From an uncultured Anaerolineales bacterium (lineage in GTDB: Bacteria > Chloroflexota > Anaerolineae > B4-G1): a stretch of DNA of 64,000 nt. Of this stretch, positions 1 through 64,000 are shown piece after piece (positions within the stretch are counted from its first letter, which is position 1; each line of letters begins with the position of its first letter). The position numbers and the translations under genes are program-made. Location: assembly GCA_964542755.1 (NCBI GenBank), contig CAZIWL010000007.1:1146-65145 (forward strand), read 5' to 3'. The notes beneath the pieces are model-generated. The model was not told the DNA's origin. It saw only the letters and a program-made list of their open reading frames with translations, and did no database searches.

Positions 1-1140
1 GACGACGTTCCGCATCCCCACCCCAGCCACTCGGGGACAGGGGCCTGGATTGTCAAGAACAGCTGGGGAACGGGGCATGGGAATCAAGGCTTCGGCTACC
101 TGGCCTTTGACTCGAGCGATACGCAGGGCGTCGGCTACCTCGACTACAGGGACGCACTCTCCTCGGAAGATCTGCTCCACTGGGACGAAGCCGGGCTTGT
201 GTACGGTGTGGGATACGCAAGCAATACGGCGTGGATGGCCAACGTCTTCACCAGCGATCGGGCACAGCGTCTGACTCACGTCGAGTTCTGGACCACGAGC
301 GACAGCGCCCAGTATGAGGTGTACGTCTGGGCCGGTCAGTTCGGCTCGCAGCTCGCACATCAGGCGGGCACCGCGCCCGAGTTCGGTTACTACTCCGTCC
401 CCCTCTCCACGCCGATCGCTGTTGCCGAGGGTCAAGCGTTCACTATTGGCGTCCGGATGACCACCCCGGGCTATAACCACCCTCTAGCCGTCGAGGGGGC
501 CTATCCGGCGGGGGGTGTCAATCCACCCATCCAGGCTGGCGTCAGCTTCTCCAGGGCCAGCGCAGGCGGTCCTTGGCAAGATCTTAGCGGCGACGATCTG
601 AACGCTTGCCTCCGCGCCCGGCTCTCTCCGCATGCCCGTGTCCTCTACATCCCACTGGTCGTGGGCGGCGAAGGGGCGATGTATGACTTCGAAGGCGGGG
701 GGGCTGGATGGTCCGAGTACTCCCGGCAGGGACGTACGGTTATCACCAACGATCTTCCTGACGGAATCACCGCACGCAGCGGAGACTGGGCCGCCTGGCT
801 GGGGGGCGCCTATGACGAGTTGTCGTACGTTCAGCGGTCAGTGGCTGTCTCGCATGCCTTCCCCTATCTTGCCTACTGGCATTGGATTGATTCAGTGGAC
901 TACTGCTACTACGACTTCGGCGGAGTCACGGTCAACGGGGTCGCCAGGGTCGAGGAGTACGATCTCTGCGCATCGGAGAATACCGGGGGATGGGTGCGGC
1001 GGGTCGTCGATCTATCCTCCTACACCGGGCAATCCATCACTCTGCGAATCTGGGCGGAGGCGGACTGGTCGCTCAGGAGCAGCCTCTTCATCGATGATGT
1101 GAGCTTCGTCGACAGCACGTCCGCAGCTGCCGCCCGGTAG
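1..1140 (+). CDS. Papain-family (C1A) cysteine peptidase, 5'-truncated by the window edge; lectin-like domain, then a YIPLV motif and a MAM/choice-of-anchor-J-like beta-sandwich tail
   Basis: Frame 1 is open from base 1 (DDVPHPHPSHSGTGAWIVKNSWGTGHGNQGFGYLAFD) and in frame with the listed ORF 199..1140. WIVKNSWG is the C1A catalytic-Asn motif. The downstream region (THVEFWTT, YSVPL, LRARL) parallels the next gene. The catalytic Cys and His lie outside the window. Confidence 0.85.
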   Translation, partial: DDVPHPHPSHSGTGAWIVKNSWGTGHGNQGFGYLAFDSSDTQGVGYLDYRDALSSEDLLHWDEAGLVYGVGYASNTAWMANVFTSDRAQRLTHVEFWTTSDSAQYEVYVWAGQFGSQLAHQAGTAPEFGYYSVPLSTPIAVAEGQAFTIGVRMTTPGYNHPLAVEGAYPAGGVNPPIQAGVSFSRASAGGPWQDLSGDDLNACLRARLSPHARVLYIPLVVGGEGAMYDFEGGGAGWSEYSRQGRTVITNDLPDGITARSGDWAAWLGGAYDELSYVQRSVAVSHAFPYLAYWHWIDSVDYCYYDFGGVTVNGVARVEEYDLCASENTGGWVRRVVDLSSYTGQSITLRIWAEADWSLRSSLFIDDVSFVDSTSAAAAR

Positions 1141-1151
1141 ACAAGCCTCGG

Positions 1152-1170
1152 CCCTCCCACAGCGGGAGGG
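1152..1170 (+). terminator. GC-rich hairpin after the first peptidase
   Basis: CCCTCCC-acagc-GGGAGGG is a perfect 7-bp stem 12 nt after the stop codon; there is no U-tract. Confidence 0.3.
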
Positions 1171-1328
1171 GCCCGGGTGCAGGGTCCAGCCGAATTGCCT
1201 GGAAAGGGCCGCAGATGGCGCCGGGCGCGTTCTCGCTTGACCATACTCCCGTCCTTGCCGTCGGAGATCTTGGATCCCGCCGGGGGTATACGCCCGCCCG
1301 AACACCGGAGCCTCGCCCCGCCTGCGCC

Positions 1329-1356
1329 TTGACAGATCGTGGGTCTCGGCTAGCAT
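1329..1356 (+). promoter_or_regulatory. Candidate sigma70 promoter for the second peptidase
   Basis: TTGACA(1329-1334)-16 nt-TAGCAT(1351-1356). A strong RBS (TAAGGAGGT) precedes ATG 1496. Confidence 0.5.
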
Positions 1357-1495
1357 GCGACTCTGGCTAGAAAGCCCCGTCGGCGGGTTTGGATCATCCA
1401 TCCTGGTCCCCTCTCCTGGGACGTCATCAGGCCCTCCGGCCCACGGACAGCCACCGCGGCTGCCGGTTCTGATGTCTCTCTAAGGAGGTATCGGG

Positions 1496-3808
1496 ATGCG
1501 TACTTCATCTAAGGTCACGCTGCTGGTTGTAGCCTTCCTTGCCCTCGTCGCAGTCATGTCCATAGGGGCGGCGCCCGACGGCCCCAGACTCAGGTACACC
1601 TACTCGGTTGGGGTGCCCCCAGAGACAGGGATCGAGATCCCCCAAGCCGGCCCGCTGTTGCAAGAGCCCGATTCGCTGGGATTGCCCGCTGGCGGCGCGC
1701 GTCCGCCAGCCATGGACCTCTCCCACCTGGACGGCCGCTCAACCCTCGAGCCGTCGGCCGTCAGTGCCCTCCCCTCAACGTGGGACTGGCGTGCTCAGGG
1801 AAAGGTCTCGCCGGTCAAGAATCAACTCAACTGTGGTTCCTGCTACAGTTTTGCTGCCATCGGCAACATCGAGTCGAAGTTGTTGATCGACAATGATGGC
1901 TTGTACGATCTCTCCGAGAATCACGCCAAGGAATGCAACTGGCGCGAGCGCTCCAGTTACCAGGATCCACCGGGTCAACCCTGGGGAAGCTGCGACGGCG
2001 GGAATTACCACATGCTCGTCAGCCTCTTCTCCAGAGAAGGCATCATGCTGGAGGAGCATGATCCCTACGTAGCCAGCGATGTCGCCTGCAGCTGCACCAC
2101 GGGCTGTCCCCACGTTAAGACACTCCTCGATTGGCGTATCGTGTCGGCCAATGCCATCGCCGACACCGCGGCGCTCAAGCAGGCCATCTACGATTACGGT
2201 CCCGTCTACACCATGATGCAGGAGAAGAAGAGTGAGGGTTTCGACACCTCCTACGACGGGTCGTATACCTTCGACTATTCGGGGCAGGCAGGATCCACGA
2301 ATCACTGCGTCCTGATTGTCGGGTGGAGCGACAACTTGCCATCGCTGGAGGGCGGCACGGACCCGGCGGAGGGGTGGATTGTGAAGAACAGCTGGGGCGA
2401 CGGTTGGGGTGACAATGGCTACTTCTACGCCACTTACGGCACAGCTAATCTTGGGATGTATACCTCCTATATCCACGCCTGGCAGGATTATGAGCCGAAC
2501 GGCGATGTCTGGTACTACGACGAGGACGGATGGACAAACAGATACGGGTATCAGAATGATGCAACAACAGCCTGGGGGCTGGCTCGCTTCACCCCGGATG
2601 CCAACACCCACGTCACACGGGTGGAGTTCTGGACCACGGATGTCACGACCGACGTCGATGTCTATCTCTACGATGAGTTCGATGGCTCTACGCCCACGAA
2701 CAACCTGGCCCAGGTTCTCAATCAGTCTTTTCCCGCCGCCGGGTACCATTCCGTTCCGCTCGCCGCACCCGTCCCGGTGACATCCGGCAACGATGTGTTC
2801 GCCGTCATCGCCGTCACGAACCAGTCCGACGGATATCCCATCGCCGTGGATGAGAACGGCCCCTTCGAGACTGGCACCACCTACCTTAGCCATTACGGTA
2901 CGTCATGGACCGACCTGGGTCTGACGCACGGCGCCGATGCCGCCATCCGCCTGCGCACGCGCCCGATGTCGCCCACAGCCCCGATGGTCAGCGGAATCAG
3001 CCCATCGAGCGGGGTCAACACGGGCATTGTCCACGTCACCGATCTCAGCGGCAGTAACTTCCAGGTGGGCGTCACAGTGGCTCTGACGAAGTCGAACCAG
3101 GCCCCGATTGCGGGGACGTCCGTCTCCCGGGTTAGCTCGTCCCGGATCACGTGCGACTTTGACCTCACGGGGGCCGCGACGGGACCGTGGAACGTCGTGG
3201 TGACCAATCCCGATGCGCAGCGTGCCACCCTCTTGAACGGCTTCAGTGTGACGGTCCCCGGTGCACAAGAGCACAAGGTCTATCTCCCTCTTGTGCTGCG
3301 GCGGTATCCACCGATCCCTGGGGTCCCGTTCCTGAACGCGATCAGCAACCCCGACGGGGATGGAACCTACGACGTGAGCTGGAGCCCCGCTACGCTGGCG
3401 GACACCTACACCTTGGAGGAGGATGACAGCGCTAGTTTCTCAAGCCCCTCAACGGCGTATAGCGGCTCGGGGTTGATCACCTCCGTCGTCGGCAAGGCTC
3501 CGGGCCAGTACCACTACCGCGTGAAGGCCAGCAACGTCTGGGGCCAAAGCGGCTGGAGCAACGTGCGCCAGGTCAACGTGTCGGCGGCTATGGCGCAGCT
3601 CTACATCCAGAATGACACTGGTGGAACGCTCTGCTATGAGGTCTTCGGAACCGGTATCGGCGAGCGATGCTTCTCGTTGGGAAGGCACTATTACGGCAGC
3701 TTCCCGGCGGGCACCTATGCATGGTATGTTTCCAGCTCTTGCGGTTCCGGCAGTGCCACCACCGACTACCCGCCCGGAGAGTCTAGTCACCGCTTCTGGT
3801 GCGAGTAG
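1496..3808 (+). CDS. Secreted papain-family (C1A) cysteine peptidase with lectin-like, IPT/TIG-like and FN3-like domains
   Basis: Signal peptide; WDWR; QLNCGSCYSF (oxyanion Gln and catalytic Cys); NHCVLIVGW (His); WIVKNSWG (Asn); 'PMVSGISPSSG...WNVVVTNPD' TIG-like; VYLPLVLR; 'YDVSWSP...YHYRVKASN...SGWS' FN3-like. Confidence 0.92.
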   Translation: MRTSSKVTLLVVAFLALVAVMSIGAAPDGPRLRYTYSVGVPPETGIEIPQAGPLLQEPDSLGLPAGGARPPAMDLSHLDGRSTLEPSAVSALPSTWDWRAQGKVSPVKNQLNCGSCYSFAAIGNIESKLLIDNDGLYDLSENHAKECNWRERSSYQDPPGQPWGSCDGGNYHMLVSLFSREGIMLEEHDPYVASDVACSCTTGCPHVKTLLDWRIVSANAIADTAALKQAIYDYGPVYTMMQEKKSEGFDTSYDGSYTFDYSGQAGSTNHCVLIVGWSDNLPSLEGGTDPAEGWIVKNSWGDGWGDNGYFYATYGTANLGMYTSYIHAWQDYEPNGDVWYYDEDGWTNRYGYQNDATTAWGLARFTPDANTHVTRVEFWTTDVTTDVDVYLYDEFDGSTPTNNLAQVLNQSFPAAGYHSVPLAAPVPVTSGNDVFAVIAVTNQSDGYPIAVDENGPFETGTTYLSHYGTSWTDLGLTHGADAAIRLRTRPMSPTAPMVSGISPSSGVNTGIVHVTDLSGSNFQVGVTVALTKSNQAPIAGTSVSRVSSSRITCDFDLTGAATGPWNVVVTNPDAQRATLLNGFSVTVPGAQEHKVYLPLVLRRYPPIPGVPFLNAISNPDGDGTYDVSWSPATLADTYTLEEDDSASFSSPSTAYSGSGLITSVVGKAPGQYHYRVKASNVWGQSGWSNVRQVNVSAAMAQLYIQNDTGGTLCYEVFGTGIGERCFSLGRHYYGSFPAGTYAWYVSSSCGSGSATTDYPPGESSHRFWCE

Positions 3809-4154
3809 TGGGTCTGCCGGTGCATCGTCGCCGACGCCGGTTGGGCTCAAGCGGCGGTGCCAGTGACGGGAGCGAACGCCGGTCAGAGGTCGTCACGCGC
3901 CGTGGGCCGCCGACGCGTGGACCAGTGCTGGCGCCTCTCCGCCGGTCCTGTGGGTCGGCGAATCGAGCGGCCAATGAAACCGGTGGCCTGGAGGGGCCGT
4001 ACGTTCGTGGCTGGCTAACCGCGTGGTCACAGGGGTCCTTGCAGCGTTAGGTCGGGGTGGAGTCTGTCCGGATTAGCGCGGCTGGTGCCGTGCTGTCTGT
4101 TCTGAGCGCGCCAGGGGAGATCCTGCGCTCCGAGTGAACAGGGCGCGATCGGGC

Positions 4155-6404
4155 CTAGGATCGAGCAGTCGCCTGCTCCCAATGCGTTTGCAGCGCCGTG
4201 AAGGGCGCCGCCGGGCCCTGGTTGCCCCGCCTGCCCGAGTTCCAGGTCATGATCAGCTCTTTCTTGGCGCGGGTGATGCCCACGTAGAGGAGCCGCATGC
4301 GCTCGGAGGCGTAGTCTAAGCGAGCTTCCTGGGTAGCTGTCCCCTCAGCGTAGCCGACGTCGGATGGCGCCATCGCGTCCTTCAGCTGGGCGAGCGCCTC
4401 CACCTCCAGGTTGAGGCTGTCGCGCACGAACCACTTCTCCCCGATGAAGGCTTCGTGGGCGAGCCCCGAGGGGAAGTTGTAGTTGTTCAAGGACATCAGA
4501 TAGACCCGGTCCCACTCCAACCCCTTCGCCTTGTGGATCGTCGCCACGATCACCTTTCCCTTGTGCCGCTCGGGATCGAAACGCATATCGTCGTCGCTCA
4601 GACCGAGGAAGCGGCGCTCGTTCCGGGCAATCACGGCCAGCTCATCCGTCAGCTCCGGCAGACGCCAATCGGGATGGCGTTCGCCGACCCGCCCGAGCAT
4701 CACCGCGAGCTTATGCGCGATCGCCAGGTCGGCCGGCTCCTTGAAGAGGTCCTGGGCCAGTGTGAGGATCAGTTGGTCGATGGGGAGCACGGTGGCCTCT
4801 TGCCAGCGACGCACGTAGTCCCGGAACGGCCTCAGATGGTCGCGCAGCCTCACGACGGATTCGGCGCCGTCGATGGTGTCGAGCCAATCCCCGCCGAGCC
4901 GTGGCCAGAGAAACGCCTCGACGTGCCGGCACTGTCTGAGGGCCTTCGCCACCCTATCCACTCGCTCCTGCAGCTCTGGCTCCTCCCGGTCCCCTCTCCG
5001 CCAGACCCGGTAGACACGGGCCAGCTTGCGTGGCGACACAGGGTCGGCGAGATACTGGATCACGTTGCCCAGGGCCCCGGCTGTCTCTCGTGTGGCCCGA
5101 GTGCTGCGTAGAAGCTCGACGTGTTCGATCTCCCGGGCCTTCAGCTCGGCGACGACCTGGAAGCCGCGCAGATTGCGGGGAACCAGGACCGCCACCGTCG
5201 CGTCCGCGTGGTGCGGCAGCCATCGTTCCAGCGAGTCGACAACCGTGTCGATCTCGCCTTGCGGGGTGAGTTTCTTGCCATAGACGTGGACCTGATCCGG
5301 CCTGTCCGATGGGTTTGATTGAGGATCGCCCTCGGGCGTGGGCTGGATGTGCGGCTCGGTCAACGCGTCCCGCACCTCGTGGACGGGATGGTCTTGCTGG
5401 GTCCAGTCGATCAGGTAATTGGCCAGCTCAATGATGCTCCTGGTGGAGCGCCCGGAGTTGGGCAGATCGTGGCGAACAACGTCATCTTCCTCGAGGAAAT
5501 CCTTCAGATACTCAGGGCTTGCCGTTGTGAATGTCTCGTAGATCGCCTGATTGGGGTCACCGACGCGGACCCAGTTACCTGGAGCGCCCTGGCACCTCGC
5601 CAGCAGGTCCAGAATGTCCTGCTGGAGCCGGCTGCTGTCCTGAGCCTCGTCCTCCAGGATGTAAGGCCAGAGACGCCGCAGGCGCGCCAGGAGCTCCTTA
5701 TCGAGCCGCAGGGCCTCGAGGGCCAGGCGGATCAGGTCGTCGAAGTCGACGGCTCCTCGGTAGTTGAGGGCTCGCTGGTAGTCTGCGTAGATGGCCCAAC
5801 CCATCTCTGCCAGCGGAAGCGGCTTGGCATGACGGTCGAGCTGGGCCCGGACGTCAGAGGGGGTCGCCTGGTAGTCCTTGGCTTGCTTGATGAGACTGTA
5901 GGCGATGGCTCCTACCAGGTCCGGCCACTTGTCCCGCCGGACCCACGCCTCGCGACGCTCCTCCAGGTCGAGTGCCATATACGCGTCGATGGCGTCTGGA
6001 TGGCTGGCGAGCCAGGCGTCCGCCGCATTCTGTCGGATCCGATTCGCCTCGCGTTCGTCCACGATCTGAAAACCGTCAGAGAGGCCCACCAGGGCCGGCC
6101 TCTCCCGCACGATGTCGTGCGCCAGCCCGTGGAGGGTACGCACCCGGTATCCGACGTGGGGCAGCAGCCCCAGATCCTTCACGAACGCCCCGACCTGGCG
6201 GGCGAAATTATCGACCGCCGAGTTCACCAGGGTCACCACCAGGACCTCCTGGTCGTCGTCCAGGAGATCACTGGCGATCAGCTTGGCGGCCAGTGCCGAA
6301 AGGGTCACTGTCTTGCCGCTGCCGGGGACGGCGGAGACGCCCATCCTCCCACCGGCATAGCGCAACACCGCTTTCTGACTGGGCCGCGGCCTAAACACCT
6401 TCAC
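4155..6404 (-). CDS. UvrD/PcrA-like SF1A ATP-dependent DNA helicase with no C-terminal nuclease
   Basis: AVPGSGKT (I), EDEAQD (II), VGDPNQAIY (III), NSGRS (IV), TIHKAKGLEWD (V), ERMRLLYVGITRAK (VI). The protein ends shortly after motif VI. Confidence 0.92.
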   Translation of the reverse strand: MKVFRPRPSQKAVLRYAGGRMGVSAVPGSGKTVTLSALAAKLIASDLLDDDQEVLVVTLVNSAVDNFARQVGAFVKDLGLLPHVGYRVRTLHGLAHDIVRERPALVGLSDGFQIVDEREANRIRQNAADAWLASHPDAIDAYMALDLEERREAWVRRDKWPDLVGAIAYSLIKQAKDYQATPSDVRAQLDRHAKPLPLAEMGWAIYADYQRALNYRGAVDFDDLIRLALEALRLDKELLARLRRLWPYILEDEAQDSSRLQQDILDLLARCQGAPGNWVRVGDPNQAIYETFTTASPEYLKDFLEEDDVVRHDLPNSGRSTRSIIELANYLIDWTQQDHPVHEVRDALTEPHIQPTPEGDPQSNPSDRPDQVHVYGKKLTPQGEIDTVVDSLERWLPHHADATVAVLVPRNLRGFQVVAELKAREIEHVELLRSTRATRETAGALGNVIQYLADPVSPRKLARVYRVWRRGDREEPELQERVDRVAKALRQCRHVEAFLWPRLGGDWLDTIDGAESVVRLRDHLRPFRDYVRRWQEATVLPIDQLILTLAQDLFKEPADLAIAHKLAVMLGRVGERHPDWRLPELTDELAVIARNERRFLGLSDDDMRFDPERHKGKVIVATIHKAKGLEWDRVYLMSLNNYNFPSGLAHEAFIGEKWFVRDSLNLEVEALAQLKDAMAPSDVGYAEGTATQEARLDYASERMRLLYVGITRAKKELIMTWNSGRRGNQGPAAPFTALQTHWEQATARS

Positions 6405-6459
6405 GCGTCAATGCCTCCAACCCCCTGATCTGCCCTGAGCCCGGTGCATCCGTCCGACG

Positions 6460-6550
6460 GGCCCCGCGTCACACACCACGCGCCACGGATTACGCTGCCC
6501 ACCCAACCCATCAAGCCGTTCACACGTCGGCCGACCCATCCCCCCCAATC
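6460..6550. repeat. Degenerate 7/8-mer tandem low-complexity tract between the helicase genes
   Basis: cgtcaca|caccacg|cgccacg|gattacg, followed by ccca/ccatc-rich units (cccaccca acccatca ... gccgaccc atcc). Confidence 0.3.
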
Positions 6551-6555
6551 CAGTC

Positions 6556-8736
6556 TCAACGCCCTGTGTTCTCCCGCGCAGCGGTTTCCCTCAAGACTCT
6601 CTGAACGGCCTTCAGGAGTGGACCGGTCTGCTCGTGACCCTGCTCGCCCAACTCGCTCAACCCGAGGAAGACCTTCTGACGGCAACGACGAATCAGTCCT
6701 TGGCTCAGCCGCTGGAGGGCCTCCTGTCGGACGGCGACTTCGTCGCTGTCTGTCCAGGTCTCATCGTCTCTTCCTGGCGGCGGCCAGTGTCGGCTGAGAA
6801 CGTACGGATGGGTCAAAGGCTGATAGAGGCGTTCCCACCACCCCTGACCCCCGATGTTGAGCCAGAACTGGTAGTCTACTGGTCGATTTCGGATGATGAA
6901 CGTGTAAGCGGGGGCCAGAAGAATCGCCTCCCCCCGCTCCGGCCCCCAGCTCCGGACGTACTGGGCTGCAATCACGCCCTCTTCGACCATCGTGACATAT
7001 TCCTGGCCAAGGGAGGTCGGTGCCCCGTTCGTCCCTGTATATGGATACCCTCCGTCCTCAGTGACCCAGCGGAACTTGCGCACAGACTCGACGAGGTTGG
7101 CCGCCACCTCGGCCCCATCGAAATTGCGGTGGAACCCGTAGCCTTGCTGCGAGAGGAGCTCCCCGAAGAGACGGCTCAGGAAATGGTCGAGCGGTACGTG
7201 TTGCTCGTCGGCATCCACATAGGCCTGGATCCATACCCTGAGTCCCTCATATCGCTCGCCGAGCACATAGGTTAGCCGCTCTTGCATCTCGGGCTTGATG
7301 GCGTCAAACGAGCCCAGCGTGGGGTTCCCGTCGGACAACCGGTACACAATGCTGCTGAGCAGCTGCGCGCGGACGAGATCCATTCCCTCGACAGCCTGAA
7401 TCAGAGCTGCGGCCACGTCGTATTTGGTGGGATGCACCCCCCAGGCCGGGTGCGCGATGGCCGCCAGGGTCAGCAGGCAGCGAGTGGCTGCCTCCTCTCT
7501 CAGAGCCCGGGACGGTCTATGTGACTGCGTAGGAACGCCTCGTGCCTCAAGACGATTGGTGAGCGAGAAGCGCAGGGCGTCACTGAGAAACGGGGCCAGA
7601 ACGACGATCTCTCCTGGGGATACGCCCTCTTGCTCGACGAGGATCTCGACTTGGTCAGCGACCCAGTCGAGCATCTGAGGATAGTAACGGTGCGGCTCGA
7701 AGATCAGGGCTCGGTCCGTAAACACGTGGGTCTTTGAGGCGTCGTCAGCGGAGTTGAGCTGGCTCGAGAGCGCGGTACCGAGCGCCGCCACGTCCGGCGA
7801 CATCACGAAGGAGTCAGAGAAGGTGACGTGGTGATCACAGAGGTCGCGCAGAGAGTGGGCGCTTTGCGGGTCGGCACCTAGGAAGCGGCGATACCCGGCG
7901 GCCGAGTCACAGATCAATAGAGAGGATCGGGTCAAAGGGATCCACTCTCGCAGCAGATCGTGGGCGACGGGCACGTCCTCCTCGACGTTGTCTACCAGGA
8001 TGTGCTGATACCGGCCCGTCAGGTAGTCTCGGCAGATGGGCCGGGGCCAGAGATACGTGCAGAAGACCTCAACCTGGAGGGAGAAATCGAGGAGATTGTG
8101 ATCGAGGCAGTAGCGCCTGAAGCGGTTGGCGCACGTTTGAGCCTCCTCGTAGATCCGCTCGCGGCCGGGCTCGCCACTCCAGGCGGCCCTCAGCCTCTGC
8201 CCAATCCGCGTGTAGGAGAACCCGACCACGGCCGACTTGTTCAGGTTATCAATAATCTGACTGTAGAGCCGATTCCGATCAATAGTGACGCTCTCGAAGG
8301 CCCCCTCATCCAGGAGGGGGCGGATGACGCGTGCCATGTAGTACTGGGCCGTCTCCAGAGTCAAGAAGGTAGGGGGGTGATCTGGATGCCCGAACCCGGC
8401 CTCTTCGACGATCAGCGGCCAGAAGAGGTCCACCATACGCTGAGCCAGGCCTCCCAGTGTGAGCAGTGTAACCCTGCCCCGCGTGTCCAGGAGGGGCTGG
8501 TGGAGGGCCTCATAGTAGGGGACGCTCAACGTCCGTTGGGGCGTGAAGACCAGCATAGAACGCGCCGACGCGCCTGCCTCCAGCAGATGAAGCATGCGCG
8601 CTACCCCTGCCGTCGTCTTCCCCGTCCCGGCCGGGCCTTCCAGAAAGAGCTTGCTCCCGACGGAGCGATTCAACACACTCTGCTGCGAGGGCGACAGATT
8701 GTCCAAGGCGCAATGATCGGCGTAATCGAAGGTCAT
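6556..8736 (-). CDS. Degenerate SF1 helicase-like protein (AddB/AdnA/RecC-like partner), no nuclease domain
   Basis: Intact Walker A (LEGPAGTGKT), altered Walker B (ILVDNVEED), no recognisable motifs V/VI; directly upstream of and co-oriented with the active helicase. Confidence 0.75.
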   Translation of the reverse strand: MTFDYADHCALDNLSPSQQSVLNRSVGSKLFLEGPAGTGKTTAGVARMLHLLEAGASARSMLVFTPQRTLSVPYYEALHQPLLDTRGRVTLLTLGGLAQRMVDLFWPLIVEEAGFGHPDHPPTFLTLETAQYYMARVIRPLLDEGAFESVTIDRNRLYSQIIDNLNKSAVVGFSYTRIGQRLRAAWSGEPGRERIYEEAQTCANRFRRYCLDHNLLDFSLQVEVFCTYLWPRPICRDYLTGRYQHILVDNVEEDVPVAHDLLREWIPLTRSSLLICDSAAGYRRFLGADPQSAHSLRDLCDHHVTFSDSFVMSPDVAALGTALSSQLNSADDASKTHVFTDRALIFEPHRYYPQMLDWVADQVEILVEQEGVSPGEIVVLAPFLSDALRFSLTNRLEARGVPTQSHRPSRALREEAATRCLLTLAAIAHPAWGVHPTKYDVAAALIQAVEGMDLVRAQLLSSIVYRLSDGNPTLGSFDAIKPEMQERLTYVLGERYEGLRVWIQAYVDADEQHVPLDHFLSRLFGELLSQQGYGFHRNFDGAEVAANLVESVRKFRWVTEDGGYPYTGTNGAPTSLGQEYVTMVEEGVIAAQYVRSWGPERGEAILLAPAYTFIIRNRPVDYQFWLNIGGQGWWERLYQPLTHPYVLSRHWPPPGRDDETWTDSDEVAVRQEALQRLSQGLIRRCRQKVFLGLSELGEQGHEQTGPLLKAVQRVLRETAARENTGR

Positions 8737-8746
8737 ACTACCGCGC

Positions 8747-10177
8747 TTAGTCGGCGGTCTCGCCTCGTCCCTTCATGAATAGATAGCCGATGAGAGAGAC
8801 GATGACGGTCGCTGCTGCGAAGAGCCAGGTGGAGCCGGGGACACGCTTGAGCGAGCGCCATTTCTCCCCCAGTGACAGGTTCATGAGGAAGCCGGCGATG
8901 GGCTTGTGCTCCCGGCGGGCGATAGCGATGCGCTCCTTGAGGAGCTGTCTCACCTCGCCTGGCGGCAGCGAGGATACCAGGTCGGCCAGCATGGCCCCTT
9001 CTTCCTGGGTGATGGACGCCTTCTCTTCCATCAGCTCCTGGTAGGAATCTGCGGTCTGTTCGACGATGTTCGACCAGTCCAGGTGGCTCACCCGCTCCCG
9101 AGCATTCTGGCAGAGAGCCTCGTAGTCCGCTGCGGAGAGATCGCAGATGCGGCGCACGCTCTGTGCGAACCGTCTTGGGCCTGTCTCCTTCGGAAGGCGC
9201 GCACCGACCTGGTCGTCCACGAGTTCGTCGATCGTCTCATTCGAGAGCCCCACGACGGGCGTCCCCGAGGCGAGTGCCTCGATGACCACCAGGCTCTGCA
9301 CCTCCATCTTAGAGGCCGAGACAAAGATGTGGCTCCGCTCAAGGTAGGAGGGGATCTCCGGATGGGGAACCTGCCCGGCGAACAACACGTTCTCCAGATC
9401 TTGATCACGGCACGTCTGCTCCAGGCGCACTCGATACTCAGGGTTCAGCGCCTTGCCCAGCAGGACCAGCTTGTAGTGCTCTGGCAGGTGGGCAAGGGCG
9501 TTGATGAGATAGGCCTGGTTCTTGCGCTCGCTGAGGTACCCGATGAACACAAGCATCTTCTCCTCAGCCTCCACATCCGCGGTGGCACGGCCCGTATAGT
9601 GATCGAGATCCCGCCCATTCGGGATCACGAAGACCTGTCCCCTGTAGCCGAATTCGCGCAGCGCGCTCAAGGCTGACTGGTTCAGGGCTATGATGGCGTC
9701 GCAGTTGGTGTAGAAATCCGTCAGCACGCGACGTGAGATGGACTCACTCAAGGACCCCTGAAGCAGTTTCATGTCCAACGCGTCCGTCGCTCCGAAATCC
9801 AGGACCTTGCCGGGCAGCACGTGACTCGTGTGCACAAAGGGCACGCGGTTCATCTTGGCCCATATCTGGCCGATCAGGCCTACCAGGGCGGGTTCGTGGG
9901 CGTGGACGACGTCAGGACTGAAGGTGTCAAGGAAGTCGAACAGAGCCCGCACCGTCTTGGCTGAGAGTGCCGGCATCTGAAACTCACCTTCTCCCGCGCT
10001 TCGCACGCCAAACACGTGGAGTTGACTATCTTCTTCCTGGAACAGCCCCGTCTCGCGGGAGGGGCAGATCATGACCGTCTCGTGGTGTTCCGCGAAGTGA
10101 CGCGCAAGCTCGTGAGCCACGCGCCCTTCGCCTCCCCCGTGACCTCTCCTGAACAACGACAAGAAAGCGACTCTCAT
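8747..10177 (-). CDS. GT4 (GT-B) glycosyltransferase, diacylglycerol-glucosyltransferase-like, with a C-terminal extension and membrane anchor
   Basis: GGGEG; DVVHAHEP; VHTSH; IPNG; FIGYLSERKN; EVQSLVVIEALASGTP (EX7E region); C-terminal hydrophobic helix WLFAAATVIVSLIGYLFM. Confidence 0.88.
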   Translation of the reverse strand: MRVAFLSLFRRGHGGGEGRVAHELARHFAEHHETVMICPSRETGLFQEEDSQLHVFGVRSAGEGEFQMPALSAKTVRALFDFLDTFSPDVVHAHEPALVGLIGQIWAKMNRVPFVHTSHVLPGKVLDFGATDALDMKLLQGSLSESISRRVLTDFYTNCDAIIALNQSALSALREFGYRGQVFVIPNGRDLDHYTGRATADVEAEEKMLVFIGYLSERKNQAYLINALAHLPEHYKLVLLGKALNPEYRVRLEQTCRDQDLENVLFAGQVPHPEIPSYLERSHIFVSASKMEVQSLVVIEALASGTPVVGLSNETIDELVDDQVGARLPKETGPRRFAQSVRRICDLSAADYEALCQNARERVSHLDWSNIVEQTADSYQELMEEKASITQEEGAMLADLVSSLPPGEVRQLLKERIAIARREHKPIAGFLMNLSLGEKWRSLKRVPGSTWLFAAATVIVSLIGYLFMKGRGETAD

Positions 10178-10252
10178 ACTCTCCTCTGAGCCTATGTATC
10201 CTCCGGTGGAGCCGTGTTGGCCTCGGGTTCGAAGGTCTTCCTGGGTGGGTCC

Positions 10253-11416
10253 TCAGGTGCCTCTGGTGTCAAAGTCGAAACGGTCGAAGACCTCCCTGTA
10301 CCGGTCCACGATCTGCTCCTGGGTCAGTCCCATCTCCTCGAGCGAATACTCGTGCTCACTCTCGTGTTGACGGGCTCGCCGCGTCGCCTGGATCAGTATC
10401 TCGTCAAACTCGGAGCTCAGCTCCAAGCCAAATCGCTCATAGATCGTTCTCACCACCTCGTGCGCGTCGGTGACCAGATCGTCGAAACTCACCACGATGG
10501 CGCTATTCGGAAGAGCTCTGTCGAGATGCTCCAGGGGGTAGGTGTACCAGTGGTGGGCCATGTCGAGGATGTACTTGCGACTGCTGTAGGTCTCGACGGG
10601 ATCTCCCAGGAGCTGCCATTCATTCTCCTTCAAACTGATGTACGAGGGGATCATGTCGAGAGGGTTGCGCGCAAGATAGATGAACTTGGCGTCCGGAAAC
10701 TCGCGATACAGAGTGTCGACCATCGGTGAGAAATGGGGGTCCTTGGCCAGATAGCATCTCTCGCTGCCACTGTGGGCATAGATGTGTCGCTGAAGGCAGT
10801 GCGTATAGAACGCCATGATCCGTTCTTTTTCTTCTTCCGGCATCTGACTGTCGAAATACGTATACCGTTCAGCCTCATCCAGCATCGCCACGTACAGCCA
10901 TATCTTGAGCGTCGAGAAGATGTGGATCAGAAGGTACTCATCCTCTTCTGGTGCACGGAGGGCGATCCTATGAAGGACGTTGTCCTCTTGCCAGCCCTCC
11001 TCCAGCATGCCCAGCAGCCTGGCCATCGGTCTTCCGATCCGGTTGTCCAGCGAGGAGAGTGCCCAGAACGCTTTCCTCATTGTGACGGAAGGTGCGAGAA
11101 GCATCTCCCAAGTGCGCATAGAGAGGAACGTGGCCTCGTCTCTTGCCAGAAGACGCTGAAGAAAGGTCGTGCCGCTCCGTGGGTTCCCCACGATATAGAT
11201 GGGTCCTTTGATTCTTGCCTTGCGATAGCCTGGATAGAGGATCTCGTCAAGCAGGAAACCGGACCACGTCATAATCTGGACCAAGCCGTAGAGTGAGCCC
11301 GCTAGCGCTACCAGCCCGATCCGCTTCAGAGTCAGACGGTAGGCGGTCCCTTTGCTTTGAAAGAGTTGTTTGTAGAAAAATCGGGCGAAGCCCGCGAAAT
11401 TGTATGCCACGCCCAC
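10253..11416 (-). CDS. PAPS-dependent sulfotransferase with an N-terminal membrane segment
   Basis: IVGNPRSGTTFLQRLL (5'-PSB loop); LAKDPHF; YLARNPLDMIPSYISL (3'-PB motif); FDDLVTD. Confidence 0.88.
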   Translation of the reverse strand: MGVAYNFAGFARFFYKQLFQSKGTAYRLTLKRIGLVALAGSLYGLVQIMTWSGFLLDEILYPGYRKARIKGPIYIVGNPRSGTTFLQRLLARDEATFLSMRTWEMLLAPSVTMRKAFWALSSLDNRIGRPMARLLGMLEEGWQEDNVLHRIALRAPEEDEYLLIHIFSTLKIWLYVAMLDEAERYTYFDSQMPEEEKERIMAFYTHCLQRHIYAHSGSERCYLAKDPHFSPMVDTLYREFPDAKFIYLARNPLDMIPSYISLKENEWQLLGDPVETYSSRKYILDMAHHWYTYPLEHLDRALPNSAIVVSFDDLVTDAHEVVRTIYERFGLELSSEFDEILIQATRRARQHESEHEYSLEEMGLTQEQIVDRYREVFDRFDFDTRGT

Positions 11417-11471
11417 CCCTTCTTGTCCTCAGAAAGCTGCCAGGTGCACTGCCAACACGCCCAACAGCGCC

Positions 11472-12359
11472 CTAAAGCACTCCAGCTTGCACCATGATGG
11501 CCTCTATGGTCTCAAGCTCAGCGTCGTGCAGTGTCCGGAGTGGCGAGCGGACGGGCCCGCCGTAGTACCCCAAGAAATCCAGAGCGGCTTTGAGGCCGGG
11601 CACACCGAAACCCGATGTGACCGCGGTGTTGAGCGGGACCAGTCTCTGTTGGAGGATAGCGCCTTCACGCCATTCCTCCCGCCGGTAGTGATGGTATAGA
11701 TCGATCAGCATCTGGGGCGCGACATTCGCCAGGGCCATCACGCCGCCGACGGCGCCTACAGCCAGGCCTGGGAAGAAGAAGCTGGCAGATCCAGCCAGGA
11801 CTTGGAGGTCGTCCTCAGCCGCGCCCACGATTTCGGCGAGTTTGCCGACGTTACCGCCACTGTCCTTCAGTCCCACCACATTCGGATGACGCCCGATATC
11901 CAAGATGGTCTCCGCGCTCATATCGATGTGGGTAAACCGCGGCATGTTGTAGATCATTACCGGTACAGGTACCTTTTCCGCCACCGCCTCAAAGTGGCGG
12001 CGCAGGGCGCCCGGGGACATCTTCCCCCCGTAATAATGAGGGGTCAGCACGAGCACCACGTCGGCACCGGCGTCGGCAGCCAACTGGCTGACGGCGATAG
12101 TCTGCCGTGTTGACTCACATCCTGTGCCGGCGATGACGAGTTTGTCCTCCGGCACCGCCCGACGCACCGTCTGCCAGACCTTGACCTTTTCTTCCGTCGT
12201 CAGGTAGACGCCCTCCCCGTTGGAGCCGAGGACAACGTACCCGGACAGGTCATACTCGTTCCAGCGGCCCAGGTTCTCGGCCAGGGCTCCCAGGGCGAGG
12301 TCTCCCCGCTCATCGAAAGGTGTCGGGATGGGCGGAAAGACGCCGTGCAAGGATAGCAT
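11472..12359 (-). CDS. DHDPS-family class I aldolase, 4-hydroxy-2-oxoglutarate aldolase (HOGA1)-like
   Basis: GSNGE (not DapA GTTGE), GCEST, TPHYYGGKM, IYN, Schiff-base KDSGG, LAGSA, GAVGGVMALANV and GYYGGPVRSPL match the recalled HOGA1 pattern. Start moved to ATG 12359 (GGAG RBS). Confidence 0.8.
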   Translation of the reverse strand: MLSLHGVFPPIPTPFDERGDLALGALAENLGRWNEYDLSGYVVLGSNGEGVYLTTEEKVKVWQTVRRAVPEDKLVIAGTGCESTRQTIAVSQLAADAGADVVLVLTPHYYGGKMSPGALRRHFEAVAEKVPVPVMIYNMPRFTHIDMSAETILDIGRHPNVVGLKDSGGNVGKLAEIVGAAEDDLQVLAGSASFFFPGLAVGAVGGVMALANVAPQMLIDLYHHYRREEWREGAILQQRLVPLNTAVTSGFGVPGLKAALDFLGYYGGPVRSPLRTLHDAELETIEAIMVQAGVL

Positions 12360-12478
12360 CTTTGTCTCCATAAGGGTGTCGTTGCTCCTCATCCTCTTGT
12401 GTTCCGCGGATTGCCAACCCCTGCTTCTCAGAGCCCCCCGCATCGAACCGCCGGAGACTCAGCATCGTGGGGTGTGGA

Positions 12479-13666
12479 CTAAGCTCCTACCCAGGCTTGC
12501 TGCGCCGCCGCCAGGCCCGCCCCCACATCAAACCCGTAGCCCACGTCCGCCAGGCCCTGCTCGACGGCGCTGATGGTGGCCATCACGTCGGACTGATTGA
12601 CTGCCCCCATATGCCCGATGCGGAAATAGCTTGACTTGATATCCGGGTGGAGGCCGCCGGCGAGGATGACCCCCGCCTCGTTGATGCGTGCAAGCACGGA
12701 GCGATCCACGCCAGCGGGGAAGCAGGGTGCCGTAAGCGTGCGGGCTGCCACCTCAGCGGTTGCCGGGACCTGTGCCATTCCCAGGGCGGCGACAGCTGCC
12801 TTCACCGACCTGCTGACCCGTCGGTGGCGCTCAAATCGGGCGTCCATCCCCTCCTCGAGGATCTGCCCGAGGCTGATGTTAAGGGCCCAGATCAGGTTCA
12901 CCGGCGGCGTTCCGAAGTAGCCGGTCTCGCGAGCCTCGTAAGCTTCCATGATCGGCAGCCATTTCGTCCAGTCTGAGTAGTAACTCACCACGGGGGACTT
13001 CCGCTCCCAGAAAGCCTTCATCGCCCGGGGTCCGGCCATCACCAGCGCAAGCCCGGGCGGAACACCGATCGCCTTCTGCGACGCAGTCAGGGCGAGGTCG
13101 ACGCCCCAGGCATCTTGACGGAGCTCCTCACCGGCAACCGAGCAGACGCCGTCGACGACGACGAGCACGTCGTGCTCTCGCCCGATCTCTGCCAGCGCTT
13201 TCACGTCGGCTGCGACCGCCGTCGACGTGTCGACCTGGGTGATCGTCATCAGCTTATAGCCTCGTCCCGAGCTCGCCTCGTGTGCTTCCAGGGCTACCCG
13301 AACCTCATCCAGCGGCGGCACGTCGCCTATGGCGGGGGCGCGAACGTGGTTGACTTCGGCTCCGTAACGCTGCAGGATCTCGCCGAAGCGATCCCCGAAG
13401 ACCCCTGTGTTGACCACCAGGGCTGCATCGCCGGGTTCGATCAAATTCGAAGCGGCCATATCCATGGCGAGTGTGCCGGATCCGGCGACGACGAACGGCT
13501 GCGCCTCAGGGGCGAGAAACACGTGGCGCAGTCGCTCCAGCGCTGTCCCAAAAACCTCGACAAACTGGGGAGCGACGTGGCTTGTCGTAGGCATACCCAT
13601 TGCCCTCATCACAGCCGGCGTAAACTCAATGGGGCCCGGTATCATAAGAAGCTTGCGATCTTTCAT
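12479..13666 (-). CDS. Class V PLP aminotransferase, alanine-glyoxylate/serine-pyruvate aminotransferase family
   Basis: MIPGP; GSGTLAM; DTSTA; VDGVCS; TASQKA (PLP lysine); YFGTPPV; FRIGHMG. Confidence 0.9.
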   Translation of the reverse strand: MKDRKLLMIPGPIEFTPAVMRAMGMPTTSHVAPQFVEVFGTALERLRHVFLAPEAQPFVVAGSGTLAMDMAASNLIEPGDAALVVNTGVFGDRFGEILQRYGAEVNHVRAPAIGDVPPLDEVRVALEAHEASSGRGYKLMTITQVDTSTAVAADVKALAEIGREHDVLVVVDGVCSVAGEELRQDAWGVDLALTASQKAIGVPPGLALVMAGPRAMKAFWERKSPVVSYYSDWTKWLPIMEAYEARETGYFGTPPVNLIWALNISLGQILEEGMDARFERHRRVSRSVKAAVAALGMAQVPATAEVAARTLTAPCFPAGVDRSVLARINEAGVILAGGLHPDIKSSYFRIGHMGAVNQSDVMATISAVEQGLADVGYGFDVGAGLAAAQQAWVGA

Positions 13667-13717
13667 CTGTTCTACTCCTCCTCAGAATGTGGACGGTTAG
13701 GGTTATGAGGGTCAGCT

Positions 13718-14302
13718 TCAGCCGAGCTGTCCCAGTATGCTTAGAAGTTCCCGCACAAAGTTCTCAAATAGACGTAGTCCCATCTGTGCTCCAGACCAAG
13801 CCGCAATCAAGCAGAGCGGAACGACGCTGAACGCAAGCCCGCCCCAACCAATCAGAACCGCGAGGCGCGCTAACTTTTCGTCACCACACTTCCCTCTGCG
13901 AGCCATACCCCGGGCCCGATAGGCCATGGCCAAGCCCATTACGGCCCCCAGTGGCGGGAAGAAGAACGCGCCGAGCACGCTGACCAGCATGCTTACTGCC
14001 GCCGGGTTGCCCCGGAGCCGCCCCAAGAAGGCGCATAGGCCCGTGACCTGGCTACCACAGCGGTTGCAGTAGAGGGAACCCGCCTCGTTTCCGGCCCCGC
14101 ACTGATAGCACGTGATCGTCTTCTTGGGTTCGCCGACAGGCTCGGAATGGTCTAGCGTCGCCTGCGGCGCCGTTGCGCTTTGTCCGCAATACTTGCACCG
14201 TGTTCTCCCTGGCTCGACTTCAAGGAAATCGGGACTGCCGCAACCTGGGCACTTGAAGAAGTCGGCCAGGTACAATCGGTCTTTCTCCCTGTAAGGGGCC
14301 AC
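13718..14302 (-). CDS. Zinc-ribbon membrane protein (DUF4190-like C-terminus)
   Basis: CPGC...CKYC and CYQC...CNRC ribbons, followed by two hydrophobic helices (FFFPPLGAVMGL; LAVLIGWGG). Confidence 0.7.
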   Translation of the reverse strand: MAPYREKDRLYLADFFKCPGCGSPDFLEVEPGRTRCKYCGQSATAPQATLDHSEPVGEPKKTITCYQCGAGNEAGSLYCNRCGSQVTGLCAFLGRLRGNPAAVSMLVSVLGAFFFPPLGAVMGLAMAYRARGMARRGKCGDEKLARLAVLIGWGGLAFSVVPLCLIAAWSGAQMGLRLFENFVRELLSILGQLG

Positions 14303-14435
14303 GCTCCCCTCATCTGTCTCGGCCGGTCCTTTCGAGATCGCCTCCGGTCACCATAGTGTAGCCCATCCCTCTCGGTAGAGCAAGTAACACCCGGCAGCCC
14401 CCGCCTTCGACTGATCCTATGGCTCGAGGGTCCTA

Positions 14436-14464
14436 TTGCTCCTGGTCCGGCGCCGTGGTACAAT
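14436..14464 (+). promoter_or_regulatory. sigma70 promoter with extended -10
   Basis: TTGCTC(14436-14441)-17 nt-TACAAT(14459-14464), with TG at the extended -10 position. Confidence 0.6.
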
Positions 14465-14472
14465 TTGAAGCA

Positions 14473-14500
14473 GACGCCGGTGGAGAGGCGTCGTTTTTTG
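14473..14500 (+). terminator. Promoter-proximal hairpin with T-tract
   Basis: GACGCC-ggtggaga-GGCGTC followed by GTTTTTTG. Confidence 0.55.
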
Positions 14501-14541
14501 TGCCTGGGACATGACCGAAGATTCGGCCCCCGTGCTTCGAG

Positions 14542-14961
14542 ATGGGGTGCCCGACACGTTTGAGGGCTTCGCACAAGCTACAGCGAATTATGGGGAATGG
14601 AGGACATCCGCGACTGGCGCGGGAGCGTAAAACGCTCAGGGCGATGGTCCACATCGCCTGCGAGGGGCGCCACGGGACGCAGGACACCCTCTGCGACACC
14701 TGCAATCACCTCTTGCGCTACGCCCTGGGACGCCTGGATAAGTGTCCATATCAAGCCTCCAAGCCCACCTGCGCCAACTGCCCCATCCACTGTTACCATC
14801 CCGCGATGCGGGAGGAGATCCGCTCGGTGATGCGGTACGCGGGTCGGTGGATGATGCTTCGCCATCCCTTCCTGGCTCTGGGACACCTGTTTGACGGCCT
14901 GCGCAGGGCTCCGCAAGATGGGCCCCGTCAGGACAGAGAGCCGGGACACGCACCGGACTAG
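14542..14961 (+). CDS. YgbA-like Cys-rich protein ('nitrous oxide-stimulated promoter' family)
   Basis: RERKTLRAMVHIAC...H...LCDTC...YALGRLDKCPY...KPTCANCPIHCY...VMRYAG..MMLRHP is the family pattern. Alternative start at ATG 14590. Confidence 0.85.
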   Translation: MGCPTRLRASHKLQRIMGNGGHPRLARERKTLRAMVHIACEGRHGTQDTLCDTCNHLLRYALGRLDKCPYQASKPTCANCPIHCYHPAMREEIRSVMRYAGRWMMLRHPFLALGHLFDGLRRAPQDGPRQDREPGHAPD

Positions 14962-14990
14962 ACACACGTGAGTAAGGACGACAGAATCAG

Positions 14991-15893
14991 ATGACATCCC
15001 TCTTACAGAGGATACCTTTGAACCACTTTCCTTCGGAGCAGCTCGTCGCGCTCCGGAACGTGATGCGCACCCGCGCGTACAGCCGCATGACACAAGCCTT
15101 CCAAGCTGCCAAGACGGTTCTGTTCGACGATGATGCGCGCCTGGTCTTCTTTAGCGACCTTCACCGCGGAGACAGCTCACGCGCCGATGCTTTTGCCCAG
15201 AATGAGGAGCTTTTTCTTGGGGCGCTGCGTCACTATCTTGAGCGAGGCTTCAGCTACGTGGAGGTCGGTGACGGTGACGAGCTGTGGCAGAACCGCCGTC
15301 TGGGCGATGTCAAGCGGGCCCATCGGCGCACGTTCGACCTGCTCCACACCTTCGCCGCGGTTGGGCGGCTCCACTTGGTCTTTGGAAATCACGACATCCA
15401 GGGTTTCCAGCGCCGGTGGATGAAGAAAGACGGCTTGACGGCGCATGAGGGGCTCGTGCTGAAGCATGCCAGAAATGGTCAGCGCATTTTCGTCGTCCAT
15501 GGTCATCAAGTGGACTTCAAGAGCGATGCCCTCTATCGGCTTTCACGCTTGATCATCCGCCACGTCTGGCGGCACGTACAGAACCTGGGGATAACGGGCG
15601 TCGCATCGTCAATCGGGGAGTCCCGGAATCGCGAGACGATACGCCGGCGGGTCTCCGAGTGGATCGAGGCGCGCAAGCAGATGGTCATCTGCGGCCACAC
15701 CCACACGCCGAAGTGCGCTGGCCCGGGCGAACCGCCGTACTTCAATACCGGCTCCGGCGTCTTCGACGGGTACATCACGGGGCTCGAGATTCAGGACGGT
15801 GAGATAGCCCTGGTGAAGTGGTTCCGATCGGAATGGGGCCGGGCAGAAAGGTGGCTCCTGGCACCGCCGCGCCCGTTGAGCCTCGCTAGCTGA
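14991..15893 (+). CDS. Calcineurin-like metallophosphoesterase
   Basis: FSDLHRGD, VGDGDE, GNHD, VHGH, CGHTH, FNTGS. The start may be further downstream. Confidence 0.88.
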   Translation: MTSLLQRIPLNHFPSEQLVALRNVMRTRAYSRMTQAFQAAKTVLFDDDARLVFFSDLHRGDSSRADAFAQNEELFLGALRHYLERGFSYVEVGDGDELWQNRRLGDVKRAHRRTFDLLHTFAAVGRLHLVFGNHDIQGFQRRWMKKDGLTAHEGLVLKHARNGQRIFVVHGHQVDFKSDALYRLSRLIIRHVWRHVQNLGITGVASSIGESRNRETIRRRVSEWIEARKQMVICGHTHTPKCAGPGEPPYFNTGSGVFDGYITGLEIQDGEIALVKWFRSEWGRAERWLLAPPRPLSLAS

Positions 15894-15979
15894 TTCCTGC
15901 CCTGACGGGAGGCTCAGCCCGCCGCTGACGGACCACGGGGGATTGGGGACGCAGCTCGGACCCAGGTGGCTACCCGGGC

Positions 15980-16981
15980 TCAAGGCGCGCTTGCCGGATC
16001 CGTGTCGGAGTAGCGCTGGGCTATCTCGAGCAACGTCGGGATGTGTACGTTCCCCCCGCTGAGGACGACGGCGACGTTCTTGCCCAGTTGTTCGGCTCTG
16101 CCGGAAAGAACGGCGGCCAGCGCCACGGCGCCTCCCCCCTCCAGTACCAGATGATGATGCTTCAGGGCGAAGGCCATCGCCTCGGCGATCTCCTCCTCTG
16201 TTACTACCATGGTTGCATCGACGTACCTCTGGACCATGCAGAACGTGTACCGATTCGAGAGCCCGATACCGCCCGCCAGGGCGTCGGCCAGCGTCGGCTC
16301 TTCCTCCATTTCGATCGGTTTACCAGCTCTGAGGCTGTGGACCATCACCGGGGCGCGCTCCATCGATACGCCCACCGTCCGGATCGATGGGTCGGCCGCC
16401 TTCACTACCAGCGCAATACCCGAGATCAGTCCGCCGCCCGAGAGGGGGACCAGCACGGTGTCTAGCTCAGGAAGGTCCTCAAGGAGCTCCAGACCGATGG
16501 TTCCCTGTCCGGCGATGATCAGTGGATCGTCGAAGGGCGGGATCATCGTCAGCCCCTGGTCCTCCCGAACGTCGACGGCCCGCCGTTCGGCCTCGTCGTA
16601 GCTGTCGCCGTGCAGGACAACCTCGGCACCCAGACTTCGGATGCTCTCCACTTTGTTTGATGGGACGCGGGTCGACATACAGACCACGGCCCGGATCCCG
16701 AGCTCCTGTGCCACCAGAGCGACCGCCCTGCCGTGGTTCCCGCTGGAGACAGTGATGACCCCTCGGGCGCGCTGCTCCTGTTCCAGCCTGCGCAGCTTGT
16801 TGGCGGCGCCCCGGATCTTGAAGGCCCCGGAGCGCTGGACGTTCTCCAACTTCAGGTGGCAACGGACGCCCGTGCGCTCCTCCAGCGCGCTGGAGGGGAA
16901 GAGGGGTGTCCGGATGGCGATGCTCTGAATCGCACGCCTGGCCTCGTAGACGTCACGTAGCGTCACAGCTGCGTCAGTCAC
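15980..16981 (-). CDS. PLP fold-II threonine/serine dehydratase, EutB-like
   Basis: LKLENVQRSGAFKIRGA; SSGNHG; IIAGQGT; PLSGGGL; EPTLADALAGGIGLSNRYTF (EutB-type segment); VVLSGGN. Confidence 0.85.
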   Translation of the reverse strand: MTDAAVTLRDVYEARRAIQSIAIRTPLFPSSALEERTGVRCHLKLENVQRSGAFKIRGAANKLRRLEQEQRARGVITVSSGNHGRAVALVAQELGIRAVVCMSTRVPSNKVESIRSLGAEVVLHGDSYDEAERRAVDVREDQGLTMIPPFDDPLIIAGQGTIGLELLEDLPELDTVLVPLSGGGLISGIALVVKAADPSIRTVGVSMERAPVMVHSLRAGKPIEMEEEPTLADALAGGIGLSNRYTFCMVQRYVDATMVVTEEEIAEAMAFALKHHHLVLEGGGAVALAAVLSGRAEQLGKNVAVVLSGGNVHIPTLLEIAQRYSDTDPASAP

Positions 16982-17002
16982 CCTGGGCCTCCGCCGGGTT
17001 CA

Positions 17003-18130
17003 TCAGACGGCCTGCAACTCGATGATCAGATCGTGGATACGATCTAGAGCTGGGCGCAGGTAGTCAGCGGGAAGCCCAAAGCTGATTCGGAGGTGATGGT
17101 CGACACCGAAATGGTCCCCTGCCCCAACCAGGACGCTCTTCTCGCGGATGAGGCGATCCACAAGCTCAGTTGAGTTGATATCCAGGTGATAACGCGGGAA
17201 GGCGATGGCCGCTGCCCGGGGTGGAACCAGACTGAGGGTTCCTTCGTGTTCCTCCAACCAGGCCTCGAAGATCGCAAATCCCCTTCGGATATACCCGCGA
17301 ACACGCTGAATCAGACGAGGACGCACCGAGGGGGAGAGGGCAACGGTCGCGAGCTTGTTGGAAAGCATCGTGGCGCTGATTGTCGCGTACTCGTGACGTC
17401 TCCAGATGGCGTCCCGTGTCTCCTCCGGAGCAACGACCCAGCCGATGCGCAGTCCAGGCAGCCCGTAAGCCTTGCTCAGGCTGTTCATCGCCAGGACTCT
17501 GTCGTAGCGTCCCCAGAAAGTCGGCGTCTGTTCATCCGTCAGCCGTTCCGCTCCGCTGTAGACCTCGTCGGCCAGGATCCAGGCCCCCACCCGATCCGCA
17601 GCCTCCGCAATGCCGTCCATCTCGTCCTCTGAGAGGATGGCCCCCGTGGGGTTGTTCGGATTGCAGACCGCGATCAACTTGGTCTCCTCCGTCACCCTGT
17701 CGTTTAACTCGTCCAGATCCGGGGCCCATCCTTGCTCCTCTCGTAGGTGGAACGGCTTCACCCTGTACCCGCGATTGTGGCCGATGCCCCAGATCTGCAG
17801 ATAGTTGGGAAGCATCACCACGATCTCATCGCCTCTGTCGAGCATGGTCTCGACGGTGATGTAGTTAGCCTCGGCGCAGCCAACCGTCACGAGCACGTTG
17901 TCTGGACCAGCCCCCGGGTAGAGGGCGGCAATCCGCTCCCGCAGTTCCGGGGTGCCCTCCACGTGGGGGTAGTTGAGCTCTGTCGCCATCAGATCATCAA
18001 GGTCCGAACCGTCGCTCAACAACTCTTGCAGCGTCAGAGGATGGGCGCCGCTTTCGGAGAGATTGAACTCGACAGCCTGTTCCCAGTCTGACATGATGCG
18101 CTCAAGCTCGAAGGGGTGAAACTCGGTCAT
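17003..18130 (-). CDS. Class I/II PLP aminotransferase
   Basis: NPNNPTG; ADEVY; SLSKAYGLPGLRIGW (PLP lysine); HLRISF. Confidence 0.9.
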   Translation of the reverse strand: MTEFHPFELERIMSDWEQAVEFNLSESGAHPLTLQELLSDGSDLDDLMATELNYPHVEGTPELRERIAALYPGAGPDNVLVTVGCAEANYITVETMLDRGDEIVVMLPNYLQIWGIGHNRGYRVKPFHLREEQGWAPDLDELNDRVTEETKLIAVCNPNNPTGAILSEDEMDGIAEAADRVGAWILADEVYSGAERLTDEQTPTFWGRYDRVLAMNSLSKAYGLPGLRIGWVVAPEETRDAIWRRHEYATISATMLSNKLATVALSPSVRPRLIQRVRGYIRRGFAIFEAWLEEHEGTLSLVPPRAAAIAFPRYHLDINSTELVDRLIREKSVLVGAGDHFGVDHHLRISFGLPADYLRPALDRIHDLIIELQAV

Positions 18131-18164
18131 GATATCTCCTCGTCTCGCCTCGCGCTACGCGGTG

Positions 18165-19073
18165 TCACGTGGTGAAGATCACGGCGGCACCGATCAGGGC
18201 CACAACGGTCCCAAAGATGGAACGGGCCGTGATTGCCTCGTCAAAGATCCAGTGGTCGAAGGGGATGAGAATGATGGGGCTCAGAGCCATCAGCGTCGAG
18301 GCGATGCCCACAGGGGCGGATCGAACAGCGATCAAAGACAGCCAGACACCGATGAAAGGTCCGATGAACGCCCCGCCGACCAGCCAAATCCGGGTACGGG
18401 GGTCGTGCAACGCCTGCAACGTTGGTGCGATCTGGCCGCGAAGCAAGGCCATGAGCCATAGGATCGTGGCTGCCACGATCATCCTGATGACTGTGGCCGA
18501 GAGGGCGGGAAAGTCGCCCACCATGCCGCGCTTGGCCGCAACCAGTCCCAGGGCTTGACCCGTGGCGCCGGTTATGCCCAGGAGCACCCCCAGGGTTCTT
18601 TTCCGTGCGTCCTCCGCTTCCTTGATGTTGTCCTCGGACCGCGAGTCCGGCTGGCGTTCCGACACGACCCAGGCGATGCCCGCCACCGTGATTAGAATGG
18701 CGGCGATCTCTAAGGGCAGCAGCATCTCTCCCAGCAGAGCCCAAGCTGCCACCGTACTGATGACCGGCACCAGCGTCATCAGCATCATGGACTTCCGCGG
18801 CCCAATCAACAGAAATGCGTGAAAGAGAGACCCATCGCCCACGATGAGGCCGATGGTGCCCGAGACGCCCAGCCAACCCCAGCGATACAGCTCGGCTTCG
18901 ATGGGCCACACGGTGCCGCGGACCAACAGATGAGTCAGCGAGAGAAAGATGACGGCGAAAATGAGTCGGACCCGATTGACGACCCGAGAACCGACGCGTC
19001 GGCCAGCGAACGTGAACTGAATCGAGTTAAGCGACCAACAGAAAGAGGTCGCCAGAGCGGCAAGTTCTCCCAC
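18165..19073 (-). CDS. DMT/EamA-family transporter
   Basis: About ten hydrophobic helices in two repeats (GELAALATSFCWS; GDGSLFHAF..IGP; ASTLMALSPI). GTG 19073 has a GAGGAG RBS, so the listed N-terminal extension is discarded. Confidence 0.88.
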   Translation of the reverse strand: MGELAALATSFCWSLNSIQFTFAGRRVGSRVVNRVRLIFAVIFLSLTHLLVRGTVWPIEAELYRWGWLGVSGTIGLIVGDGSLFHAFLLIGPRKSMMLMTLVPVISTVAAWALLGEMLLPLEIAAILITVAGIAWVVSERQPDSRSEDNIKEAEDARKRTLGVLLGITGATGQALGLVAAKRGMVGDFPALSATVIRMIVAATILWLMALLRGQIAPTLQALHDPRTRIWLVGGAFIGPFIGVWLSLIAVRSAPVGIASTLMALSPIILIPFDHWIFDEAITARSIFGTVVALIGAAVIFTT

Positions 19074-19146
19074 TACGTGCTCCTCTTGAACGCGAAAGTT
19101 GTCGGCGACTGCCCTTCTCCAAAGAGGCTGCGTACGACGGGACTGC

Positions 19147-19830
19147 TCAGAAGCCTCTCTGCTGCCCCTGCCAGGGAGGAGGGGCGTCCTCCCCAAACTC
19201 CTCAACGCTGGGCCCGTTCAACGTCTGCAGCCGCCAGGTGCCGTAGAGATAGCTTGCGACCAGCAGCACAATGGTCGCTGGCCACCCCAGTACGACCGTG
19301 ACGACGCCGAGGGATGCTGCCCCCGCCCTCTGGAATAGCGCCCACTGTATGGCCAGGCGGAGGCTGAAGAAGACCCCCCACGCCGATGTCACCTCGCTGT
19401 AGGCTGGACGTACCTTCGGGTGCCAGTACCACGCCAGCGGCCACCCCCGGGCTAGATGGCTGCTCAATGCCACCAGGGGCCGCCCTATCAGCACACTGAT
19501 CAAGCAAATCAGGGCCGTCAGTCCGCCGTTGACCAGATTGGGAAGAAAGTACCCCTCCGCTCGGTCGCTCCCCAGGGCGGACAAGAGGGCCAGCGCCGTC
19601 GCGGCCAACCCCCCGGCGGCGTAGCCCCAGGGTTCCCCCCGAACGAGACGCACGAGACCCAGCGCGACGGCAACGCCCATCGCACCCCAGCTCGCCGCCG
19701 TGAAGCCGAGCACGGCGTTCAGGACGAGGAAGATAGTGGGGGGAAGAATAGCGTCGATCACGCGGCTGCGACCCGCCACGACCGCGCGGAACTCCTCTAG
19801 CACTTCCTGAAGCCTACTATCTTGTGCCAA
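19147..19830 (-). CDS. DUF3159-like membrane protein
   Basis: AEGYFLPNL; ISVLIGRPLV; WHPKVRPAYSEVTSAW; VVLGWP; mostly hydrophobic. Confidence 0.75.
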   Translation of the reverse strand: MAQDSRLQEVLEEFRAVVAGRSRVIDAILPPTIFLVLNAVLGFTAASWGAMGVAVALGLVRLVRGEPWGYAAGGLAATALALLSALGSDRAEGYFLPNLVNGGLTALICLISVLIGRPLVALSSHLARGWPLAWYWHPKVRPAYSEVTSAWGVFFSLRLAIQWALFQRAGAASLGVVTVVLGWPATIVLLVASYLYGTWRLQTLNGPSVEEFGEDAPPPWQGQQRGF

Positions 19831-19878
19831 CAGTCTATCTCCAAGTTAATGCCCGGCGTCTCGTCCAGTCCAGGGTAG

Positions 19879-19906
19879 AGTATAGCACGCCCGGACCCGC
19901 TGGCAA
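19879..19906 (-). promoter_or_regulatory. sigma70 promoter for the DUF3159-EamA-aminotransferase-EutB-like genes
   Basis: Minus strand TTGCCA-16 nt-TATACT with TG extended -10. Confidence 0.6.
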
Positions 19907-20142
19907 ACCGGTTCGAGTGGAGGTGTCGGCCTGATGCGGGTCCACAAGGTGAGATCGCCACTGGCCCATCTGGGCAGTCCTACGGCTTCTCGGCCTGCGT
20001 GCGCTGTCCCAAAGAGAGAATGCCCGCCATGGTCCGACCGTGTTTCCTTCCCGCGGATGGCGCATACAGTGCTATGAGTCCTTGCTTGGCGACCACAGCG
20101 CCACTGCATATGGAACTCTTATCCTTGTTGTCCAAAACAGCC

Positions 20143-20171
20143 TTGACAAGCATAACGGCTCACGCTATAGT
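20143..20171 (+). promoter_or_regulatory. Near-consensus sigma70 promoter upstream of slyD
   Basis: TTGACA(20143-20148)-17 nt-TATAGT(20166-20171). Confidence 0.8.
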
Positions 20172-20207
20172 CCAGGCATTGCCTAGGTAAGGTGCATGAA
20201 GATCTAG

Positions 20208-20245
20208 CGCCCAGTGTCTGATCTAGTCTGGGCGTTTTTGTTTTT
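20208..20245 (+). terminator. Intrinsic terminator inside the slyD 5' leader
   Basis: CGCCCAG(20208-14)/CTGGGCG(20228-34) stem followed by TTTTTGTTTTT. Confidence 0.75.
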
Positions 20246-20310
20246 CTGCTCAGGGTCTCTTGAGGGAGGCTATCGGATGACTCACAGGCCATTACGGCAA
20301 AAGGATACCA

Positions 20311-20820
20311 GTGACTGAACAGACTTTGGACATTGCTGACGGGAGAATCGTCTGCCTCGACTACACGCTCCGCCTCGAAGATGATGAGGTCGTCGACACG
20401 TCTGAGGACCGAGAACCGATCGAGTTCGTGCAGGGACAGCGGCAGATCGTACCCGGACTTGAGGATGCGCTCTACGGTATGGAGGTGGGCGACGAGAAGA
20501 GCGTGGTCGTGGAACCGGCTGAAGGATACGGCGAGAGGAATCCAGAAGCCAGCCAGGACGTGCCGCGGGACGCGTTCCAGGAGGACGTGGAGCTCGAAGC
20601 CGGCATGCCGATCCAGGTTTCGGATGGGTCAGGACGCACAGCCACGGCTTTCGTCGCGGAGGTCGGAGACGATTCCGTGAAGCTTGACTTCAACCACCCG
20701 CTGGCGGGTGAGACGCTCCACTTCGAGGTGGAGGTGGTAGACGTTCGGGAAGCGAGTGCCGCAGATCTGATGGGCGGCTGTGGAACGTGCGGCGGCTGTT
20801 CAAGCGACTCCTGCTGCTGA
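20311..20820 (+). CDS. slyD: FKBP-type peptidyl-prolyl isomerase SlyD with a Cys-rich tail
   Basis: VCLDYTL; IVPGLEDAL; EPAEGYG; LDFNHPLAGETLHFEVEV; tail GGCGTCGGCSSDSCC. Confidence 0.95.
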   Translation: MTEQTLDIADGRIVCLDYTLRLEDDEVVDTSEDREPIEFVQGQRQIVPGLEDALYGMEVGDEKSVVVEPAEGYGERNPEASQDVPRDAFQEDVELEAGMPIQVSDGSGRTATAFVAEVGDDSVKLDFNHPLAGETLHFEVEVVDVREASAADLMGGCGTCGGCSSDSCC

Positions 20821-20847
20821 ACTCCGCGCGCAGACAGACCAAGAAGG

Positions 20848-20880
20848 GAGAAGGCCCGGCCATGTCCGCCGGGCCTTCTC
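20848..20880. terminator. 12-bp perfect hairpin between the convergent slyD and GRE genes (probably bidirectional)
   Basis: GAGAAGGCCCGG-9 nt-CCGGGCCTTCTC. Confidence 0.75.
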
Positions 20881-20941
20881 ACATGGAGGCATGCGACGGG
20901 TTTCGGGGCCGAGGACCGCGCCGCGGCTCAAGCCGCATGGT

Positions 20942-23308
20942 CTAGAATCCCTTGTGCTCGGTCCGGGCGATGATCTCATCCTGCAGGGCCCGGCTCAGGT
21001 CACAGAAGTAGTCGCTGTACCCTGCCACGCGCACGATCAGGTCCCGGTAGTCGTCAGGGTGCTCCTGGGCCGCTCGCAGCGTCTCCGCATCCACCACGTT
21101 GAACTGAATATGGTGCCCATCTAGATTGAAGTACGTGCGGATCAACCGGGCAAACTTGTCCAAGCCGTCATCGCCCTCCAGCACCTGTGGCGTGAACTTC
21201 TGATTGAACAGGGTACCGCCCGTTCGAACGTGATCCATCTTGGTGACAGATCTTATGACCGCCGTCGGTCCCTTGCGGTCGGCTCCCTGGACCGGTGAGA
21301 TTCCTTCGGAGATAGGGCTGCCGCCCCTCCGACCGTCGGGCAAGGCGCCCACAACCGAGCCGAAGTAGACGTGTACCGTCGTGGGCAGCATGTTCACCCG
21401 GTAGGTGCCGCCGCGCGGTGTCGGTCGCCCGTCGACGGCGTTGAAATACGCCTCGAAGACGGCGACCATCACGGCGTCTGCGTAATCGTCGTCGTTGCCG
21501 TATTTGGGGGTCCGGTTTAGAAGCTGTTGCCGGAACCGTTCGCTGCCGCCGAAATCCTCCTGGAGCGCCCGTAGGAGCTCACCCATGGAGAGCGTCTGTT
21601 GGTCAAAGACGTGGTACTTCACGGCAGTCAAGGCGTCACTCATCGTGCCCAGTCCGACGCCCTGGATGTAGTTGGTGTTATAGCGCGTCCCCCCGTCGTG
21701 GTAGTCTCTGCCCCTCGCCACGCAATCGTCCGTCAGAAGGGAGAGGAACGGAGCCGGTAGTTCGCGAGCGAAGAGCCGCTCGATCACATTGTTGCCCCGG
21801 ACCTTGACGTCGATGAAGTACTGGAGCTGCTTTCGGTAGGCGTCGAAGAGCTCTTCGAAGGTCTCAAAGGTTGTCGGATCACCCGTCGACAGGCCGATCA
21901 CATCTCCGGTCCTTGGATCAACCCCATTGTTGAGTGTGATCTCGAGGACCTTGGGCATATTGAAATAGCCGGTTAGGATGTAGCTCTCTTTGCCGAAGGC
22001 CCCCGCCTCGACGCAGCCGCTCGTACCTCCCGCTCGGGCATCCTCGATCGACTTTCCTTGCCTCACCAGCTCCTGAACGATTAAGTCACAGTTGAACACG
22101 TCGGGCTTGCCCATTCCTTGACGGATTACCCGGCAAGTGTGGTCGAGGAATCCCCTGGGGCTCTTCTTGCTGATCTGGACCGATGGGTTGGGCTGCACCT
22201 GACGCATCGTTGCGATCACGTCTAGCATCAGGTGTGAGAGCTCGTTGGAGCCGTCGGAGCCATCCTGCCTCAGCCCGCCGAGGTTGATCTGCACGAAATC
22301 GGTGTACGTGCCGCTTTCCTCGGCCGTCACGCCTACTTTGGGCGGGGCCGGCTGATTGTCGAACTTGATCCAAAGGCACTGGAGCAATTCCTCGGCCTCT
22401 TCGCGTGTCAATGTGCCCGCGTCGACGTCCCGACGGTAGAACGGAAAGAGGTGTTGATCCAGATGCCCGGGACAGAACGCATCCCACGGATTCAACTCAG
22501 TGGTGACTCCGAGGTGCACGAACCAGTAGTACTGGATCGCCTCCCAGAAACTACGCGGCCCGTGCGCGGGGACGTGTCTGCAGATCGCGGCGATGCGGTC
22601 CAATTCCGCCCTCCGATCAGGGTCATTCTCCTGGCTGGCGAGCTCGATAGCCAGATCCGCGTGACGCTCCGCGAATCGAACCAGGGCATCCGCACAGATC
22701 CGCATAGCCGTCAACTCTTCCTGCTTGTCGTAGGCCTCTGGGTCGCCCAGGTAGTCGAGACCCCTCAGCTGCTGCGTGATCTCCCGCTTGAAGTCGAGCA
22801 TCCCCTTGCTGTATATCTTATCGTCGTGGACAGTGTGCCCCGGGGAGCGCTGCTCCATGAACTCGGTGAAGACCCCCGCTTCGTAAGCGGCCTTCCACGC
22901 CTCGGTCATCTCACCGAATATCCTGTCTCGCATCGACCGACCCTCCCAGAAGGGAATGATCGTGTCGCGGTAGACCCTCTTGGCGTCGTCGCTGACGGCG
23001 AAGGACGTCTTCTCCCGTGAGTCGAGAATATCGAGGTCTTCCATGGAGTGGCAGCAGAGCTCTGGGTACGTGGGGGCTGCCTTCGGGCGGGGGCCTTTCT
23101 CTCCCACGATCAGCTCGTCTGGCGCGATTATGATCGTCTTCCTGTCCATCAGATGACGGAAGGCCAGCGCACGCTCCACCGGCGTCGACAACGGTCGTCG
23201 CTGTTCTTTGTAGAACGCCGTCAGGAGCTCGGCCCGTTCGGCTGAGAGCGCGGTGACAGCCTCGCGGCTCTGCTCCCTCAGTCGACAAACTCGTTCAGTC
23301 ATTTCCAT
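20942..23308 (-). CDS. hypD: Glycyl radical enzyme, trans-4-hydroxy-L-proline dehydratase (HypD)-type
   Basis: RVAGYS (glycyl radical); GTSGCVE (Cys/Glu). TEFMEQRSPGHT, WDAF, ESGTYTDF, SYILTGY and MLPTT carry the residues recalled for C. difficile HypD (F152, H160, D278, S334, D339/F340, Y450, T645). Length is 788 aa. Confidence 0.85.
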   Translation of the reverse strand: MEMTERVCRLREQSREAVTALSAERAELLTAFYKEQRRPLSTPVERALAFRHLMDRKTIIIAPDELIVGEKGPRPKAAPTYPELCCHSMEDLDILDSREKTSFAVSDDAKRVYRDTIIPFWEGRSMRDRIFGEMTEAWKAAYEAGVFTEFMEQRSPGHTVHDDKIYSKGMLDFKREITQQLRGLDYLGDPEAYDKQEELTAMRICADALVRFAERHADLAIELASQENDPDRRAELDRIAAICRHVPAHGPRSFWEAIQYYWFVHLGVTTELNPWDAFCPGHLDQHLFPFYRRDVDAGTLTREEAEELLQCLWIKFDNQPAPPKVGVTAEESGTYTDFVQINLGGLRQDGSDGSNELSHLMLDVIATMRQVQPNPSVQISKKSPRGFLDHTCRVIRQGMGKPDVFNCDLIVQELVRQGKSIEDARAGGTSGCVEAGAFGKESYILTGYFNMPKVLEITLNNGVDPRTGDVIGLSTGDPTTFETFEELFDAYRKQLQYFIDVKVRGNNVIERLFARELPAPFLSLLTDDCVARGRDYHDGGTRYNTNYIQGVGLGTMSDALTAVKYHVFDQQTLSMGELLRALQEDFGGSERFRQQLLNRTPKYGNDDDYADAVMVAVFEAYFNAVDGRPTPRGGTYRVNMLPTTVHVYFGSVVGALPDGRRGGSPISEGISPVQGADRKGPTAVIRSVTKMDHVRTGGTLFNQKFTPQVLEGDDGLDKFARLIRTYFNLDGHHIQFNVVDAETLRAAQEHPDDYRDLIVRVAGYSDYFCDLSRALQDEIIARTEHKGF

Positions 23309-23391
23309 AGGCTCGGCCCTCCCAATACGTGGGGCAGATGTCGCCCCCCGTTAGATCTTAGACGTGGCAGCTTGCTCTCTCACTATCTAAC

Positions 23392-24294
23392 CTATCCGGG
23401 CATCACGTTCAAACCCCGGGACCGTAGACGCTCCCGGACCTCTTCAATCCTCTCCGGCCCGGGCGGTTGGATCTCTGGCATAGGACAATGCTTGCCCAAC
23501 CGCTCATACTTATCGCGCCCGATCTCATGATACGGCAACACGTCAATTCCATCAAGGGCCGGAAGGCTGAGGGCGAGGGTGCCGATGGCGCGAAGACTCG
23601 ACTCATCCTCGTTGATTCCCGGTATCAGCGGCACACGTAGAAGGATGTGCTCACCGTGCTGGGAGAGTGCACGCAGGTTTGCCAGGATGCGCTCGTTGGA
23701 CACACCCGTGACCTCCCGGTGGCGCTGGTCGTCAACCAGTTTCAGATCGTACAGGAAAAGGTCCACGTCCTCCCGCAGCTCATCAAGCACAGTCCAGGGT
23801 CCAAAGCCGCAGGTGTCCAGACAGGTGTGAACCCCCTCTCGGCGGCAAGCCGCCAGGAGACCGCGCAAAAAGTCCGGCTGGGACAGCGGTTCACCCCCTG
23901 AAAACGTGACGCCACCCTCGGACGTATCATAGAAAGGTGCGTCACGCAGGATCTCGTCCACCACCTCGCCGACGGTCATCTCCCGGCCCACCATCTCACG
24001 TGCCTCGGCGTAGCAGACCTCGACACAGGCCCCGCAGCGGGTGCAGCGCCTCCTGTCCGTGGTCATGTCACACTCATCGGATGCGATAGCGCCCTGCTTG
24101 CAGACAGCGACACAGGCCTGGCATCCGATACACCGTCCAGGGCGCAGGATCAGCTCCGGCGCGAGTAACTGTCCCTCGGGGTTATGACACCACCAGCAGT
24201 GCAGGGGGCAACCCTTGAGAAACACCGTGGTCCGAATCCCCGGGCCGTCGTGTATCGAGAACTTCTTGATGTCAAAGACGATTCCGCTCAACAT
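23392..24294 (-). CDS. GRE activating enzyme (radical SAM) with a ferredoxin-like insert
   Basis: DGPGIRTTVFLKGCPLHCWWCHNPE; CIGCQACVAVC and CTRCGACVEVC; GGVTFSGGEP; LPYH. Confidence 0.95.
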   Translation of the reverse strand: MLSGIVFDIKKFSIHDGPGIRTTVFLKGCPLHCWWCHNPEGQLLAPELILRPGRCIGCQACVAVCKQGAIASDECDMTTDRRRCTRCGACVEVCYAEAREMVGREMTVGEVVDEILRDAPFYDTSEGGVTFSGGEPLSQPDFLRGLLAACRREGVHTCLDTCGFGPWTVLDELREDVDLFLYDLKLVDDQRHREVTGVSNERILANLRALSQHGEHILLRVPLIPGINEDESSLRAIGTLALSLPALDGIDVLPYHEIGRDKYERLGKHCPMPEIQPPGPERIEEVRERLRSRGLNVMPG

Positions 24295-24432
24295 GACCTC
24301 AGTCCCTGGTGCCCCAAACCTCCTTGCTCAGAACCGGGCGGCGACAGCCAGCTTGTCGGAGTCTTCGCTGGCCCCCTCAGCAGCACGGGGGCTGCGCAGG
24401 TGTCGAAGGGCCATCCGATCCATCAAAGCGAA

Positions 24433-24458
24433 ACCGCCAGACTGGTTGATCTGGCGGT
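24433..24458 (-). terminator. Intrinsic terminator after the racemase
   Basis: ACCGCCAGA-8 nt-TCTGGCGGT perfect 9-bp stem; on the minus strand it is followed by TTCGCTTTG. Confidence 0.6.
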
Positions 24459-24513
24459 GTAGGGTCCTCTCCTATCTCGTCCGGCAGGCATGTGGAACCC
24501 GGGGCCCGATGCC

Positions 24514-25527
24514 CTACGGGGATCCTCCCTCCAGCAAGAAGCCGGACTTGAGCGGATCGTCACGGTCCACGACGAAGTGCTGGAAGCCTGTCACGTAGGC
24601 TCGACCGGCAATCTCGGGTATCACCGCGTCGAAGGTTCCTACTTTCGTCTCTCGGAGCAGGCGGCCCGTGAAGCGCGTGCCCAAAATGCTCTCGTTCACA
24701 AAAGGCTCGTCCAGCCCGAGATGTCCCTTCGCGTACAATGCCGCCATCTTGGCGCTCGTTCCGGTGCCACACGGGGACCGGTCCGCCTGCGACTCGCCGA
24801 AGATGACGACGTTGCGGCAGTCCACGTCGTCTTGTGGTCTGTCCTCATAGATCTCCACCAGGTCGATAGCGTCGATGTGGGGAGCCGTGGGATGGACCAC
24901 GTCGAGCTGCTCGTTGACCGCTGTCAGGATCTCCATGCCCTTGGCCGTGAGCTCTGCGAGGTTGGCCCGCTCCACTGGAAGGCCCAACTCCCCGGCGGGC
25001 ACGAGGGCGAAGAAGTTCCCTCCAAATGACACGTCCACCGTCAACCGACCCGAAGAGAGCTCAAGCTCGAGATCGTGCCGGTACAGGAAGGCGGGCACAT
25101 TCTCCACCGCGATTTCGCCAACTCGACCGTCTTCCACCTGAGCACGGGCGCGTACCAGCCCTGCGGGTGTGTCCAGCACGACGTCTGTCTCTGGCTCCTC
25201 GGCGGGGACGACGCCCGTTGCGAGTGCAGCGGCCACGGCCCCGATGGAGCCGTGCCCGCACATTGCCAGATAACCCCCTGTGTCCATGAAAACCACGCCT
25301 AGATCTGCTTCGGGGGAGGCCGGCGCCATCAGAATGGCGCCGAACATGTCTGCATGCCCGCGAGGTTCGTGCAAGAGCGTAGTACGGATGGTGTCGTATG
25401 CTTGCTGAAGCCGCTCGCGCCTTTCCGCCATGGTGCCGGGCAGGAACGGAACGCCGCCGACAACTACGCGGGTCGGCTCACCCGCTGTGTGTGTGTCGAC
25501 GGTGGTGAACACGTGCTCGTACGTCAT
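24514..25527 (-). CDS. prdF: Proline racemase (two-cysteine type)
   Basis: DTHTAGEPTR; EPRGHADMFG; FMDTGGYLAMCGHG; DVSFGGNF; NVVIFG..DRSPCGTGT. Both catalytic Cys are present, and the aromatic residues (DMFG, NVVIF) are typical of proline racemases rather than Hyp epimerases. ATG overlaps the upstream stop (ATGA). Confidence 0.85.
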   Translation of the reverse strand: MTYEHVFTTVDTHTAGEPTRVVVGGVPFLPGTMAERRERLQQAYDTIRTTLLHEPRGHADMFGAILMAPASPEADLGVVFMDTGGYLAMCGHGSIGAVAAALATGVVPAEEPETDVVLDTPAGLVRARAQVEDGRVGEIAVENVPAFLYRHDLELELSSGRLTVDVSFGGNFFALVPAGELGLPVERANLAELTAKGMEILTAVNEQLDVVHPTAPHIDAIDLVEIYEDRPQDDVDCRNVVIFGESQADRSPCGTGTSAKMAALYAKGHLGLDEPFVNESILGTRFTGRLLRETKVGTFDAVIPEIAGRAYVTGFQHFVVDRDDPLKSGFLLEGGSP

Positions 25528-26303
25528 TCCCACTCCCTGCTTCCCGAGGCGGCGTCCCCACCCAGGTACGCCTCAATCACGTGGGGATCGTTCTGCACGG
25601 CCGTCGGCTCTCCGGAGGCAATCACTTTTCCTGCGTCGAGAACGTAGACGTACTCGCAGACGCCGCTGATCACGCGCATCTTGTGCTCGACGATCATCAT
25701 CGTCTTCCCTTCAGCATGGATGTCCTTGAGGAGCTCCATGATCTGATCCGTGAGGGCTAGATCGACGCCCGCTGTGGGCTCGTCCAACAGGAGGAGGTCG
25801 GCGTCGGTCATCAGGGTCTGAGCGATGGCCAGAAGCTTGACCTGACCTCCGGACAGACTTCCGGTTACCTCATCTCGCTGATCCAGGAGCCCCACCCGGT
25901 CCAGCAACGCCTCGGCCCGCTCGATTTGCTGCTTGCCCTGACGCCGAACGGCAGGCCAACGCAACAGGACTGCCAGGGGATTCTCCCCCGTCAGCCGCTG
26001 ACCAGCCACCAGCATGTTTTCCATCACGGTCATGTCCCGAGGAACCTGTGGGATCTGGAAGGAGCGAACCATGCCGCGATTGGCAATGCTGTGGGGAGGG
26101 AGATCGCCGATGGAGTTGCCCCGGAGCTCCACGGTGCCCCTGTCCTGCTCGTAGAAACCCGTGATCACATTGAAGAGCGTTGTCTTGCCCGACCCGTTCG
26201 GCCCAATAAGGCCCGTGATGGACCCCTCTTTGACGCTGAGAGAGACAGCGCTCAAGGCCTGAAGGCCGCCGAACGCCTTGTGGATATCGTTGATTTCTAG
26301 CAT
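25524..26303 (-). CDS. livG: LIV-type ABC transporter ATP-binding subunit
   Basis: GPNGSGKTT; LSGGQ; LLLDEP; VEH; VIEAYLG. Confidence 0.92.
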   Translation of the reverse strand: MLEINDIHKAFGGLQALSAVSLSVKEGSITGLIGPNGSGKTTLFNVITGFYEQDRGTVELRGNSIGDLPPHSIANRGMVRSFQIPQVPRDMTVMENMLVAGQRLTGENPLAVLLRWPAVRRQGKQQIERAEALLDRVGLLDQRDEVTGSLSGGQVKLLAIAQTLMTDADLLLLDEPTAGVDLALTDQIMELLKDIHAEGKTMMIVEHKMRVISGVCEYVYVLDAGKVIASGEPTAVQNDPHVIEAYLGGDAASGSREWE

Positions 26304-27214
26304 CAGCTGCCTCCCTCCTCTTTCCCATAGGAGACCACGTGCCTACGCTCTGGAAGGATGCCCTGTGGTCGCGCCACGACAAACCCGATCGTCAAGACAC
26401 CTATCGACAGCGTCCGCAAGGCGGCCACGAGGCTGCTGGGTAGGTAGAGGTAGTCCTTGAGGAGTCGCGTCGAGGTATTGAGCAAGGTGATGACAAGAGC
26501 ACCAAGGAGGACTCCTTTTGCATTGCCCGAACCACCGACGATCATCATCGTCCAGATCAAGAACGTCACATCGGGTGCAAACGTCTCAGGACTGATGAAG
26601 GTGATGTAGTGCGCGTATAGACTTCCACCCAGAGCTGCCACCAGGCCGCCGACGATCATCGCCAGGGCCTTGAAGCGGAAGACGTCCTTGCCCAAGGCCT
26701 CCATGAGATCCTCCGCCTCGCGGAGGCCGCGCAGGACCCTCCCAAAGGGCGAGCGGTTCAGTCGCTCCAGGGCGAAGTAGACTGCCGCCAGGCAGACCAC
26801 CACGAACACGAGATAGAAGAGGGTGTAACTGTCGCCGAAGAGCGAGGAGAGCGGGCGAGGGATGCCGCGAATTCCGAACGGGCCCTCAGCCAGCCATTTC
26901 TCGTTGTTCACGAAAAGGCGCAGGCTCTCGGCCGCTGCGATGCTCACGATCGCCCAGTAATCGGCCCTCAGGTTGTGGGAGGGCAGGGCGATGATTAACG
27001 CGAAGATCGACGAGACGACCATACCGGCAAGCACCCCGAAGACAAAGGGCACGCCCGCCATGTACATCATCGCCGATGTGTATGCTCCGATCAGCATGAA
27101 AGCCGCTTGACCGAAGTTGGAGAGACCCGTCAGGCCGACCTGGAAGTTCAGGCTGAGGGCTACGATGGCGAAGATACCCGTCATAACCAGGAAATGAATC
27201 AGAAATGCTAGCAC
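26303..27214 (-). CDS. livM: LIV-type ABC transporter permease
   Basis: GLTGLSNFGQAAF; SPFGRVLRGLRE; GSLYAHY; GGSGN. GTG 27214 has a GGAG RBS. Confidence 0.9.
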   Translation of the reverse strand: MLAFLIHFLVMTGIFAIVALSLNFQVGLTGLSNFGQAAFMLIGAYTSAMMYMAGVPFVFGVLAGMVVSSIFALIIALPSHNLRADYWAIVSIAAAESLRLFVNNEKWLAEGPFGIRGIPRPLSSLFGDSYTLFYLVFVVVCLAAVYFALERLNRSPFGRVLRGLREAEDLMEALGKDVFRFKALAMIVGGLVAALGGSLYAHYITFISPETFAPDVTFLIWTMMIVGGSGNAKGVLLGALVITLLNTSTRLLKDYLYLPSSLVAALRTLSIGVLTIGFVVARPQGILPERRHVVSYGKEEGGS

Positions 27215-27215
27215 G

Positions 27216-28094
27216 TTATGACTCCTTTCTTCCCAGGACGCCACTAGGTCGGATGAGGAGGGTGAGGATGAGGACGATGAAGGCCAGTGCGGGCTTGTAC
27301 CGCACCGGGAACTGGAAACCGCCGATGTTGATGGCAATGCCAATGTTTTCGGCGGCTGCGAAAATCAGCGATCCAACCATCGCCCCATAGACGTTGCCGA
27401 TGCCCCCGAGGATGACCACACAGAAGGTCGCCAGGAGGATGACCTGGCCCATGCTCGGACGGAGCTGGGTCTCCAGGCCGATCAGGATCCCGCCGATGGC
27501 TGCGAAGGCGCACGCAAGGAACCAGACGTACAGCACCACGCGTTCGGTGTCGATCCCTGTTGCCTCGGCCAGCTCCCGATTGTCCGAGGTGGCGCGGATC
27601 GATCGCCCCAGATTCGTCCGATGAAGGAAGAGGTGGAAGCCGAGCATAGCGACGCCGGCGACGACCACGATCAGAATGCGGATCGGGGTCACTGTGGCCC
27701 CTAGAATCGTCAGCGGCTCCTGGACACCCAGGCCGTAGTCCTTAATCTGGCCGCCCCAGAAGACCTGTACCAGGCTGCGGATGCCCTGTGCCAGCCCGAT
27801 GGATGCGACCATCCGAATGAACGCGCTGCTCTCCCGCAGCCATTGGAAGATCGCGCGATCGGTGAGCATGCCCAGAATCCCGGTGATGATGACTGCCAGG
27901 ACGGCGGCCAGGATGAGGGGCATCCCGAGGCCTACGGAGAACAGCAGAGCGAGATAGGCGCCTAACGTGGCGAATGAATTCTGAGCGAAGCTGGCGAAAT
28001 CGAGAAGATCATACACCAGGGTCAGACTGATGCCGATCAGAGCTAGCTCGCTGGCTCGAGTCAGGATGTTGAAGATAAGCTGCGTTATTTGCAC
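27216..28094 (-). CDS. livH: LIV-type ABC transporter permease
   Basis: ALIGISLTLVY; TNLGRSIRATSDN; ATGID; LGGIGNVYGA. GTG 28094 has a GGAGG RBS. Confidence 0.9.
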   Translation of the reverse strand: MQITQLIFNILTRASELALIGISLTLVYDLLDFASFAQNSFATLGAYLALLFSVGLGMPLILAAVLAVIITGILGMLTDRAIFQWLRESSAFIRMVASIGLAQGIRSLVQVFWGGQIKDYGLGVQEPLTILGATVTPIRILIVVVAGVAMLGFHLFLHRTNLGRSIRATSDNRELAEATGIDTERVVLYVWFLACAFAAIGGILIGLETQLRPSMGQVILLATFCVVILGGIGNVYGAMVGSLIFAAAENIGIAINIGGFQFPVRYKPALAFIVLILTLLIRPSGVLGRKES

Positions 28095-28189
28095 GTCGAC
28101 CTCCTCCAAGTCAGGAGCGGGTTGCAGGGGGATGAGATAGACGACAGGGCAGCGCGCCCCGAGGAGCGCGCTGCCCACGGCCTTCAGTT

Positions 28190-29311
28190 CTACTGGTTGT
28201 ACAACTCCACGTGACCGTCGGTATAGATCAATTCGTCGTACGGCTGCTCCAGGCGCTGACCGTTCTCATCGAACTCAAGATCACCGGTGGCGGCATCGTA
28301 CCCCTTCGCCACCTCGGGGAGCGTGTTCTTGATGGACTCCGCGTCGGTGCCCCCTTCCCGCATCGCCAGCGCGATCAGCCACGCGGCATCGTACGCCAGG
28401 TAGCTGAAGGGGCCGCCGGGTTCCTCACCGAACTTCTCCTTGAAGGCCTCGGTGAAAGCCTGACCCGCCGGCATGTGGTACGCTGGCTCCAGGCCGATGT
28501 GCCCGTCGACAGTCTGGGGGTCGGCGACGCCTGTGCACATGGTCAAGTAGCCACCGATCCACTGGGCTTCCGCGCCCATCTCCATCGCCTGCTTGGTCAG
28601 GATCTTCGACTCCTCGCCGTAGGCCGTGTAGAGGATCGCCTCAGGATCCCCTTCGAATAGCCTCTGCAGCTCGGCTCGGTAGTCCGTCTGGGCCAGCGGG
28701 TACTCGATGATGGTCGTGATTTCGCCGCCGTTCTCCTCGAAGGTCTTGACCATCCATTCCTCCATCCCGATCCCGAAGGGGTTGTTCGGTACCAGGATGG
28801 CAGCCTTGGTGTAGCCTTCATCCAGCGCCAGCTTAGCTTGCTCGGAACCCATCAGGTGATCCAGGCCGATGGTGCTGAAGAAGTAGTCGCCAACCTCGGC
28901 ACACTTAGGGGACGTGGAGCCCGGGTTAACCATTACCACGCCCTGCTCCTGGGCGTAGGCTGCCGCTGGGAGGGTAACGCCGCTCGAGAAGATGCCGATG
29001 ATAGCCGGGACCTTGTTGACGTCGATGAGCTTGTGAGCGGCATCGGTGCCAGCCTCGGGACGGGACTCGCTGTCCTCGAAAATCACCTTCAGGTCACGGC
29101 CGTCGATGCCTCCATCCGCGTTGATCTGCTCGACCGCCAACTCCACGCCACGGCGCTCATCAATACCCTCATGTGTCGATGCGCCCGTCAGGGGGAAGAT
29201 CGCACCGATCGTCAGTTCGCCACCACCGCCTCCCAGCTGCCCACAGGCCGTCGTGGGGAGCAAGAGGACGACAACCACTAGTAGCGCAACAAGCTTGTGC
29301 AGGGTCTTCAC
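28190..29311 (-). CDS. livK: LIV-type ABC substrate-binding lipoprotein
   Basis: Lipobox-like LPTTAC; IGAIFPLTG; GVELAVEQINADGGIDG; YLAYDA; ATGDLEFDENG. Confidence 0.9.
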   Translation of the reverse strand: MKTLHKLVALLVVVVLLLPTTACGQLGGGGGELTIGAIFPLTGASTHEGIDERRGVELAVEQINADGGIDGRDLKVIFEDSESRPEAGTDAAHKLIDVNKVPAIIGIFSSGVTLPAAAYAQEQGVVMVNPGSTSPKCAEVGDYFFSTIGLDHLMGSEQAKLALDEGYTKAAILVPNNPFGIGMEEWMVKTFEENGGEITTIIEYPLAQTDYRAELQRLFEGDPEAILYTAYGEESKILTKQAMEMGAEAQWIGGYLTMCTGVADPQTVDGHIGLEPAYHMPAGQAFTEAFKEKFGEEPGGPFSYLAYDAAWLIALAMREGGTDAESIKNTLPEVAKGYDAATGDLEFDENGQRLEQPYDELIYTDGHVELYNQ

Positions 29312-29502
29312 TTCCTACCTCCTCGTGGATTCTACTGTACGCTCTCTCAGCGTCGTTCGTTGACGCTTGACAGTTCGAGGCGATCGTCTCGCTTCTGGTT
29401 CGGCACCACCTCCTTTCTTTGCCTGCGTCTCCGGAACCATTGGATGGTCGCTCCACCATGTTGGGGGCGAGTCTCAAGGCTGCTCCGGTTCTAGGGGTGG
29501 AG

Positions 29503-30216
29503 CTACGCGCCGCCCAGGTAGGCGGCTTTAACCTGGGGATCCGCCCTCAGTTCTTCGACCGATCCCTCCAGAACAACATGACCGGACTCGATCACGTAGC
29601 CACGCTCGGCGACCGAGAATGCCATACGGGCATTCTGTTCCACGATGAGGATGGTCATGCCTTCCTCGTTCAGCTTCCGCGTAACGTCGAAGATCTCTTG
29701 TACGAGAAAGGGGGCCAGTCCCATGGAGGGCTCATCGAGAAGCAGAAGATCCACATCGCTCATCAAGGCGCGGGCGATAGAGAGCATCTGACGCTCGCCA
29801 CCGCTGAGGGTCCCGGCAAACTGAGTCGTCCGCTCCTCCAGGCGAGGGAACACGGAGTATACCCATTCCAGGTCTTCCTGGACGGCTTTCTGATCCCTGC
29901 GGGTGATTGCCCCCATCTTGAGATTCTCCAAGACGGTGAGGGTGGGGAAGACCTGGTGCCCATCCGGGACCAACACGAGTCCCTTTGTGACCAGTCGATG
30001 AGCCGGAGTGCCCTGAATCTCCTCGCCTCGGTACCTCACACGCCCAGATCGTGGGGACAGGAGGCCGCTGATGGACTTGAGTGTGGTGGTCTTGCCAGCT
30101 CCATTGGCACCGATCATCGTTACGATCTCACCCTCATCGACCGTCAGGGAGACCCCGAAGAGTGCCTGCATGTCGCCATAGGAGGTGTGGATGTCCTCGA
30201 CTTCCAGGATGGCCAT
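29503..30216 (-). CDS. livF: LIV-type ABC transporter ATP-binding subunit
   Basis: GANGAGKTT; LSGGERQM; LLLDEPSMGLAP; VEQN; AYLGG. Confidence 0.93.
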   Translation of the reverse strand: MAILEVEDIHTSYGDMQALFGVSLTVDEGEIVTMIGANGAGKTTTLKSISGLLSPRSGRVRYRGEEIQGTPAHRLVTKGLVLVPDGHQVFPTLTVLENLKMGAITRRDQKAVQEDLEWVYSVFPRLEERTTQFAGTLSGGERQMLSIARALMSDVDLLLLDEPSMGLAPFLVQEIFDVTRKLNEEGMTILIVEQNARMAFSVAERGYVIESGHVVLEGSVEELRADPQVKAAYLGGA

Positions 30217-30297
30217 TGGTGCTCCTTCTCGATCTTGACTACGAAGCCCCCGGGAGAAGGGTTGTACCGTGGCGGGGTATGCGGCTGGTTAATTTCG

Positions 30298-30329
30298 ATT
30301 ATATTCACGACACTTGAAGGTGTCAAGTG
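30298..30329 (-). promoter_or_regulatory. Perfect-consensus sigma70 promoter with an overlapping palindromic operator, driving the ABC-racemase genes
   Basis: Minus strand TTGACA(30326-30321)-17 nt-TATAAT(30303-30298). CACTTGA-N5-TCAAGTG (30311-30329) covers the -35 element. Confidence 0.85.
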
Positions 30330-30439
30330 GGCATTCCTCCCGATAAACCGCGACAACTCTCACCAGTCAGCCCCAAGCGTCGGAGGGCGAGCCCGCTGGC
30401 TCACCGTGCGTTGATCATCGTTCTTCGCTCTACAAAAAG

Positions 30440-31597
30440 CTACTTAAGCTTCTCTTCGGCACCAAACTCCCGATAGGGACTGAGCTCCTCAAGCGTTTCC
30501 TCATCCTCCGGCGTCAGGTCCTCCTGGACCAGACGGCAGAGCACAGATCCCAGGCCGGGCCCGAGCATGAAACCCTGACCGCACATGCCGACGGCGAAGA
30601 TATAGCCCTCCAGTCCCTTGGAGCGTCCGACGATGGGGAAGCCATCGGGCGTCATGGGATAGAGCCCGCGCCACGTTCGGCGAACTCGAATGTTCGCGAG
30701 CTTCGGCATTAGGCCGACCATCCGCGGCGCTATCATGGGCAGGAAATCTGAAGTCTCTCGGCGATCGGTCCCTACGATGGGGGGCTCGGGGGTGATACAG
30801 AACACCAGGGCTCCGGTTCCGTGCTGATAGAAGTAGTAGTTCTTCGAGCCCTCAGCCGGGCGCAGGTCGACGACCATAGGTTCGAGAAACCGTCTCACCG
30901 GTTCTGTGATGCCTGCCTCGTGGCTGTCCGGGGTCACCGGCGCGTCGAGCCCTGCCATCCGGGCCGCCTGTCGACCCCACGCTCCAGCCGCGTTAATGAC
31001 TGTCTCCGTCGCGTATCCTCCCTGGTCCGTCCGGACGCCAACAACCTTGCCCCGTCGCGTAATGATGCCCGTGACTCTCTCGTTGAAGTGAAATCGTGCT
31101 CCGCGCTCCGCAGCACGCTTGTAGAAGGCGTGAGCACTGAGGAGCGGGGACGCGGAGCCGTCGCTGGGTGAGTAGGTACCGCCGATCAGGTTATTCCGGT
31201 TCAGCGAAGGGATGACGTCGAGCAGATCGTCCCGGTTCAGCCACTTGATCTCCAGCCCGAAGCCATGCTGGACGTCTAGCAGGTCCTTCAGGGCTTGTTC
31301 CTCCCGCTCGCGGTAGGCGACGAAGGAGTAGCCGCCCCGGTGCCACTCGATGTCATCGCCGTAAGTCTCTTCCCATGTGGAGAAGACCTGAAGCGACTCG
31401 ATGCATAGGCGAATCTTGGACCTGGCTGAGTGCGTGGCTCGGATGCCGCCGATGGCAGCCTTGTTGGACCCCTGCCCAGGACTGGCGAATTGGTCGATGA
31501 CCAGGGGCTGGAGGCCTGCCTCGGCTAGAGAGAGAGCTGTCGGCAGTCCCACACTCCCCGCACCGATGATCACGGCGTCGTAGACTTTGGTGGTCAT
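30440..31597 (-). CDS. DAO-family FAD oxidoreductase, beta subunit of a dye-linked proline dehydrogenase/sarcosine-oxidase-like complex
   Basis: IIGAGSVG; GSNKAAIGGIR; VINAAGAW; RTWRGLYPMTPDGFPIVG; GMCGQGFMLGP. Confidence 0.85.
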   Translation of the reverse strand: MTTKVYDAVIIGAGSVGLPTALSLAEAGLQPLVIDQFASPGQGSNKAAIGGIRATHSARSKIRLCIESLQVFSTWEETYGDDIEWHRGGYSFVAYREREEQALKDLLDVQHGFGLEIKWLNRDDLLDVIPSLNRNNLIGGTYSPSDGSASPLLSAHAFYKRAAERGARFHFNERVTGIITRRGKVVGVRTDQGGYATETVINAAGAWGRQAARMAGLDAPVTPDSHEAGITEPVRRFLEPMVVDLRPAEGSKNYYFYQHGTGALVFCITPEPPIVGTDRRETSDFLPMIAPRMVGLMPKLANIRVRRTWRGLYPMTPDGFPIVGRSKGLEGYIFAVGMCGQGFMLGPGLGSVLCRLVQEDLTPEDEETLEELSPYREFGAEEKLK

Positions 31598-31599
31598 GC

Positions 31600-33732
31600 T
31601 TACATGCCTCCCTCGTGTGCGTCCGTGGCGTGGGTGACCAGCACGTGTTCGGAAGGTCTCTCCCCCGCGCTAACCCCGGCGAAAGCCCCGAGGGGGACCT
31701 CCATGAAGAGCGGACGCTGTGTGTTCTCCTCGATGCTCTCGAGCTCGATCCCTTCCTCGCGGAAAAGCCGCTCGATCAGCGTGGTACACGTCTTGCCGCC
31801 GCAGGCTCCCATCCCGGCCCGAGTGACGGCTTTGATGTAGTTCATGTCGCGCACACCAGACCGAATCAGTTCCCGGATCTCCCCCGCCGTGACCCGCTCA
31901 CAACGGCAGATGATCTCGTCGTCCGCTAGCCGCTCAACGGCCTGTCCCTCGGCCTCCGTGACCCAGGGGTCCTGGACTCGAATGCCGGCGATCCGTTTCG
32001 CGATCTCTCGGGGCGCTCTCACTCGCACGAGGAGGGCACGGTCGGCAAACCGGGGGGTGCGCACACGCGAGACCTCAACGTTGCCAAGCACCTTTCCTTC
32101 CGTGTCCAGCACGGTCACAATGTCGCCGGCGTCGATGGTCTCCGATGGGAACTCGTAGGGGATTGTGACTGTGGGACGCAAGCGGTCGTCACGGTAATCG
32201 ACCAGTGTGATCGCCAGTCCCGGACAGACGGCGACGCACTGCTCGCAACCGATACATCCGTCTCCGATGTACTGCGGCAGGCCGCGGATGTCATTGCGCT
32301 CGATGACGATGCTTTCCTGAGGGCACACGGACGTGCAAGGGTTGCAGGGGATTTCCTGAGCACAGTGGAGGACCGGCAGGACACCTTCCTCCCCCTCCGG
32401 GATGTCCTCCGTCACGACGGCGCCAGGCCTCGACTTGAGAATCTCGGCGGTCCGATGCCACTCGGGGGGAATGTCCCCTACGTCCCTCCCCAACGTTCTC
32501 GCGATCTCCAGGCCACGAATCCGACCGGTGAACATAGCTGCCGATGCCTCGGCAATCTCCTCTGCGTCGCCAGCTGCGTAGACAGGAAGACCAAAGGTCT
32601 CTGCCTTCTCCACGAACTCGTCCACCGGCTCCAGCCCAACAGCCACGAGGACTGTATCGCACGCAAAGGTCTTCTCCGTGTCGGGGATGGGTTCCCAGTT
32701 GTTGTCGATCTCGGCGATGGTGACCGAATCGACCCGACTCTCGCCGTTGGCGCTTACGATGGTGTGGGAGGTGTAGATCGGGACGCCCAGGCGGCTCAAC
32801 TTGTCCTTGTGAACCTTGTAGCCGCCACACTCAGCCAGCGCCTCGCAGAGACCGATTACCTTGATATCCGCCTGCAGGGCGTGATAGCCAGCTATCAAGC
32901 CCACGTTCCCCCCGCCCACGATGAACAGCCGATCAGCCGACTTCACCATGTCGCGGTTGACCAGCGTCTGGAACGCACCGGCACCGTAGACACCGGGCAG
33001 GGTGTTCCCCTTGAACGCCAGGGACTTCTCCCGGGCCCCGGTTGCCACCAGAAGTGTCTGAGGGCGGACCAGCAGATAGTGACCCTCCCTCAGCAGACCG
33101 ACTTTTCTGTCGGAGAAGACGGCAAGGGCCGTAGAGTCCAGCCAGACCTGCACGTTCTCGAAGTCACGCACCTCTTCTTCGAGTTTCTCGGCGATGTCGA
33201 TGCCTCTCGTCCCAGCGTAGCAAGCTTCAATCGATCCGAAGAATTTGTGCGTCTGGAGCACCAGCTTGCCCCCCAGACGGTGTTTGTCGTCGACGATGAG
33301 GGTCCGGACGCCAGCCTTGCCCAGTTCGATGGCCGCGGAAAGCCCGGCCGGACCGCCGCCAATGATCAGGCACTCGATGTCGATCGTTCCGATGGGGTGA
33401 GTCTCCGGCGCGCTCTGAATGTCAGGCAGGGTCGGCCGTCCGTCCATGGGCTGGACATCCATCCCGGCAAGCACGGGTGCCATACACGACTTGACGGGGA
33501 TGCCATCCGCCATCACCAGGCACTGAGCACATTGCCCGTTGGCACAGAAGATGCCCTGGGGGGCGCCGTCCTTATGGTGATGCCCGAATATGCGGATGCC
33601 GTTGGCGAACAGGGCCGATGCGATGGTCTCACCCGCGTGCCCCGTCAGGGTCTCACCCTGCCAGGTGAACTCGACGGCCTCTTCCTCTTCGGCCGCGAGG
33701 ATGGGATGCTCACGGATCCGATAGTCCGTCAT
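31600..33732 (-). CDS. Fused alpha subunit: 2Fe-2S domain, FAD/NAD oxidoreductase, 2x[4Fe-4S] ferredoxin and BFD-like Fe-S domain
   Basis: GIFCANGQCAQC; IIGGGPAGL; ATGARE; VGGGNVG; CAQEIPCNPCTSVCP and CIGCEQCVAVCPG; IICRCERV...RAGMGACGGKTC. Start set at ATG 33732 (AAGGAG RBS). Confidence 0.85.
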   Translation of the reverse strand: MTDYRIREHPILAAEEEEAVEFTWQGETLTGHAGETIASALFANGIRIFGHHHKDGAPQGIFCANGQCAQCLVMADGIPVKSCMAPVLAGMDVQPMDGRPTLPDIQSAPETHPIGTIDIECLIIGGGPAGLSAAIELGKAGVRTLIVDDKHRLGGKLVLQTHKFFGSIEACYAGTRGIDIAEKLEEEVRDFENVQVWLDSTALAVFSDRKVGLLREGHYLLVRPQTLLVATGAREKSLAFKGNTLPGVYGAGAFQTLVNRDMVKSADRLFIVGGGNVGLIAGYHALQADIKVIGLCEALAECGGYKVHKDKLSRLGVPIYTSHTIVSANGESRVDSVTIAEIDNNWEPIPDTEKTFACDTVLVAVGLEPVDEFVEKAETFGLPVYAAGDAEEIAEASAAMFTGRIRGLEIARTLGRDVGDIPPEWHRTAEILKSRPGAVVTEDIPEGEEGVLPVLHCAQEIPCNPCTSVCPQESIVIERNDIRGLPQYIGDGCIGCEQCVAVCPGLAITLVDYRDDRLRPTVTIPYEFPSETIDAGDIVTVLDTEGKVLGNVEVSRVRTPRFADRALLVRVRAPREIAKRIAGIRVQDPWVTEAEGQAVERLADDEIICRCERVTAGEIRELIRSGVRDMNYIKAVTRAGMGACGGKTCTTLIERLFREEGIELESIEENTQRPLFMEVPLGAFAGVSAGERPSEHVLVTHATDAHEGGM

Positions 33733-33929
33733 TGGGTCTCTCCTTGTCTCGATCCGCACTTTTGTTCACCTCTCTTGCTGGTCGGCTGCCTCCACGTATC
33801 GAGTGGCCGGCAGTGAATATGCGGGAACTCAAGCTCAGCTGCGGTCGCAGAGGGGGCTTATCTAAGGCCGTGTCCCAAGATGGTGATCAGCCACCGCTCG
33901 GGAAGCTGTGTGCGCTCTCTTCCCCGCCG

Positions 33930-34271
33930 TTAGCCCGGGGGCCAACTCAGAGGGCGCCCGCCCAGTAGATGCATGTGGAGATGGTGGATGGATTGACCGG
34001 CCTCCGCCCCGGTGTTGACCACCAGACGGTAGCCTGAGTCGAGGCCTTCGTCCTCGGCCAGCTGGCGTGCCACGAGGAAGAGTCTGCCCAACCAAACCTC
34101 ATCTCCTGATTCGACCGCGTCGACACTTTCCACGTGTTCATTCGGTAGGATGAGGATGTGCGTAGGGGCCTGGGGGTTCTGATCCCGAAAGGCCGTCACG
34201 TACTCCCCTTCATAGACGATGCGCGCTGACTCTTCGCCCGAGGCGATGCGACAGAAAACACAGGTCGTCAT
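33930..34271 (-). CDS. HIT-family (HINT) nucleotide hydrolase
   Basis: CVFCRI; AFRDQNPQAPTHILILP; GQSIHHLHMHLLGGR. ATG overlaps the mtaB stop. Confidence 0.93.
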   Translation of the reverse strand: MTTCVFCRIASGEESARIVYEGEYVTAFRDQNPQAPTHILILPNEHVESVDAVESGDEVWLGRLFLVARQLAEDEGLDSGYRLVVNTGAEAGQSIHHLHMHLLGGRPLSWPPG

Positions 34272-35530
34272 AAGACAGCCTCTCCTCTCAAGTGGCCCTT
34301 CTCGGCACTCAGAATGCGCGCTTGGGTGATCTGGTTCATGAGATCTTGCTCGGCATCTGCGACGACGCGGAGGTAGTTGTCTGTCCAGCCGGTCCAGTGA
34401 CCGTCCTGCCGTTGTTTCTCCCAGAGCACGGGCAGCTCTCGACCCAGGAAGCGAAGTCGATACCGGCATCGTTGGCGGCGCGCTAGATTTCGTATCTTTC
34501 GGGCTCGGTCTTCCTTCACCTGGGAAGCGATGTGATGGGGGAGCCTTGAGGCTGGGGTGTGGGGTCGTTTGGAGTACGGGAAGACGTGGATCTTGGCGAA
34601 GGCTGTCTTCTCAACGAAGGCGTAGCTTGTGTCGAAGGCCGCCTGGTTCTCTCCAGGAAAGCCCACCATCACGTCGGTGGTGATCGCCACCTCGGGGATC
34701 TGGTCGCGGGCGGCCGCCACGAGTCGCGAGAATGCTTCCGTCGTGATGCGGCGTCCCATGCGCCGGAGCGTGTCGTCGCACCCGGATTGGAGCGGGAGGT
34801 GGAACTGTCGACAGAGACGGGAATCGTCCCAGAGATCGAAGAGGGTCTCCTGGATGTCCCATGGCTCCAGGGAGGAGAGCCGAAGCCTCCGCACGTCGGT
34901 GTCGGCCAGGACGGCTTCGACCAGGGATCGCAGTCCTTCGGGATACCCCAGATCTTGCCCGTACGCCCCGAGACACGCACCTGTCAAGACTACCTCGCGG
35001 GCATCAGCTTTCTCCACCAGCATCTGAATCTCGTGGACCACGTCGGCCATTAGGCGGCTTCGAGACCGTCCACGCAGCGAGCGAACGATACAGTAGGTGC
35101 AGTGGTTGTCGCAGCCGTCCTGAACCTTGACAAAGGCCCTGGTTCGCATGGTCTCCAGGGTCTCACCCGCTTCGCCAGGACGCCCGGGTGACTGCGCAAG
35201 ATTCGTGAGCAGGTCACCCGCGCGCTCTTTCTCCGCATTGGGAATCACCCAGCGGACCCCGGGGAGTCGGGCCGAGGTCTCCGGCCGCAGAGTTGCGTAG
35301 CATCCCATGATGGCAAGCCGAGCCTGAGGGTTGTCGCGATGTAGGGAGCGCATCTCGTGCCGCGTCTTTCGCTCGGCCTGGGCGGTGACGGCACACGAGT
35401 TGACGGCGATGGTATCGGCTTCGGCTGCGCTGGCCACGATCGTATGCCCGGCCCTCGCCAGCTCCTGGGCCAGCAACTCGATCTCGCTCCAGTTGAGACG
35501 ACACCCAACACTGTCGAGGTAGATCCGCAT
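34268..35530 (-). CDS. mtaB: tRNA t6A37 methylthiotransferase (radical SAM)
   Basis: GCRLNWSE; INSCAVT; KVQDGCDNHCTYC; HLPLQSG; DVMVGFPGE; HVFPYSKRPHT; TDNY. The motifs are MtaB-type rather than MiaB-type. Confidence 0.88.
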   Translation of the reverse strand: MRIYLDSVGCRLNWSEIELLAQELARAGHTIVASAAEADTIAVNSCAVTAQAERKTRHEMRSLHRDNPQARLAIMGCYATLRPETSARLPGVRWVIPNAEKERAGDLLTNLAQSPGRPGEAGETLETMRTRAFVKVQDGCDNHCTYCIVRSLRGRSRSRLMADVVHEIQMLVEKADAREVVLTGACLGAYGQDLGYPEGLRSLVEAVLADTDVRRLRLSSLEPWDIQETLFDLWDDSRLCRQFHLPLQSGCDDTLRRMGRRITTEAFSRLVAAARDQIPEVAITTDVMVGFPGENQAAFDTSYAFVEKTAFAKIHVFPYSKRPHTPASRLPHHIASQVKEDRARKIRNLARRQRCRYRLRFLGRELPVLWEKQRQDGHWTGWTDNYLRVVADAEQDLMNQITQARILSAEKGHLRGEAVL

Positions 35531-35593
35531 AGCAACTTCACAGCTTTCTAGACGCGCAGGGCGTCTATCAGGAGCATCCGGGCTGGCAGAGCG

Positions 35594-35621
35594 ATTATAG
35601 CACGCGTCCCCGCTCTGCAAA
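35594..35621 (-). promoter_or_regulatory. Extended -10 promoter for mtaB-HIT
   Basis: Minus strand TGC-TATAAT (35599-35594), with TTTGCA about 16 nt upstream. Confidence 0.65.
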
Positions 35622-35641
35622 AGGTCCACGGCCTGCCCCTC

Positions 35642-38245
35642 TCAGAGCACGTCAACAGGATCCACCTCGACGTGCCAGCCTGGAGGTATGTCAACGCGGC
35701 TGAGGAATGCCGGTGGGTCTGGATGACGTATCAGGATCTGCCAGCGGTAGCGGCCTCGGAGGCGTGCGAAGAACGGAGGGGCCGGACCGATGAGATTGGT
35801 CGTGGGCCATCCAGACCGCGCCAGGCCCTGGCGCAGCGTTGTGCTGAGTGTTTGCGACCTCGACTCGGCGCGGTAGTAGTCCTCGTCCTCGCAGGTCAGC
35901 TTGGCCAGGCGGCTGTAGGGAGGGTAGCCTTGTTCCCGCCGGAAGGACAGTTCGCGATCCGCAAACCCATCGTAGTCGTGCGTCGAGGCGGCGACGATAG
36001 CGTAGTGGTGTGGGTGGTAGCTCTGTATGACGACCCGGCCGCCCAGGAGCCCACGGCCCGCCCTTCCCGCCACCTGGGTGAGCAGTTGGAAGGTCCTCTC
36101 GCTGGACCGGAAGTCCGGCAGGTTGAGCGCCGTGTCCGCTGAGATGACGCCGACCACCGTGACCAGAGGGAGATCCAGGCCTTTGGTGATCATCTGTGTC
36201 CCCACGAGAACATCGGCGGCTCCGCTCGAGAAACGTTCAAGGATTGTGCTGTGGGCCTCGTGGGTCTGAGCCGTGTCCCGGTCCCAGCGCAGCAGACGCG
36301 CCTCTGGCCACCGGTCGCGCACGGCATTCTCAAGCTTCTGGGTGCCAAGGCCGAAGTACCGAATGCGGGTGCCTCCGCACTCAGGACACCGCTCAGGCTG
36401 GGGCTCACGGTGATTGCAGTGGTGACAGATCAGCTGTGCCCCGGGGCGGTGGTACGTCAGTGGAATATCACATTGGGGGCAGCGAACCACGTGACCGCAG
36501 TCACGGCATAGCACGTGGGTGGCGCTCCCCCGGCGGTTGAGGAATAGGATCACCTGTTCTCCGCGCGGCAGCGCCCCATCAATGGCCTCTTGGAGTGGCC
36601 GGCTGAAGATAGATCGATTACCGGCCCGCAGCTCCGCGCGGAGATCCACGACCTGGACGGGCGGCAAGGGTAGATAACGCGCCTTGCTGCTCTCGCTGCT
36701 CAGGGAGCGGTAGCGCGTCATCGCCAGATGGTGTCGGGCCTGGAGCTCCTGCAGCCGGCGGGTGTGCCCCATGATGCGCCGGGGCATCTCCTGCAGGGAG
36801 AACTCGCCCTGGGCGGCTCTGTAGTATGAGACCAGGCTGGGTGTGGCCGAGCCAAGAATCACCGTTGCTCCCGCCAGGTGACCGAGCTCAAGGGCCGTAT
36901 CTCGGGCGTGGTAACGCGGACGCGGGGCCACCTGTTTGTAGCTGTCGTCGTGTTCCTCGTCCAGCACGATCAGACCGAGAGGGGAGAGGGGCACAAATAG
37001 AGCTGAACGGGGGCCGACCACCACGTCCACGAGCCCCTCTCGCGCCCTTCGCCAGGTGTCATAACGCTCGCCGTCCGTAAGGGCACTGTGGAGAACGGTC
37101 ACACGGTCCGGGAAGCGGCCCGCGAAGCGAGCCACCGTCTGAGGCGTCAGCGATATCTCCGGAACTAGAATGATAGCCTTGCGCCCTTGGCGAAGGACCT
37201 CGTCCACGGCGCGGAGGTAGATCTCGGTCTTGCCCGAGCCCGTCACCCCGTGGAGCAAGTAGGAACCGGGCGTCCTGCTGTGGCTCGACGCGTGTCTTGC
37301 ATCACGAAGTGGTCCGGGCCGCGCCCTTCGGTCGATACCTTGCTTGATCGCTCGCCACACGGCCTGCTGGTCCGACGTCAGCGGCGGTGGCTCCGTGGTG
37401 ACGAAGACGTCGCCGGCCAGCGGGTCCCGCCATACCTCCCTCTTGGAGAACACGACGGCTCCTCGCTCCTCCAACTTCTTGAGGTGGTACCTGTCACAGT
37501 CGGTCTCCTCGTAGACCCAGCTCACCGGCACCGGCGCCCTCTCGAATTTGAGGAGATCCAGGATCGGAGGGTAGCATGCACTTTTCAGTCCCTTCGTCGC
37601 CTGGGCAAGATCCACCTCCGGCACCAGACGCACGTGCTCCACGAGCTTCGGCCCGGCCGACGGCGCGGCGAGAAAGGACTCTCGCGTGACGACGCCCCGG
37701 CGCTCGAGCTGTCGCGAGGCTGTACGCCAATCCACGCCAGGCAGCGCAGCGTTCAACTGATTGCCTGTGAGCCGGCCCCGACGTTTGAGCAACTCCAAGA
37801 GCTGCCCCTGCGCGTCGGTGTTGGCAGCATCCGGCTCGGCCCGGTCGTTGAGGGCGACCCGTACGTCGGAATGGCCTATCATCCCGGGAGGGAGCATCAG
37901 CTCGAGGCATTCATAGAGGGAGGCGACGTACTCGTCCCTCATCCACCCGGCCAAATCGATCTGTTCGGGCGTCAGCACCGGGTCGGGATCGACTAGCGAT
38001 CCTACCGGGCGGGTGTCAACAGCAGGCGGATCCCTGCTCAGGCCAACAACGACGCCGTAGAGCCGACGGGCTCGGAATGGGACCACGACCAGGGAGCCGA
38101 TACCGACTTGTCCGATGAGTTCCTCGGGCACGTGGTACGTGAAAGCGGGTCCGTTTTCCGAGGCCTTCGCTGGAGAGAAGACCACCACATCGGCAAAGGC
38201 ACGGTGTGTTTCTTCAGCCGTCGACGAGACCCCCGCGGTGCTCAT
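35642..38245 (-). CDS. priA: Primosomal protein N' (replication restart helicase)
   Basis: FTYHVP; LHGVTGSGKTEIY; VPEISLTPQ; DEEHD; SATPS; LNRRG; two Zn motifs (CRDC..CPQC; CHHC..CPEC); GTQMITKGLD; QVAGRAGR. Start at ATG 38245. Confidence 0.97.
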   Translation of the reverse strand: MSTAGVSSTAEETHRAFADVVVFSPAKASENGPAFTYHVPEELIGQVGIGSLVVVPFRARRLYGVVVGLSRDPPAVDTRPVGSLVDPDPVLTPEQIDLAGWMRDEYVASLYECLELMLPPGMIGHSDVRVALNDRAEPDAANTDAQGQLLELLKRRGRLTGNQLNAALPGVDWRTASRQLERRGVVTRESFLAAPSAGPKLVEHVRLVPEVDLAQATKGLKSACYPPILDLLKFERAPVPVSWVYEETDCDRYHLKKLEERGAVVFSKREVWRDPLAGDVFVTTEPPPLTSDQQAVWRAIKQGIDRRARPGPLRDARHASSHSRTPGSYLLHGVTGSGKTEIYLRAVDEVLRQGRKAIILVPEISLTPQTVARFAGRFPDRVTVLHSALTDGERYDTWRRAREGLVDVVVGPRSALFVPLSPLGLIVLDEEHDDSYKQVAPRPRYHARDTALELGHLAGATVILGSATPSLVSYYRAAQGEFSLQEMPRRIMGHTRRLQELQARHHLAMTRYRSLSSESSKARYLPLPPVQVVDLRAELRAGNRSIFSRPLQEAIDGALPRGEQVILFLNRRGSATHVLCRDCGHVVRCPQCDIPLTYHRPGAQLICHHCNHREPQPERCPECGGTRIRYFGLGTQKLENAVRDRWPEARLLRWDRDTAQTHEAHSTILERFSSGAADVLVGTQMITKGLDLPLVTVVGVISADTALNLPDFRSSERTFQLLTQVAGRAGRGLLGGRVVIQSYHPHHYAIVAASTHDYDGFADRELSFRREQGYPPYSRLAKLTCEDEDYYRAESRSQTLSTTLRQGLARSGWPTTNLIGPAPPFFARLRGRYRWQILIRHPDPPAFLSRVDIPPGWHVEVDPVDVL

Positions 38246-38265
38246 AGGCCCGGCGGCGCCCGGCG

Positions 38266-39102
38266 CTAGACCTCCTCGCCGAAACGGGGGCTGTAGCGCA
38301 GGAAGACCGCATACCCAACCGCGAGTACGACGAGGGATGTCACGGCGGTGCGAAGCAAGAAATCGAGTCCCGTGTAGGTCCCCCGGTAGAGCAGGTCTCG
38401 ATAGGAGGCGATCACCGACGCCATAGGATTCAGGCGTCTGAGCCAAAGTTGCGCGTCGAACGTGATCCCCAAAATCGTCTTCTCCTCGCCTATCTGTGTG
38501 ATGGGATAGAAGACGGGCGTGAGAAAGAACCATGCCTGCATCAATACGCTCAGGATGATCTGGGTGTCGCGGTAGAAGACGTTAAGCGTGGCAAGCATCA
38601 GGCATATGCCCAGGGCGAAAGCCATTTGCACAAGGATGGGTATCGGCAGCAAGAGGGCCCAGGGCGTTATCCTCGCCCCGGAGACCAGAGCCAGACCAAA
38701 GAAGACGGGCAGCGCGATCACGAAGTTGACCAGGTTCGACAGGAGAATCGAGATGGGCAGTACCTCTCGCGGGAAGTAGACCTTCTTGATGAGGTGGGCG
38801 TTCCCAACGATGCTGTTCGTCGCCTCCATGACTGCCTGTGAGAAGAACTGCCACGGCAGGAGCGCCGAAAGAAGGAAGACGTGGTAGTGTTCGAGATCGG
38901 AGCGGATGAACAGGAAATTGAAGACAACCGTGAACACCAGCATCATCAGCAGTGGATTCGCCCAAGACCACACAATCCCCAGCACGGAATTCCTGTAGCG
39001 AACCTTCAAGTCTCGTACCACAAGATTGCGAATCAGCTCGCGATACGTCCAGAGCTCGCGGAGCCGACCACCTATGCTTCTGGAGAACTGGTTTCCGCTC
39101 AC
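38266..39102 (-). CDS. wzm: ABC-2-type polysaccharide export permease
   Basis: RDLKVRYRNSVLGIVWSWANPL; LIKKVYFPRE; FYRD; FFLTPVFYP; LNPM. Confidence 0.92.
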   Translation of the reverse strand: MSGNQFSRSIGGRLRELWTYRELIRNLVVRDLKVRYRNSVLGIVWSWANPLLMMLVFTVVFNFLFIRSDLEHYHVFLLSALLPWQFFSQAVMEATNSIVGNAHLIKKVYFPREVLPISILLSNLVNFVIALPVFFGLALVSGARITPWALLLPIPILVQMAFALGICLMLATLNVFYRDTQIILSVLMQAWFFLTPVFYPITQIGEEKTILGITFDAQLWLRRLNPMASVIASYRDLLYRGTYTGLDFLLRTAVTSLVVLAVGYAVFLRYSPRFGEEV

Positions 39103-40349
39103 GTGTCCCTCTGCATCTCTACGCTCCCGGCTGCTCGTCTCGGAGCCTCTGTTTCGCCGAGGAGAGACTGGTAGATCTCCAACAGCCGCTGCCCGGAGCG
39201 CTCCCAGGAGAAGTGGGCGCTCGCTCGGGCGCGCAGCCTCCGCCCGAGCGCTCGTCGTTCAGGGCGCGGGAGCTTGAGCAACTCGTGCATAGCCCTGGCG
39301 AGAGCCCTTGAGTCGCCCACAGGGCTCGCATACGCGCCCAGTGATCCCAGGTACTCCCGGCTGACGGGCGTGTCGAAAGCGACGGTGGGCAGCTCCATCG
39401 CCATGTAGTTCAGGATCTTGCCCGCGCCCTCGGTCGTCGAGAGCTTCGGCGCCACTGCGATATCGCCCAGCGCCAGGTGTCTAGGGGCGTCCTCGTACGG
39501 CACCTTCCCTGTGAAGGTCACGTGCTCCTCGATGCCTAGCTCCCGTGCCATATCCCGGTATCTCTCAACGCTCGGAAACCCCATCATCAACAGGTGGAAC
39601 GGGGTCTCCCAGGCCATCAGATGGGTGGCAGCCCGGAGGAGATGGGGCGTCCCCTGATAGTCGGCCAGAAGCCCGAGATAGGCGACTATGGGTCGATCAT
39701 CCGGGAGGTGTAGGGCCGCGCGACTCTGTGCCAGGACCGCGGCGTCTATGGCGCGAGGATGAAAGAACTCCAGGCTGACACAGTCGGGCAGGGCGTGGAC
39801 CGTCTCCTCACGGCACTCAAAGTCTTGCTTGAGGAGGAGGGCTGTCGCGCTGGTGCTGGACACGATGGCATCTGGCATCTGCGTGATGCGCCGTTCCAGG
39901 AGTCTCGCCCAGCGGTGCCAGGCCCCTTCGGGATTCAGGAAATGGTGGTCCACCATCTCGCTCGTCATACTACCTTGAAAGTCCGCCACCAATGGAAGCC
40001 CCTTCAGCCCGCTGAGCAGGCGCCCGATCAGCGCGCCCTCATGGAGGTGTCCATGGATCAGGTCGTAATCGTGCCTCAGGACGGTCTCCAAGCCGGTCCA
40101 CACCAGGAAGGCATCGAAGGCGATCTTGTGGAGCGACGACCCGACCTCGTAGTTGGACCTCCACGGCGTCGCTCTCGTGCGCACGATATCGAGATCTGGA
40201 AGGTCACGCCCCAGGTAGTACGTGACGATCGTTACCCGGTGGCCCAATCGCTGAAGGGCCCGGGTCTCCTCCAGGATCCGTACGTGACACCCGTAGTCCA
40301 GAAAGAAGGACGTCGGGGCAACCATCAGAATGCGGTATGATTGGCTCAA
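39099..40349 (-). CDS. GT4 glycosyltransferase
   Basis: GCHVRILEE; HGHLHEG; YLGLL; EGAGKILNYMAMELP; FSWERS. Confidence 0.9.
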   Translation of the reverse strand: MSQSYRILMVAPTSFFLDYGCHVRILEETRALQRLGHRVTIVTYYLGRDLPDLDIVRTRATPWRSNYEVGSSLHKIAFDAFLVWTGLETVLRHDYDLIHGHLHEGALIGRLLSGLKGLPLVADFQGSMTSEMVDHHFLNPEGAWHRWARLLERRITQMPDAIVSSTSATALLLKQDFECREETVHALPDCVSLEFFHPRAIDAAVLAQSRAALHLPDDRPIVAYLGLLADYQGTPHLLRAATHLMAWETPFHLLMMGFPSVERYRDMARELGIEEHVTFTGKVPYEDAPRHLALGDIAVAPKLSTTEGAGKILNYMAMELPTVAFDTPVSREYLGSLGAYASPVGDSRALARAMHELLKLPRPERRALGRRLRARASAHFSWERSGQRLLEIYQSLLGETEAPRRAAGSVEMQRDT

Positions 40350-40394
40350 GGCGCCGGTCGTGATAGGACGCGTCGAGAATGGGTGCGCGCCGGT

Positions 40395-41408
40395 CTAGTC
40401 CTCGTCGGATTCCCCGGGACCTCGCTGGAGGCGAGAACCTAGGCTGCCGAAAAGCATCTGTCCGAGCTGTTTGGCAGCCCCTGGCATGTCCCGTCTGTCG
40501 AAGGTGCCATCCTCCGACCACATTCCCTTTCGACGCTGATTCATCCATCGAGATCGACCCTCTGCCGCCTGCCGTACCACGTCCTCCAAAGCCTCTTCGT
40601 CCGCCTTGACCAGAAGACCACGAAGATGAGTCAGTTCATCAATCAGAGCGTCTAGTCGTCGAAGCAGGTTGTCTCGATTGAGATAGAGCGACGGGTGTCG
40701 AGAGGGGACGTCCTCGATAGCCTCGGTGGCGCTGGCGAAGCGGCGCCCGGCGAACTTGCGCATCTCCTTCCAGCCGGGTGAATCCACGGTCGTGCGAAGG
40801 AGGGCGATGGTGAGCAGGTCCGGTAGTCCCTCGATGCCTGCCAGCAGGCCGTCGTGCTCCCTGACGTCGATGAAGAAGGGGTTGGCCTGGACTGCGTAGG
40901 CGAGCCAGGAGCAGACATTGATCGCCTCGCTCGGCGTGCTGGGAGATGCAGTGAAGCAGTAGAGAGCCTCGCGCAGCAGATCTGCTTCGGCATCCTTGAG
41001 TCCCTCCAGCGCCCGCAGCCCCACGATAGCGGGGTTGAGGATCACGTGACCACCAACAAACGACGTGTGCTTCGGAAGGGTCTCATCTGCCCACCGGAGT
41101 ACGGGGGCCTTCAGTCTCGCCGTGTCGGTGACGACGGCGCCGTCCGCCAGGTGGGGCCCGATCGATGCAAACGTGTCCCGGATTTTCGCGAGGGGCTGAG
41201 CGACGATGACGAGCTCCGCTCCCTCACAGGCCGCCTCCGGTTTGCGGCGGATGTCGTCAAGCGCCCCGCGGACCTTGGCTAGGTCGGCGATAGCCCGGTC
41301 CTCGTCGAAGCCCACGATCTCGAGAGACTCCTCACGGCCCTGAAGCGCGTAGGCCATAGACGCGCTGACCAGATTGATTCCCACAATCGCAATGCGACTG
41401 GTACTCAT
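40395..41408 (-). CDS. Prephenate/arogenate dehydrogenase-like protein with degenerate motifs
   Basis: TyrA-like layout (IAIVG..., VTDTARLK, FVGGH, EHD), but GLGLIG is replaced by GINLVS and SHLPH by EGLPD. Confidence 0.7.
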   Translation of the reverse strand: MSTSRIAIVGINLVSASMAYALQGREESLEIVGFDEDRAIADLAKVRGALDDIRRKPEAACEGAELVIVAQPLAKIRDTFASIGPHLADGAVVTDTARLKAPVLRWADETLPKHTSFVGGHVILNPAIVGLRALEGLKDAEADLLREALYCFTASPSTPSEAINVCSWLAYAVQANPFFIDVREHDGLLAGIEGLPDLLTIALLRTTVDSPGWKEMRKFAGRRFASATEAIEDVPSRHPSLYLNRDNLLRRLDALIDELTHLRGLLVKADEEALEDVVRQAAEGRSRWMNQRRKGMWSEDGTFDRRDMPGAAKQLGQMLFGSLGSRLQRGPGESDED

Positions 41409-41507
41409 TGTTCCATCTCCTCGATCAAGAGGCGCCGCGGGATGTCACTTGAGGCCGCTGGGTCTCGGGACATCCGGTTCCGACGTCTCATTCTCTAACG
41501 CTAAGCC

Positions 41508-42041
41508 CTAGTTCGCGTCGTCTGCTGCCTGAAGAGCACGCAGCAAGCGATCGCGCTCCGTCTCACAGACCGTTACCTTCCGCTCGTGAGACCTGACAAG
41601 TTCGACCGTCAAAGGCGAGCAGCCCGTCTTTCTTGCCCACCGTGCGCCGATCTCCGCATGGTCGCGGTACGTGGCGGCTGGACCTGCGTTGACCCCTCTC
41701 ACGGCCCCTTTGTCCCGGTCCAGCAACGAGGGTGCGACCTTCTCCACGAGCACGAGGAGGCCGCGTTGCCAGGGAGTGAGGAGACCAGCGGCCTTGCCGA
41801 CATCGTGAAGCAGGGCTGCCGCCAGAAGGTCTTCGTTGACGTGGCCTCCTCCCAGCAGGGCTTCGTAGACCTCCAGGGCGTGGCGCTGATCCTGAGGCGC
41901 TTGTCTAGCGAACAGGCACCGGGCCTCGGGCGGAAGAACCCTGGTAGCACGGCTCACCCTCCCTGGCGAGATCGCCCGGCGCGCTGTCAGCGCTCGCACG
42001 AACTGGTCCACGCGATAACGGACAGCGCCGATGAACCTCAC
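41508..42041 (-). CDS. HD-domain protein
   Basis: QRHALEV; ALLHDVGK; HAEIGA; SHE; AADDAN. Confidence 0.8.
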   Translation of the reverse strand: MRFIGAVRYRVDQFVRALTARRAISPGRVSRATRVLPPEARCLFARQAPQDQRHALEVYEALLGGGHVNEDLLAAALLHDVGKAAGLLTPWQRGLLVLVEKVAPSLLDRDKGAVRGVNAGPAATYRDHAEIGARWARKTGCSPLTVELVRSHERKVTVCETERDRLLRALQAADDAN

Positions 42042-42056
42042 GTCGGCTCCGGGCTG

Positions 42057-42698
42057 CTAGTACACCAGCAGGGCTCGGAACATGAAGTTCATCAGCGGAT
42101 TCATGATGAGGCCGAGGATGCCCAACCTCGATAGTAGATAGAGCCCTAACATCAGCCCAGGCCCCCCAAAACGCTCCAGGTCCTCCAGTTTGTTGGCCCA
42201 CTCCCGCGGGAGGAGCCACGCGAGGACGCGCGAGCCGTCCAGCGGTGGGAAGGGGATCAAGTTGAAGACCATCAGGGCCAGGTTGATGCTGATGAACTGG
42301 ATCAGGATGCCCTGCAGGCTGATCCTTGAGGAGCTTCTAAAGAGGCTTAGCCAGCCGAGACGGAAGGGTATGGCGGCCAGCATCGACAACACCAGGTTCG
42401 AGAGGGGACCGGCGACGCTCACCAGCGCGTGACTCTTGCGCCTCTCCCCGCGCAGACGGAAAGGATTGACGGGCACGGGCTTGCCCCAACCGAATCCGAA
42501 TATGGCCAATGATACCGTCCCGACGGGATCGAGATGGGCTAACGGATTGATGGTCAGACGCCCTCGTCGGGCGGCTGTGTCGTCTCCCAGTTGGTAGGCT
42601 GCCCAGGCGTGGGCCCATTCGTGGATGGGCATACTCGTCAGAAAGAGAATCCCCAGCGTAATCAGCCGGTTCAGATTGAACAAATTGTCAAACAACAA
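42057..42698 (-). CDS. Site-2 protease (M50) family membrane metalloprotease
   Basis: IHEWAH (HExxH); AGPLSN; FNLIPFPPLDGSRV (NxxPxxxLDG). Confidence 0.93.
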   Translation of the reverse strand: MLFDNLFNLNRLITLGILFLTSMPIHEWAHAWAAYQLGDDTAARRGRLTINPLAHLDPVGTVSLAIFGFGWGKPVPVNPFRLRGERRKSHALVSVAGPLSNLVLSMLAAIPFRLGWLSLFRSSSRISLQGILIQFISINLALMVFNLIPFPPLDGSRVLAWLLPREWANKLEDLERFGGPGLMLGLYLLSRLGILGLIMNPLMNFMFRALLVY

Positions 42699-42772
42699 TA
42701 TCCCTCGTGTGGTTCTATGGGCGACAGTTGGGTCTGAGAGCCCTGTCGCGACCTTAACGTCAAGCTGAAGGG

Positions 42773-42782
42773 ATTATAACAC
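42773..42782 (-). promoter_or_regulatory. Extended -10 promoter for the S2P-HD-TyrA-like-GT4-wzm-priA run
   Basis: Minus strand TGT-TATAAT (42778-42773); no clear -35. Confidence 0.55.
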
Positions 42783-42874
42783 GGCAAGAGGTTGCGGGCG
42801 AATAAACGGGGATTTGAGGGGGCTATGCAAGCTGTCGCCGCGTCAGTGTCCAACGCAGCCTGTCCGCAGGCTGG

Positions 42875-44365
42875 TCAGGAGGGCTCGATGGACGAGCCAT
42901 GTGTCGATTGTCGGTGGATCAACTCCGTCGCGGCTGTCGCCAGGCCGACGACCAGCCAGAACAGTGTCACTGAATGGTGGAAGTCGAGATTGAAGAAGTA
43001 GTGATCGAAGACGCCGCCCATCAAAGCCCCCACTAGGCCGGCGTGCAGGCCCCACCAGTATGCCTCGAGTTCGGTCCCCTCCGCCAGCTCCCGCGTTCGC
43101 CAGAAGCGCACCAAGAGGGTGCCGATGACGACTAGGAAGCTTGTCAGGCCTACGAGGCCCACCGTCTCGGCCATCAACAAGTAGAGATTCGCGACCCCAA
43201 TGTAGGTGTCGACGTCCGGAGATCCGGCAAAACCTACCCCAAGGACGGGATACCGGCGGATGAGTTTGAGCGCGTCCCGATACTCTCCCATCCTCATCTG
43301 GGTGGCCAGATCCTCCACCATGAATCCCTCAAGGAAGTGGGAGACCAGTGCTTGAGTCTGCGGGAGGAGGAGCATGAGCACCAGCGCCCCGCCCAGAAGA
43401 ATCCAGATCTTCCGGTATCGTAGCGTTGCCATGATGACCAGCGCAGCTCCGAGGCCCACCATGGATCCACGGCTCATGGTCAATCCCAAACAGATGGCCA
43501 TCACACCCAACATAGGAATCAGGTAGCGGCGGCGCATCAAGGGGCGCTGCACGAAGAGCTGAGGAAGGGTGATAGCGAGGCTGACGTTGAGCAGGCTCCC
43601 GAGCACGTTGGGGTCTACGGACGTCGATGTGGCACGCAGCGGCAGCTCCGGGTTCTCCCGGATGTACCGTAGGACACCCGGTCCAGTTGGGTATCCGATG
43701 CGGCCCAAGGCCGATAATGCCTGGATCACCAAATCGCGAGAGATCTGGTCGGCCACGATGTAGAGCGCCACGCCCAGCAGCGCGGAGACAAAGCTGCCCA
43801 CCAGTAGGGCGAGCAGCACCCGCCTTAGTCGTTCCTCGCTCCGCACCGTATTCACCACGACGAAGAAGAGGGCCACACTCAGCATCATCTCGGCGAACCG
43901 GCGGAGGTATGTCTGCAGGAACCCCAACGCAAGCGGCACGTGGCGCAATCCGAAGACGAACGCACCAACCGCGACAAGGATGAAGGCGAGGACCGGCCCG
44001 CCCAGTGGCGTAGTCACCGGGTTGTCGTCTGTGCCGCCCGCGATTTGGAGCAGCCAGACCAGGAAGAGGATTCCGAGCGCCGCGTCGAGGAAGGTGGGGG
44101 TGAAGCCCAGGTCGAAGGGAAATGAGGCAAAGGGGAGCAGGCAGACGACGCCGATGACGGACACGTAGGCCACCTCGATATCCTGCAGCATCCAGATGCC
44201 CAGAAACAGAGCGACCACGCCCGCTCCAGCCAGCAACGGGCCGACCTCCGACAGGAGGAAGCCGACACCGATCGCCAGGACGGCGCACAGGACGATCGCC
44301 GCCAGCGCCGAGAGCCAGCGATAGCGGGATGCGAACACGCGCAAGAGCCACTCTTGACTCGTCAT
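42875..44365 (-). CDS. O-antigen ligase/Wzy-like membrane protein
   Basis: Many TM helices; RATSTSVDPNVLG; TMSRGS; TQMR; PVLGVG; ETVGLVGL. Confidence 0.82.
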   Translation of the reverse strand: MTSQEWLLRVFASRYRWLSALAAIVLCAVLAIGVGFLLSEVGPLLAGAGVVALFLGIWMLQDIEVAYVSVIGVVCLLPFASFPFDLGFTPTFLDAALGILFLVWLLQIAGGTDDNPVTTPLGGPVLAFILVAVGAFVFGLRHVPLALGFLQTYLRRFAEMMLSVALFFVVVNTVRSEERLRRVLLALLVGSFVSALLGVALYIVADQISRDLVIQALSALGRIGYPTGPGVLRYIRENPELPLRATSTSVDPNVLGSLLNVSLAITLPQLFVQRPLMRRRYLIPMLGVMAICLGLTMSRGSMVGLGAALVIMATLRYRKIWILLGGALVLMLLLPQTQALVSHFLEGFMVEDLATQMRMGEYRDALKLIRRYPVLGVGFAGSPDVDTYIGVANLYLLMAETVGLVGLTSFLVVIGTLLVRFWRTRELAEGTELEAYWWGLHAGLVGALMGGVFDHYFFNLDFHHSVTLFWLVVGLATAATELIHRQSTHGSSIEPS

Positions 44366-44369
44366 GGAT

Positions 44370-46706
44370 TCAGTCCTCGTCCAACCCTTGATCGGCGCTC
44401 ACAGAGAGCGGGATCTCGACGGCGGTGCCACCGTCCGCACGCGGGAGACGTTCCATCGTATCCAGGTGATACATACCCACCAGGATTCGGTGCGGCCCGG
44501 CCGACGCGTCGGACGGCAGGGCAACGCGATGGAGATCGACCACCGTCTCCCCCGCCTCCCACAGCGAGGTCGGATAGTCTCCCGTCACCGGTGGGCCGTC
44601 CCCCTGTGCTATTGGCCGGTCCTCTTGCCCCAGCAGGTGCACGAACACCTGGTAATCCCTGGATGGGGCCTGGCGGGCCTCCCAGTGCAGGGTCACGGTC
44701 AGTGGCTCACCAGCACGGGCCGTCGCGGGAGAGAGATCGTAACCCAGAAGTGTCACGCCGTCGGCCAACTTCACGTCGAGGCGGTGCTCGGCACGAAGCT
44801 GAGTATCCGGTGGCGCCAGCTTTGCATAGCCCACCGGGATTGCACCGAGGGTCGCCTTGGCCTTTGGGTCGTAGAGTCCCACCTCCAGACGCAGGCGACT
44901 GGGAGCCTGCGCGTCCGGGGCCACGGGGATGCGGTAGGGGTCGCGCCAGACCTCGCCCGGATGCCACAGGCTGGTCGGGACCATCCCGCACGCCGGGTGT
45001 CGATTGATGTGACCGGCCAACTCATGCCCCCGACCTAGCAGACGCGCGAAACTCACGTAGTCCGTTGGGGTGGAGGTCATGGCCTCCCAATAGACGACGG
45101 CGTCAACAAATGCCCGGGGATTGTCGGCGTCCAGTGATTGCGGTTCGTATTCGACGCCCACCACCCGGGCAACGTCCTCCAACTCTTTGGGCTCAACACG
45201 TGCAGACTCCGGCACATCCGAGAGCTCCAGTGACTCTGGGCGTGCGTATTCCGGCGCGATGGCCACAAAGGGCAGCAGGCCGGCGATGATGAGCAGCAGC
45301 GCCCCGATGGCCGTCCCCACGGTCGGCCGCACCGGCTCTGGTGCCCACTGCCGGAATCCCAGGGCCATGAGCGAGCTGATGCCCGCGATGCCGGGAAAGA
45401 CGAGCCGCCCCTGGAAGGCGGGCGAGATCCACGTCCAGCGCAGCACGGAGACGAAGAGGATCAGGCCCCAGAGTGCAGGTATCATCACGGCACGGTCAGG
45501 GGCTTTGAATCCCCGTTGCCATCGTCGTCCGACCCAGATCAAGAAACCCGCCAGACCCAGCAGGGACAGGAGATCGAAGAGCCAGTAGACGGCCCGCGGG
45601 GCCATCACGTTGACGCCCCCGAAGAGCCCCCAGTAGGTCCAGCGGAACGTCCCAAACTCGCCCAGCCAATCATGCAGGTTGGGTGGTTGAGCCCGGGTGC
45701 CCTGGACGGCGATGAAGACGTTGAGCGCGGTGGGATCGCCGTAGAGCCTCCAGTTCCTCACGAACCACCATCCGCTCACTGCGGCTGCCACCAGCGCCAT
45801 GATCACTCCATAGCCAAGAATCCGGAGCAATCGATGAGACGGCCTTTCGTGGCTCCGTGTTTCCCAGGCACGAATTGCCACCACCAGACCCGCTACGGGA
45901 ATCAGTCCCAGTAGGCTGAGTTTCGTCAATGCCCCGACGCCGATCAGGAGCCCCAAGAGGGCGCTGCAAAGCCCCAGTCTGCCGAACCGGCCCGACTCGC
46001 CTCCTTTAGCGACGCGCACAATGACGAGGAGGGTGAAACTTCCGACGAGGGCAGCCATGGCATCGTTGTTCACCGATGCACTGACGAAAAGGAACATCGG
46101 ATTGAACGCCGTCAGCGCCGCGGCTCCCAGGGCGAGTGTCGGCCTCTCCGGGAAAAGGGTTCGCGATAGAGAGTACGTCACCAGCACCGTGGAGGCTCCG
46201 AAGGCTAGCGTCAGAAGCCGGATAACGCGGACGGCCAGAACGGAGCCCCTCCAGGGGAAAGCTTCCCTCTCTGGTCGATGGATGATCAGGTTCTTGTTGC
46301 ACACCTGGGTGGGATTGCCAATGAACGCGTGTTTGTTCTTCCACAGCAGGCTTGGGAGATCAGAGGTATCAATCCAGGACGTGGCCGCCGCCATGATGGC
46401 GTAGTAGGCGGGCGGCTGTCCCCCGTCCTGCAGCCAGGCGCAGTCGTCGGGCGACGCCTCGCAGACCTCGGGCTCAAGGACCGGCAGCTCACGATGTGTC
46501 TGGACATGCTGCACGTAGGGATAGTGTTTGAACTCGTCCGAGGCCTCAAGCACGGGGGTGACGAGGCTGTACAGGACGCCGAGCAGCACGAAGAGGACCA
46601 CTATCGCAGCCGCCATCATGGCTGGTCTGGAAAGCCAGCTGCGCGGCGGACCAGCCTCCACCCGGTCTCCCAGAGGGAGCTTGGGGCTCTTGCCTCTTCC
46701 AGTCAT
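44370..46706 (-). CDS. GT-C (ArnT/PMT-like, DUF2142-like N-terminus) membrane glycosyltransferase with 2 Ig-like domains (paralog A)
   Basis: TPVLEASDEFKHY; NKNLIIH; AFNPMFLFVSASVNND; LTK; QGRL; 2 domains with PTSxW. Confidence 0.8.
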   Translation of the reverse strand: MTGRGKSPKLPLGDRVEAGPPRSWLSRPAMMAAAIVVLFVLLGVLYSLVTPVLEASDEFKHYPYVQHVQTHRELPVLEPEVCEASPDDCAWLQDGGQPPAYYAIMAAATSWIDTSDLPSLLWKNKHAFIGNPTQVCNKNLIIHRPEREAFPWRGSVLAVRVIRLLTLAFGASTVLVTYSLSRTLFPERPTLALGAAALTAFNPMFLFVSASVNNDAMAALVGSFTLLVIVRVAKGGESGRFGRLGLCSALLGLLIGVGALTKLSLLGLIPVAGLVVAIRAWETRSHERPSHRLLRILGYGVIMALVAAAVSGWWFVRNWRLYGDPTALNVFIAVQGTRAQPPNLHDWLGEFGTFRWTYWGLFGGVNVMAPRAVYWLFDLLSLLGLAGFLIWVGRRWQRGFKAPDRAVMIPALWGLILFVSVLRWTWISPAFQGRLVFPGIAGISSLMALGFRQWAPEPVRPTVGTAIGALLLIIAGLLPFVAIAPEYARPESLELSDVPESARVEPKELEDVARVVGVEYEPQSLDADNPRAFVDAVVYWEAMTSTPTDYVSFARLLGRGHELAGHINRHPACGMVPTSLWHPGEVWRDPYRIPVAPDAQAPSRLRLEVGLYDPKAKATLGAIPVGYAKLAPPDTQLRAEHRLDVKLADGVTLLGYDLSPATARAGEPLTVTLHWEARQAPSRDYQVFVHLLGQEDRPIAQGDGPPVTGDYPTSLWEAGETVVDLHRVALPSDASAGPHRILVGMYHLDTMERLPRADGGTAVEIPLSVSADQGLDED

Positions 46707-49012
46707 CGGACGGTCACGTGCCCGATCACGACCGCATCATCCTCGATGCGCAGATCTGGACGATGCGCCCCTTCCTCGAGGCACGCGGGCAGACGGTGTC
46801 GGGTTTGGGATTCGTACATACCCGCCATCAGGAGGTAGCGGCCTGGCCGGGCTGTCCTTTCCACCTGAAGTCGATGGGGATCGCGCACGACATCCTCGGG
46901 TATCCAGAACGACGTGGGGAAGGCGCCGTCAAGCGGAGGGTGGTCGCTCTGGGAGATCAGGGACTCCTGCTCGTCTATCAGATGGAGGAAGACCGTGTGG
47001 TCGGTGTTCAGCGTCTTCTCCGCCTGCCACACCAACGTGACCGAGATTGCCTCCCCGGGGTGCACCTCGGTCTCCGACACATCGTAGCCCACCAGCGTGA
47101 TCGCCCCATCGAGTCGGGCCCCTACCTCGTGGGCGGCTTTGGCAGAGGCTGGCTCCATCGGGCGTACTGGAATGAGGTCGAGCAACATCATGTCCAGTGG
47201 CGTATCGTCCGGCGGACGCGTCACCGGCAAGCGAGTGCGGTTCTCGTCATAGAGTCCAGCATAGAGCGCAGCGGCTGTCGGCACCTCCGTGTCGAGTGGG
47301 AGTCTGAGCTCGTACTGGTCCCGGTAGATCACGTTAGCTTCCCACAGCGACGGGGGGAAGGTGCCCCTGCCGGGGTAGCAGTCCACGCCGCTGACCGCTT
47401 CCTTATCGCGCCCGAGTATCTGGACGAAAGCCAGGGCCTCTTCTTCAGGTTTCTGCCGCGCCCGCCAGTAGAGGCTGACGGAGAGGATGTCGCCAGGGTG
47501 GGCCCCCTCAGCCTCGATGTGACCTCCCAGGAGCTCGATGGGTGTCTGCCCAAAGGAGAGGTTCAGGCGGGACATATCCCTGGGCAGTTCGCTCTCATGC
47601 ACGATCGCGGGTTTCGCGTAGGCCGGGACGATGAAGGCGAAAAGGGAGATCGCCGCCATCGCGCATTGACCGCTGCCCATGAGGGCCGCCAGGGCCGGCC
47701 TCCAGCGATCCAGTGACAAACCCTCGGCCAGAAGGCGACTCATGCCCAGCATAATGAGGATCGATATCGCGGCCGTGGTCGGCATCAGATAGCGCCCCTG
47801 GGCTCCGAAGACGATCATGATGAACCGCCAGACGGAGCCTACATTCAGGAGCAGGGCGAAGGTGAGCACCAACAGCCCCTGCTGTACCGGCCGCGTGAAC
47901 TTCCGGGGGGAGAATTGATCGAGGGTCACCAGGACCAGGCCCAGGAGGGAGAGCCGCGTCACCACTCGCCACACGACGTACATCCATGGGGCCGCGGCGA
48001 TGTTGAACCAGCCGAACATTGCCCAGTAGGATTTCTCCAGCCCCCCCAGCTCGGGGATGACCTCGAGCACGCCGATCGGCTGGGCCCGCACGGTGGCAGT
48101 GTGACTCAACCATGCGTCGACGCCCATCAACTCATCGTAGAGGATAAGGTTACGGGCGAACCACCAGCCGCTCACCAAAGCCGCTGTCACGACTACCAGG
48201 GCCCAGCGGCCCCCCAGGGTTCGCAGACGGTGGCTGGCAGGATCCTCCTGGCGCTCGCCCCACTCTCGTAGGCTGTCGAACAGTAGGGCGAGTCCGACGG
48301 CGGGAGCCAGGACGACGCCGCTCAACTTGGAGAGCGCCGCCAGGCCCAACGCCGCACCGGTTAACAGGAGGCCTTTGGGAGGCAACCCTCTCGCCGCCAG
48401 GCGCACTGCTCCCCAGATGGCCAGTGACCCGAATGCCGTCACCGCCGCATCGTTGCTGACCCGGGCGCTGGTGAAGATGAACATGGGGTTGAGGGCAGCC
48501 AGGGCCGTGGCTCCCAACGCCAGCCAGCGCCTGTCCGGGAAGAGCTCCGTGGCGATGCCGTACACCGCCACGACAGCTACCATGCCCAGGGCTGTGGAGA
48601 CGAGGCGGGCGATGTGCATCGTCAGAGGTGTACCGCGCCACGGGAAATGTTCAGCCGGGGTATGCACCAGACGGTTCTTGTTGACGGTGCGACTCGCATC
48701 GCCCATCGTCTGATAGGGGTTCCGCCACGACCACTCCGCGAGCTCGACGTCGTCTTCGATCCAGAATGTCAGGGCGGCAACGAGCGAGTAGTAGACCGGA
48801 GGGTGGCTGGCAACGTAGCCGGTCACGCGCGCTCCCGACGGCGTCCCCTGGACCGGGAAACCACGGCCCTCGGTCAGCTCGTGGATGTAAGCGTAGTGCC
48901 CGTTGGCGTCCGGGGTCTCGAATATGGGTATGGTTACACCGTACAGCAGGGCCAGCGTCAGATAGAGCGCGAGGATGACGCCAAATGTCCGGTGTCTCTT
49001 GAGCCGCGCCAT
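46703..49012 (-). CDS. GT-C membrane glycosyltransferase with 2 Ig-like domains (paralog B)
   Basis: IPIFETPDANGHY; NKNRLVH; ALNPMFIFTSARVSND; QGRYL. ATG 49012 overlaps the upstream stop. Confidence 0.8.
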   Translation of the reverse strand: MARLKRHRTFGVILALYLTLALLYGVTIPIFETPDANGHYAYIHELTEGRGFPVQGTPSGARVTGYVASHPPVYYSLVAALTFWIEDDVELAEWSWRNPYQTMGDASRTVNKNRLVHTPAEHFPWRGTPLTMHIARLVSTALGMVAVVAVYGIATELFPDRRWLALGATALAALNPMFIFTSARVSNDAAVTAFGSLAIWGAVRLAARGLPPKGLLLTGAALGLAALSKLSGVVLAPAVGLALLFDSLREWGERQEDPASHRLRTLGGRWALVVVTAALVSGWWFARNLILYDELMGVDAWLSHTATVRAQPIGVLEVIPELGGLEKSYWAMFGWFNIAAAPWMYVVWRVVTRLSLLGLVLVTLDQFSPRKFTRPVQQGLLVLTFALLLNVGSVWRFIMIVFGAQGRYLMPTTAAISILIMLGMSRLLAEGLSLDRWRPALAALMGSGQCAMAAISLFAFIVPAYAKPAIVHESELPRDMSRLNLSFGQTPIELLGGHIEAEGAHPGDILSVSLYWRARQKPEEEALAFVQILGRDKEAVSGVDCYPGRGTFPPSLWEANVIYRDQYELRLPLDTEVPTAAALYAGLYDENRTRLPVTRPPDDTPLDMMLLDLIPVRPMEPASAKAAHEVGARLDGAITLVGYDVSETEVHPGEAISVTLVWQAEKTLNTDHTVFLHLIDEQESLISQSDHPPLDGAFPTSFWIPEDVVRDPHRLQVERTARPGRYLLMAGMYESQTRHRLPACLEEGAHRPDLRIEDDAVVIGHVTVR

Positions 49013-51798
49013 CACTCTACCCTCACCTCTTCCAACAACACATAGCCCCCGGGAACGACCTTCCCGTCCACCGTGGTCTGGGGTCGCTGGCCGGTCTCGG
49101 GGTCGAAAAACCCTATCAACAGGTCGTAGGTGCCGGGGGGGACGTCGGACAAGGACACGACGTGCGTGTCCGCGATGACTTCTCCTGCCCGCCAACTGGT
49201 CGTTGGGCGGGTCCAATCGACCGGCAGGCCACCGGCCTCGGCCAGCGGAGGCTCCTCCGCCTCGCCGACGTGTACGAAAACGTGGTAGTTCTCGTCCAGG
49301 GAGTCGTCCGCCTGCCAGTACAGGGAGAGATTCAGGGCACTGTCTTCACGCTCCAGGTCATAGCCCCGGAGATGGACCTTCTCCGCCAGCGTGTTGTCGC
49401 CCATCGTGTGGTCAACGTCCTCAGGCATTCTGGTAACCATAGGCCAGACGTCAATCTGCACGCTCCCCAACGTCAACCAATCGCGCTCTCCGTACCAGTG
49501 CTTCACTGGCACCACGCTTCCGTCTCTCTGCTCGATCAGACTTATCTGCACCTGGTGGCTTCCGCTCTTCAATTCGGCCGGAAGTTGCATAATCAAGCGC
49601 CCGGCCACTGGATCGCCGGGGGTCCACCTGCTGGTCGGATACTCTGCCGCACTGAGGGGCGTCTCCCTGCTGGTCACCACCCCCCGCTGCGGGTCGAGGA
49701 TGCGGATGCGTAGCGCGTAGTCGTCCTTCGGGGTCGCGCTTGCCCTCCACGTCAAATTCCCCGTAAGCGGATAACCGGCTCGGAAGGTATCGCTTTCCAG
49801 CTTCGCGTCGAGCAATTCAAGATTGCCCTCAAAGTGGGCCATCGGGCGGGCTGCGCCGTCCTGGGACGTGGGAGGGTCTACCCCGAGTTGTCCCACCTGG
49901 CGAGACTCGCCGAGCCCTACCGGTTCCAGGCTTAGCGTGTAGCTGATGGGAGGTAGATCCTCCGGCAGCGGTAACCGGAACTCGACGCGAACGATGTCGT
50001 CCGTCGGCCAGGCCGCGGGCGGATAGAACGGCAGGACGTCAGATCTTCTCTCATGCCAGACAGTCCCGGCGCTGTCCAGGAGTTGAGCCTTCAGCGTGAG
50101 AGGCTCCTCTGGTGGATCCTCGCCCACTTGCCAGTAGAGGTCCACCCACGCCTCCTTCCCTGCAGCGGTGCCCTGCGGGCGTATGCCCACCAGGTGAAGT
50201 CCGCCCCATCGCTCGTCCCGGGCATCCACGCCCGTCGGGATCGTCTCGAGAGTGGGCGGGTGGTGTTCATACCCTGCGACTCCGACGTAGGTCCACCAGG
50301 CTTCGAATTCTTGCTGGCAAACCTTGAAGAGGTTCGCCTCTGCCCAGTCCGGCAGGAAGTCGTGGGGGAAATACGTGGGCGGTGGGCCGTACATGAACCA
50401 GATACGCTCGTACCGGCGGGCCCACGCCTCAAAGCTGGCCTGGGCACGGGCTGTGTCCCGGTTGTTGCCGTAGCGCGGAATCGCGACCTCTGGGTAGGGG
50501 CCGTCATAGTAGTAGTCAAAAGTTAGGCGAATCACGGGGTGGTGCAGGATGATGGCGTCCCCGGGCCGGGCCCTCTCCTCGATGTACTGGACGGCGCCCC
50601 TGATGTCGTCCTTCCAGAATTGGTGAGAGGTGAGGATATCGTAGCTGGCACTGACGCGCAGGACAAGCACCAGACCCAGAGCCAGCACCAAGCTCGGGCT
50701 GAACCAGCGTCTGAGGGTGGTCAACCCTTGGGCCAGCATCAACTCAAAGGCCGGAGCGACCACCATCAAATGCCGCGGGTTCATGTAGTTTGGTTTGATC
50801 AGGGAGAGTGCGTACTGAAGGAGCACGGGGATAGCCAGGTAACCTAACCCGACGACCCAGCCACGCCGACGGGTCTCAACACCGGCCACGAGTATCCCCA
50901 CGCCGAATAGGCTGAGGAAGGGGAGTAGGCGCCACCACGGCTGTATCGCGGAGCGGGTGGGGCCCAGGCTGAACGAGCTCCAAGCTTCCTTAAGGATGAT
51001 GCCTAGGGGCCGATAGGTGAACGAGAAAGGATGGACACCCAGCAGCCGCCAGAGGAAGGGGACCAGGGGGAGCACCGCGATGATCAACGCGGCAAGGATG
51101 ACCAGCGGCTCGCGGCGCTGCCGCCGCACCCGGTGGAGACCGTAGACCCCCAGTTCGAAGGCCAAGAGGAGGAAACCCGCGTAATGAGTGTACAGGAGAG
51201 CCAGCGTCGTGACGACGTAGGCTGCGTAGTCCTTCCGTCGAGCCCCCTTCTCAAGAAGTGGTAGGAAGAAGTACATCGACGTCAGGCTCAGGACGACCAG
51301 CCAGGTATACATGCGGGCTTCCTGCGCATACCAGAGGAAGAAAGGAGATGCCGCCCCCATCAAGGCTGCCCAGAGACCTGTCTCGCGGTTGAAGAGAGCG
51401 CCTCCAACGACGTACAGGAGCGCTACGGAGAGCGTTGCTGCGAAGACCGAGGGAAACCGCAGGGCGAACTCGCTCCGCCCGGCAAGCGGTAACCAGACGT
51501 GCATCAACAGAAAGTAGAGCGGAGGATGGAGATCAGGGGTCCTGACGAACGATCCACGAGTTGATCCGTCTTGGTAATCAGGGTCGACCGGGATCAGATT
51601 GACGTTCTCGAAGATCAGACCGAGGGATTGCTCAGCCCGACGGAGCGTCAGGCCCTCATCGCTCCACAGGCTCTTGGCGCCCAGATCGTGCGTGCGGATG
51701 GCGAACGACAGCGCAACCAACAGGAGTAGAAACGTCCACACCCGTCGCGAGAGAGTATTGCGGCTTGAGAAAGTGAGTCGACCGTCCATCTCCGGCAT
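49012..51798 (-). CDS. GT-C (GT39-like) membrane glycosyltransferase with 3 Ig-like domains (paralog C)
   Basis: SLWSDE; HPPLYF; LRFPSV; YAQEARMY; YTHY; PRHL. Confidence 0.82.
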   Translation of the reverse strand: MPEMDGRLTFSSRNTLSRRVWTFLLLLVALSFAIRTHDLGAKSLWSDEGLTLRRAEQSLGLIFENVNLIPVDPDYQDGSTRGSFVRTPDLHPPLYFLLMHVWLPLAGRSEFALRFPSVFAATLSVALLYVVGGALFNRETGLWAALMGAASPFFLWYAQEARMYTWLVVLSLTSMYFFLPLLEKGARRKDYAAYVVTTLALLYTHYAGFLLLAFELGVYGLHRVRRQRREPLVILAALIIAVLPLVPFLWRLLGVHPFSFTYRPLGIILKEAWSSFSLGPTRSAIQPWWRLLPFLSLFGVGILVAGVETRRRGWVVGLGYLAIPVLLQYALSLIKPNYMNPRHLMVVAPAFELMLAQGLTTLRRWFSPSLVLALGLVLVLRVSASYDILTSHQFWKDDIRGAVQYIEERARPGDAIILHHPVIRLTFDYYYDGPYPEVAIPRYGNNRDTARAQASFEAWARRYERIWFMYGPPPTYFPHDFLPDWAEANLFKVCQQEFEAWWTYVGVAGYEHHPPTLETIPTGVDARDERWGGLHLVGIRPQGTAAGKEAWVDLYWQVGEDPPEEPLTLKAQLLDSAGTVWHERRSDVLPFYPPAAWPTDDIVRVEFRLPLPEDLPPISYTLSLEPVGLGESRQVGQLGVDPPTSQDGAARPMAHFEGNLELLDAKLESDTFRAGYPLTGNLTWRASATPKDDYALRIRILDPQRGVVTSRETPLSAAEYPTSRWTPGDPVAGRLIMQLPAELKSGSHQVQISLIEQRDGSVVPVKHWYGERDWLTLGSVQIDVWPMVTRMPEDVDHTMGDNTLAEKVHLRGYDLEREDSALNLSLYWQADDSLDENYHVFVHVGEAEEPPLAEAGGLPVDWTRPTTSWRAGEVIADTHVVSLSDVPPGTYDLLIGFFDPETGQRPQTTVDGKVVPGGYVLLEEVRVE

Positions 51799-51820
51799 GT
51801 TACCGCACTTTTCCGGATTC

Positions 51821-54094
51821 TCAAGAGTCGCCGGCGCGAACCGTCACGGTATCCAGGGGCACTGAGTCTCCTTGTACCACACCCTCGGGGCCAACGTAGG
51901 GTAGCCTGCGACTTGTCTCCAGGACGTAGAGTCCCGTGAGGAGCACGTAGTCCCCAGCGGGCACGTCCGGAGGGATGTGAATGGTGCGGGTCTCGGTCAC
52001 CACCTCGCCTACGTCCCAGAAGGACGTGGGATACGTTCCATCCTGAGGCTGGTCATCATGCTGAGCCAGTGGAGGGCCGCTCTCTGCCGCTAGATGGAGG
52101 AAGACCGAATAGTCCTCCGCGGGCCGTGCTTCAGCCCGCCAGAAGAGGGACACGTCCAGGCTGTCTCCAGCCACCACGTCGTTCCTTTCGATCTCATAGC
52201 CCAGAAGCGTGATCTCGCCGCCTAGATCCGCGTCGAGCCGCATAGGCACGGCGATTGTCGCATAGTCCTCGGGCGCGACCTTCAGCCGGTCAATGAACAC
52301 CAGCCCCTGGGGGGCACCGTCCGGCGCATAGGCCGGGAGCCGGCGCTGTTCGCCAGGCTCGTGCCAGCCAACCTCAATGGAATAGACGGCCGGTGCCGGA
52401 GCCTCCTCATTGACCTCGAGGTCGATGACGTCGCAGAAGCGGTCCCCGGCTGCCCAACGGCCTGTGGGGTAACGGCCCAGACCGGGGTGGGTGTTCCGGG
52501 CCCCCACGATTCTCTCCTTCTGGCCGAGGAGATGGACGAATGTGACGTAGTTTTCGTCCATCGTGCGCAGAGCCTCCCAGCAGAGGGTTACCTCGATTTG
52601 GTGTCCGGGAAGGGCGCGCCGGGTGCTGACGTCCTTGCCCACCAAACGGATTGACTCGCCGAATCGGATGTCGGTCGGTTCGGCGCACGTCCGCACGTCC
52701 TCGAGCGAGAGCATACGCGGCGTGCCGTAGGCTGGTCGAAGCACGCCGAGGAGTGCGAAAAGGGCCAACCCGAGCATGATCGTGACGACGCCGGCTGCCG
52801 TAAGAGATGTCCGGTTGCCTGTCCATTCCGCCAGCCCCGCTGCGTAGAGTGGAGCCAGGAAAGCTAGCGAGACGAAGAGGTAGCGGCCGAAATTCGCGGT
52901 GTCAATCAGCGTCATCCGCACGAAGACGACCAGAAAGGTGATCAACCCTGCGCTCGCCACGACGGCGACAGGAGCCCAGCTCAGAGGTCCAAGCGCGCCG
53001 AATGCCGACCTGGAGGGATGAGCCCGCCGTCGCGCCCAGGCAAGGGTCCACCCACCCAGGGACAACAATCCCAACAGGCGTGGGACGGCGTAGGCACTTG
53101 CCGGCATCGGGAGCTGCCCGTACCCGAAGACGCCCCAGAAGGAATCGTGCAGGAAGCCCAGCTCGCGGATTGCGGCGGCCAGGTTGGGTGCGTTGGTTCT
53201 GAACCCGCCCCAGGCCTCGACTTGCCGCGCCATGCTGGTCGGCTCACCGTAGACGATCTGATTGCGAATCAGCCACCACCCTCCGACCATTAGCGCCACG
53301 GCGGTGATCGTGCTTCCGAATTGCAGCACCTCCCGCCACCGGAGACTCTTACCTCCTGTCCAAAGACTGACCAACAACGCCAGCCCGATCGTCGGTACCA
53401 CCAGGAGGCATGTGAGCTTGGTCAGGAGAGCCAGCCCGACCAATCCCCCCAGCGCGACCGCCCGGCGCATAGTGACACCCCGTCTCAAGACCCGAGCGGC
53501 GAGGTACAGCATCCCCGCTGCCACGAGATTTGCCAGGGCGTCGTCGTGAACCGACGCCGAGATGAAGAGAAACATCGGATTGAGGGCCACGACGGCGACG
53601 GAGAGCACCGCCAGAGCCGGCCGCCCAGGCACCAGCTCACGGGTGGTGGCGTAGATGCACAGGATGGTGGCGCCACCCATCAGCAGCGAAAGCCAGCGAA
53701 CCAGGTGGACGCCCAGCGTCACATCTTGGTAAGGGAATCCCTCGAGTTCGGGATCGTGAAGATAGAGGTTCTTGTTGTCCACCCCGGGCTCATCCACTCG
53801 ATGAATCCAGAAGGCGTTCACCCGCTCGGTGATCAGGTCATAATTCTCATTCGGGACCCAACTGGTGAGCAGCGCGCCGAGCACATAGTAGGCAGGGGGG
53901 TGGTGGGCCTTTGTCGGCTCATCGGGCGTGAGGACTGGCAATCGGCGCTCCTCGACGAAGAAGCGGATGTTGGCGTAGTTCAACGATTCATCCGGGCTCT
54001 CGAAGATCGGGTTGATGATGCTGTACGCCAAACCCAGGATGAGGTAGAGGGCCAGAATCAAAAACAGCATTCGGCGCGCCAGCTGGTGTGTCAC
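51821..54094 (-). CDS. GT-C membrane glycosyltransferase with 2 Ig-like domains (paralog D)
   Basis: NPIFESPDE; HHPPAYY; NKNLYLH; ALNPMFLFISASVHDD; GRYLF. Confidence 0.8.
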   Translation of the reverse strand: MTHQLARRMLFLILALYLILGLAYSIINPIFESPDESLNYANIRFFVEERRLPVLTPDEPTKAHHPPAYYVLGALLTSWVPNENYDLITERVNAFWIHRVDEPGVDNKNLYLHDPELEGFPYQDVTLGVHLVRWLSLLMGGATILCIYATTRELVPGRPALAVLSVAVVALNPMFLFISASVHDDALANLVAAGMLYLAARVLRRGVTMRRAVALGGLVGLALLTKLTCLLVVPTIGLALLVSLWTGGKSLRWREVLQFGSTITAVALMVGGWWLIRNQIVYGEPTSMARQVEAWGGFRTNAPNLAAAIRELGFLHDSFWGVFGYGQLPMPASAYAVPRLLGLLSLGGWTLAWARRRAHPSRSAFGALGPLSWAPVAVVASAGLITFLVVFVRMTLIDTANFGRYLFVSLAFLAPLYAAGLAEWTGNRTSLTAAGVVTIMLGLALFALLGVLRPAYGTPRMLSLEDVRTCAEPTDIRFGESIRLVGKDVSTRRALPGHQIEVTLCWEALRTMDENYVTFVHLLGQKERIVGARNTHPGLGRYPTGRWAAGDRFCDVIDLEVNEEAPAPAVYSIEVGWHEPGEQRRLPAYAPDGAPQGLVFIDRLKVAPEDYATIAVPMRLDADLGGEITLLGYEIERNDVVAGDSLDVSLFWRAEARPAEDYSVFLHLAAESGPPLAQHDDQPQDGTYPTSFWDVGEVVTETRTIHIPPDVPAGDYVLLTGLYVLETSRRLPYVGPEGVVQGDSVPLDTVTVRAGDS

Positions 54095-56343
54095 GGCAGC
54101 TGCACCTCCGCCAATGGGATCGCGCCGTCCGTCAGATGCTCACCTGTGCCAGTTTGGACCGGCAGTCGTTCGCCCGTATCCAACAGATAGAGCCCCACCG
54201 ATAGGTCGTACTGCCCCGCGGGCAATCCCTGGACCTCCAGGACCCGCTGGTCCACGAACGCCTCACCCGGCGTCCAGTATGACGTGGGATAGTCACCATT
54301 CAATGGAGGACCGTCCGCCTGGGCCACCACCTTCCCCTCCTCGTTCCGTAGATGCACAAAAACGGTGTAGTCGCGGGGTGTCGAGGCCCGGCTGGCCCAG
54401 TGGAGGGCTAGCTGGAGGCCATCTGAGGTCCGCTCTAGCGCGTACCCCTCCAGGTTGGCGATGGGCCCGATCTGGTAGTCCGTCGCGGTCTCTGGCGGGG
54501 GCGGGTCCGCCGTTGGCGGCAGCTTCAGCCAGCCGATCGTGGCCTCCTGCATCTTGTTGCCCGCAGCGTCACGAGCGGTCAGGCGTCCGCTGCTCGGCTC
54601 GTAGAGTCCAACGTCCAGCCGCAGACGGCTCGGCCCCACGGCGTCGGCAGCGATGGGAATGGGCACCTCGTCGACGATGATCTCACCAGGCTCCCAGAAT
54701 GAGGTCGGATAGTGCCCCAGGCCGGGATAGGTGTCCCGCTGCCCGACCTTCTCGCCGTTCCTACCGAACAACTGTGCGAAGAGGACGTAATCGCTGTCGG
54801 TAGCTGCGATCACTTCCCAGATCAGCGTCACGCGCACGGTCTCCCCGGCGTCCACGGTCTCCCGACCCGAATCGTACCCGACGAGCCGCGCCAGGGGTTC
54901 TGCGCCCTCAAGGTATGTGCGATTTGCGGTGTGCGCCGACTCTGGTGGATCCGTGAGAATTGGCGGCCGTGCGTAGGCTGGGGCCAGGAAGCAGGTGAGC
55001 CCGGCAGCTCCCAGAATCAGCATCCCGACTGTGAGACCCACGGCCAGAAGGGTGTGGAACCGCCGGGGCAGCCACGCACTTAGCCCGGTTACCATAAGAA
55101 CTGCGATGGAGGGCAGCACCGGAAAGAGGTAGCGTCCGAAATTGGGCATCGGCCTCAAGAAGCGGCGCACGATCATCGGTCCGAAGCTCATCAAGAAGCT
55201 GGCGCTGAGGACTGTGAGCTGCGATCGTCGTCCAGTCAGGAGAACGGCTTCGAGCCTCGACCTACCGGGGTCGAGCGCGTGTCGGAGGCGAGAGAGGCCG
55301 AGATACCCCAGGCCCCCTATAGCAGTGACCGTCATGGCGTCCAAGACGCGATAGATCCACGTGGAAAGTGGAATCTGATTGTAGCCTAGGCGTCCCCAGA
55401 AGGATGTGCGCAACCAGTAGAGATCGGGACCCAGGTTCGCCAGCGTCACAGGCTCTTCCCGCAGCCCCCACTCGCTCATCTCTCGGCTCGTCCCCGTTGG
55501 ATCCCCGTAGAGAACCGTCTGCCGCACCAGCCAGGGACCGATGAGGAGGCCGGCGATGGCGAACGTCATCAATCCCAGTCGGGCCATCCGCCGCCAGGAC
55601 CGATCGCGCCAGGCCACCAGCGCCAGGGTCAGTGCGGCGGTCGGCACGAGCGCCACAACCGTCAGCTTCGAGAGCCAGCCCAGCCCGAGAGCCAGCCCCA
55701 GCCCGGCGCATCGCCGCCAGGTGGCGCCACGCCGCAGGATGCGCAACATAGCCCAGATGGCCAGGGCGCCGAAAAGCGTCGCCCCGTTATCATCGTTCAC
55801 GGCCCCCGAGATGAAGAGGTACTCGGGGATGAAGGCCGCAAGTCCCGCGGCCCCCAGTGCCATGGCCGGGCGACTAGGGTAGATTTCTCGTCCTATGCGG
55901 AAGGTCACCCAGATGGTGAGCGCCCCCAACAGGACCGATGCCAGGCGCACGACACGGATGCCGAGCCAGGTGTCGCTTTGCCGGAAGGTGTCGCTATCGG
56001 GGTGGAGATAGAGGTTCTTGTTGTCGCGTCCCACCTCACCGAACCGGTAACCAAAGAACGGATTGTGCCGCTCCGGCCACAGGTGAAGGTCGGCCTCGTC
56101 CATCCAGAAACTGACCAGGGCGCCGTAGGCGTAGTAAAGGGGTGCGTGGTGTCCAAAACCGCGGCCCCCGCCCTCCTCCAGCACGGGAGGACGCCCCGTG
56201 TTGACCAGGGCTCGGACGTACTCATAATGGTAGATCTCGTCGGGGGCCTCCAGCGTGGGCGTGGTGATTGCATACGCCGCGCTCAGTCCGATGAAGACGA
56301 CGAGGATGACGATCAGGCCGTGCCTTGCTCTCTTCTCAGTCAT
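54091..56343 (-). CDS. GT-C membrane glycosyltransferase with 2 Ig-like domains (paralog E)
   Basis: TPTLEAPDEIYHY; HHAPLYY; NKNLYLH; FISGAVNDDN; GRYLFP. Start ATG 56343. Confidence 0.8.
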   Translation of the reverse strand: MTEKRARHGLIVILVVFIGLSAAYAITTPTLEAPDEIYHYEYVRALVNTGRPPVLEEGGGRGFGHHAPLYYAYGALVSFWMDEADLHLWPERHNPFFGYRFGEVGRDNKNLYLHPDSDTFRQSDTWLGIRVVRLASVLLGALTIWVTFRIGREIYPSRPAMALGAAGLAAFIPEYLFISGAVNDDNGATLFGALAIWAMLRILRRGATWRRCAGLGLALGLGWLSKLTVVALVPTAALTLALVAWRDRSWRRMARLGLMTFAIAGLLIGPWLVRQTVLYGDPTGTSREMSEWGLREEPVTLANLGPDLYWLRTSFWGRLGYNQIPLSTWIYRVLDAMTVTAIGGLGYLGLSRLRHALDPGRSRLEAVLLTGRRSQLTVLSASFLMSFGPMIVRRFLRPMPNFGRYLFPVLPSIAVLMVTGLSAWLPRRFHTLLAVGLTVGMLILGAAGLTCFLAPAYARPPILTDPPESAHTANRTYLEGAEPLARLVGYDSGRETVDAGETVRVTLIWEVIAATDSDYVLFAQLFGRNGEKVGQRDTYPGLGHYPTSFWEPGEIIVDEVPIPIAADAVGPSRLRLDVGLYEPSSGRLTARDAAGNKMQEATIGWLKLPPTADPPPPETATDYQIGPIANLEGYALERTSDGLQLALHWASRASTPRDYTVFVHLRNEEGKVVAQADGPPLNGDYPTSYWTPGEAFVDQRVLEVQGLPAGQYDLSVGLYLLDTGERLPVQTGTGEHLTDGAIPLAEVQLP

Positions 56344-56481
56344 CGCTCGCACGTGCAGGTTCCAGATACGTCGATGGACGAAGAGCGCTGCAATCTCGGT
56401 TCCCAGACACTCTGGCGTCTCCTGGCCCATTCCTCCAAAGCGTATCAGCCGCCATCCGAACTCGCTCGAGCGAGTGGGTCA

Positions 56482-58563
56482 TCATGGTGCTCCCGAAATC
56501 GCGAGCTCGGAGAGGGTGATTTGCCCTCCTGGCAGCTCGGTTCCGTCGGCGTCCCGAGCCGGGAGACGCGCCTTCGTGCCGTAGTCGTACATACCCACGG
56601 ATAGGGTGTAGGTCCCTCGAGGCAGGCCCACCGGCACCGGGACCGGGTGGTCATCCCGGACTACCTCGCCCTTCTGCCAGCCCCAGGTCGGTCGGTCGCG
56701 CGACGCTGGCACGCCGTCGTGCTGGGCCACCAGATTGCCGCCCTGGTCCAGCACGTGCACGAAGACGTGGTTGTCGGCGCCTACCAAGCCGTCAGAGCGC
56801 CAGAATAGGGTCACCGAAAAGGTGTCGCCGGCGGAGAGCATCGTCGAGGGCAAGGTGTAGCCCAGCAGCTCGACGTGATCCCCCAATCTGGCGTCCACCC
56901 GGTGGTCGACCGAGAATGCGCTCAGGTCTCTCGCATAAGCACTACAAACCCAGACGTAAGGGACGCCGTCGAAGGACTGCGTCCAGATCGGACCCTCGGC
57001 CTGGCAGGCCTCCCAATACGTCTCACAGTGCTCAAAGCGGACCGATCGCTGGACATCATTGACGTGGAAGACTCGGTAGTCCACCGTCGTGTGGTTGATG
57101 GGCTTCGTTACACCCTTGAAGTTCTCCCGGAACATCAGATTGCCCGGGTCGCAGATGCCGACCGTGAGGAAGCCAGCTCCCGGCTTCTGGTTGAGGTACC
57201 GGGCCGCCCGGTCCAATCCCTCCCCTTGATCCCCGAGCTGGAACAGGCTACGGGCCACTCGTGACCCTCCCAGCAGGAGGTTGTGATGGGTCCCGGGGTA
57301 GGGGTGCACGCGCAGCACCAGCCCGCTGTGCAGGGCCAATACGCCGGCGAGAAGCAAGGCCGAAGCCCGGCCGGTCAGCCATGTGGTGCGTGCCCGCAGC
57401 GTCTCCATACCCCTGACCAATCCCCAGGCCGCCAGCACGTCCAGCGCCAGGAACACGGGCAACACGTATCGCGATGTCTTCTTAGCACTCAGCGTCATCT
57501 GCAGCAGAAAAGCGGTGGCGTAGACGAGCACATAGCGCGCGGTCCGCGAGTCCTCTTCACCCCGGTCCCGGACGGCGAACCAGAGGGCGAGGCCGAAAGC
57601 CGGCAGTGTGACCAGGCTCATTTTCCAGGCCAAGACGGCCGGATAGTATGTGGGTCCCAGGTTTCGGACCGTCTCGCCGAGGAAGAACTGGGGGAATGGG
57701 TGGGACTGCTCGGCGTGGTGCAGGACACCGTTGAGGAGCATGTCCGAGACAGTTCTTCCGGGTTGCACCCACATCGCTGGCCAGAGGACGAAGAAGACGA
57801 CCGCAGCCGCCATGACCCACACCGCCAGCGCCGGAATCGTTCTCTTAGGGAGCTTGCGCCAGGTGCTCACCTGCAGGAAGCTTGAAGCCCCGTCGCTGGA
57901 CAGATGTCCGATCGTGAGGCTTAGACCGGCGAACGGTACCAAGAACAGGGCTGGGCTCTTCGTCAGAAGGGCGAGCCCTCCAAAGACGCCGCTGAACACA
58001 AGCTCTGACCACCTCTTCGTCTGGGCGTAGCGAATCAGAAGGAGAGCACTGAGCAGCATGAAGCTTGACAGCAACGCATCGACGTGGATCAGCTTGCTCT
58101 GCGCGACGAAAAACGGGTCCAGCGCGAGGAAGACGCCGGCGATGAGACCCACGGCTTTGCCCATCAGCTGCGCAGCCAGCGCGCATGCGCCGAGAATGCA
58201 TAGGGCGATCACCAGACCCAGGGCCGCCGTACCGGCGTGCGCCGAAGGGCTCTGGGGACTCGGCAGCTCGCCCGGCAGGGAGACGATGTCCGCCGCGGGC
58301 TGCCCCTGGTTGGCCAGATAAGCCCGCATCCCTGAGCCAGCGATCCACATCGTGGTGACCCCGGGATGGTAGCTCTGGTAGGTCGCCTTCAGGTCTCCCT
58401 CGAAGAGGGCGCCCCAAAACGCGGCCGAGCGCTCGTACCAGACGGTATACTTCGACGCGGGGCACGGGAGGCGCACTGAAAGGGCCAGCAGGAATACACT
58501 TGCCATGCCCAACCAGTAAGCGCTTCTTTTCATGCTAGCCTCGGCCTGAACGGCGTCCACCAC
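56482..58563 (-). CDS. GT-C membrane glycosyltransferase with 1 Ig-like domain (paralog F, HPGVT subfamily)
   Basis: YHPGVTTMW; ALDPFFVAQSKLIHVD; LTKSP; KKTSRYVLP; HPY; GEG. Alternative start ATG 58533. Confidence 0.8.
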   Translation of the reverse strand: MVDAVQAEASMKRSAYWLGMASVFLLALSVRLPCPASKYTVWYERSAAFWGALFEGDLKATYQSYHPGVTTMWIAGSGMRAYLANQGQPAADIVSLPGELPSPQSPSAHAGTAALGLVIALCILGACALAAQLMGKAVGLIAGVFLALDPFFVAQSKLIHVDALLSSFMLLSALLLIRYAQTKRWSELVFSGVFGGLALLTKSPALFLVPFAGLSLTIGHLSSDGASSFLQVSTWRKLPKRTIPALAVWVMAAAVVFFVLWPAMWVQPGRTVSDMLLNGVLHHAEQSHPFPQFFLGETVRNLGPTYYPAVLAWKMSLVTLPAFGLALWFAVRDRGEEDSRTARYVLVYATAFLLQMTLSAKKTSRYVLPVFLALDVLAAWGLVRGMETLRARTTWLTGRASALLLAGVLALHSGLVLRVHPYPGTHHNLLLGGSRVARSLFQLGDQGEGLDRAARYLNQKPGAGFLTVGICDPGNLMFRENFKGVTKPINHTTVDYRVFHVNDVQRSVRFEHCETYWEACQAEGPIWTQSFDGVPYVWVCSAYARDLSAFSVDHRVDARLGDHVELLGYTLPSTMLSAGDTFSVTLFWRSDGLVGADNHVFVHVLDQGGNLVAQHDGVPASRDRPTWGWQKGEVVRDDHPVPVPVGLPRGTYTLSVGMYDYGTKARLPARDADGTELPGGQITLSELAISGAP

Positions 58564-58618
58564 GATCGACTCCTACTCATGCACGGTGCTAAGGGCTGAA
58601 TCTTTGCGCAGGGGCTCC

Positions 58619-58647
58619 ATTGTAACGCGAGGCATGGGCGCAGGCAA
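58619..58647 (-). promoter_or_regulatory. Internal sigma70 promoter ahead of paralog F
   Basis: Minus strand TTGCCT-17 nt-TACAAT; a GGAG RBS precedes GTG 58563. Confidence 0.6.
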
Positions 58648-58749
58648 GACCTGCTACGGGTCTTGGAACTCGATGGTGCCGGGGAGCACGCCATATTGGC
58701 TCTGGTCACCCACACGCTAACCCGCGCCGACTGATCTTTCGCCTCGGTC

Positions 58750-59060
58750 AAGGCGACCCAACCGTAGGCGGAAACGCGGCCGACCAGGTGCTCGGGCATC
58801 AGCCCGCCAACGATGCGGAATCCGGCTGCTTCGTGGCTCACCGGGCTGATACCGTTGGGATGATGGAGATAGGGGGTGTGGTAGAGCTGGTGATCCCTTG
58901 TCAGGGCGCGCCGGGTCCACCAGCCGTCCCAGTGGTGGCGGAGGCTGTCGTTGGACGGTCCCGGAAGGTGATCGTTCGTCTCCGTAATGAGGGGCCAGGT
59001 GATGAGGAGGCTGAGCGCCAGGTAGGCCAAGAAGGCCGCGAGGAACACCCAGCCTGACAC
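58750..59060 (-). pseudogene. N-terminal remnant of a YfhO-like/GT-C membrane protein
   Basis: VSGWVFLAAFLAYLALSLLITWPL...PGPSNDSLRHHWDGWWTRRAL...HTPYLHHPNG...AY matches the 'TWPL..G..D...W..WW...AL...YP.G' start of a large membrane family. The sequence loses similarity after about 100 codons. Confidence 0.55.
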
Positions 59061-59252
59061 GCGTGTCTCTCTCCCGCGTCCCGCGGTCTTGTTTCCCGTC
59101 TCCCAGCTAATCCCCGGCAGTCTCCTACGCGATTCCACTCTGCAAGGCCCTCCCGATCCCAGGTCGTTGGTACACTGGACACTTGCCCGGCTGTGCTGAG
59201 CCCTCGTCACGCATCTAGTCTCTGAGCTGGGCCGACAGGGCAACTCAGAGGC

Positions 59253-61487
59253 TCAGCCGTCGGATAGACCTGGCGAGGCTCTGCCGTGCGCCGCCTTGAG
59301 GATTCCGCCAACGGTGGAGAGGAGGACCAGTAGACCGAGGAGACGAGCCCATTGGGCCTGGGGGGCAGCTCGCCGCGCCGAGACCTGCAAGGAGGCAGCC
59401 ACGTAGTGGTCCCTACTTGTCGCCCGGCTGTCGCCACCAACGATGAGGCGCTCCCCGGTTCTCCAGTCGTAGAGCCCGACGGTCAACGTGTAGTCCCCTT
59501 CTGGGAGATCGGCGGGCAGCTCCATGGTATGTGGGTCGACGACCGTCTCGCCCGGTGTCCAGCTCCAGGTGGGTCGTGTGCCGTGATCCGCGGCCCCATC
59601 CTCTTGCCAGATCAGGCTGCCGTTGGGCCCTGTCAAGTGGAGGAAGATACTCAGGTCCTCGGTGATGGCCTCGGTTGCCTTCCAATAGAGGGCCACGGGG
59701 ACGTCGTCCCCCGGCGCCGCCTCCGTCCCGCGCAGGTCGTAGCCCACCAGACGGAATCGCTCGCCAAAGCGAACCTCTGTCCGGTGCTCGGGGGGGCTGC
59801 TCGATCCTAGCTTGGCGTAGAGCCAGGCATAGGGCACGCCGTCGAATGCAACGTCGCGCGTCGGCTGCCGGGCCGCGTACCGTTCCCAGATCCGGCCCCA
59901 CTCCTCAGCTTTGTAGTCGCGCGATGTATAGTTGCGGTGGAACGCGACATAGTCGGCCGACCCCGACGGCAGCGCCGCTCCCTCGCCGATCTCCACGGTG
60001 GTGCCACGGAAGGTCTGATTGAAGACGTGCTTCAGCTGGGCCGCCGTGGTGAGTCCCCCGGCCGCGGGCTTGGCGTTCAAGTAGTCAGTCAGCACGGCGT
60101 ATCCCTCACCTTCCTCTCCGATCAGGATGGCGTCGGCCGCAGCTGGCGGTCCCCCCGCCAGCCAGTTCAGGGCCGTCCCGTAGTAGGGATGACGTGGCAG
60201 GGACACGGCTCCCTGGATCACCACCGGTAGGGCCATTAGAGCCAGGCGGGCGAAACGCCGCTTCCCGGCGAGGGCCTTCGCCCAGGCGACGGCACCGGCC
60301 GCTGCCAGGATGGTGAGCGGCAGGAGTGCCGGGAGGATGTAGCGAGGCATCTTCTTGGCACCTAGCGACATCTGACCCAGGTAGAAGACGGCAAAAGCCA
60401 GAAGGAGGAGCAGATCGGTGATGGTCTGCTTTCGCGTAGCCTGGCAGGCACGCGCGGCGGGCTGAGGATCAAGGAGGGCGCCGAGCCCAATCGCTGCCCC
60501 GACGGCGAGGAAGAGTAGCTCAATCTCACTCGAGCGAAAGAGGAGCGAGATGAGATAGAACAGAGGCCCGGGGTCGTCCCGCACCACTTCGCCCAGGAAG
60601 AGCGTCGGACTGTCGTGGGCCGTCGTCGCGTGACGCGTGAGGCCCCACCTCACCGCAGCGATCCCCTTGCCCGGCGCAACCCACATCACCGGCCATGCCG
60701 CCACATAGACGATGCCGGCGACCAGAAGCCAGACGACCAGAGGCCCCGCCACGCTGAAGAATAGGTCCTTGATGGCGCGGCGGCCCTCGACCGCTAGGTC
60801 GGTCAGCAAGATCAGGCCGAAGAAGGGCACCAGGAAGACTGCCGGGATCTTCGTGAGTAGCGCCAGGCCTCCCAGCCCGCCAGACAGGACCAGCCAGGCC
60901 CACCCCCGCTCGCGGCGGTAAACCATCATCGCCAGGGCGGAGAGGAGCATCAGGGTGGCCATCGCAGCGTCCAGGTGGAGAATCTTGCTCTGTGCGATGA
61001 AGTAGGGGCTTAGGGCCAATAGAAGCCCTCCGACCACAGCCGTGCTTTCATCGAAGAGCCGCCTCAGGAGGAGATACACGCCGACCACGCCAACGGCTAT
61101 CAGCAGGGCCAGCGGCACCACGGCGGCTGCTATCTCATTCAGCGGAACGGGCCCGGAGAAGTGGATCGGCTCGAAGTCCGGCGGGACGGTACTGGCTGCT
61201 GGACGGATGCCAGAGAGGGCCCAGAAGACCTTCAGCCCGATCCCGGACAGCCACATGAGGGTCACCCCCGGATGCTCAGAGTAGACAGTACTCGCCCAAT
61301 CACCACTCAGCGTGTCCTCGATGAAGTAAGCCGAGCGGAGGTACCAGACAAGGGGACGAGAGACCGGTTGTACGGCCCGCGGCAATAAGGCGACGAGGAA
61401 CAGGATCGCCACGAATAGTCCGCGACCGAGTCTTGGTGAAAAGAACCTGGACCCCTTGGCCCGTCCGATACTATCGTTCTCCGTCAT
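59253..61487 (-). CDS. GT-C membrane glycosyltransferase with 1 Ig-like domain (paralog G, HPGVT subfamily)
   Basis: EHPGVTLMW; ALSPYFIAQSKILHLD; LTKIP; KKMPRYILP; HPYY; GEG. Confidence 0.8.
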   Translation of the reverse strand: MTENDSIGRAKGSRFFSPRLGRGLFVAILFLVALLPRAVQPVSRPLVWYLRSAYFIEDTLSGDWASTVYSEHPGVTLMWLSGIGLKVFWALSGIRPAASTVPPDFEPIHFSGPVPLNEIAAAVVPLALLIAVGVVGVYLLLRRLFDESTAVVGGLLLALSPYFIAQSKILHLDAAMATLMLLSALAMMVYRRERGWAWLVLSGGLGGLALLTKIPAVFLVPFFGLILLTDLAVEGRRAIKDLFFSVAGPLVVWLLVAGIVYVAAWPVMWVAPGKGIAAVRWGLTRHATTAHDSPTLFLGEVVRDDPGPLFYLISLLFRSSEIELLFLAVGAAIGLGALLDPQPAARACQATRKQTITDLLLLLAFAVFYLGQMSLGAKKMPRYILPALLPLTILAAAGAVAWAKALAGKRRFARLALMALPVVIQGAVSLPRHPYYGTALNWLAGGPPAAADAILIGEEGEGYAVLTDYLNAKPAAGGLTTAAQLKHVFNQTFRGTTVEIGEGAALPSGSADYVAFHRNYTSRDYKAEEWGRIWERYAARQPTRDVAFDGVPYAWLYAKLGSSSPPEHRTEVRFGERFRLVGYDLRGTEAAPGDDVPVALYWKATEAITEDLSIFLHLTGPNGSLIWQEDGAADHGTRPTWSWTPGETVVDPHTMELPADLPEGDYTLTVGLYDWRTGERLIVGGDSRATSRDHYVAASLQVSARRAAPQAQWARLLGLLVLLSTVGGILKAAHGRASPGLSDG

Positions 61488-61518
61488 TCTCGCGTGCCCC
61501 TGTCTCGCGTCTCGCGAC

Positions 61519-64000
61519 TCAAGGCTCTACCTCGACGTTGCCGAGCATCACCCGATCGTCGGGCAGCCGGTCTCCCCCCGGACCGTACACGAACAGACGA
61601 TCCCCGCTCGCGGGATCGTAGAGACCGATCCCTAGGGAATAGATGCCGGGCGGCGTCGCGGACGCCAGCTGGACGTGATATCGATCGGCCACGATCTCAC
61701 CTTTCTCCCAGTTTGTGGTGGGTCGAGCTCCCAGCCCAGGATGTCGGTCCCGCTGCGCCAGAATCCCGCCCCGACCGTCGTACAGGTGCACAAACACCTT
61801 ATAGTCGCGATCTGGCGCCCGGTCGGCCCTCCAGTACAGTGTCACGGCGACAGTCTCTCCAGGCTCTGCGCGACGATCCACGGTGTACCCCAGCAGGCTG
61901 ATCCCCTCACCAAGCGTGAAGGACACGGGCTCCTCCGGGTCCACGGTCGGGGTTGAGCCTGGGGTCGTTGACTGCACCCAGAGGTCCAGCAGTTCCACCG
62001 GATCGACCAGTACGGGCTCACCGCTCACGTCGAGGAGCTCGAGCGACAGCGTTGCTTCTCCAGTGGGCACACTCTCTTCGGTGGACAAGTAGTACCAGTC
62101 AGCCACCAGCTCGTCCGGCTGCCACTCGGAGGTTGGATGGTTGGTGCTTGTGACATCAAGCGCCTCCTGCCCGTAGATGGCGCCGTCACGTCCCGCGAGA
62201 CTGAGACGCAATCGGTAGTCGCGATCGATTGCGCCATTGGCTTGCCAGAAGAGGCGAAGGCCGACGGTCTCCCCCGCGAACATAGCCTCAGCGATCCCCG
62301 TGCGTCCAGGCTCCAACTCGTATCCCAGTAGGTTGAGATTCGCCGTAACCGGAACAACCACGCGGCGCGGGATGCTCAGATCCTGCGGGTTGGGCACCTC
62401 GTCGGGACGTCCGATCTCGACCGTCACCCGAGCGTCTGTCTCATTGGCAGCCTCATCCGACCCTAGCAGGCGCAAGCGCTCACCCGTCTCCAAGGTGTAC
62501 ACGCCGATTTCCAGATCATACACCCCTGGCGGGGTGCCCGGAGGCACGGCGAGGTGATAAAGGGCCGACCTGGTTGCACTTGTTTCCCAACGGGACGTTG
62601 GCTCGAGAGTCCGGTCTACGATCAGGCTGTCTCCTTGAACAATCCGGTGACCATGGCTATCATACACGTGGAGATAGACGGAGTAGTCCTCCTCCAATTC
62701 CTCTGTCGCCTCCCACGTGAGCACTATCCCGCCATCTCTGCCCCAGGCGGGTGGCGGATCCGTGACTCCGTAGCTCACCAGACGGAGCCCTTCGAATGCG
62801 AGGTCTAGCTCCCGGGACGCGACAGCCGGGTCCACGAGCTGATGGCGCGTGACCTCAGTCTGCCGGAAGCTGGCCCTGTCAAGCAGCAGGCCGCGGGCCT
62901 CCAGCAGGTTGAGGTAGCGATCACCCTCTGCCTCTGGGTAGCGGGGATACCATATCCGGCTGCAGCCGCCCGTAATCCCGTCCAAGAAATCGCTCATCGT
63001 CCCCAGATCAGGATAGGTGTACGAACGCGTCTTGGGGTCATATTCTGGCGAGAAGGTGTGGAGTGGGAGATTGCCTTTGTAGTGCTTGACGAACAGCGAC
63101 TTCCCGTTGGCCAACACACATTCCCCTCGGTCGGCCTGGGCGAGCTGTTCCACACGTGCTACGGCCTCCTCGTAGTCATCATTGTGGTACACCCAGGCAT
63201 AGTCAACGCCATGTAGGGAGACGACTCGCTCAGGCGTGCGCGAAGGGTTCAGGAGATACCGCTGGAGCAGCGCCGGCTGCTGGCGTCTCTGCACGTCCGA
63301 GATGTAGAAGACCACGTAGTCGCTCTGCCACGGGAAATACCGGTCCATCGGCCAGGTCTCCCCCTCGAACAGGGGAGCGAACGCCGCTGTCGTTGGCGTC
63401 GTAACCAGAAGCTCTTCGGCCTTAGGCTTCCCATTCAGGTACTCGGCGACCTGGTCGTAGCCCTCTCCCCACCCCACGAGGAGGACTCTCTGAGCTTTCT
63501 TTGCGCCTCCAAGTAGCGGATCGTAGTACGTCAGGTAGTAGGGATGGTGTGGCACAACCAGTGCCACCTGTGCGACGAGTATCACCAAGACTATCGGGAG
63601 CAGAAGGGCAGGGGGGCTGGAGGTCCGGTCACCGTTCACGCAGCGTCTTATGGCTTGGCACAGGCGCTCGCTTCCCCCCACCAGGCCCTGGGCAGCGGCG
63701 ATTCCCAGGGCTGGGAAGACGGGCAGCATGTACCGATCGAACATCTTGTCCCCCAGGCTCATGAAGATGGTGAAGAGTCCGCTGTAGGACAGGAGCGCCA
63801 ACAGACTAAACCGTGCGGTTTGCCGTGGGCCGCGCAGCGTGAGCCGGACAATGCTCCCTGCGAGGCCCAGCACGACCAGAGGACTAAGACGGAAAAGCGC
63901 CGCCACAGGATAGAATAGCCAGCCGGGATCGTGAACTGGTCTCCCGAGGAAGAAGTTGCCGGGGGTGTGTCCTTCCGCGGCGTATCGTGTGGCCGTGCCC
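61519..64000 (-). CDS. GT-C membrane glycosyltransferase with 3 Ig-like domains (paralog H); 5' end lies beyond the window
   Basis: The frame stays open to the window edge (GTATRYAAEGHTPGNFFLGRPVHDPGWLFYPVAALFR, homologous to F and G); KMFDRYMLP; HPYYLTYY; GWGEG. Confidence 0.8.
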   Translation of the reverse strand, partial: GTATRYAAEGHTPGNFFLGRPVHDPGWLFYPVAALFRLSPLVVLGLAGSIVRLTLRGPRQTARFSLLALLSYSGLFTIFMSLGDKMFDRYMLPVFPALGIAAAQGLVGGSERLCQAIRRCVNGDRTSSPPALLLPIVLVILVAQVALVVPHHPYYLTYYDPLLGGAKKAQRVLLVGWGEGYDQVAEYLNGKPKAEELLVTTPTTAAFAPLFEGETWPMDRYFPWQSDYVVFYISDVQRRQQPALLQRYLLNPSRTPERVVSLHGVDYAWVYHNDDYEEAVARVEQLAQADRGECVLANGKSLFVKHYKGNLPLHTFSPEYDPKTRSYTYPDLGTMSDFLDGITGGCSRIWYPRYPEAEGDRYLNLLEARGLLLDRASFRQTEVTRHQLVDPAVASRELDLAFEGLRLVSYGVTDPPPAWGRDGGIVLTWEATEELEEDYSVYLHVYDSHGHRIVQGDSLIVDRTLEPTSRWETSATRSALYHLAVPPGTPPGVYDLEIGVYTLETGERLRLLGSDEAANETDARVTVEIGRPDEVPNPQDLSIPRRVVVPVTANLNLLGYELEPGRTGIAEAMFAGETVGLRLFWQANGAIDRDYRLRLSLAGRDGAIYGQEALDVTSTNHPTSEWQPDELVADWYYLSTEESVPTGEATLSLELLDVSGEPVLVDPVELLDLWVQSTTPGSTPTVDPEEPVSFTLGEGISLLGYTVDRRAEPGETVAVTLYWRADRAPDRDYKVFVHLYDGRGGILAQRDRHPGLGARPTTNWEKGEIVADRYHVQLASATPPGIYSLGIGLYDPASGDRLFVYGPGGDRLPDDRVMLGNVEVEP

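Follow-up and report, generated by a model that had tools for sequence, protein, structure and literature searches.

A tandem array of GT-C membrane glycosyltransferases with C-terminal Ig-like repeats in an Anaerolineales bacterium, a candidate line for extracytoplasmic glycan assembly

The window analysed here is a 64,000-nucleotide stretch of DNA from an uncultured Anaerolineales bacterium. The minus strand of positions 44370–64000 was found to carry eight co-directional GT-C glycosyltransferase genes (G1–G8), each with C-terminal copies of one Ig-like repeat. On balance the array is probably an extracytoplasmic assembly or decoration line for a cell-envelope glycan, composed of GT-C paralogues, repeats that would hold the acceptor and a Wzy_C protein. 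The gene structure, the family and fold assignments, the repeat count and the synteny were established in this analysis. The genes are as follows.

42875..44365, minus strand: Wzy_C (O-antigen polymerase/ligase-like) membrane protein of 496 aa that closes the unit (Pfam Wzy_C)
44370..46706, minus strand: G1, GT-C (PMT_2), 778 aa, subfamily A, two repeats (Pfam, HMM, BLASTP)
46703..49012, minus strand: G2, GT-C (PMT_2/PMT), 769 aa, subfamily A, two repeats (Pfam, HMM, BLASTP)
49012..51798, minus strand: G3, GT-C (PMT_2), 928 aa, own subfamily, SLWSDE after TM1, three repeats
51821..54094, minus strand: G4, GT-C (PMT_2), 757 aa, subfamily A, two repeats, GTG start
54091..56430, minus strand: G5, GT-C (PMT_2/PMT), subfamily A, two repeats
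56482..58563, minus strand: G6, GT-C (PMT_2/PMT), 693 aa, subfamily F, HPGVT and GEG motifs, one repeat
58530..59243, minus strand: pseudogene remnant of a GT-C gene, DUF6311/YfhO-like, in the G7–G6 spacer (BLASTP)
59253..61487, minus strand: G7, GT-C (PMT_2/PMT), 744 aa, subfamily F, one repeat, then a hydrophobic segment at the C-terminus
61519..64000, minus strand: G8, GT-C, last 826 of 1105 aa, subfamily F, three repeats, frame open at the window end

The spacing of the genes is operon-like, with overlaps or gaps of 1 to 4 nt at the G5/G4, G3/G2, G2/G1 and G1/Wzy_C junctions. The overlapping start and stop codons reported in a preliminary description of this DNA were located at three of these junctions, as GTGA at G5/G4 (the GTG start of G4 lying over the G5 stop), TGATG at G3/G2 and ATGA at G2/G1, and a 4-nt gap separates the G1 stop from the start of the Wzy_C gene. 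The true start of G5 is probably Met30 at position 56343, giving a protein of 750 aa as in its orthologues. The spacer between G7 and G6 measures 689 nt and holds the remnant, which is recognisable over only about 95 N-terminal residues and was matched by BLASTP to the upstream DUF6311-like paralogues U2 (33% identity, E 6e-15) and V2 (40%, E 4e-16); a Pfam search of the remnant gave no match. G6 was also observed to carry an extra soluble domain. The N-terminus of G8 lies beyond the window end, and the full-length sequence was obtained from contig L079 (99.8% nucleotide identity).

The preliminary description had placed a tandem array of at least eight GT-C genes at 44370–64000. Eight co-directional minus-strand genes are present in the window, with PMT_2 in G1–G7 and in full-length G8, but the count was too low because the array runs past the window end. 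In near-identical contigs it comprises at least 17 GT-C-type genes over about 45 kb, with at least 30 repeat copies. The limits given for the unit also required revision, as it extends below 44370 into the Wzy_C gene. The upstream part of the array is of the YfhO/DUF6311 type, with Pfam scores below the curated cutoffs, and three of its members (V2–V4) bear the same repeat. The array in the window forms the 3′ portion of a very long run of genes on one strand, closed by Wzy_C. Beyond Wzy_C the window continues with housekeeping genes that have no relation to it (M50 peptidase, HD, prephenate dehydrogenase), which counts against the assembly-line reading.

The membrane modules belong to the GT-C superfamily, as the preliminary description had proposed, judging by sequence for G1–G8 and by predicted fold for G5, the sole membrane module modelled. 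The gathering threshold of Pfam PMT_2 (PF13231; 26.1 bits) was exceeded by G1 to G7, with 32.1, 55.2, 55.1, 40.0, 58.2, 47.4 and 57.2 bits respectively, and by full-length G8. The Pfam PMT family (PF02366; threshold 22.7 bits) was passed by G2, G5, G6, G7 and full-length G8, was below threshold in G1 (21.0) and G4 (16.1) and was absent in G3. PMT_2 scored above PMT in each window gene matching both, and full-length G8 gave 46.1 bits for PMT versus 43.1 for PMT_2. Hydropathy analysis revealed 8–11 segments in each of G1–G7. The AlphaFold2 model of G5 (pLDDT 91.3) contained 11 long transmembrane helices, all before residue 460, and Foldseek matched it to Pmt4, ArnT, AglB, EmbC, ALG9, ALG12, STT3 and DPY19, all with a probability of 1.00. 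The best match was Pmt4 (9i5k), with a TM-score normalised to the target of 0.60, and the others included ArnT (5f15), AglB (3waj) and EmbC (7bvh, 763 columns). A PDB sequence search with G5 and G7 gave no match at E up to 1. The predicted topology of G5 has 11 transmembrane helices and the N-terminus inside, with 18 lysine and arginine residues in inside loops versus 8 in outside loops. From the model and the positive-inside rule the repeats are predicted to lie outside the membrane, after the last helix, which supports the earlier reading of an extracytoplasmic system.

BLASTP of the membrane parts gave three subfamilies, one formed by G1, G2, G4 and G5 (32–37% identity), one by G6, G7 and G8 (34–36%) and one by G3 alone. 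These are the groups recognised previously, and the motifs assigned to them were also recovered: P.[FL]E..D and NKN..H in G1, G2, G4 and G5, SLWSDE in G3, and HPGVT and GEG in G6–G8. Across 52 subfamily-A sequences, G1, G2 and G4 among them, residues E34, D37, N110, K111 and H116 do not vary, and E34 and D37 of G5 are situated in the first outside loop directly after TM1. The D and HPGV of the first outside loop of subfamily F are invariant in 6/6 paralogues, and G3 has SDE after TM1. The acidic residues of the first loop fit GT-C enzymes and have a putative catalytic role; the invariance of the conserved loop residues suggests that the paralogues are active.

The acceptor may be a protein, since the best structural match of the modelled G5 membrane part is Pmt4, a protein O-mannosyltransferase. 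The genes would then encode protein O-glycosyltransferases of the PMT/TMEM260 type that modify Ser/Thr in proteins which are secreted or belong to an S-layer or sheath; the repeats would dock these substrates and the Wzy_C protein would be PglL-like. This explanation is considered rather unlikely. It is favoured by the PMT scores over cutoff in G2, G5, G6 and G7, by the rank of Pmt4 and by the occurrence of the repeat on TMEM260-like protein O-mannosyltransferase homologues. The higher PMT_2 scores in window genes matching both families argue against it, as PMT_2 is broad and includes lipid- and glycan-directed enzymes, as does the finding by Pfam of neither a MIR beta-trefoil nor another protein-binding domain in any array gene. 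The MIR domain is a feature of the large luminal loop of eukaryotic members and is missing from bacterial PMTs too, so its absence is compatible with a protein acceptor.

Membrane lipids or lipid-anchored molecules would be the targets if the enzymes were ArnT- or PimE-like, glycosylating glycolipids or lipoglycans and neither wall polymer nor protein. ArnT is among the structural matches of G5, database annotations of relatives read 'ArnT family' or '4-amino-4-deoxy-L-arabinose transferase-like', and an LPG_synthase_TM protein often lies after related arrays. The similarity to the NCBIfam ArnT equivalog NF009784 is weak, however, with 16.6 bits for G5 and 20.1 bits for G7 against a cutoff of 567 bits, and known lipid-directed GT-C enzymes need no big extracytoplasmic beta-sandwich arrays. 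Chloroflexota have no lipopolysaccharide biosynthesis pathway (PMC13319060), and lipid targets are very improbable. G3 showed a weak NCBIfam similarity to the mannosyltransferase MT1671, far below cutoff.

An HMM of the approximately 125-aa repeat, trained on its eight terminal copies, identified 16 copies, distributed 2,2,3,2,2,1,1,3 over G1 to G8, with independent E-values from 1e-54 to 4e-7. This is identical to the count given in the preliminary description. A six-frame scan of the whole window with the HMM returned the same 16 copies and none outside the array genes.

44397..44783, minus strand: G1 repeat copy 2/2 (terminal), score 163
44844..45182, minus strand: G1 repeat copy 1/2, score 45.5
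46742..47125, minus strand: G2 repeat copy 2/2 (terminal), score 167
47210..47542, minus strand: G2 repeat copy 1/2, score 59.9
49036..49401, minus strand: G3 repeat copy 3/3 (terminal), score 143
49501..49836, minus strand: G3 repeat copy 2/3, score 45.3
49930..50196, minus strand: G3 repeat copy 1/3, weakest of the 16, score 14.4 (independent E-value 8e-6)
51863..52240, minus strand: G4 repeat copy 2/2 (terminal), score 164
52310..52675, minus strand: G4 repeat copy 1/2, score 84.9
54115..54483, minus strand: G5 repeat copy 2/2 (terminal), score 148
54538..54891, minus strand: G5 repeat copy 1/2, score 80.8
56515..56901, minus strand: G6 single repeat copy, modelled (HMM)
59397..59783, minus strand: G7 single repeat copy, score 167
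61543..61926, minus strand: G8 repeat copy 3/3 (terminal), score 159
62026..62346, minus strand: G8 repeat copy 2/3, score 49.5
62425..62790, minus strand: G8 repeat copy 1/3, score 69.4

Residues W34, P71 and W75 are invariant in 16/16 copies. Across paralogues the terminal copies have a mean identity of 36%, and each is less similar (17–34%) to the internal copies of the protein that carries it. Three copies are likewise present in the G3 orthologues of most other loci. The AlphaFold2 model of the G6 repeat (pLDDT 94.9) is an all-beta, Ig-like beta-sandwich, consistent with the beta fold first proposed. The Wzt C-terminal domain had been suggested as a relative, and the top Foldseek matches were indeed the Wzt carbohydrate-binding domains 6o14 and 8dky (E 1e-5, TM-score about 0.55), with a TM-score normalised to the query of 0.60–0.66 for 2r5o. 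NPC2, RhoGDI, transglutaminase and CARDB domains scored almost as high; the Ig-like fold of the modelled repeat is generic, a point against the assembly-line reading. Up to an E-value of 10, Pfam Wzt_C (PF14524) matched neither the window repeats nor the repeat arrays, PDB sequence profiles with the repeat did not retrieve Wzt, and one of 50 repeat relatives had a weak Wzt_C match (E 8.6e-4). RbmA, a matrix protein that binds glycans, showed a weak sequence similarity to the repeat (E 0.004). In the model the most conserved motif, P-T-x-x-W, lies between strands in a loop that contains a short helix, outside the sandwich core, and this stretch has the lowest confidence of the repeat apart from the N-terminal tail. 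The invariant Trp 34 lies in a strand and may merely be a core residue.

The repeats could also be purely structural, serving the GT-C enzymes as spacers or oligomerisation surfaces that join the paralogues in a multi-enzyme complex or extend to an outer layer of the envelope. Conservation of the terminal copy in all subfamilies, despite catalytic parts that cannot be aligned, fits a common partner or self-association, and Emb and Pmt enzymes act as dimers. The generic E-set sandwich also occurs in protein–protein contacts (RhoGDI, transglutaminase, Ig constant domains), and the corresponding module of the GT136 enzyme ORF12 is dispensable for activity (PMC11127046). This explanation is nevertheless improbable: the top structural matches are carbohydrate-binding domains, the number of copies varies from 1 to 4 among paralogues, and the position of the P-T-x-x-W loop off the core resembles a ligand site more than a packing surface.

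The protein encoded at 42875–44365 scored 46.9 bits against Pfam Wzy_C (PF04932; cutoff 31.7), and its NCBIfam matches, to IctB and the exosortase-associated O-glycosylation ligase, were far below cutoff. A Wzy_C gene directly after the last GT-C gene recurs at about 16–20 related loci, and the order G3-G2-G1-Wzy_C, often with a G5-like gene before it, is conserved in many Anaerolineae MAGs. Such arrays had been called typical of Anaerolineae and proved to be so, for other Chloroflexota as well; the literature library searched held no published description of them. Immediately upstream of related arrays are genes for GDP-mannose dehydratase, phosphomannomutase, polyprenyl synthase, GT2 and GT4, the GT2 resembling an ordinary Leloir enzyme of chain building; at the downstream end comes either Wzy_C or a flippase-like LPG_synthase_TM gene. 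Neither a DPM1/GtrB-type polyprenyl-phosphate-sugar synthase nor a GtrA-type flippase was found beside the array, among window ORFs of at least 177 aa searched with Pfam and the recurrent neighbours of related loci, which counts against the assembly-line reading.

Taken together, this context (Wzy_C, GT2, GT4, GDP-mannose dehydratase, phosphomannomutase and the flippase-like gene) leans towards a glycan polymer over protein glycosylation. The phosphomannomutase would suit a mannose donor for protein O-glycosylation, and the Wzy_C family has protein O-oligosaccharyltransferases among its members. GT2, GT4 and GDP-mannose dehydratase point instead to a built-up glycan, at least 12 sequential paralogues fit a complex polymer better than a single-sugar modification, and the nearest structural relatives of the repeat are polysaccharide binders.

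We infer the location of the enzymes, their donor and acceptor, and the role of the repeats as follows. In the envelope-glycan assembly line each paralogue would act at the outer membrane face, transferring a sugar from a polyprenyl-phosphate carrier to the growing glycan with its own sugar or linkage. The beta-sandwich modules would keep the acceptor polymer close to the active site, a role demonstrated for the carbohydrate-binding modules of EmbC, AftD, GT136 ORF12 and Wzt. The GT-C enzymes would extend or decorate a lipid-linked unit, which the Wzy_C protein would polymerise or ligate. As it is conserved across enzyme subfamilies that cannot be aligned, the terminal repeat would read a feature common to all steps, either a shared backbone or a partner, and the diverged internal repeats would add recognition specific to each step.

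A close architectural parallel is the GT136 enzyme ORF12, which belongs to a three-component system for extracytoplasmic glycosylation in Citrobacter youngae O1 (Kelly et al., 2024, PMC11127046). ORF12 is an 11-TM GT-C enzyme with catalytic acidic residues after TM1 and a periplasmic Ig-like module after TM11 that binds the acceptor polysaccharide, and the modules of EmbC and AftD likewise bind their acceptors (PMC11127046). The array enzymes share with ORF12 the 11 helices, acidic residues right after TM1 and a C-terminal Ig-like beta-sandwich predicted to lie outside the membrane, a likeness of architecture; they fall in PMT_2 and not GT136. ORF12 is a single enzyme with one module, whereas here 1–4 modules stand in tandem and 8 (at least 17) paralogues follow one another, in a Chloroflexota host and in a unit closed by Wzy_C. 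The polyprenyl-phosphate-sugar synthase and MATE flippase adjacent to ORF12 have no counterpart adjacent to the array. The mycobacterial arabinosyltransferases EmbC/EmbA/EmbB and AftD (GT53 and related) also combine tandem paralogous GT-C genes (embCAB) with extracytoplasmic beta-sandwich modules, which hold the growing polymer there and putatively do so here. Their stepwise outside build-up of a wall heteropolysaccharide from polyprenyl-phosphate sugars resembles that proposed for the array, but the module family and phylum differ, the array is far larger and its genes gave no match to the Pfam arabinosyltransferase family.

PMT (GT39) and ArnT (GT83) are related to the array enzymes by PMT_2 in all eight genes, by Pmt4 and ArnT as top structural matches and by the D-E pair of the first outside loop. 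The array enzymes differ in having no MIR domain, in their C-terminal Ig-like arrays and in NCBIfam ArnT and mannosyltransferase scores far under the curated cutoffs. The Wzt C-terminal domain (PF14524; 2r5o, 6o14, 8dky) is the best match of the repeat (E 1e-5, TM-score 0.5–0.66), and in both cases a beta-sandwich is joined to glycan-assembly machinery; the Wzt domain is, however, cytoplasmic and carried on the ATPase of O-antigen ABC transporters, and the resemblance is structural rather than an established homology. YfhO/DUF6311-type GT-C enzymes participate in teichoic acid glycosylation in Firmicutes. Both the remnant at 58530–59243 and the upstream array genes are of this type, but no CsbB/GtrB-like partner was seen with the array. 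For the protein over the Wzy_C cutoff, the relatives Wzy, WaaL and PglL make polymerase, ligase and protein oligosaccharyltransferase all candidate activities.

The chemistry and biogenesis of the Chloroflexota envelope are poorly known. Members of this phylum are without lipopolysaccharide and BAM pathways, yet some have multilayered envelopes (PMC13319060). The locus provides a conserved candidate gene set for an extracytoplasmic glycan layer in Chloroflexota. A bolder proposal, possible though doubtful, is that the whole locus is an independently evolved analogue of mycobacterial arabinogalactan/LAM synthesis, building an outer polysaccharide or sheath that gives monoderm Chloroflexota a diderm-looking multilayered envelope. 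The repeat would then be a new and very large GT-C-specific carbohydrate-binding family, with the terminal copy reading a common backbone and the internal copies step-specific structures.

Neither Pfam nor NCBIfam has a model for the repeat, which defines a widespread domain without a name in current family libraries. Should the repeats prove to be carbohydrate-binding modules, they would represent a large new source of glycan-recognition domains, and the array a natural system for the division of labour among GT-C enzymes on one polymer. The repeat matches about 31,000 protein clusters (50% identity clusters), always in a C-terminal position and on GT-C enzymes (PMT_2, PTPS_related, TMEM260-like, YfhO and DUF6311-like), and is apparently an accessory dedicated to these enzymes.

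The region from 42.9 to 64.0 kb of the window contains nine close-packed genes, all on the minus strand. Eight of these, named G8 to G1 in the direction of transcription, encode GT-C glycosyltransferases that each end in one to three copies of an Ig-like repeat of about 125 residues, and the last encodes a member of Wzy_C, the Pfam family of O-antigen polymerase/ligase-like membrane proteins.

61519 to beyond 64000, minus strand: G8, frame open up to the window end
59253-61487, minus strand: G7
56482-58563, minus strand: G6
54091-56430, minus strand: G5; orthologue lengths suggest Met30 at 56343 as the real start
51821-54094, minus strand: G4
49012-51798, minus strand: G3
46703-49012, minus strand: G2
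44370-46706, minus strand: G1
42875-44365, minus strand: Wzy_C gene, 496 aa, last in the direction of transcription

Start and stop codons overlap as GTGA at the G5/G4 junction, TGATG at G3/G2 and ATGA at G2/G1, and the Wzy_C gene starts 4 nt past the G1 stop. The gaps between G4 and G3 and between G8 and G7 are 22 and 31 nt, that between G6 and G5 is 51 nt (138 nt with the G5 start at Met30), and the sole long spacer in the array is the 689 nt between G7 and G6. The GC content of the array (0.62-0.65) is the same as that of most of the window (about 0.58-0.65), giving no sign of a foreign island. Scans of the whole window for tRNA genes and Rfam families returned no match. Promoter-like sites in the window were not above shuffled expectation, and terminator-like sites were modestly above it and mostly intragenic, so that an operon boundary could not be called. 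Pfam, HMM and BLASTP searches agreed with every element of the preliminary description of an array at 44370-64000; the extent given there missed the last gene of the unit, at 42875-44365.

The membrane modules were compared using Pfam and BLASTP. PMT_2 was matched above the gathering score by G1-G7, and PMT likewise by G2, G5, G6 and G7. G8 had no Pfam match inside the window because its membrane part sits beyond position 64000; the full-length protein of 1105 aa, encoded on a contig that shares 99.8% identity with the window, matched both PMT and PMT_2. BLASTP of the membrane parts bore out the three subfamilies proposed earlier, with 32-37% identity among G1, G2, G4 and G5 (subfamily A) and 34-36% among G6, G7 and G8 (subfamily F), while G3 grouped with no other G protein and alignment between groups was barely possible. 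The proteins of subfamily F (56482-58563, 59253-61487 and 61519-64000) also contain an extra soluble region of approximately 150-270 residues that separates the membrane part from the first repeat; it includes the GEG motif and has no Pfam match. The same three proteins resemble the archaeal N-glycosylation protein Agl23 (TIGR03663) weakly, at scores below threshold.

A structure model of G5 was built on an alignment of 52 homologues, giving a pLDDT of 91.3 and a pTM of 0.87. The model contains 11 long helices; TM1 is followed by a helical insert and TM7 by a second outside loop. Foldseek comparison with the PDB gave Pmt4 (9i5k) as the best structural match, with a target-normalised TM-score of 0.60, together with ArnT (5f15 and 5ezm), AglB (3waj), EmbC (7bvh), ALG9, ALG12, STT3 and DPY19. 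All of these listed matches are GT-C enzymes found at a probability of 1.00, in agreement with the fold that had been proposed for the membrane region. PDB sequence searches with full-length G5 and G7 revealed no solved relative. Across the 52 aligned sequences, G1, G2 and G4 among them, the invariant residues are P31, E34, D37, N110, K111, H116, D187 and K228. E34 and D37 of G5 lie directly after TM1, where the catalytic acid of GT-C enzymes stands in solved structures and in the GT136 enzyme ORF12 (PMC11127046). G3 has SDE at the position after TM1, and in the same loop of all six subfamily-F paralogues W..RS..F...D...T....HPGV is invariant. On this evidence no paralogue has the look of an inactive enzyme. 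The predicted topology of 11 TM helices with the C-terminal domains outside the membrane fits the charge counts, with 18 Lys and Arg residues in short loops predicted inside and 8 outside when the N-terminus is taken as inside.

An HMM of the repeat, built from the last approximately 130 residues of each G protein, identified 2, 2, 3, 2, 2, 1, 1 and 3 copies in G1 to G8, and a six-frame scan of all 64 kb recovered the same 16 copies and none besides, which is exactly the number counted in the preliminary description. The weakest copy is the first of G3 (iE ~1e-6), and the G3 orthologues of most other loci also show three. The 16 copies have the consensus L.GY...L.W.A......DY.VF.HL...G....Q.D..P..G..PTS.W..GE.V.D......P...PPG.Y.L..GLY, in which W34, P71 and W75 are invariant. 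A chance or low-complexity origin was ruled out by E-values down to 1e-54, the three invariant residues and a confidently modelled fold. In G7 the single repeat is followed by a hydrophobic segment, AQWARLLGLLVLLSTVGGILKAA (residues ~716-740, window positions about 59270-59345), which may be a C-terminal membrane anchor.

The repeat was modelled from the G6 copy using a 35-sequence alignment, giving a nine-strand all-beta sandwich with a pLDDT of 94.9. The best PDB matches were the carbohydrate-binding domains of Wzt, the ATPase of the O-antigen ABC transporter, one of the outcomes anticipated for this domain alongside other Ig folds. Those of Aquifex aeolicus (6o14, and 8dky with bound 3-O-methyl-mannose) gave E-values of ~1e-5 and TM-scores of ~0.55, and that of Escherichia coli (2r5o) a query-normalised TM-score of up to 0.66. 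As NPC2, RhoGDI, transglutaminase C-terminal domains, a GH3 accessory domain and CARDB score close behind, the modelled fold is best described as a generic sandwich of the Ig-like (E-set) kind, and the domains closest to it bind glycans. The evidence from sequence for homology to any named family is thin. Pfam and NCBIfam models did not match the repeat, and PDB searches with repeat profiles gave marginal Ig, RbmA and sialidase matches only, those from the broader 64-sequence profile being RbmA (E 0.004), a glycan-binding biofilm matrix protein with two sandwiches of this kind, and the Ig-like domain of a bacterial sialidase. Wzt_C was matched by 1 of 50 repeat relatives, at 8.6e-4. A purely structural or oligomerising role for the repeats, which would fit either a glycan or a protein as acceptor, seems distinctly unlikely. 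In the model W34 sits within a strand, probably as part of the core. The P-T-x-x-W stretch, which joins strands 6 and 7, is a loop that includes a short helix; its model confidence is the lowest apart from the N-terminal tail, which makes it a candidate ligand site.

The eight terminal copies in the window share a mean identity of 36%, compared with 17-34% between terminal and internal copies of the same protein, indicating that the tandem arrangement is older than the gene duplications. Across subfamilies the terminal repeat is better conserved than the catalytic module.

The distribution of the repeat was examined by an exhaustive profile search of 1.84 billion representative proteins, which matched 30,909 clusters at E ≤1e-3 and 21,667 at E ≤1e-10. 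The best 150 of the 30,909 matches carry 3-4 copies per protein, always at the extreme C-terminus with no more than 28 residues past the last copy. When the N-terminal part was scanned in 50 of these 150, the families found were PMT_2 (27/50), PTPS_related (7/50), TMEM260-like (4/50) and YfhO (3/50). This combination of position and GT-C partners suggests that the repeat behaves as a dedicated C-terminal accessory of several GT-C enzyme families. All sampled matches with an organism name were from Chloroflexota. A word-indexed search with the repeat profile gave only 19 short fragments, uninformative on architecture, and tblastn of the G5 repeat pair against plasmids gave no match. The presence of the repeat on TMEM260-like relatives, like the rank of Pmt4 among the structural matches, would suit O-glycosylation of envelope proteins, a reading that is possible if rather unlikely.

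The array was extended beyond the window by tiling contigs from other metagenomes, identified by DNA match and homologue search, which represent closely related strains and not the molecule of the window itself. The overlaps were 0.9-12.7 kb at 99.4-99.8% nucleotide identity. The genes found lie on the same strand and are transcribed in the order V5, V4, V3, V2, U6, U5, U4, U3, U2, G8.

V5: DUF6311-like, no repeat, incomplete at the contig end
V4, V3 and V2: DUF6311/YfhO-like, two repeats each
U6: PMT_2, one repeat
U5 and U4: G8-like, three repeats each
U3: G6-like, one repeat
U2: DUF6311/YfhO-like, no repeat

A conservative count along this path gives at least 17 GT-C-type genes, one remnant and the Wzy_C gene in about 45 kb, with at least 30 repeat copies. 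The earlier figure of at least eight GT-C genes thus holds for the window and is a large underestimate for the near-identical contigs. The remnant is an ORF in the G7-G6 spacer (58530-59243, minus strand), named as a 202-aa gene in one metagenome annotation. Its first ~95 residues correspond to a DUF6311-like gene, with 33-40% identity to the N-termini of U2 and V2, and are followed by unrelated sequence; the ORF is a decayed, truncated N-terminal copy of a DUF6311/YfhO-like gene. A frameshifted N-terminal extension of G6 was rejected, since the ORF matches the N-terminus of DUF6311-like paralogues; the N-terminus of G6 itself aligns fully with G7 and U3. The parallel between U4-U3-U2 and G8-G7-remnant suggests a duplicated three-gene unit with one copy decayed. 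In another locus of 22.4 kb (L016) two G3-G2-G1-like modules lie in tandem with a G4-like gene between them, seven GT-C genes in all, indicating whole-module duplication in other lineages too.

The gene order was compared with loci of relatives from other genomes and metagenomes (L001, L002 and so on). G5 has orthologues in more than 100 clusters at 57-84% identity; the named ones belong to MAGs of Anaerolineae or Chloroflexota, where their label is 'glycosyltransferase family 39' or 'ArnT family'. The 78 fetched loci typically contain arrays of two to seven co-directional genes for GT-C enzymes with repeats. The product of 42875-44365 matches Wzy_C above the Pfam cutoff, and the order G5-like, G3-like (three repeats), G2-like, G1-like, Wzy_C recurs in L001-L003, L005 and L006, with G3-G2-G1-Wzy_C in L048, L064, L067 and L072 and G2-G1-Wzy_C in further loci. 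L012, from a Thermoflexia MAG, has nearly the order of the window (G7-, G5-, G4-, G3-, G2- and G1-like, Wzy_C). In one relative (L001 8867-9905, L002 1466-2218) the G5-G3-G2-G1-Wzy_C module has a phage-type integrase immediately upstream of it, and L001 also has an IS91-type transposase zinc-ribbon gene upstream, which hints that the module can adjoin mobile DNA.

The remaining ORFs of 74 loci were clustered, and the recurrent neighbours lay on the strand of the array in every or nearly every case.

GT2: 22 loci
Wzy_C: 16 loci
GT4: 15 loci
GDP-mannose 4,6-dehydratase: 13 loci
LPG_synthase_TM flippase-like membrane protein: 11 loci
TatD: 10 loci
Polyprenyl synthase, trans type (PF00348): 7 loci
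Phosphomannomutase: 6 loci

In many loci the genes run dehydratase, phosphomannomutase, TatD, polyprenyl synthase, GT2, GT4, GT-C array, LPG_synthase_TM. The order from dehydratase to array was seen in L031, L032, L034, L044, L050, L060, L063, L065 and L076, often with two epimerase/dehydratase genes, and with LPG_synthase_TM often, not always, after the array. This shared order ties the arrays to glycan biosynthesis. No clear donor synthase of the DPM1/GtrB type was seen among the recurrent neighbours. In the window the Wzy_C gene is followed by genes for an M50 peptidase, an HD protein and prephenate dehydrogenase, then a GT4 and an ABC-2 permease.

The embCAB genes are a tandem set of paralogues. 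There are characterised precedents for a GT-C enzyme that has 11 TM helices, a catalytic acid following TM1 and a C-terminal beta-sandwich outside the membrane: the Ig-like module of ORF12 binds the acceptor O-polysaccharide, and such modules of EmbC and AftD bind the growing arabinan (PMC11127046). The analogy with these enzymes, the Wzy_C gene and the neighbouring sugar-nucleotide, GT2 and GT4 genes lead us to favour, with moderate confidence, an extracytoplasmic enzyme line acting on a cell-envelope glycan. Each GT-C enzyme would use a polyprenyl-phosphate donor to add a single sugar or linkage. The acceptor would be tethered by the repeats, whose conserved terminal copy would recognise something that all steps have in common, and the lipid-linked unit would be polymerised or ligated by Wzy_C. 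Glycosylation directed at lipids is a very improbable reading of the same locus.

The single parts of this locus are of known kinds, namely PMT_2-type GT-C enzymes, an Ig-like accessory module and Wzy_C, and public annotation of the relatives already reads 'glycosyltransferase family 39'. What is new is how large the array is and how its order is conserved, its constant link with Wzy_C, and the recognition of one unnamed, very abundant domain as the common C-terminal tail of several Chloroflexota GT-C families. The searchable literature gave no description of GT-C arrays in Chloroflexota or Anaerolineae beyond one incidental table entry.

Elsewhere in the window, a cluster at 20942-33759 (minus strand) looks like one for anaerobic catabolism of hydroxyproline or a proline derivative. 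It encodes a glycyl radical enzyme (PFL-like, 788 aa) with its radical-SAM activase, a proline-racemase-family protein, a branched-chain-type ABC transporter with binding protein, a DAO-type FAD oxidoreductase and a 2Fe-2S/pyridine-nucleotide-disulphide oxidoreductase. Two adjoining proteins at 199-3808 (plus strand) have Lectin_like/DUF4082 domains; in the second, of 770 aa, there is a fusion with a papain-family C1 peptidase. Further glycan-related genes are the GT4 and ABC-2 type permease at 38266-40349 (minus strand), which overlap by 4 nt with no ATPase seen alongside, and a second GT4 adjoining a sulfotransferase at 8747-11416 (minus strand).
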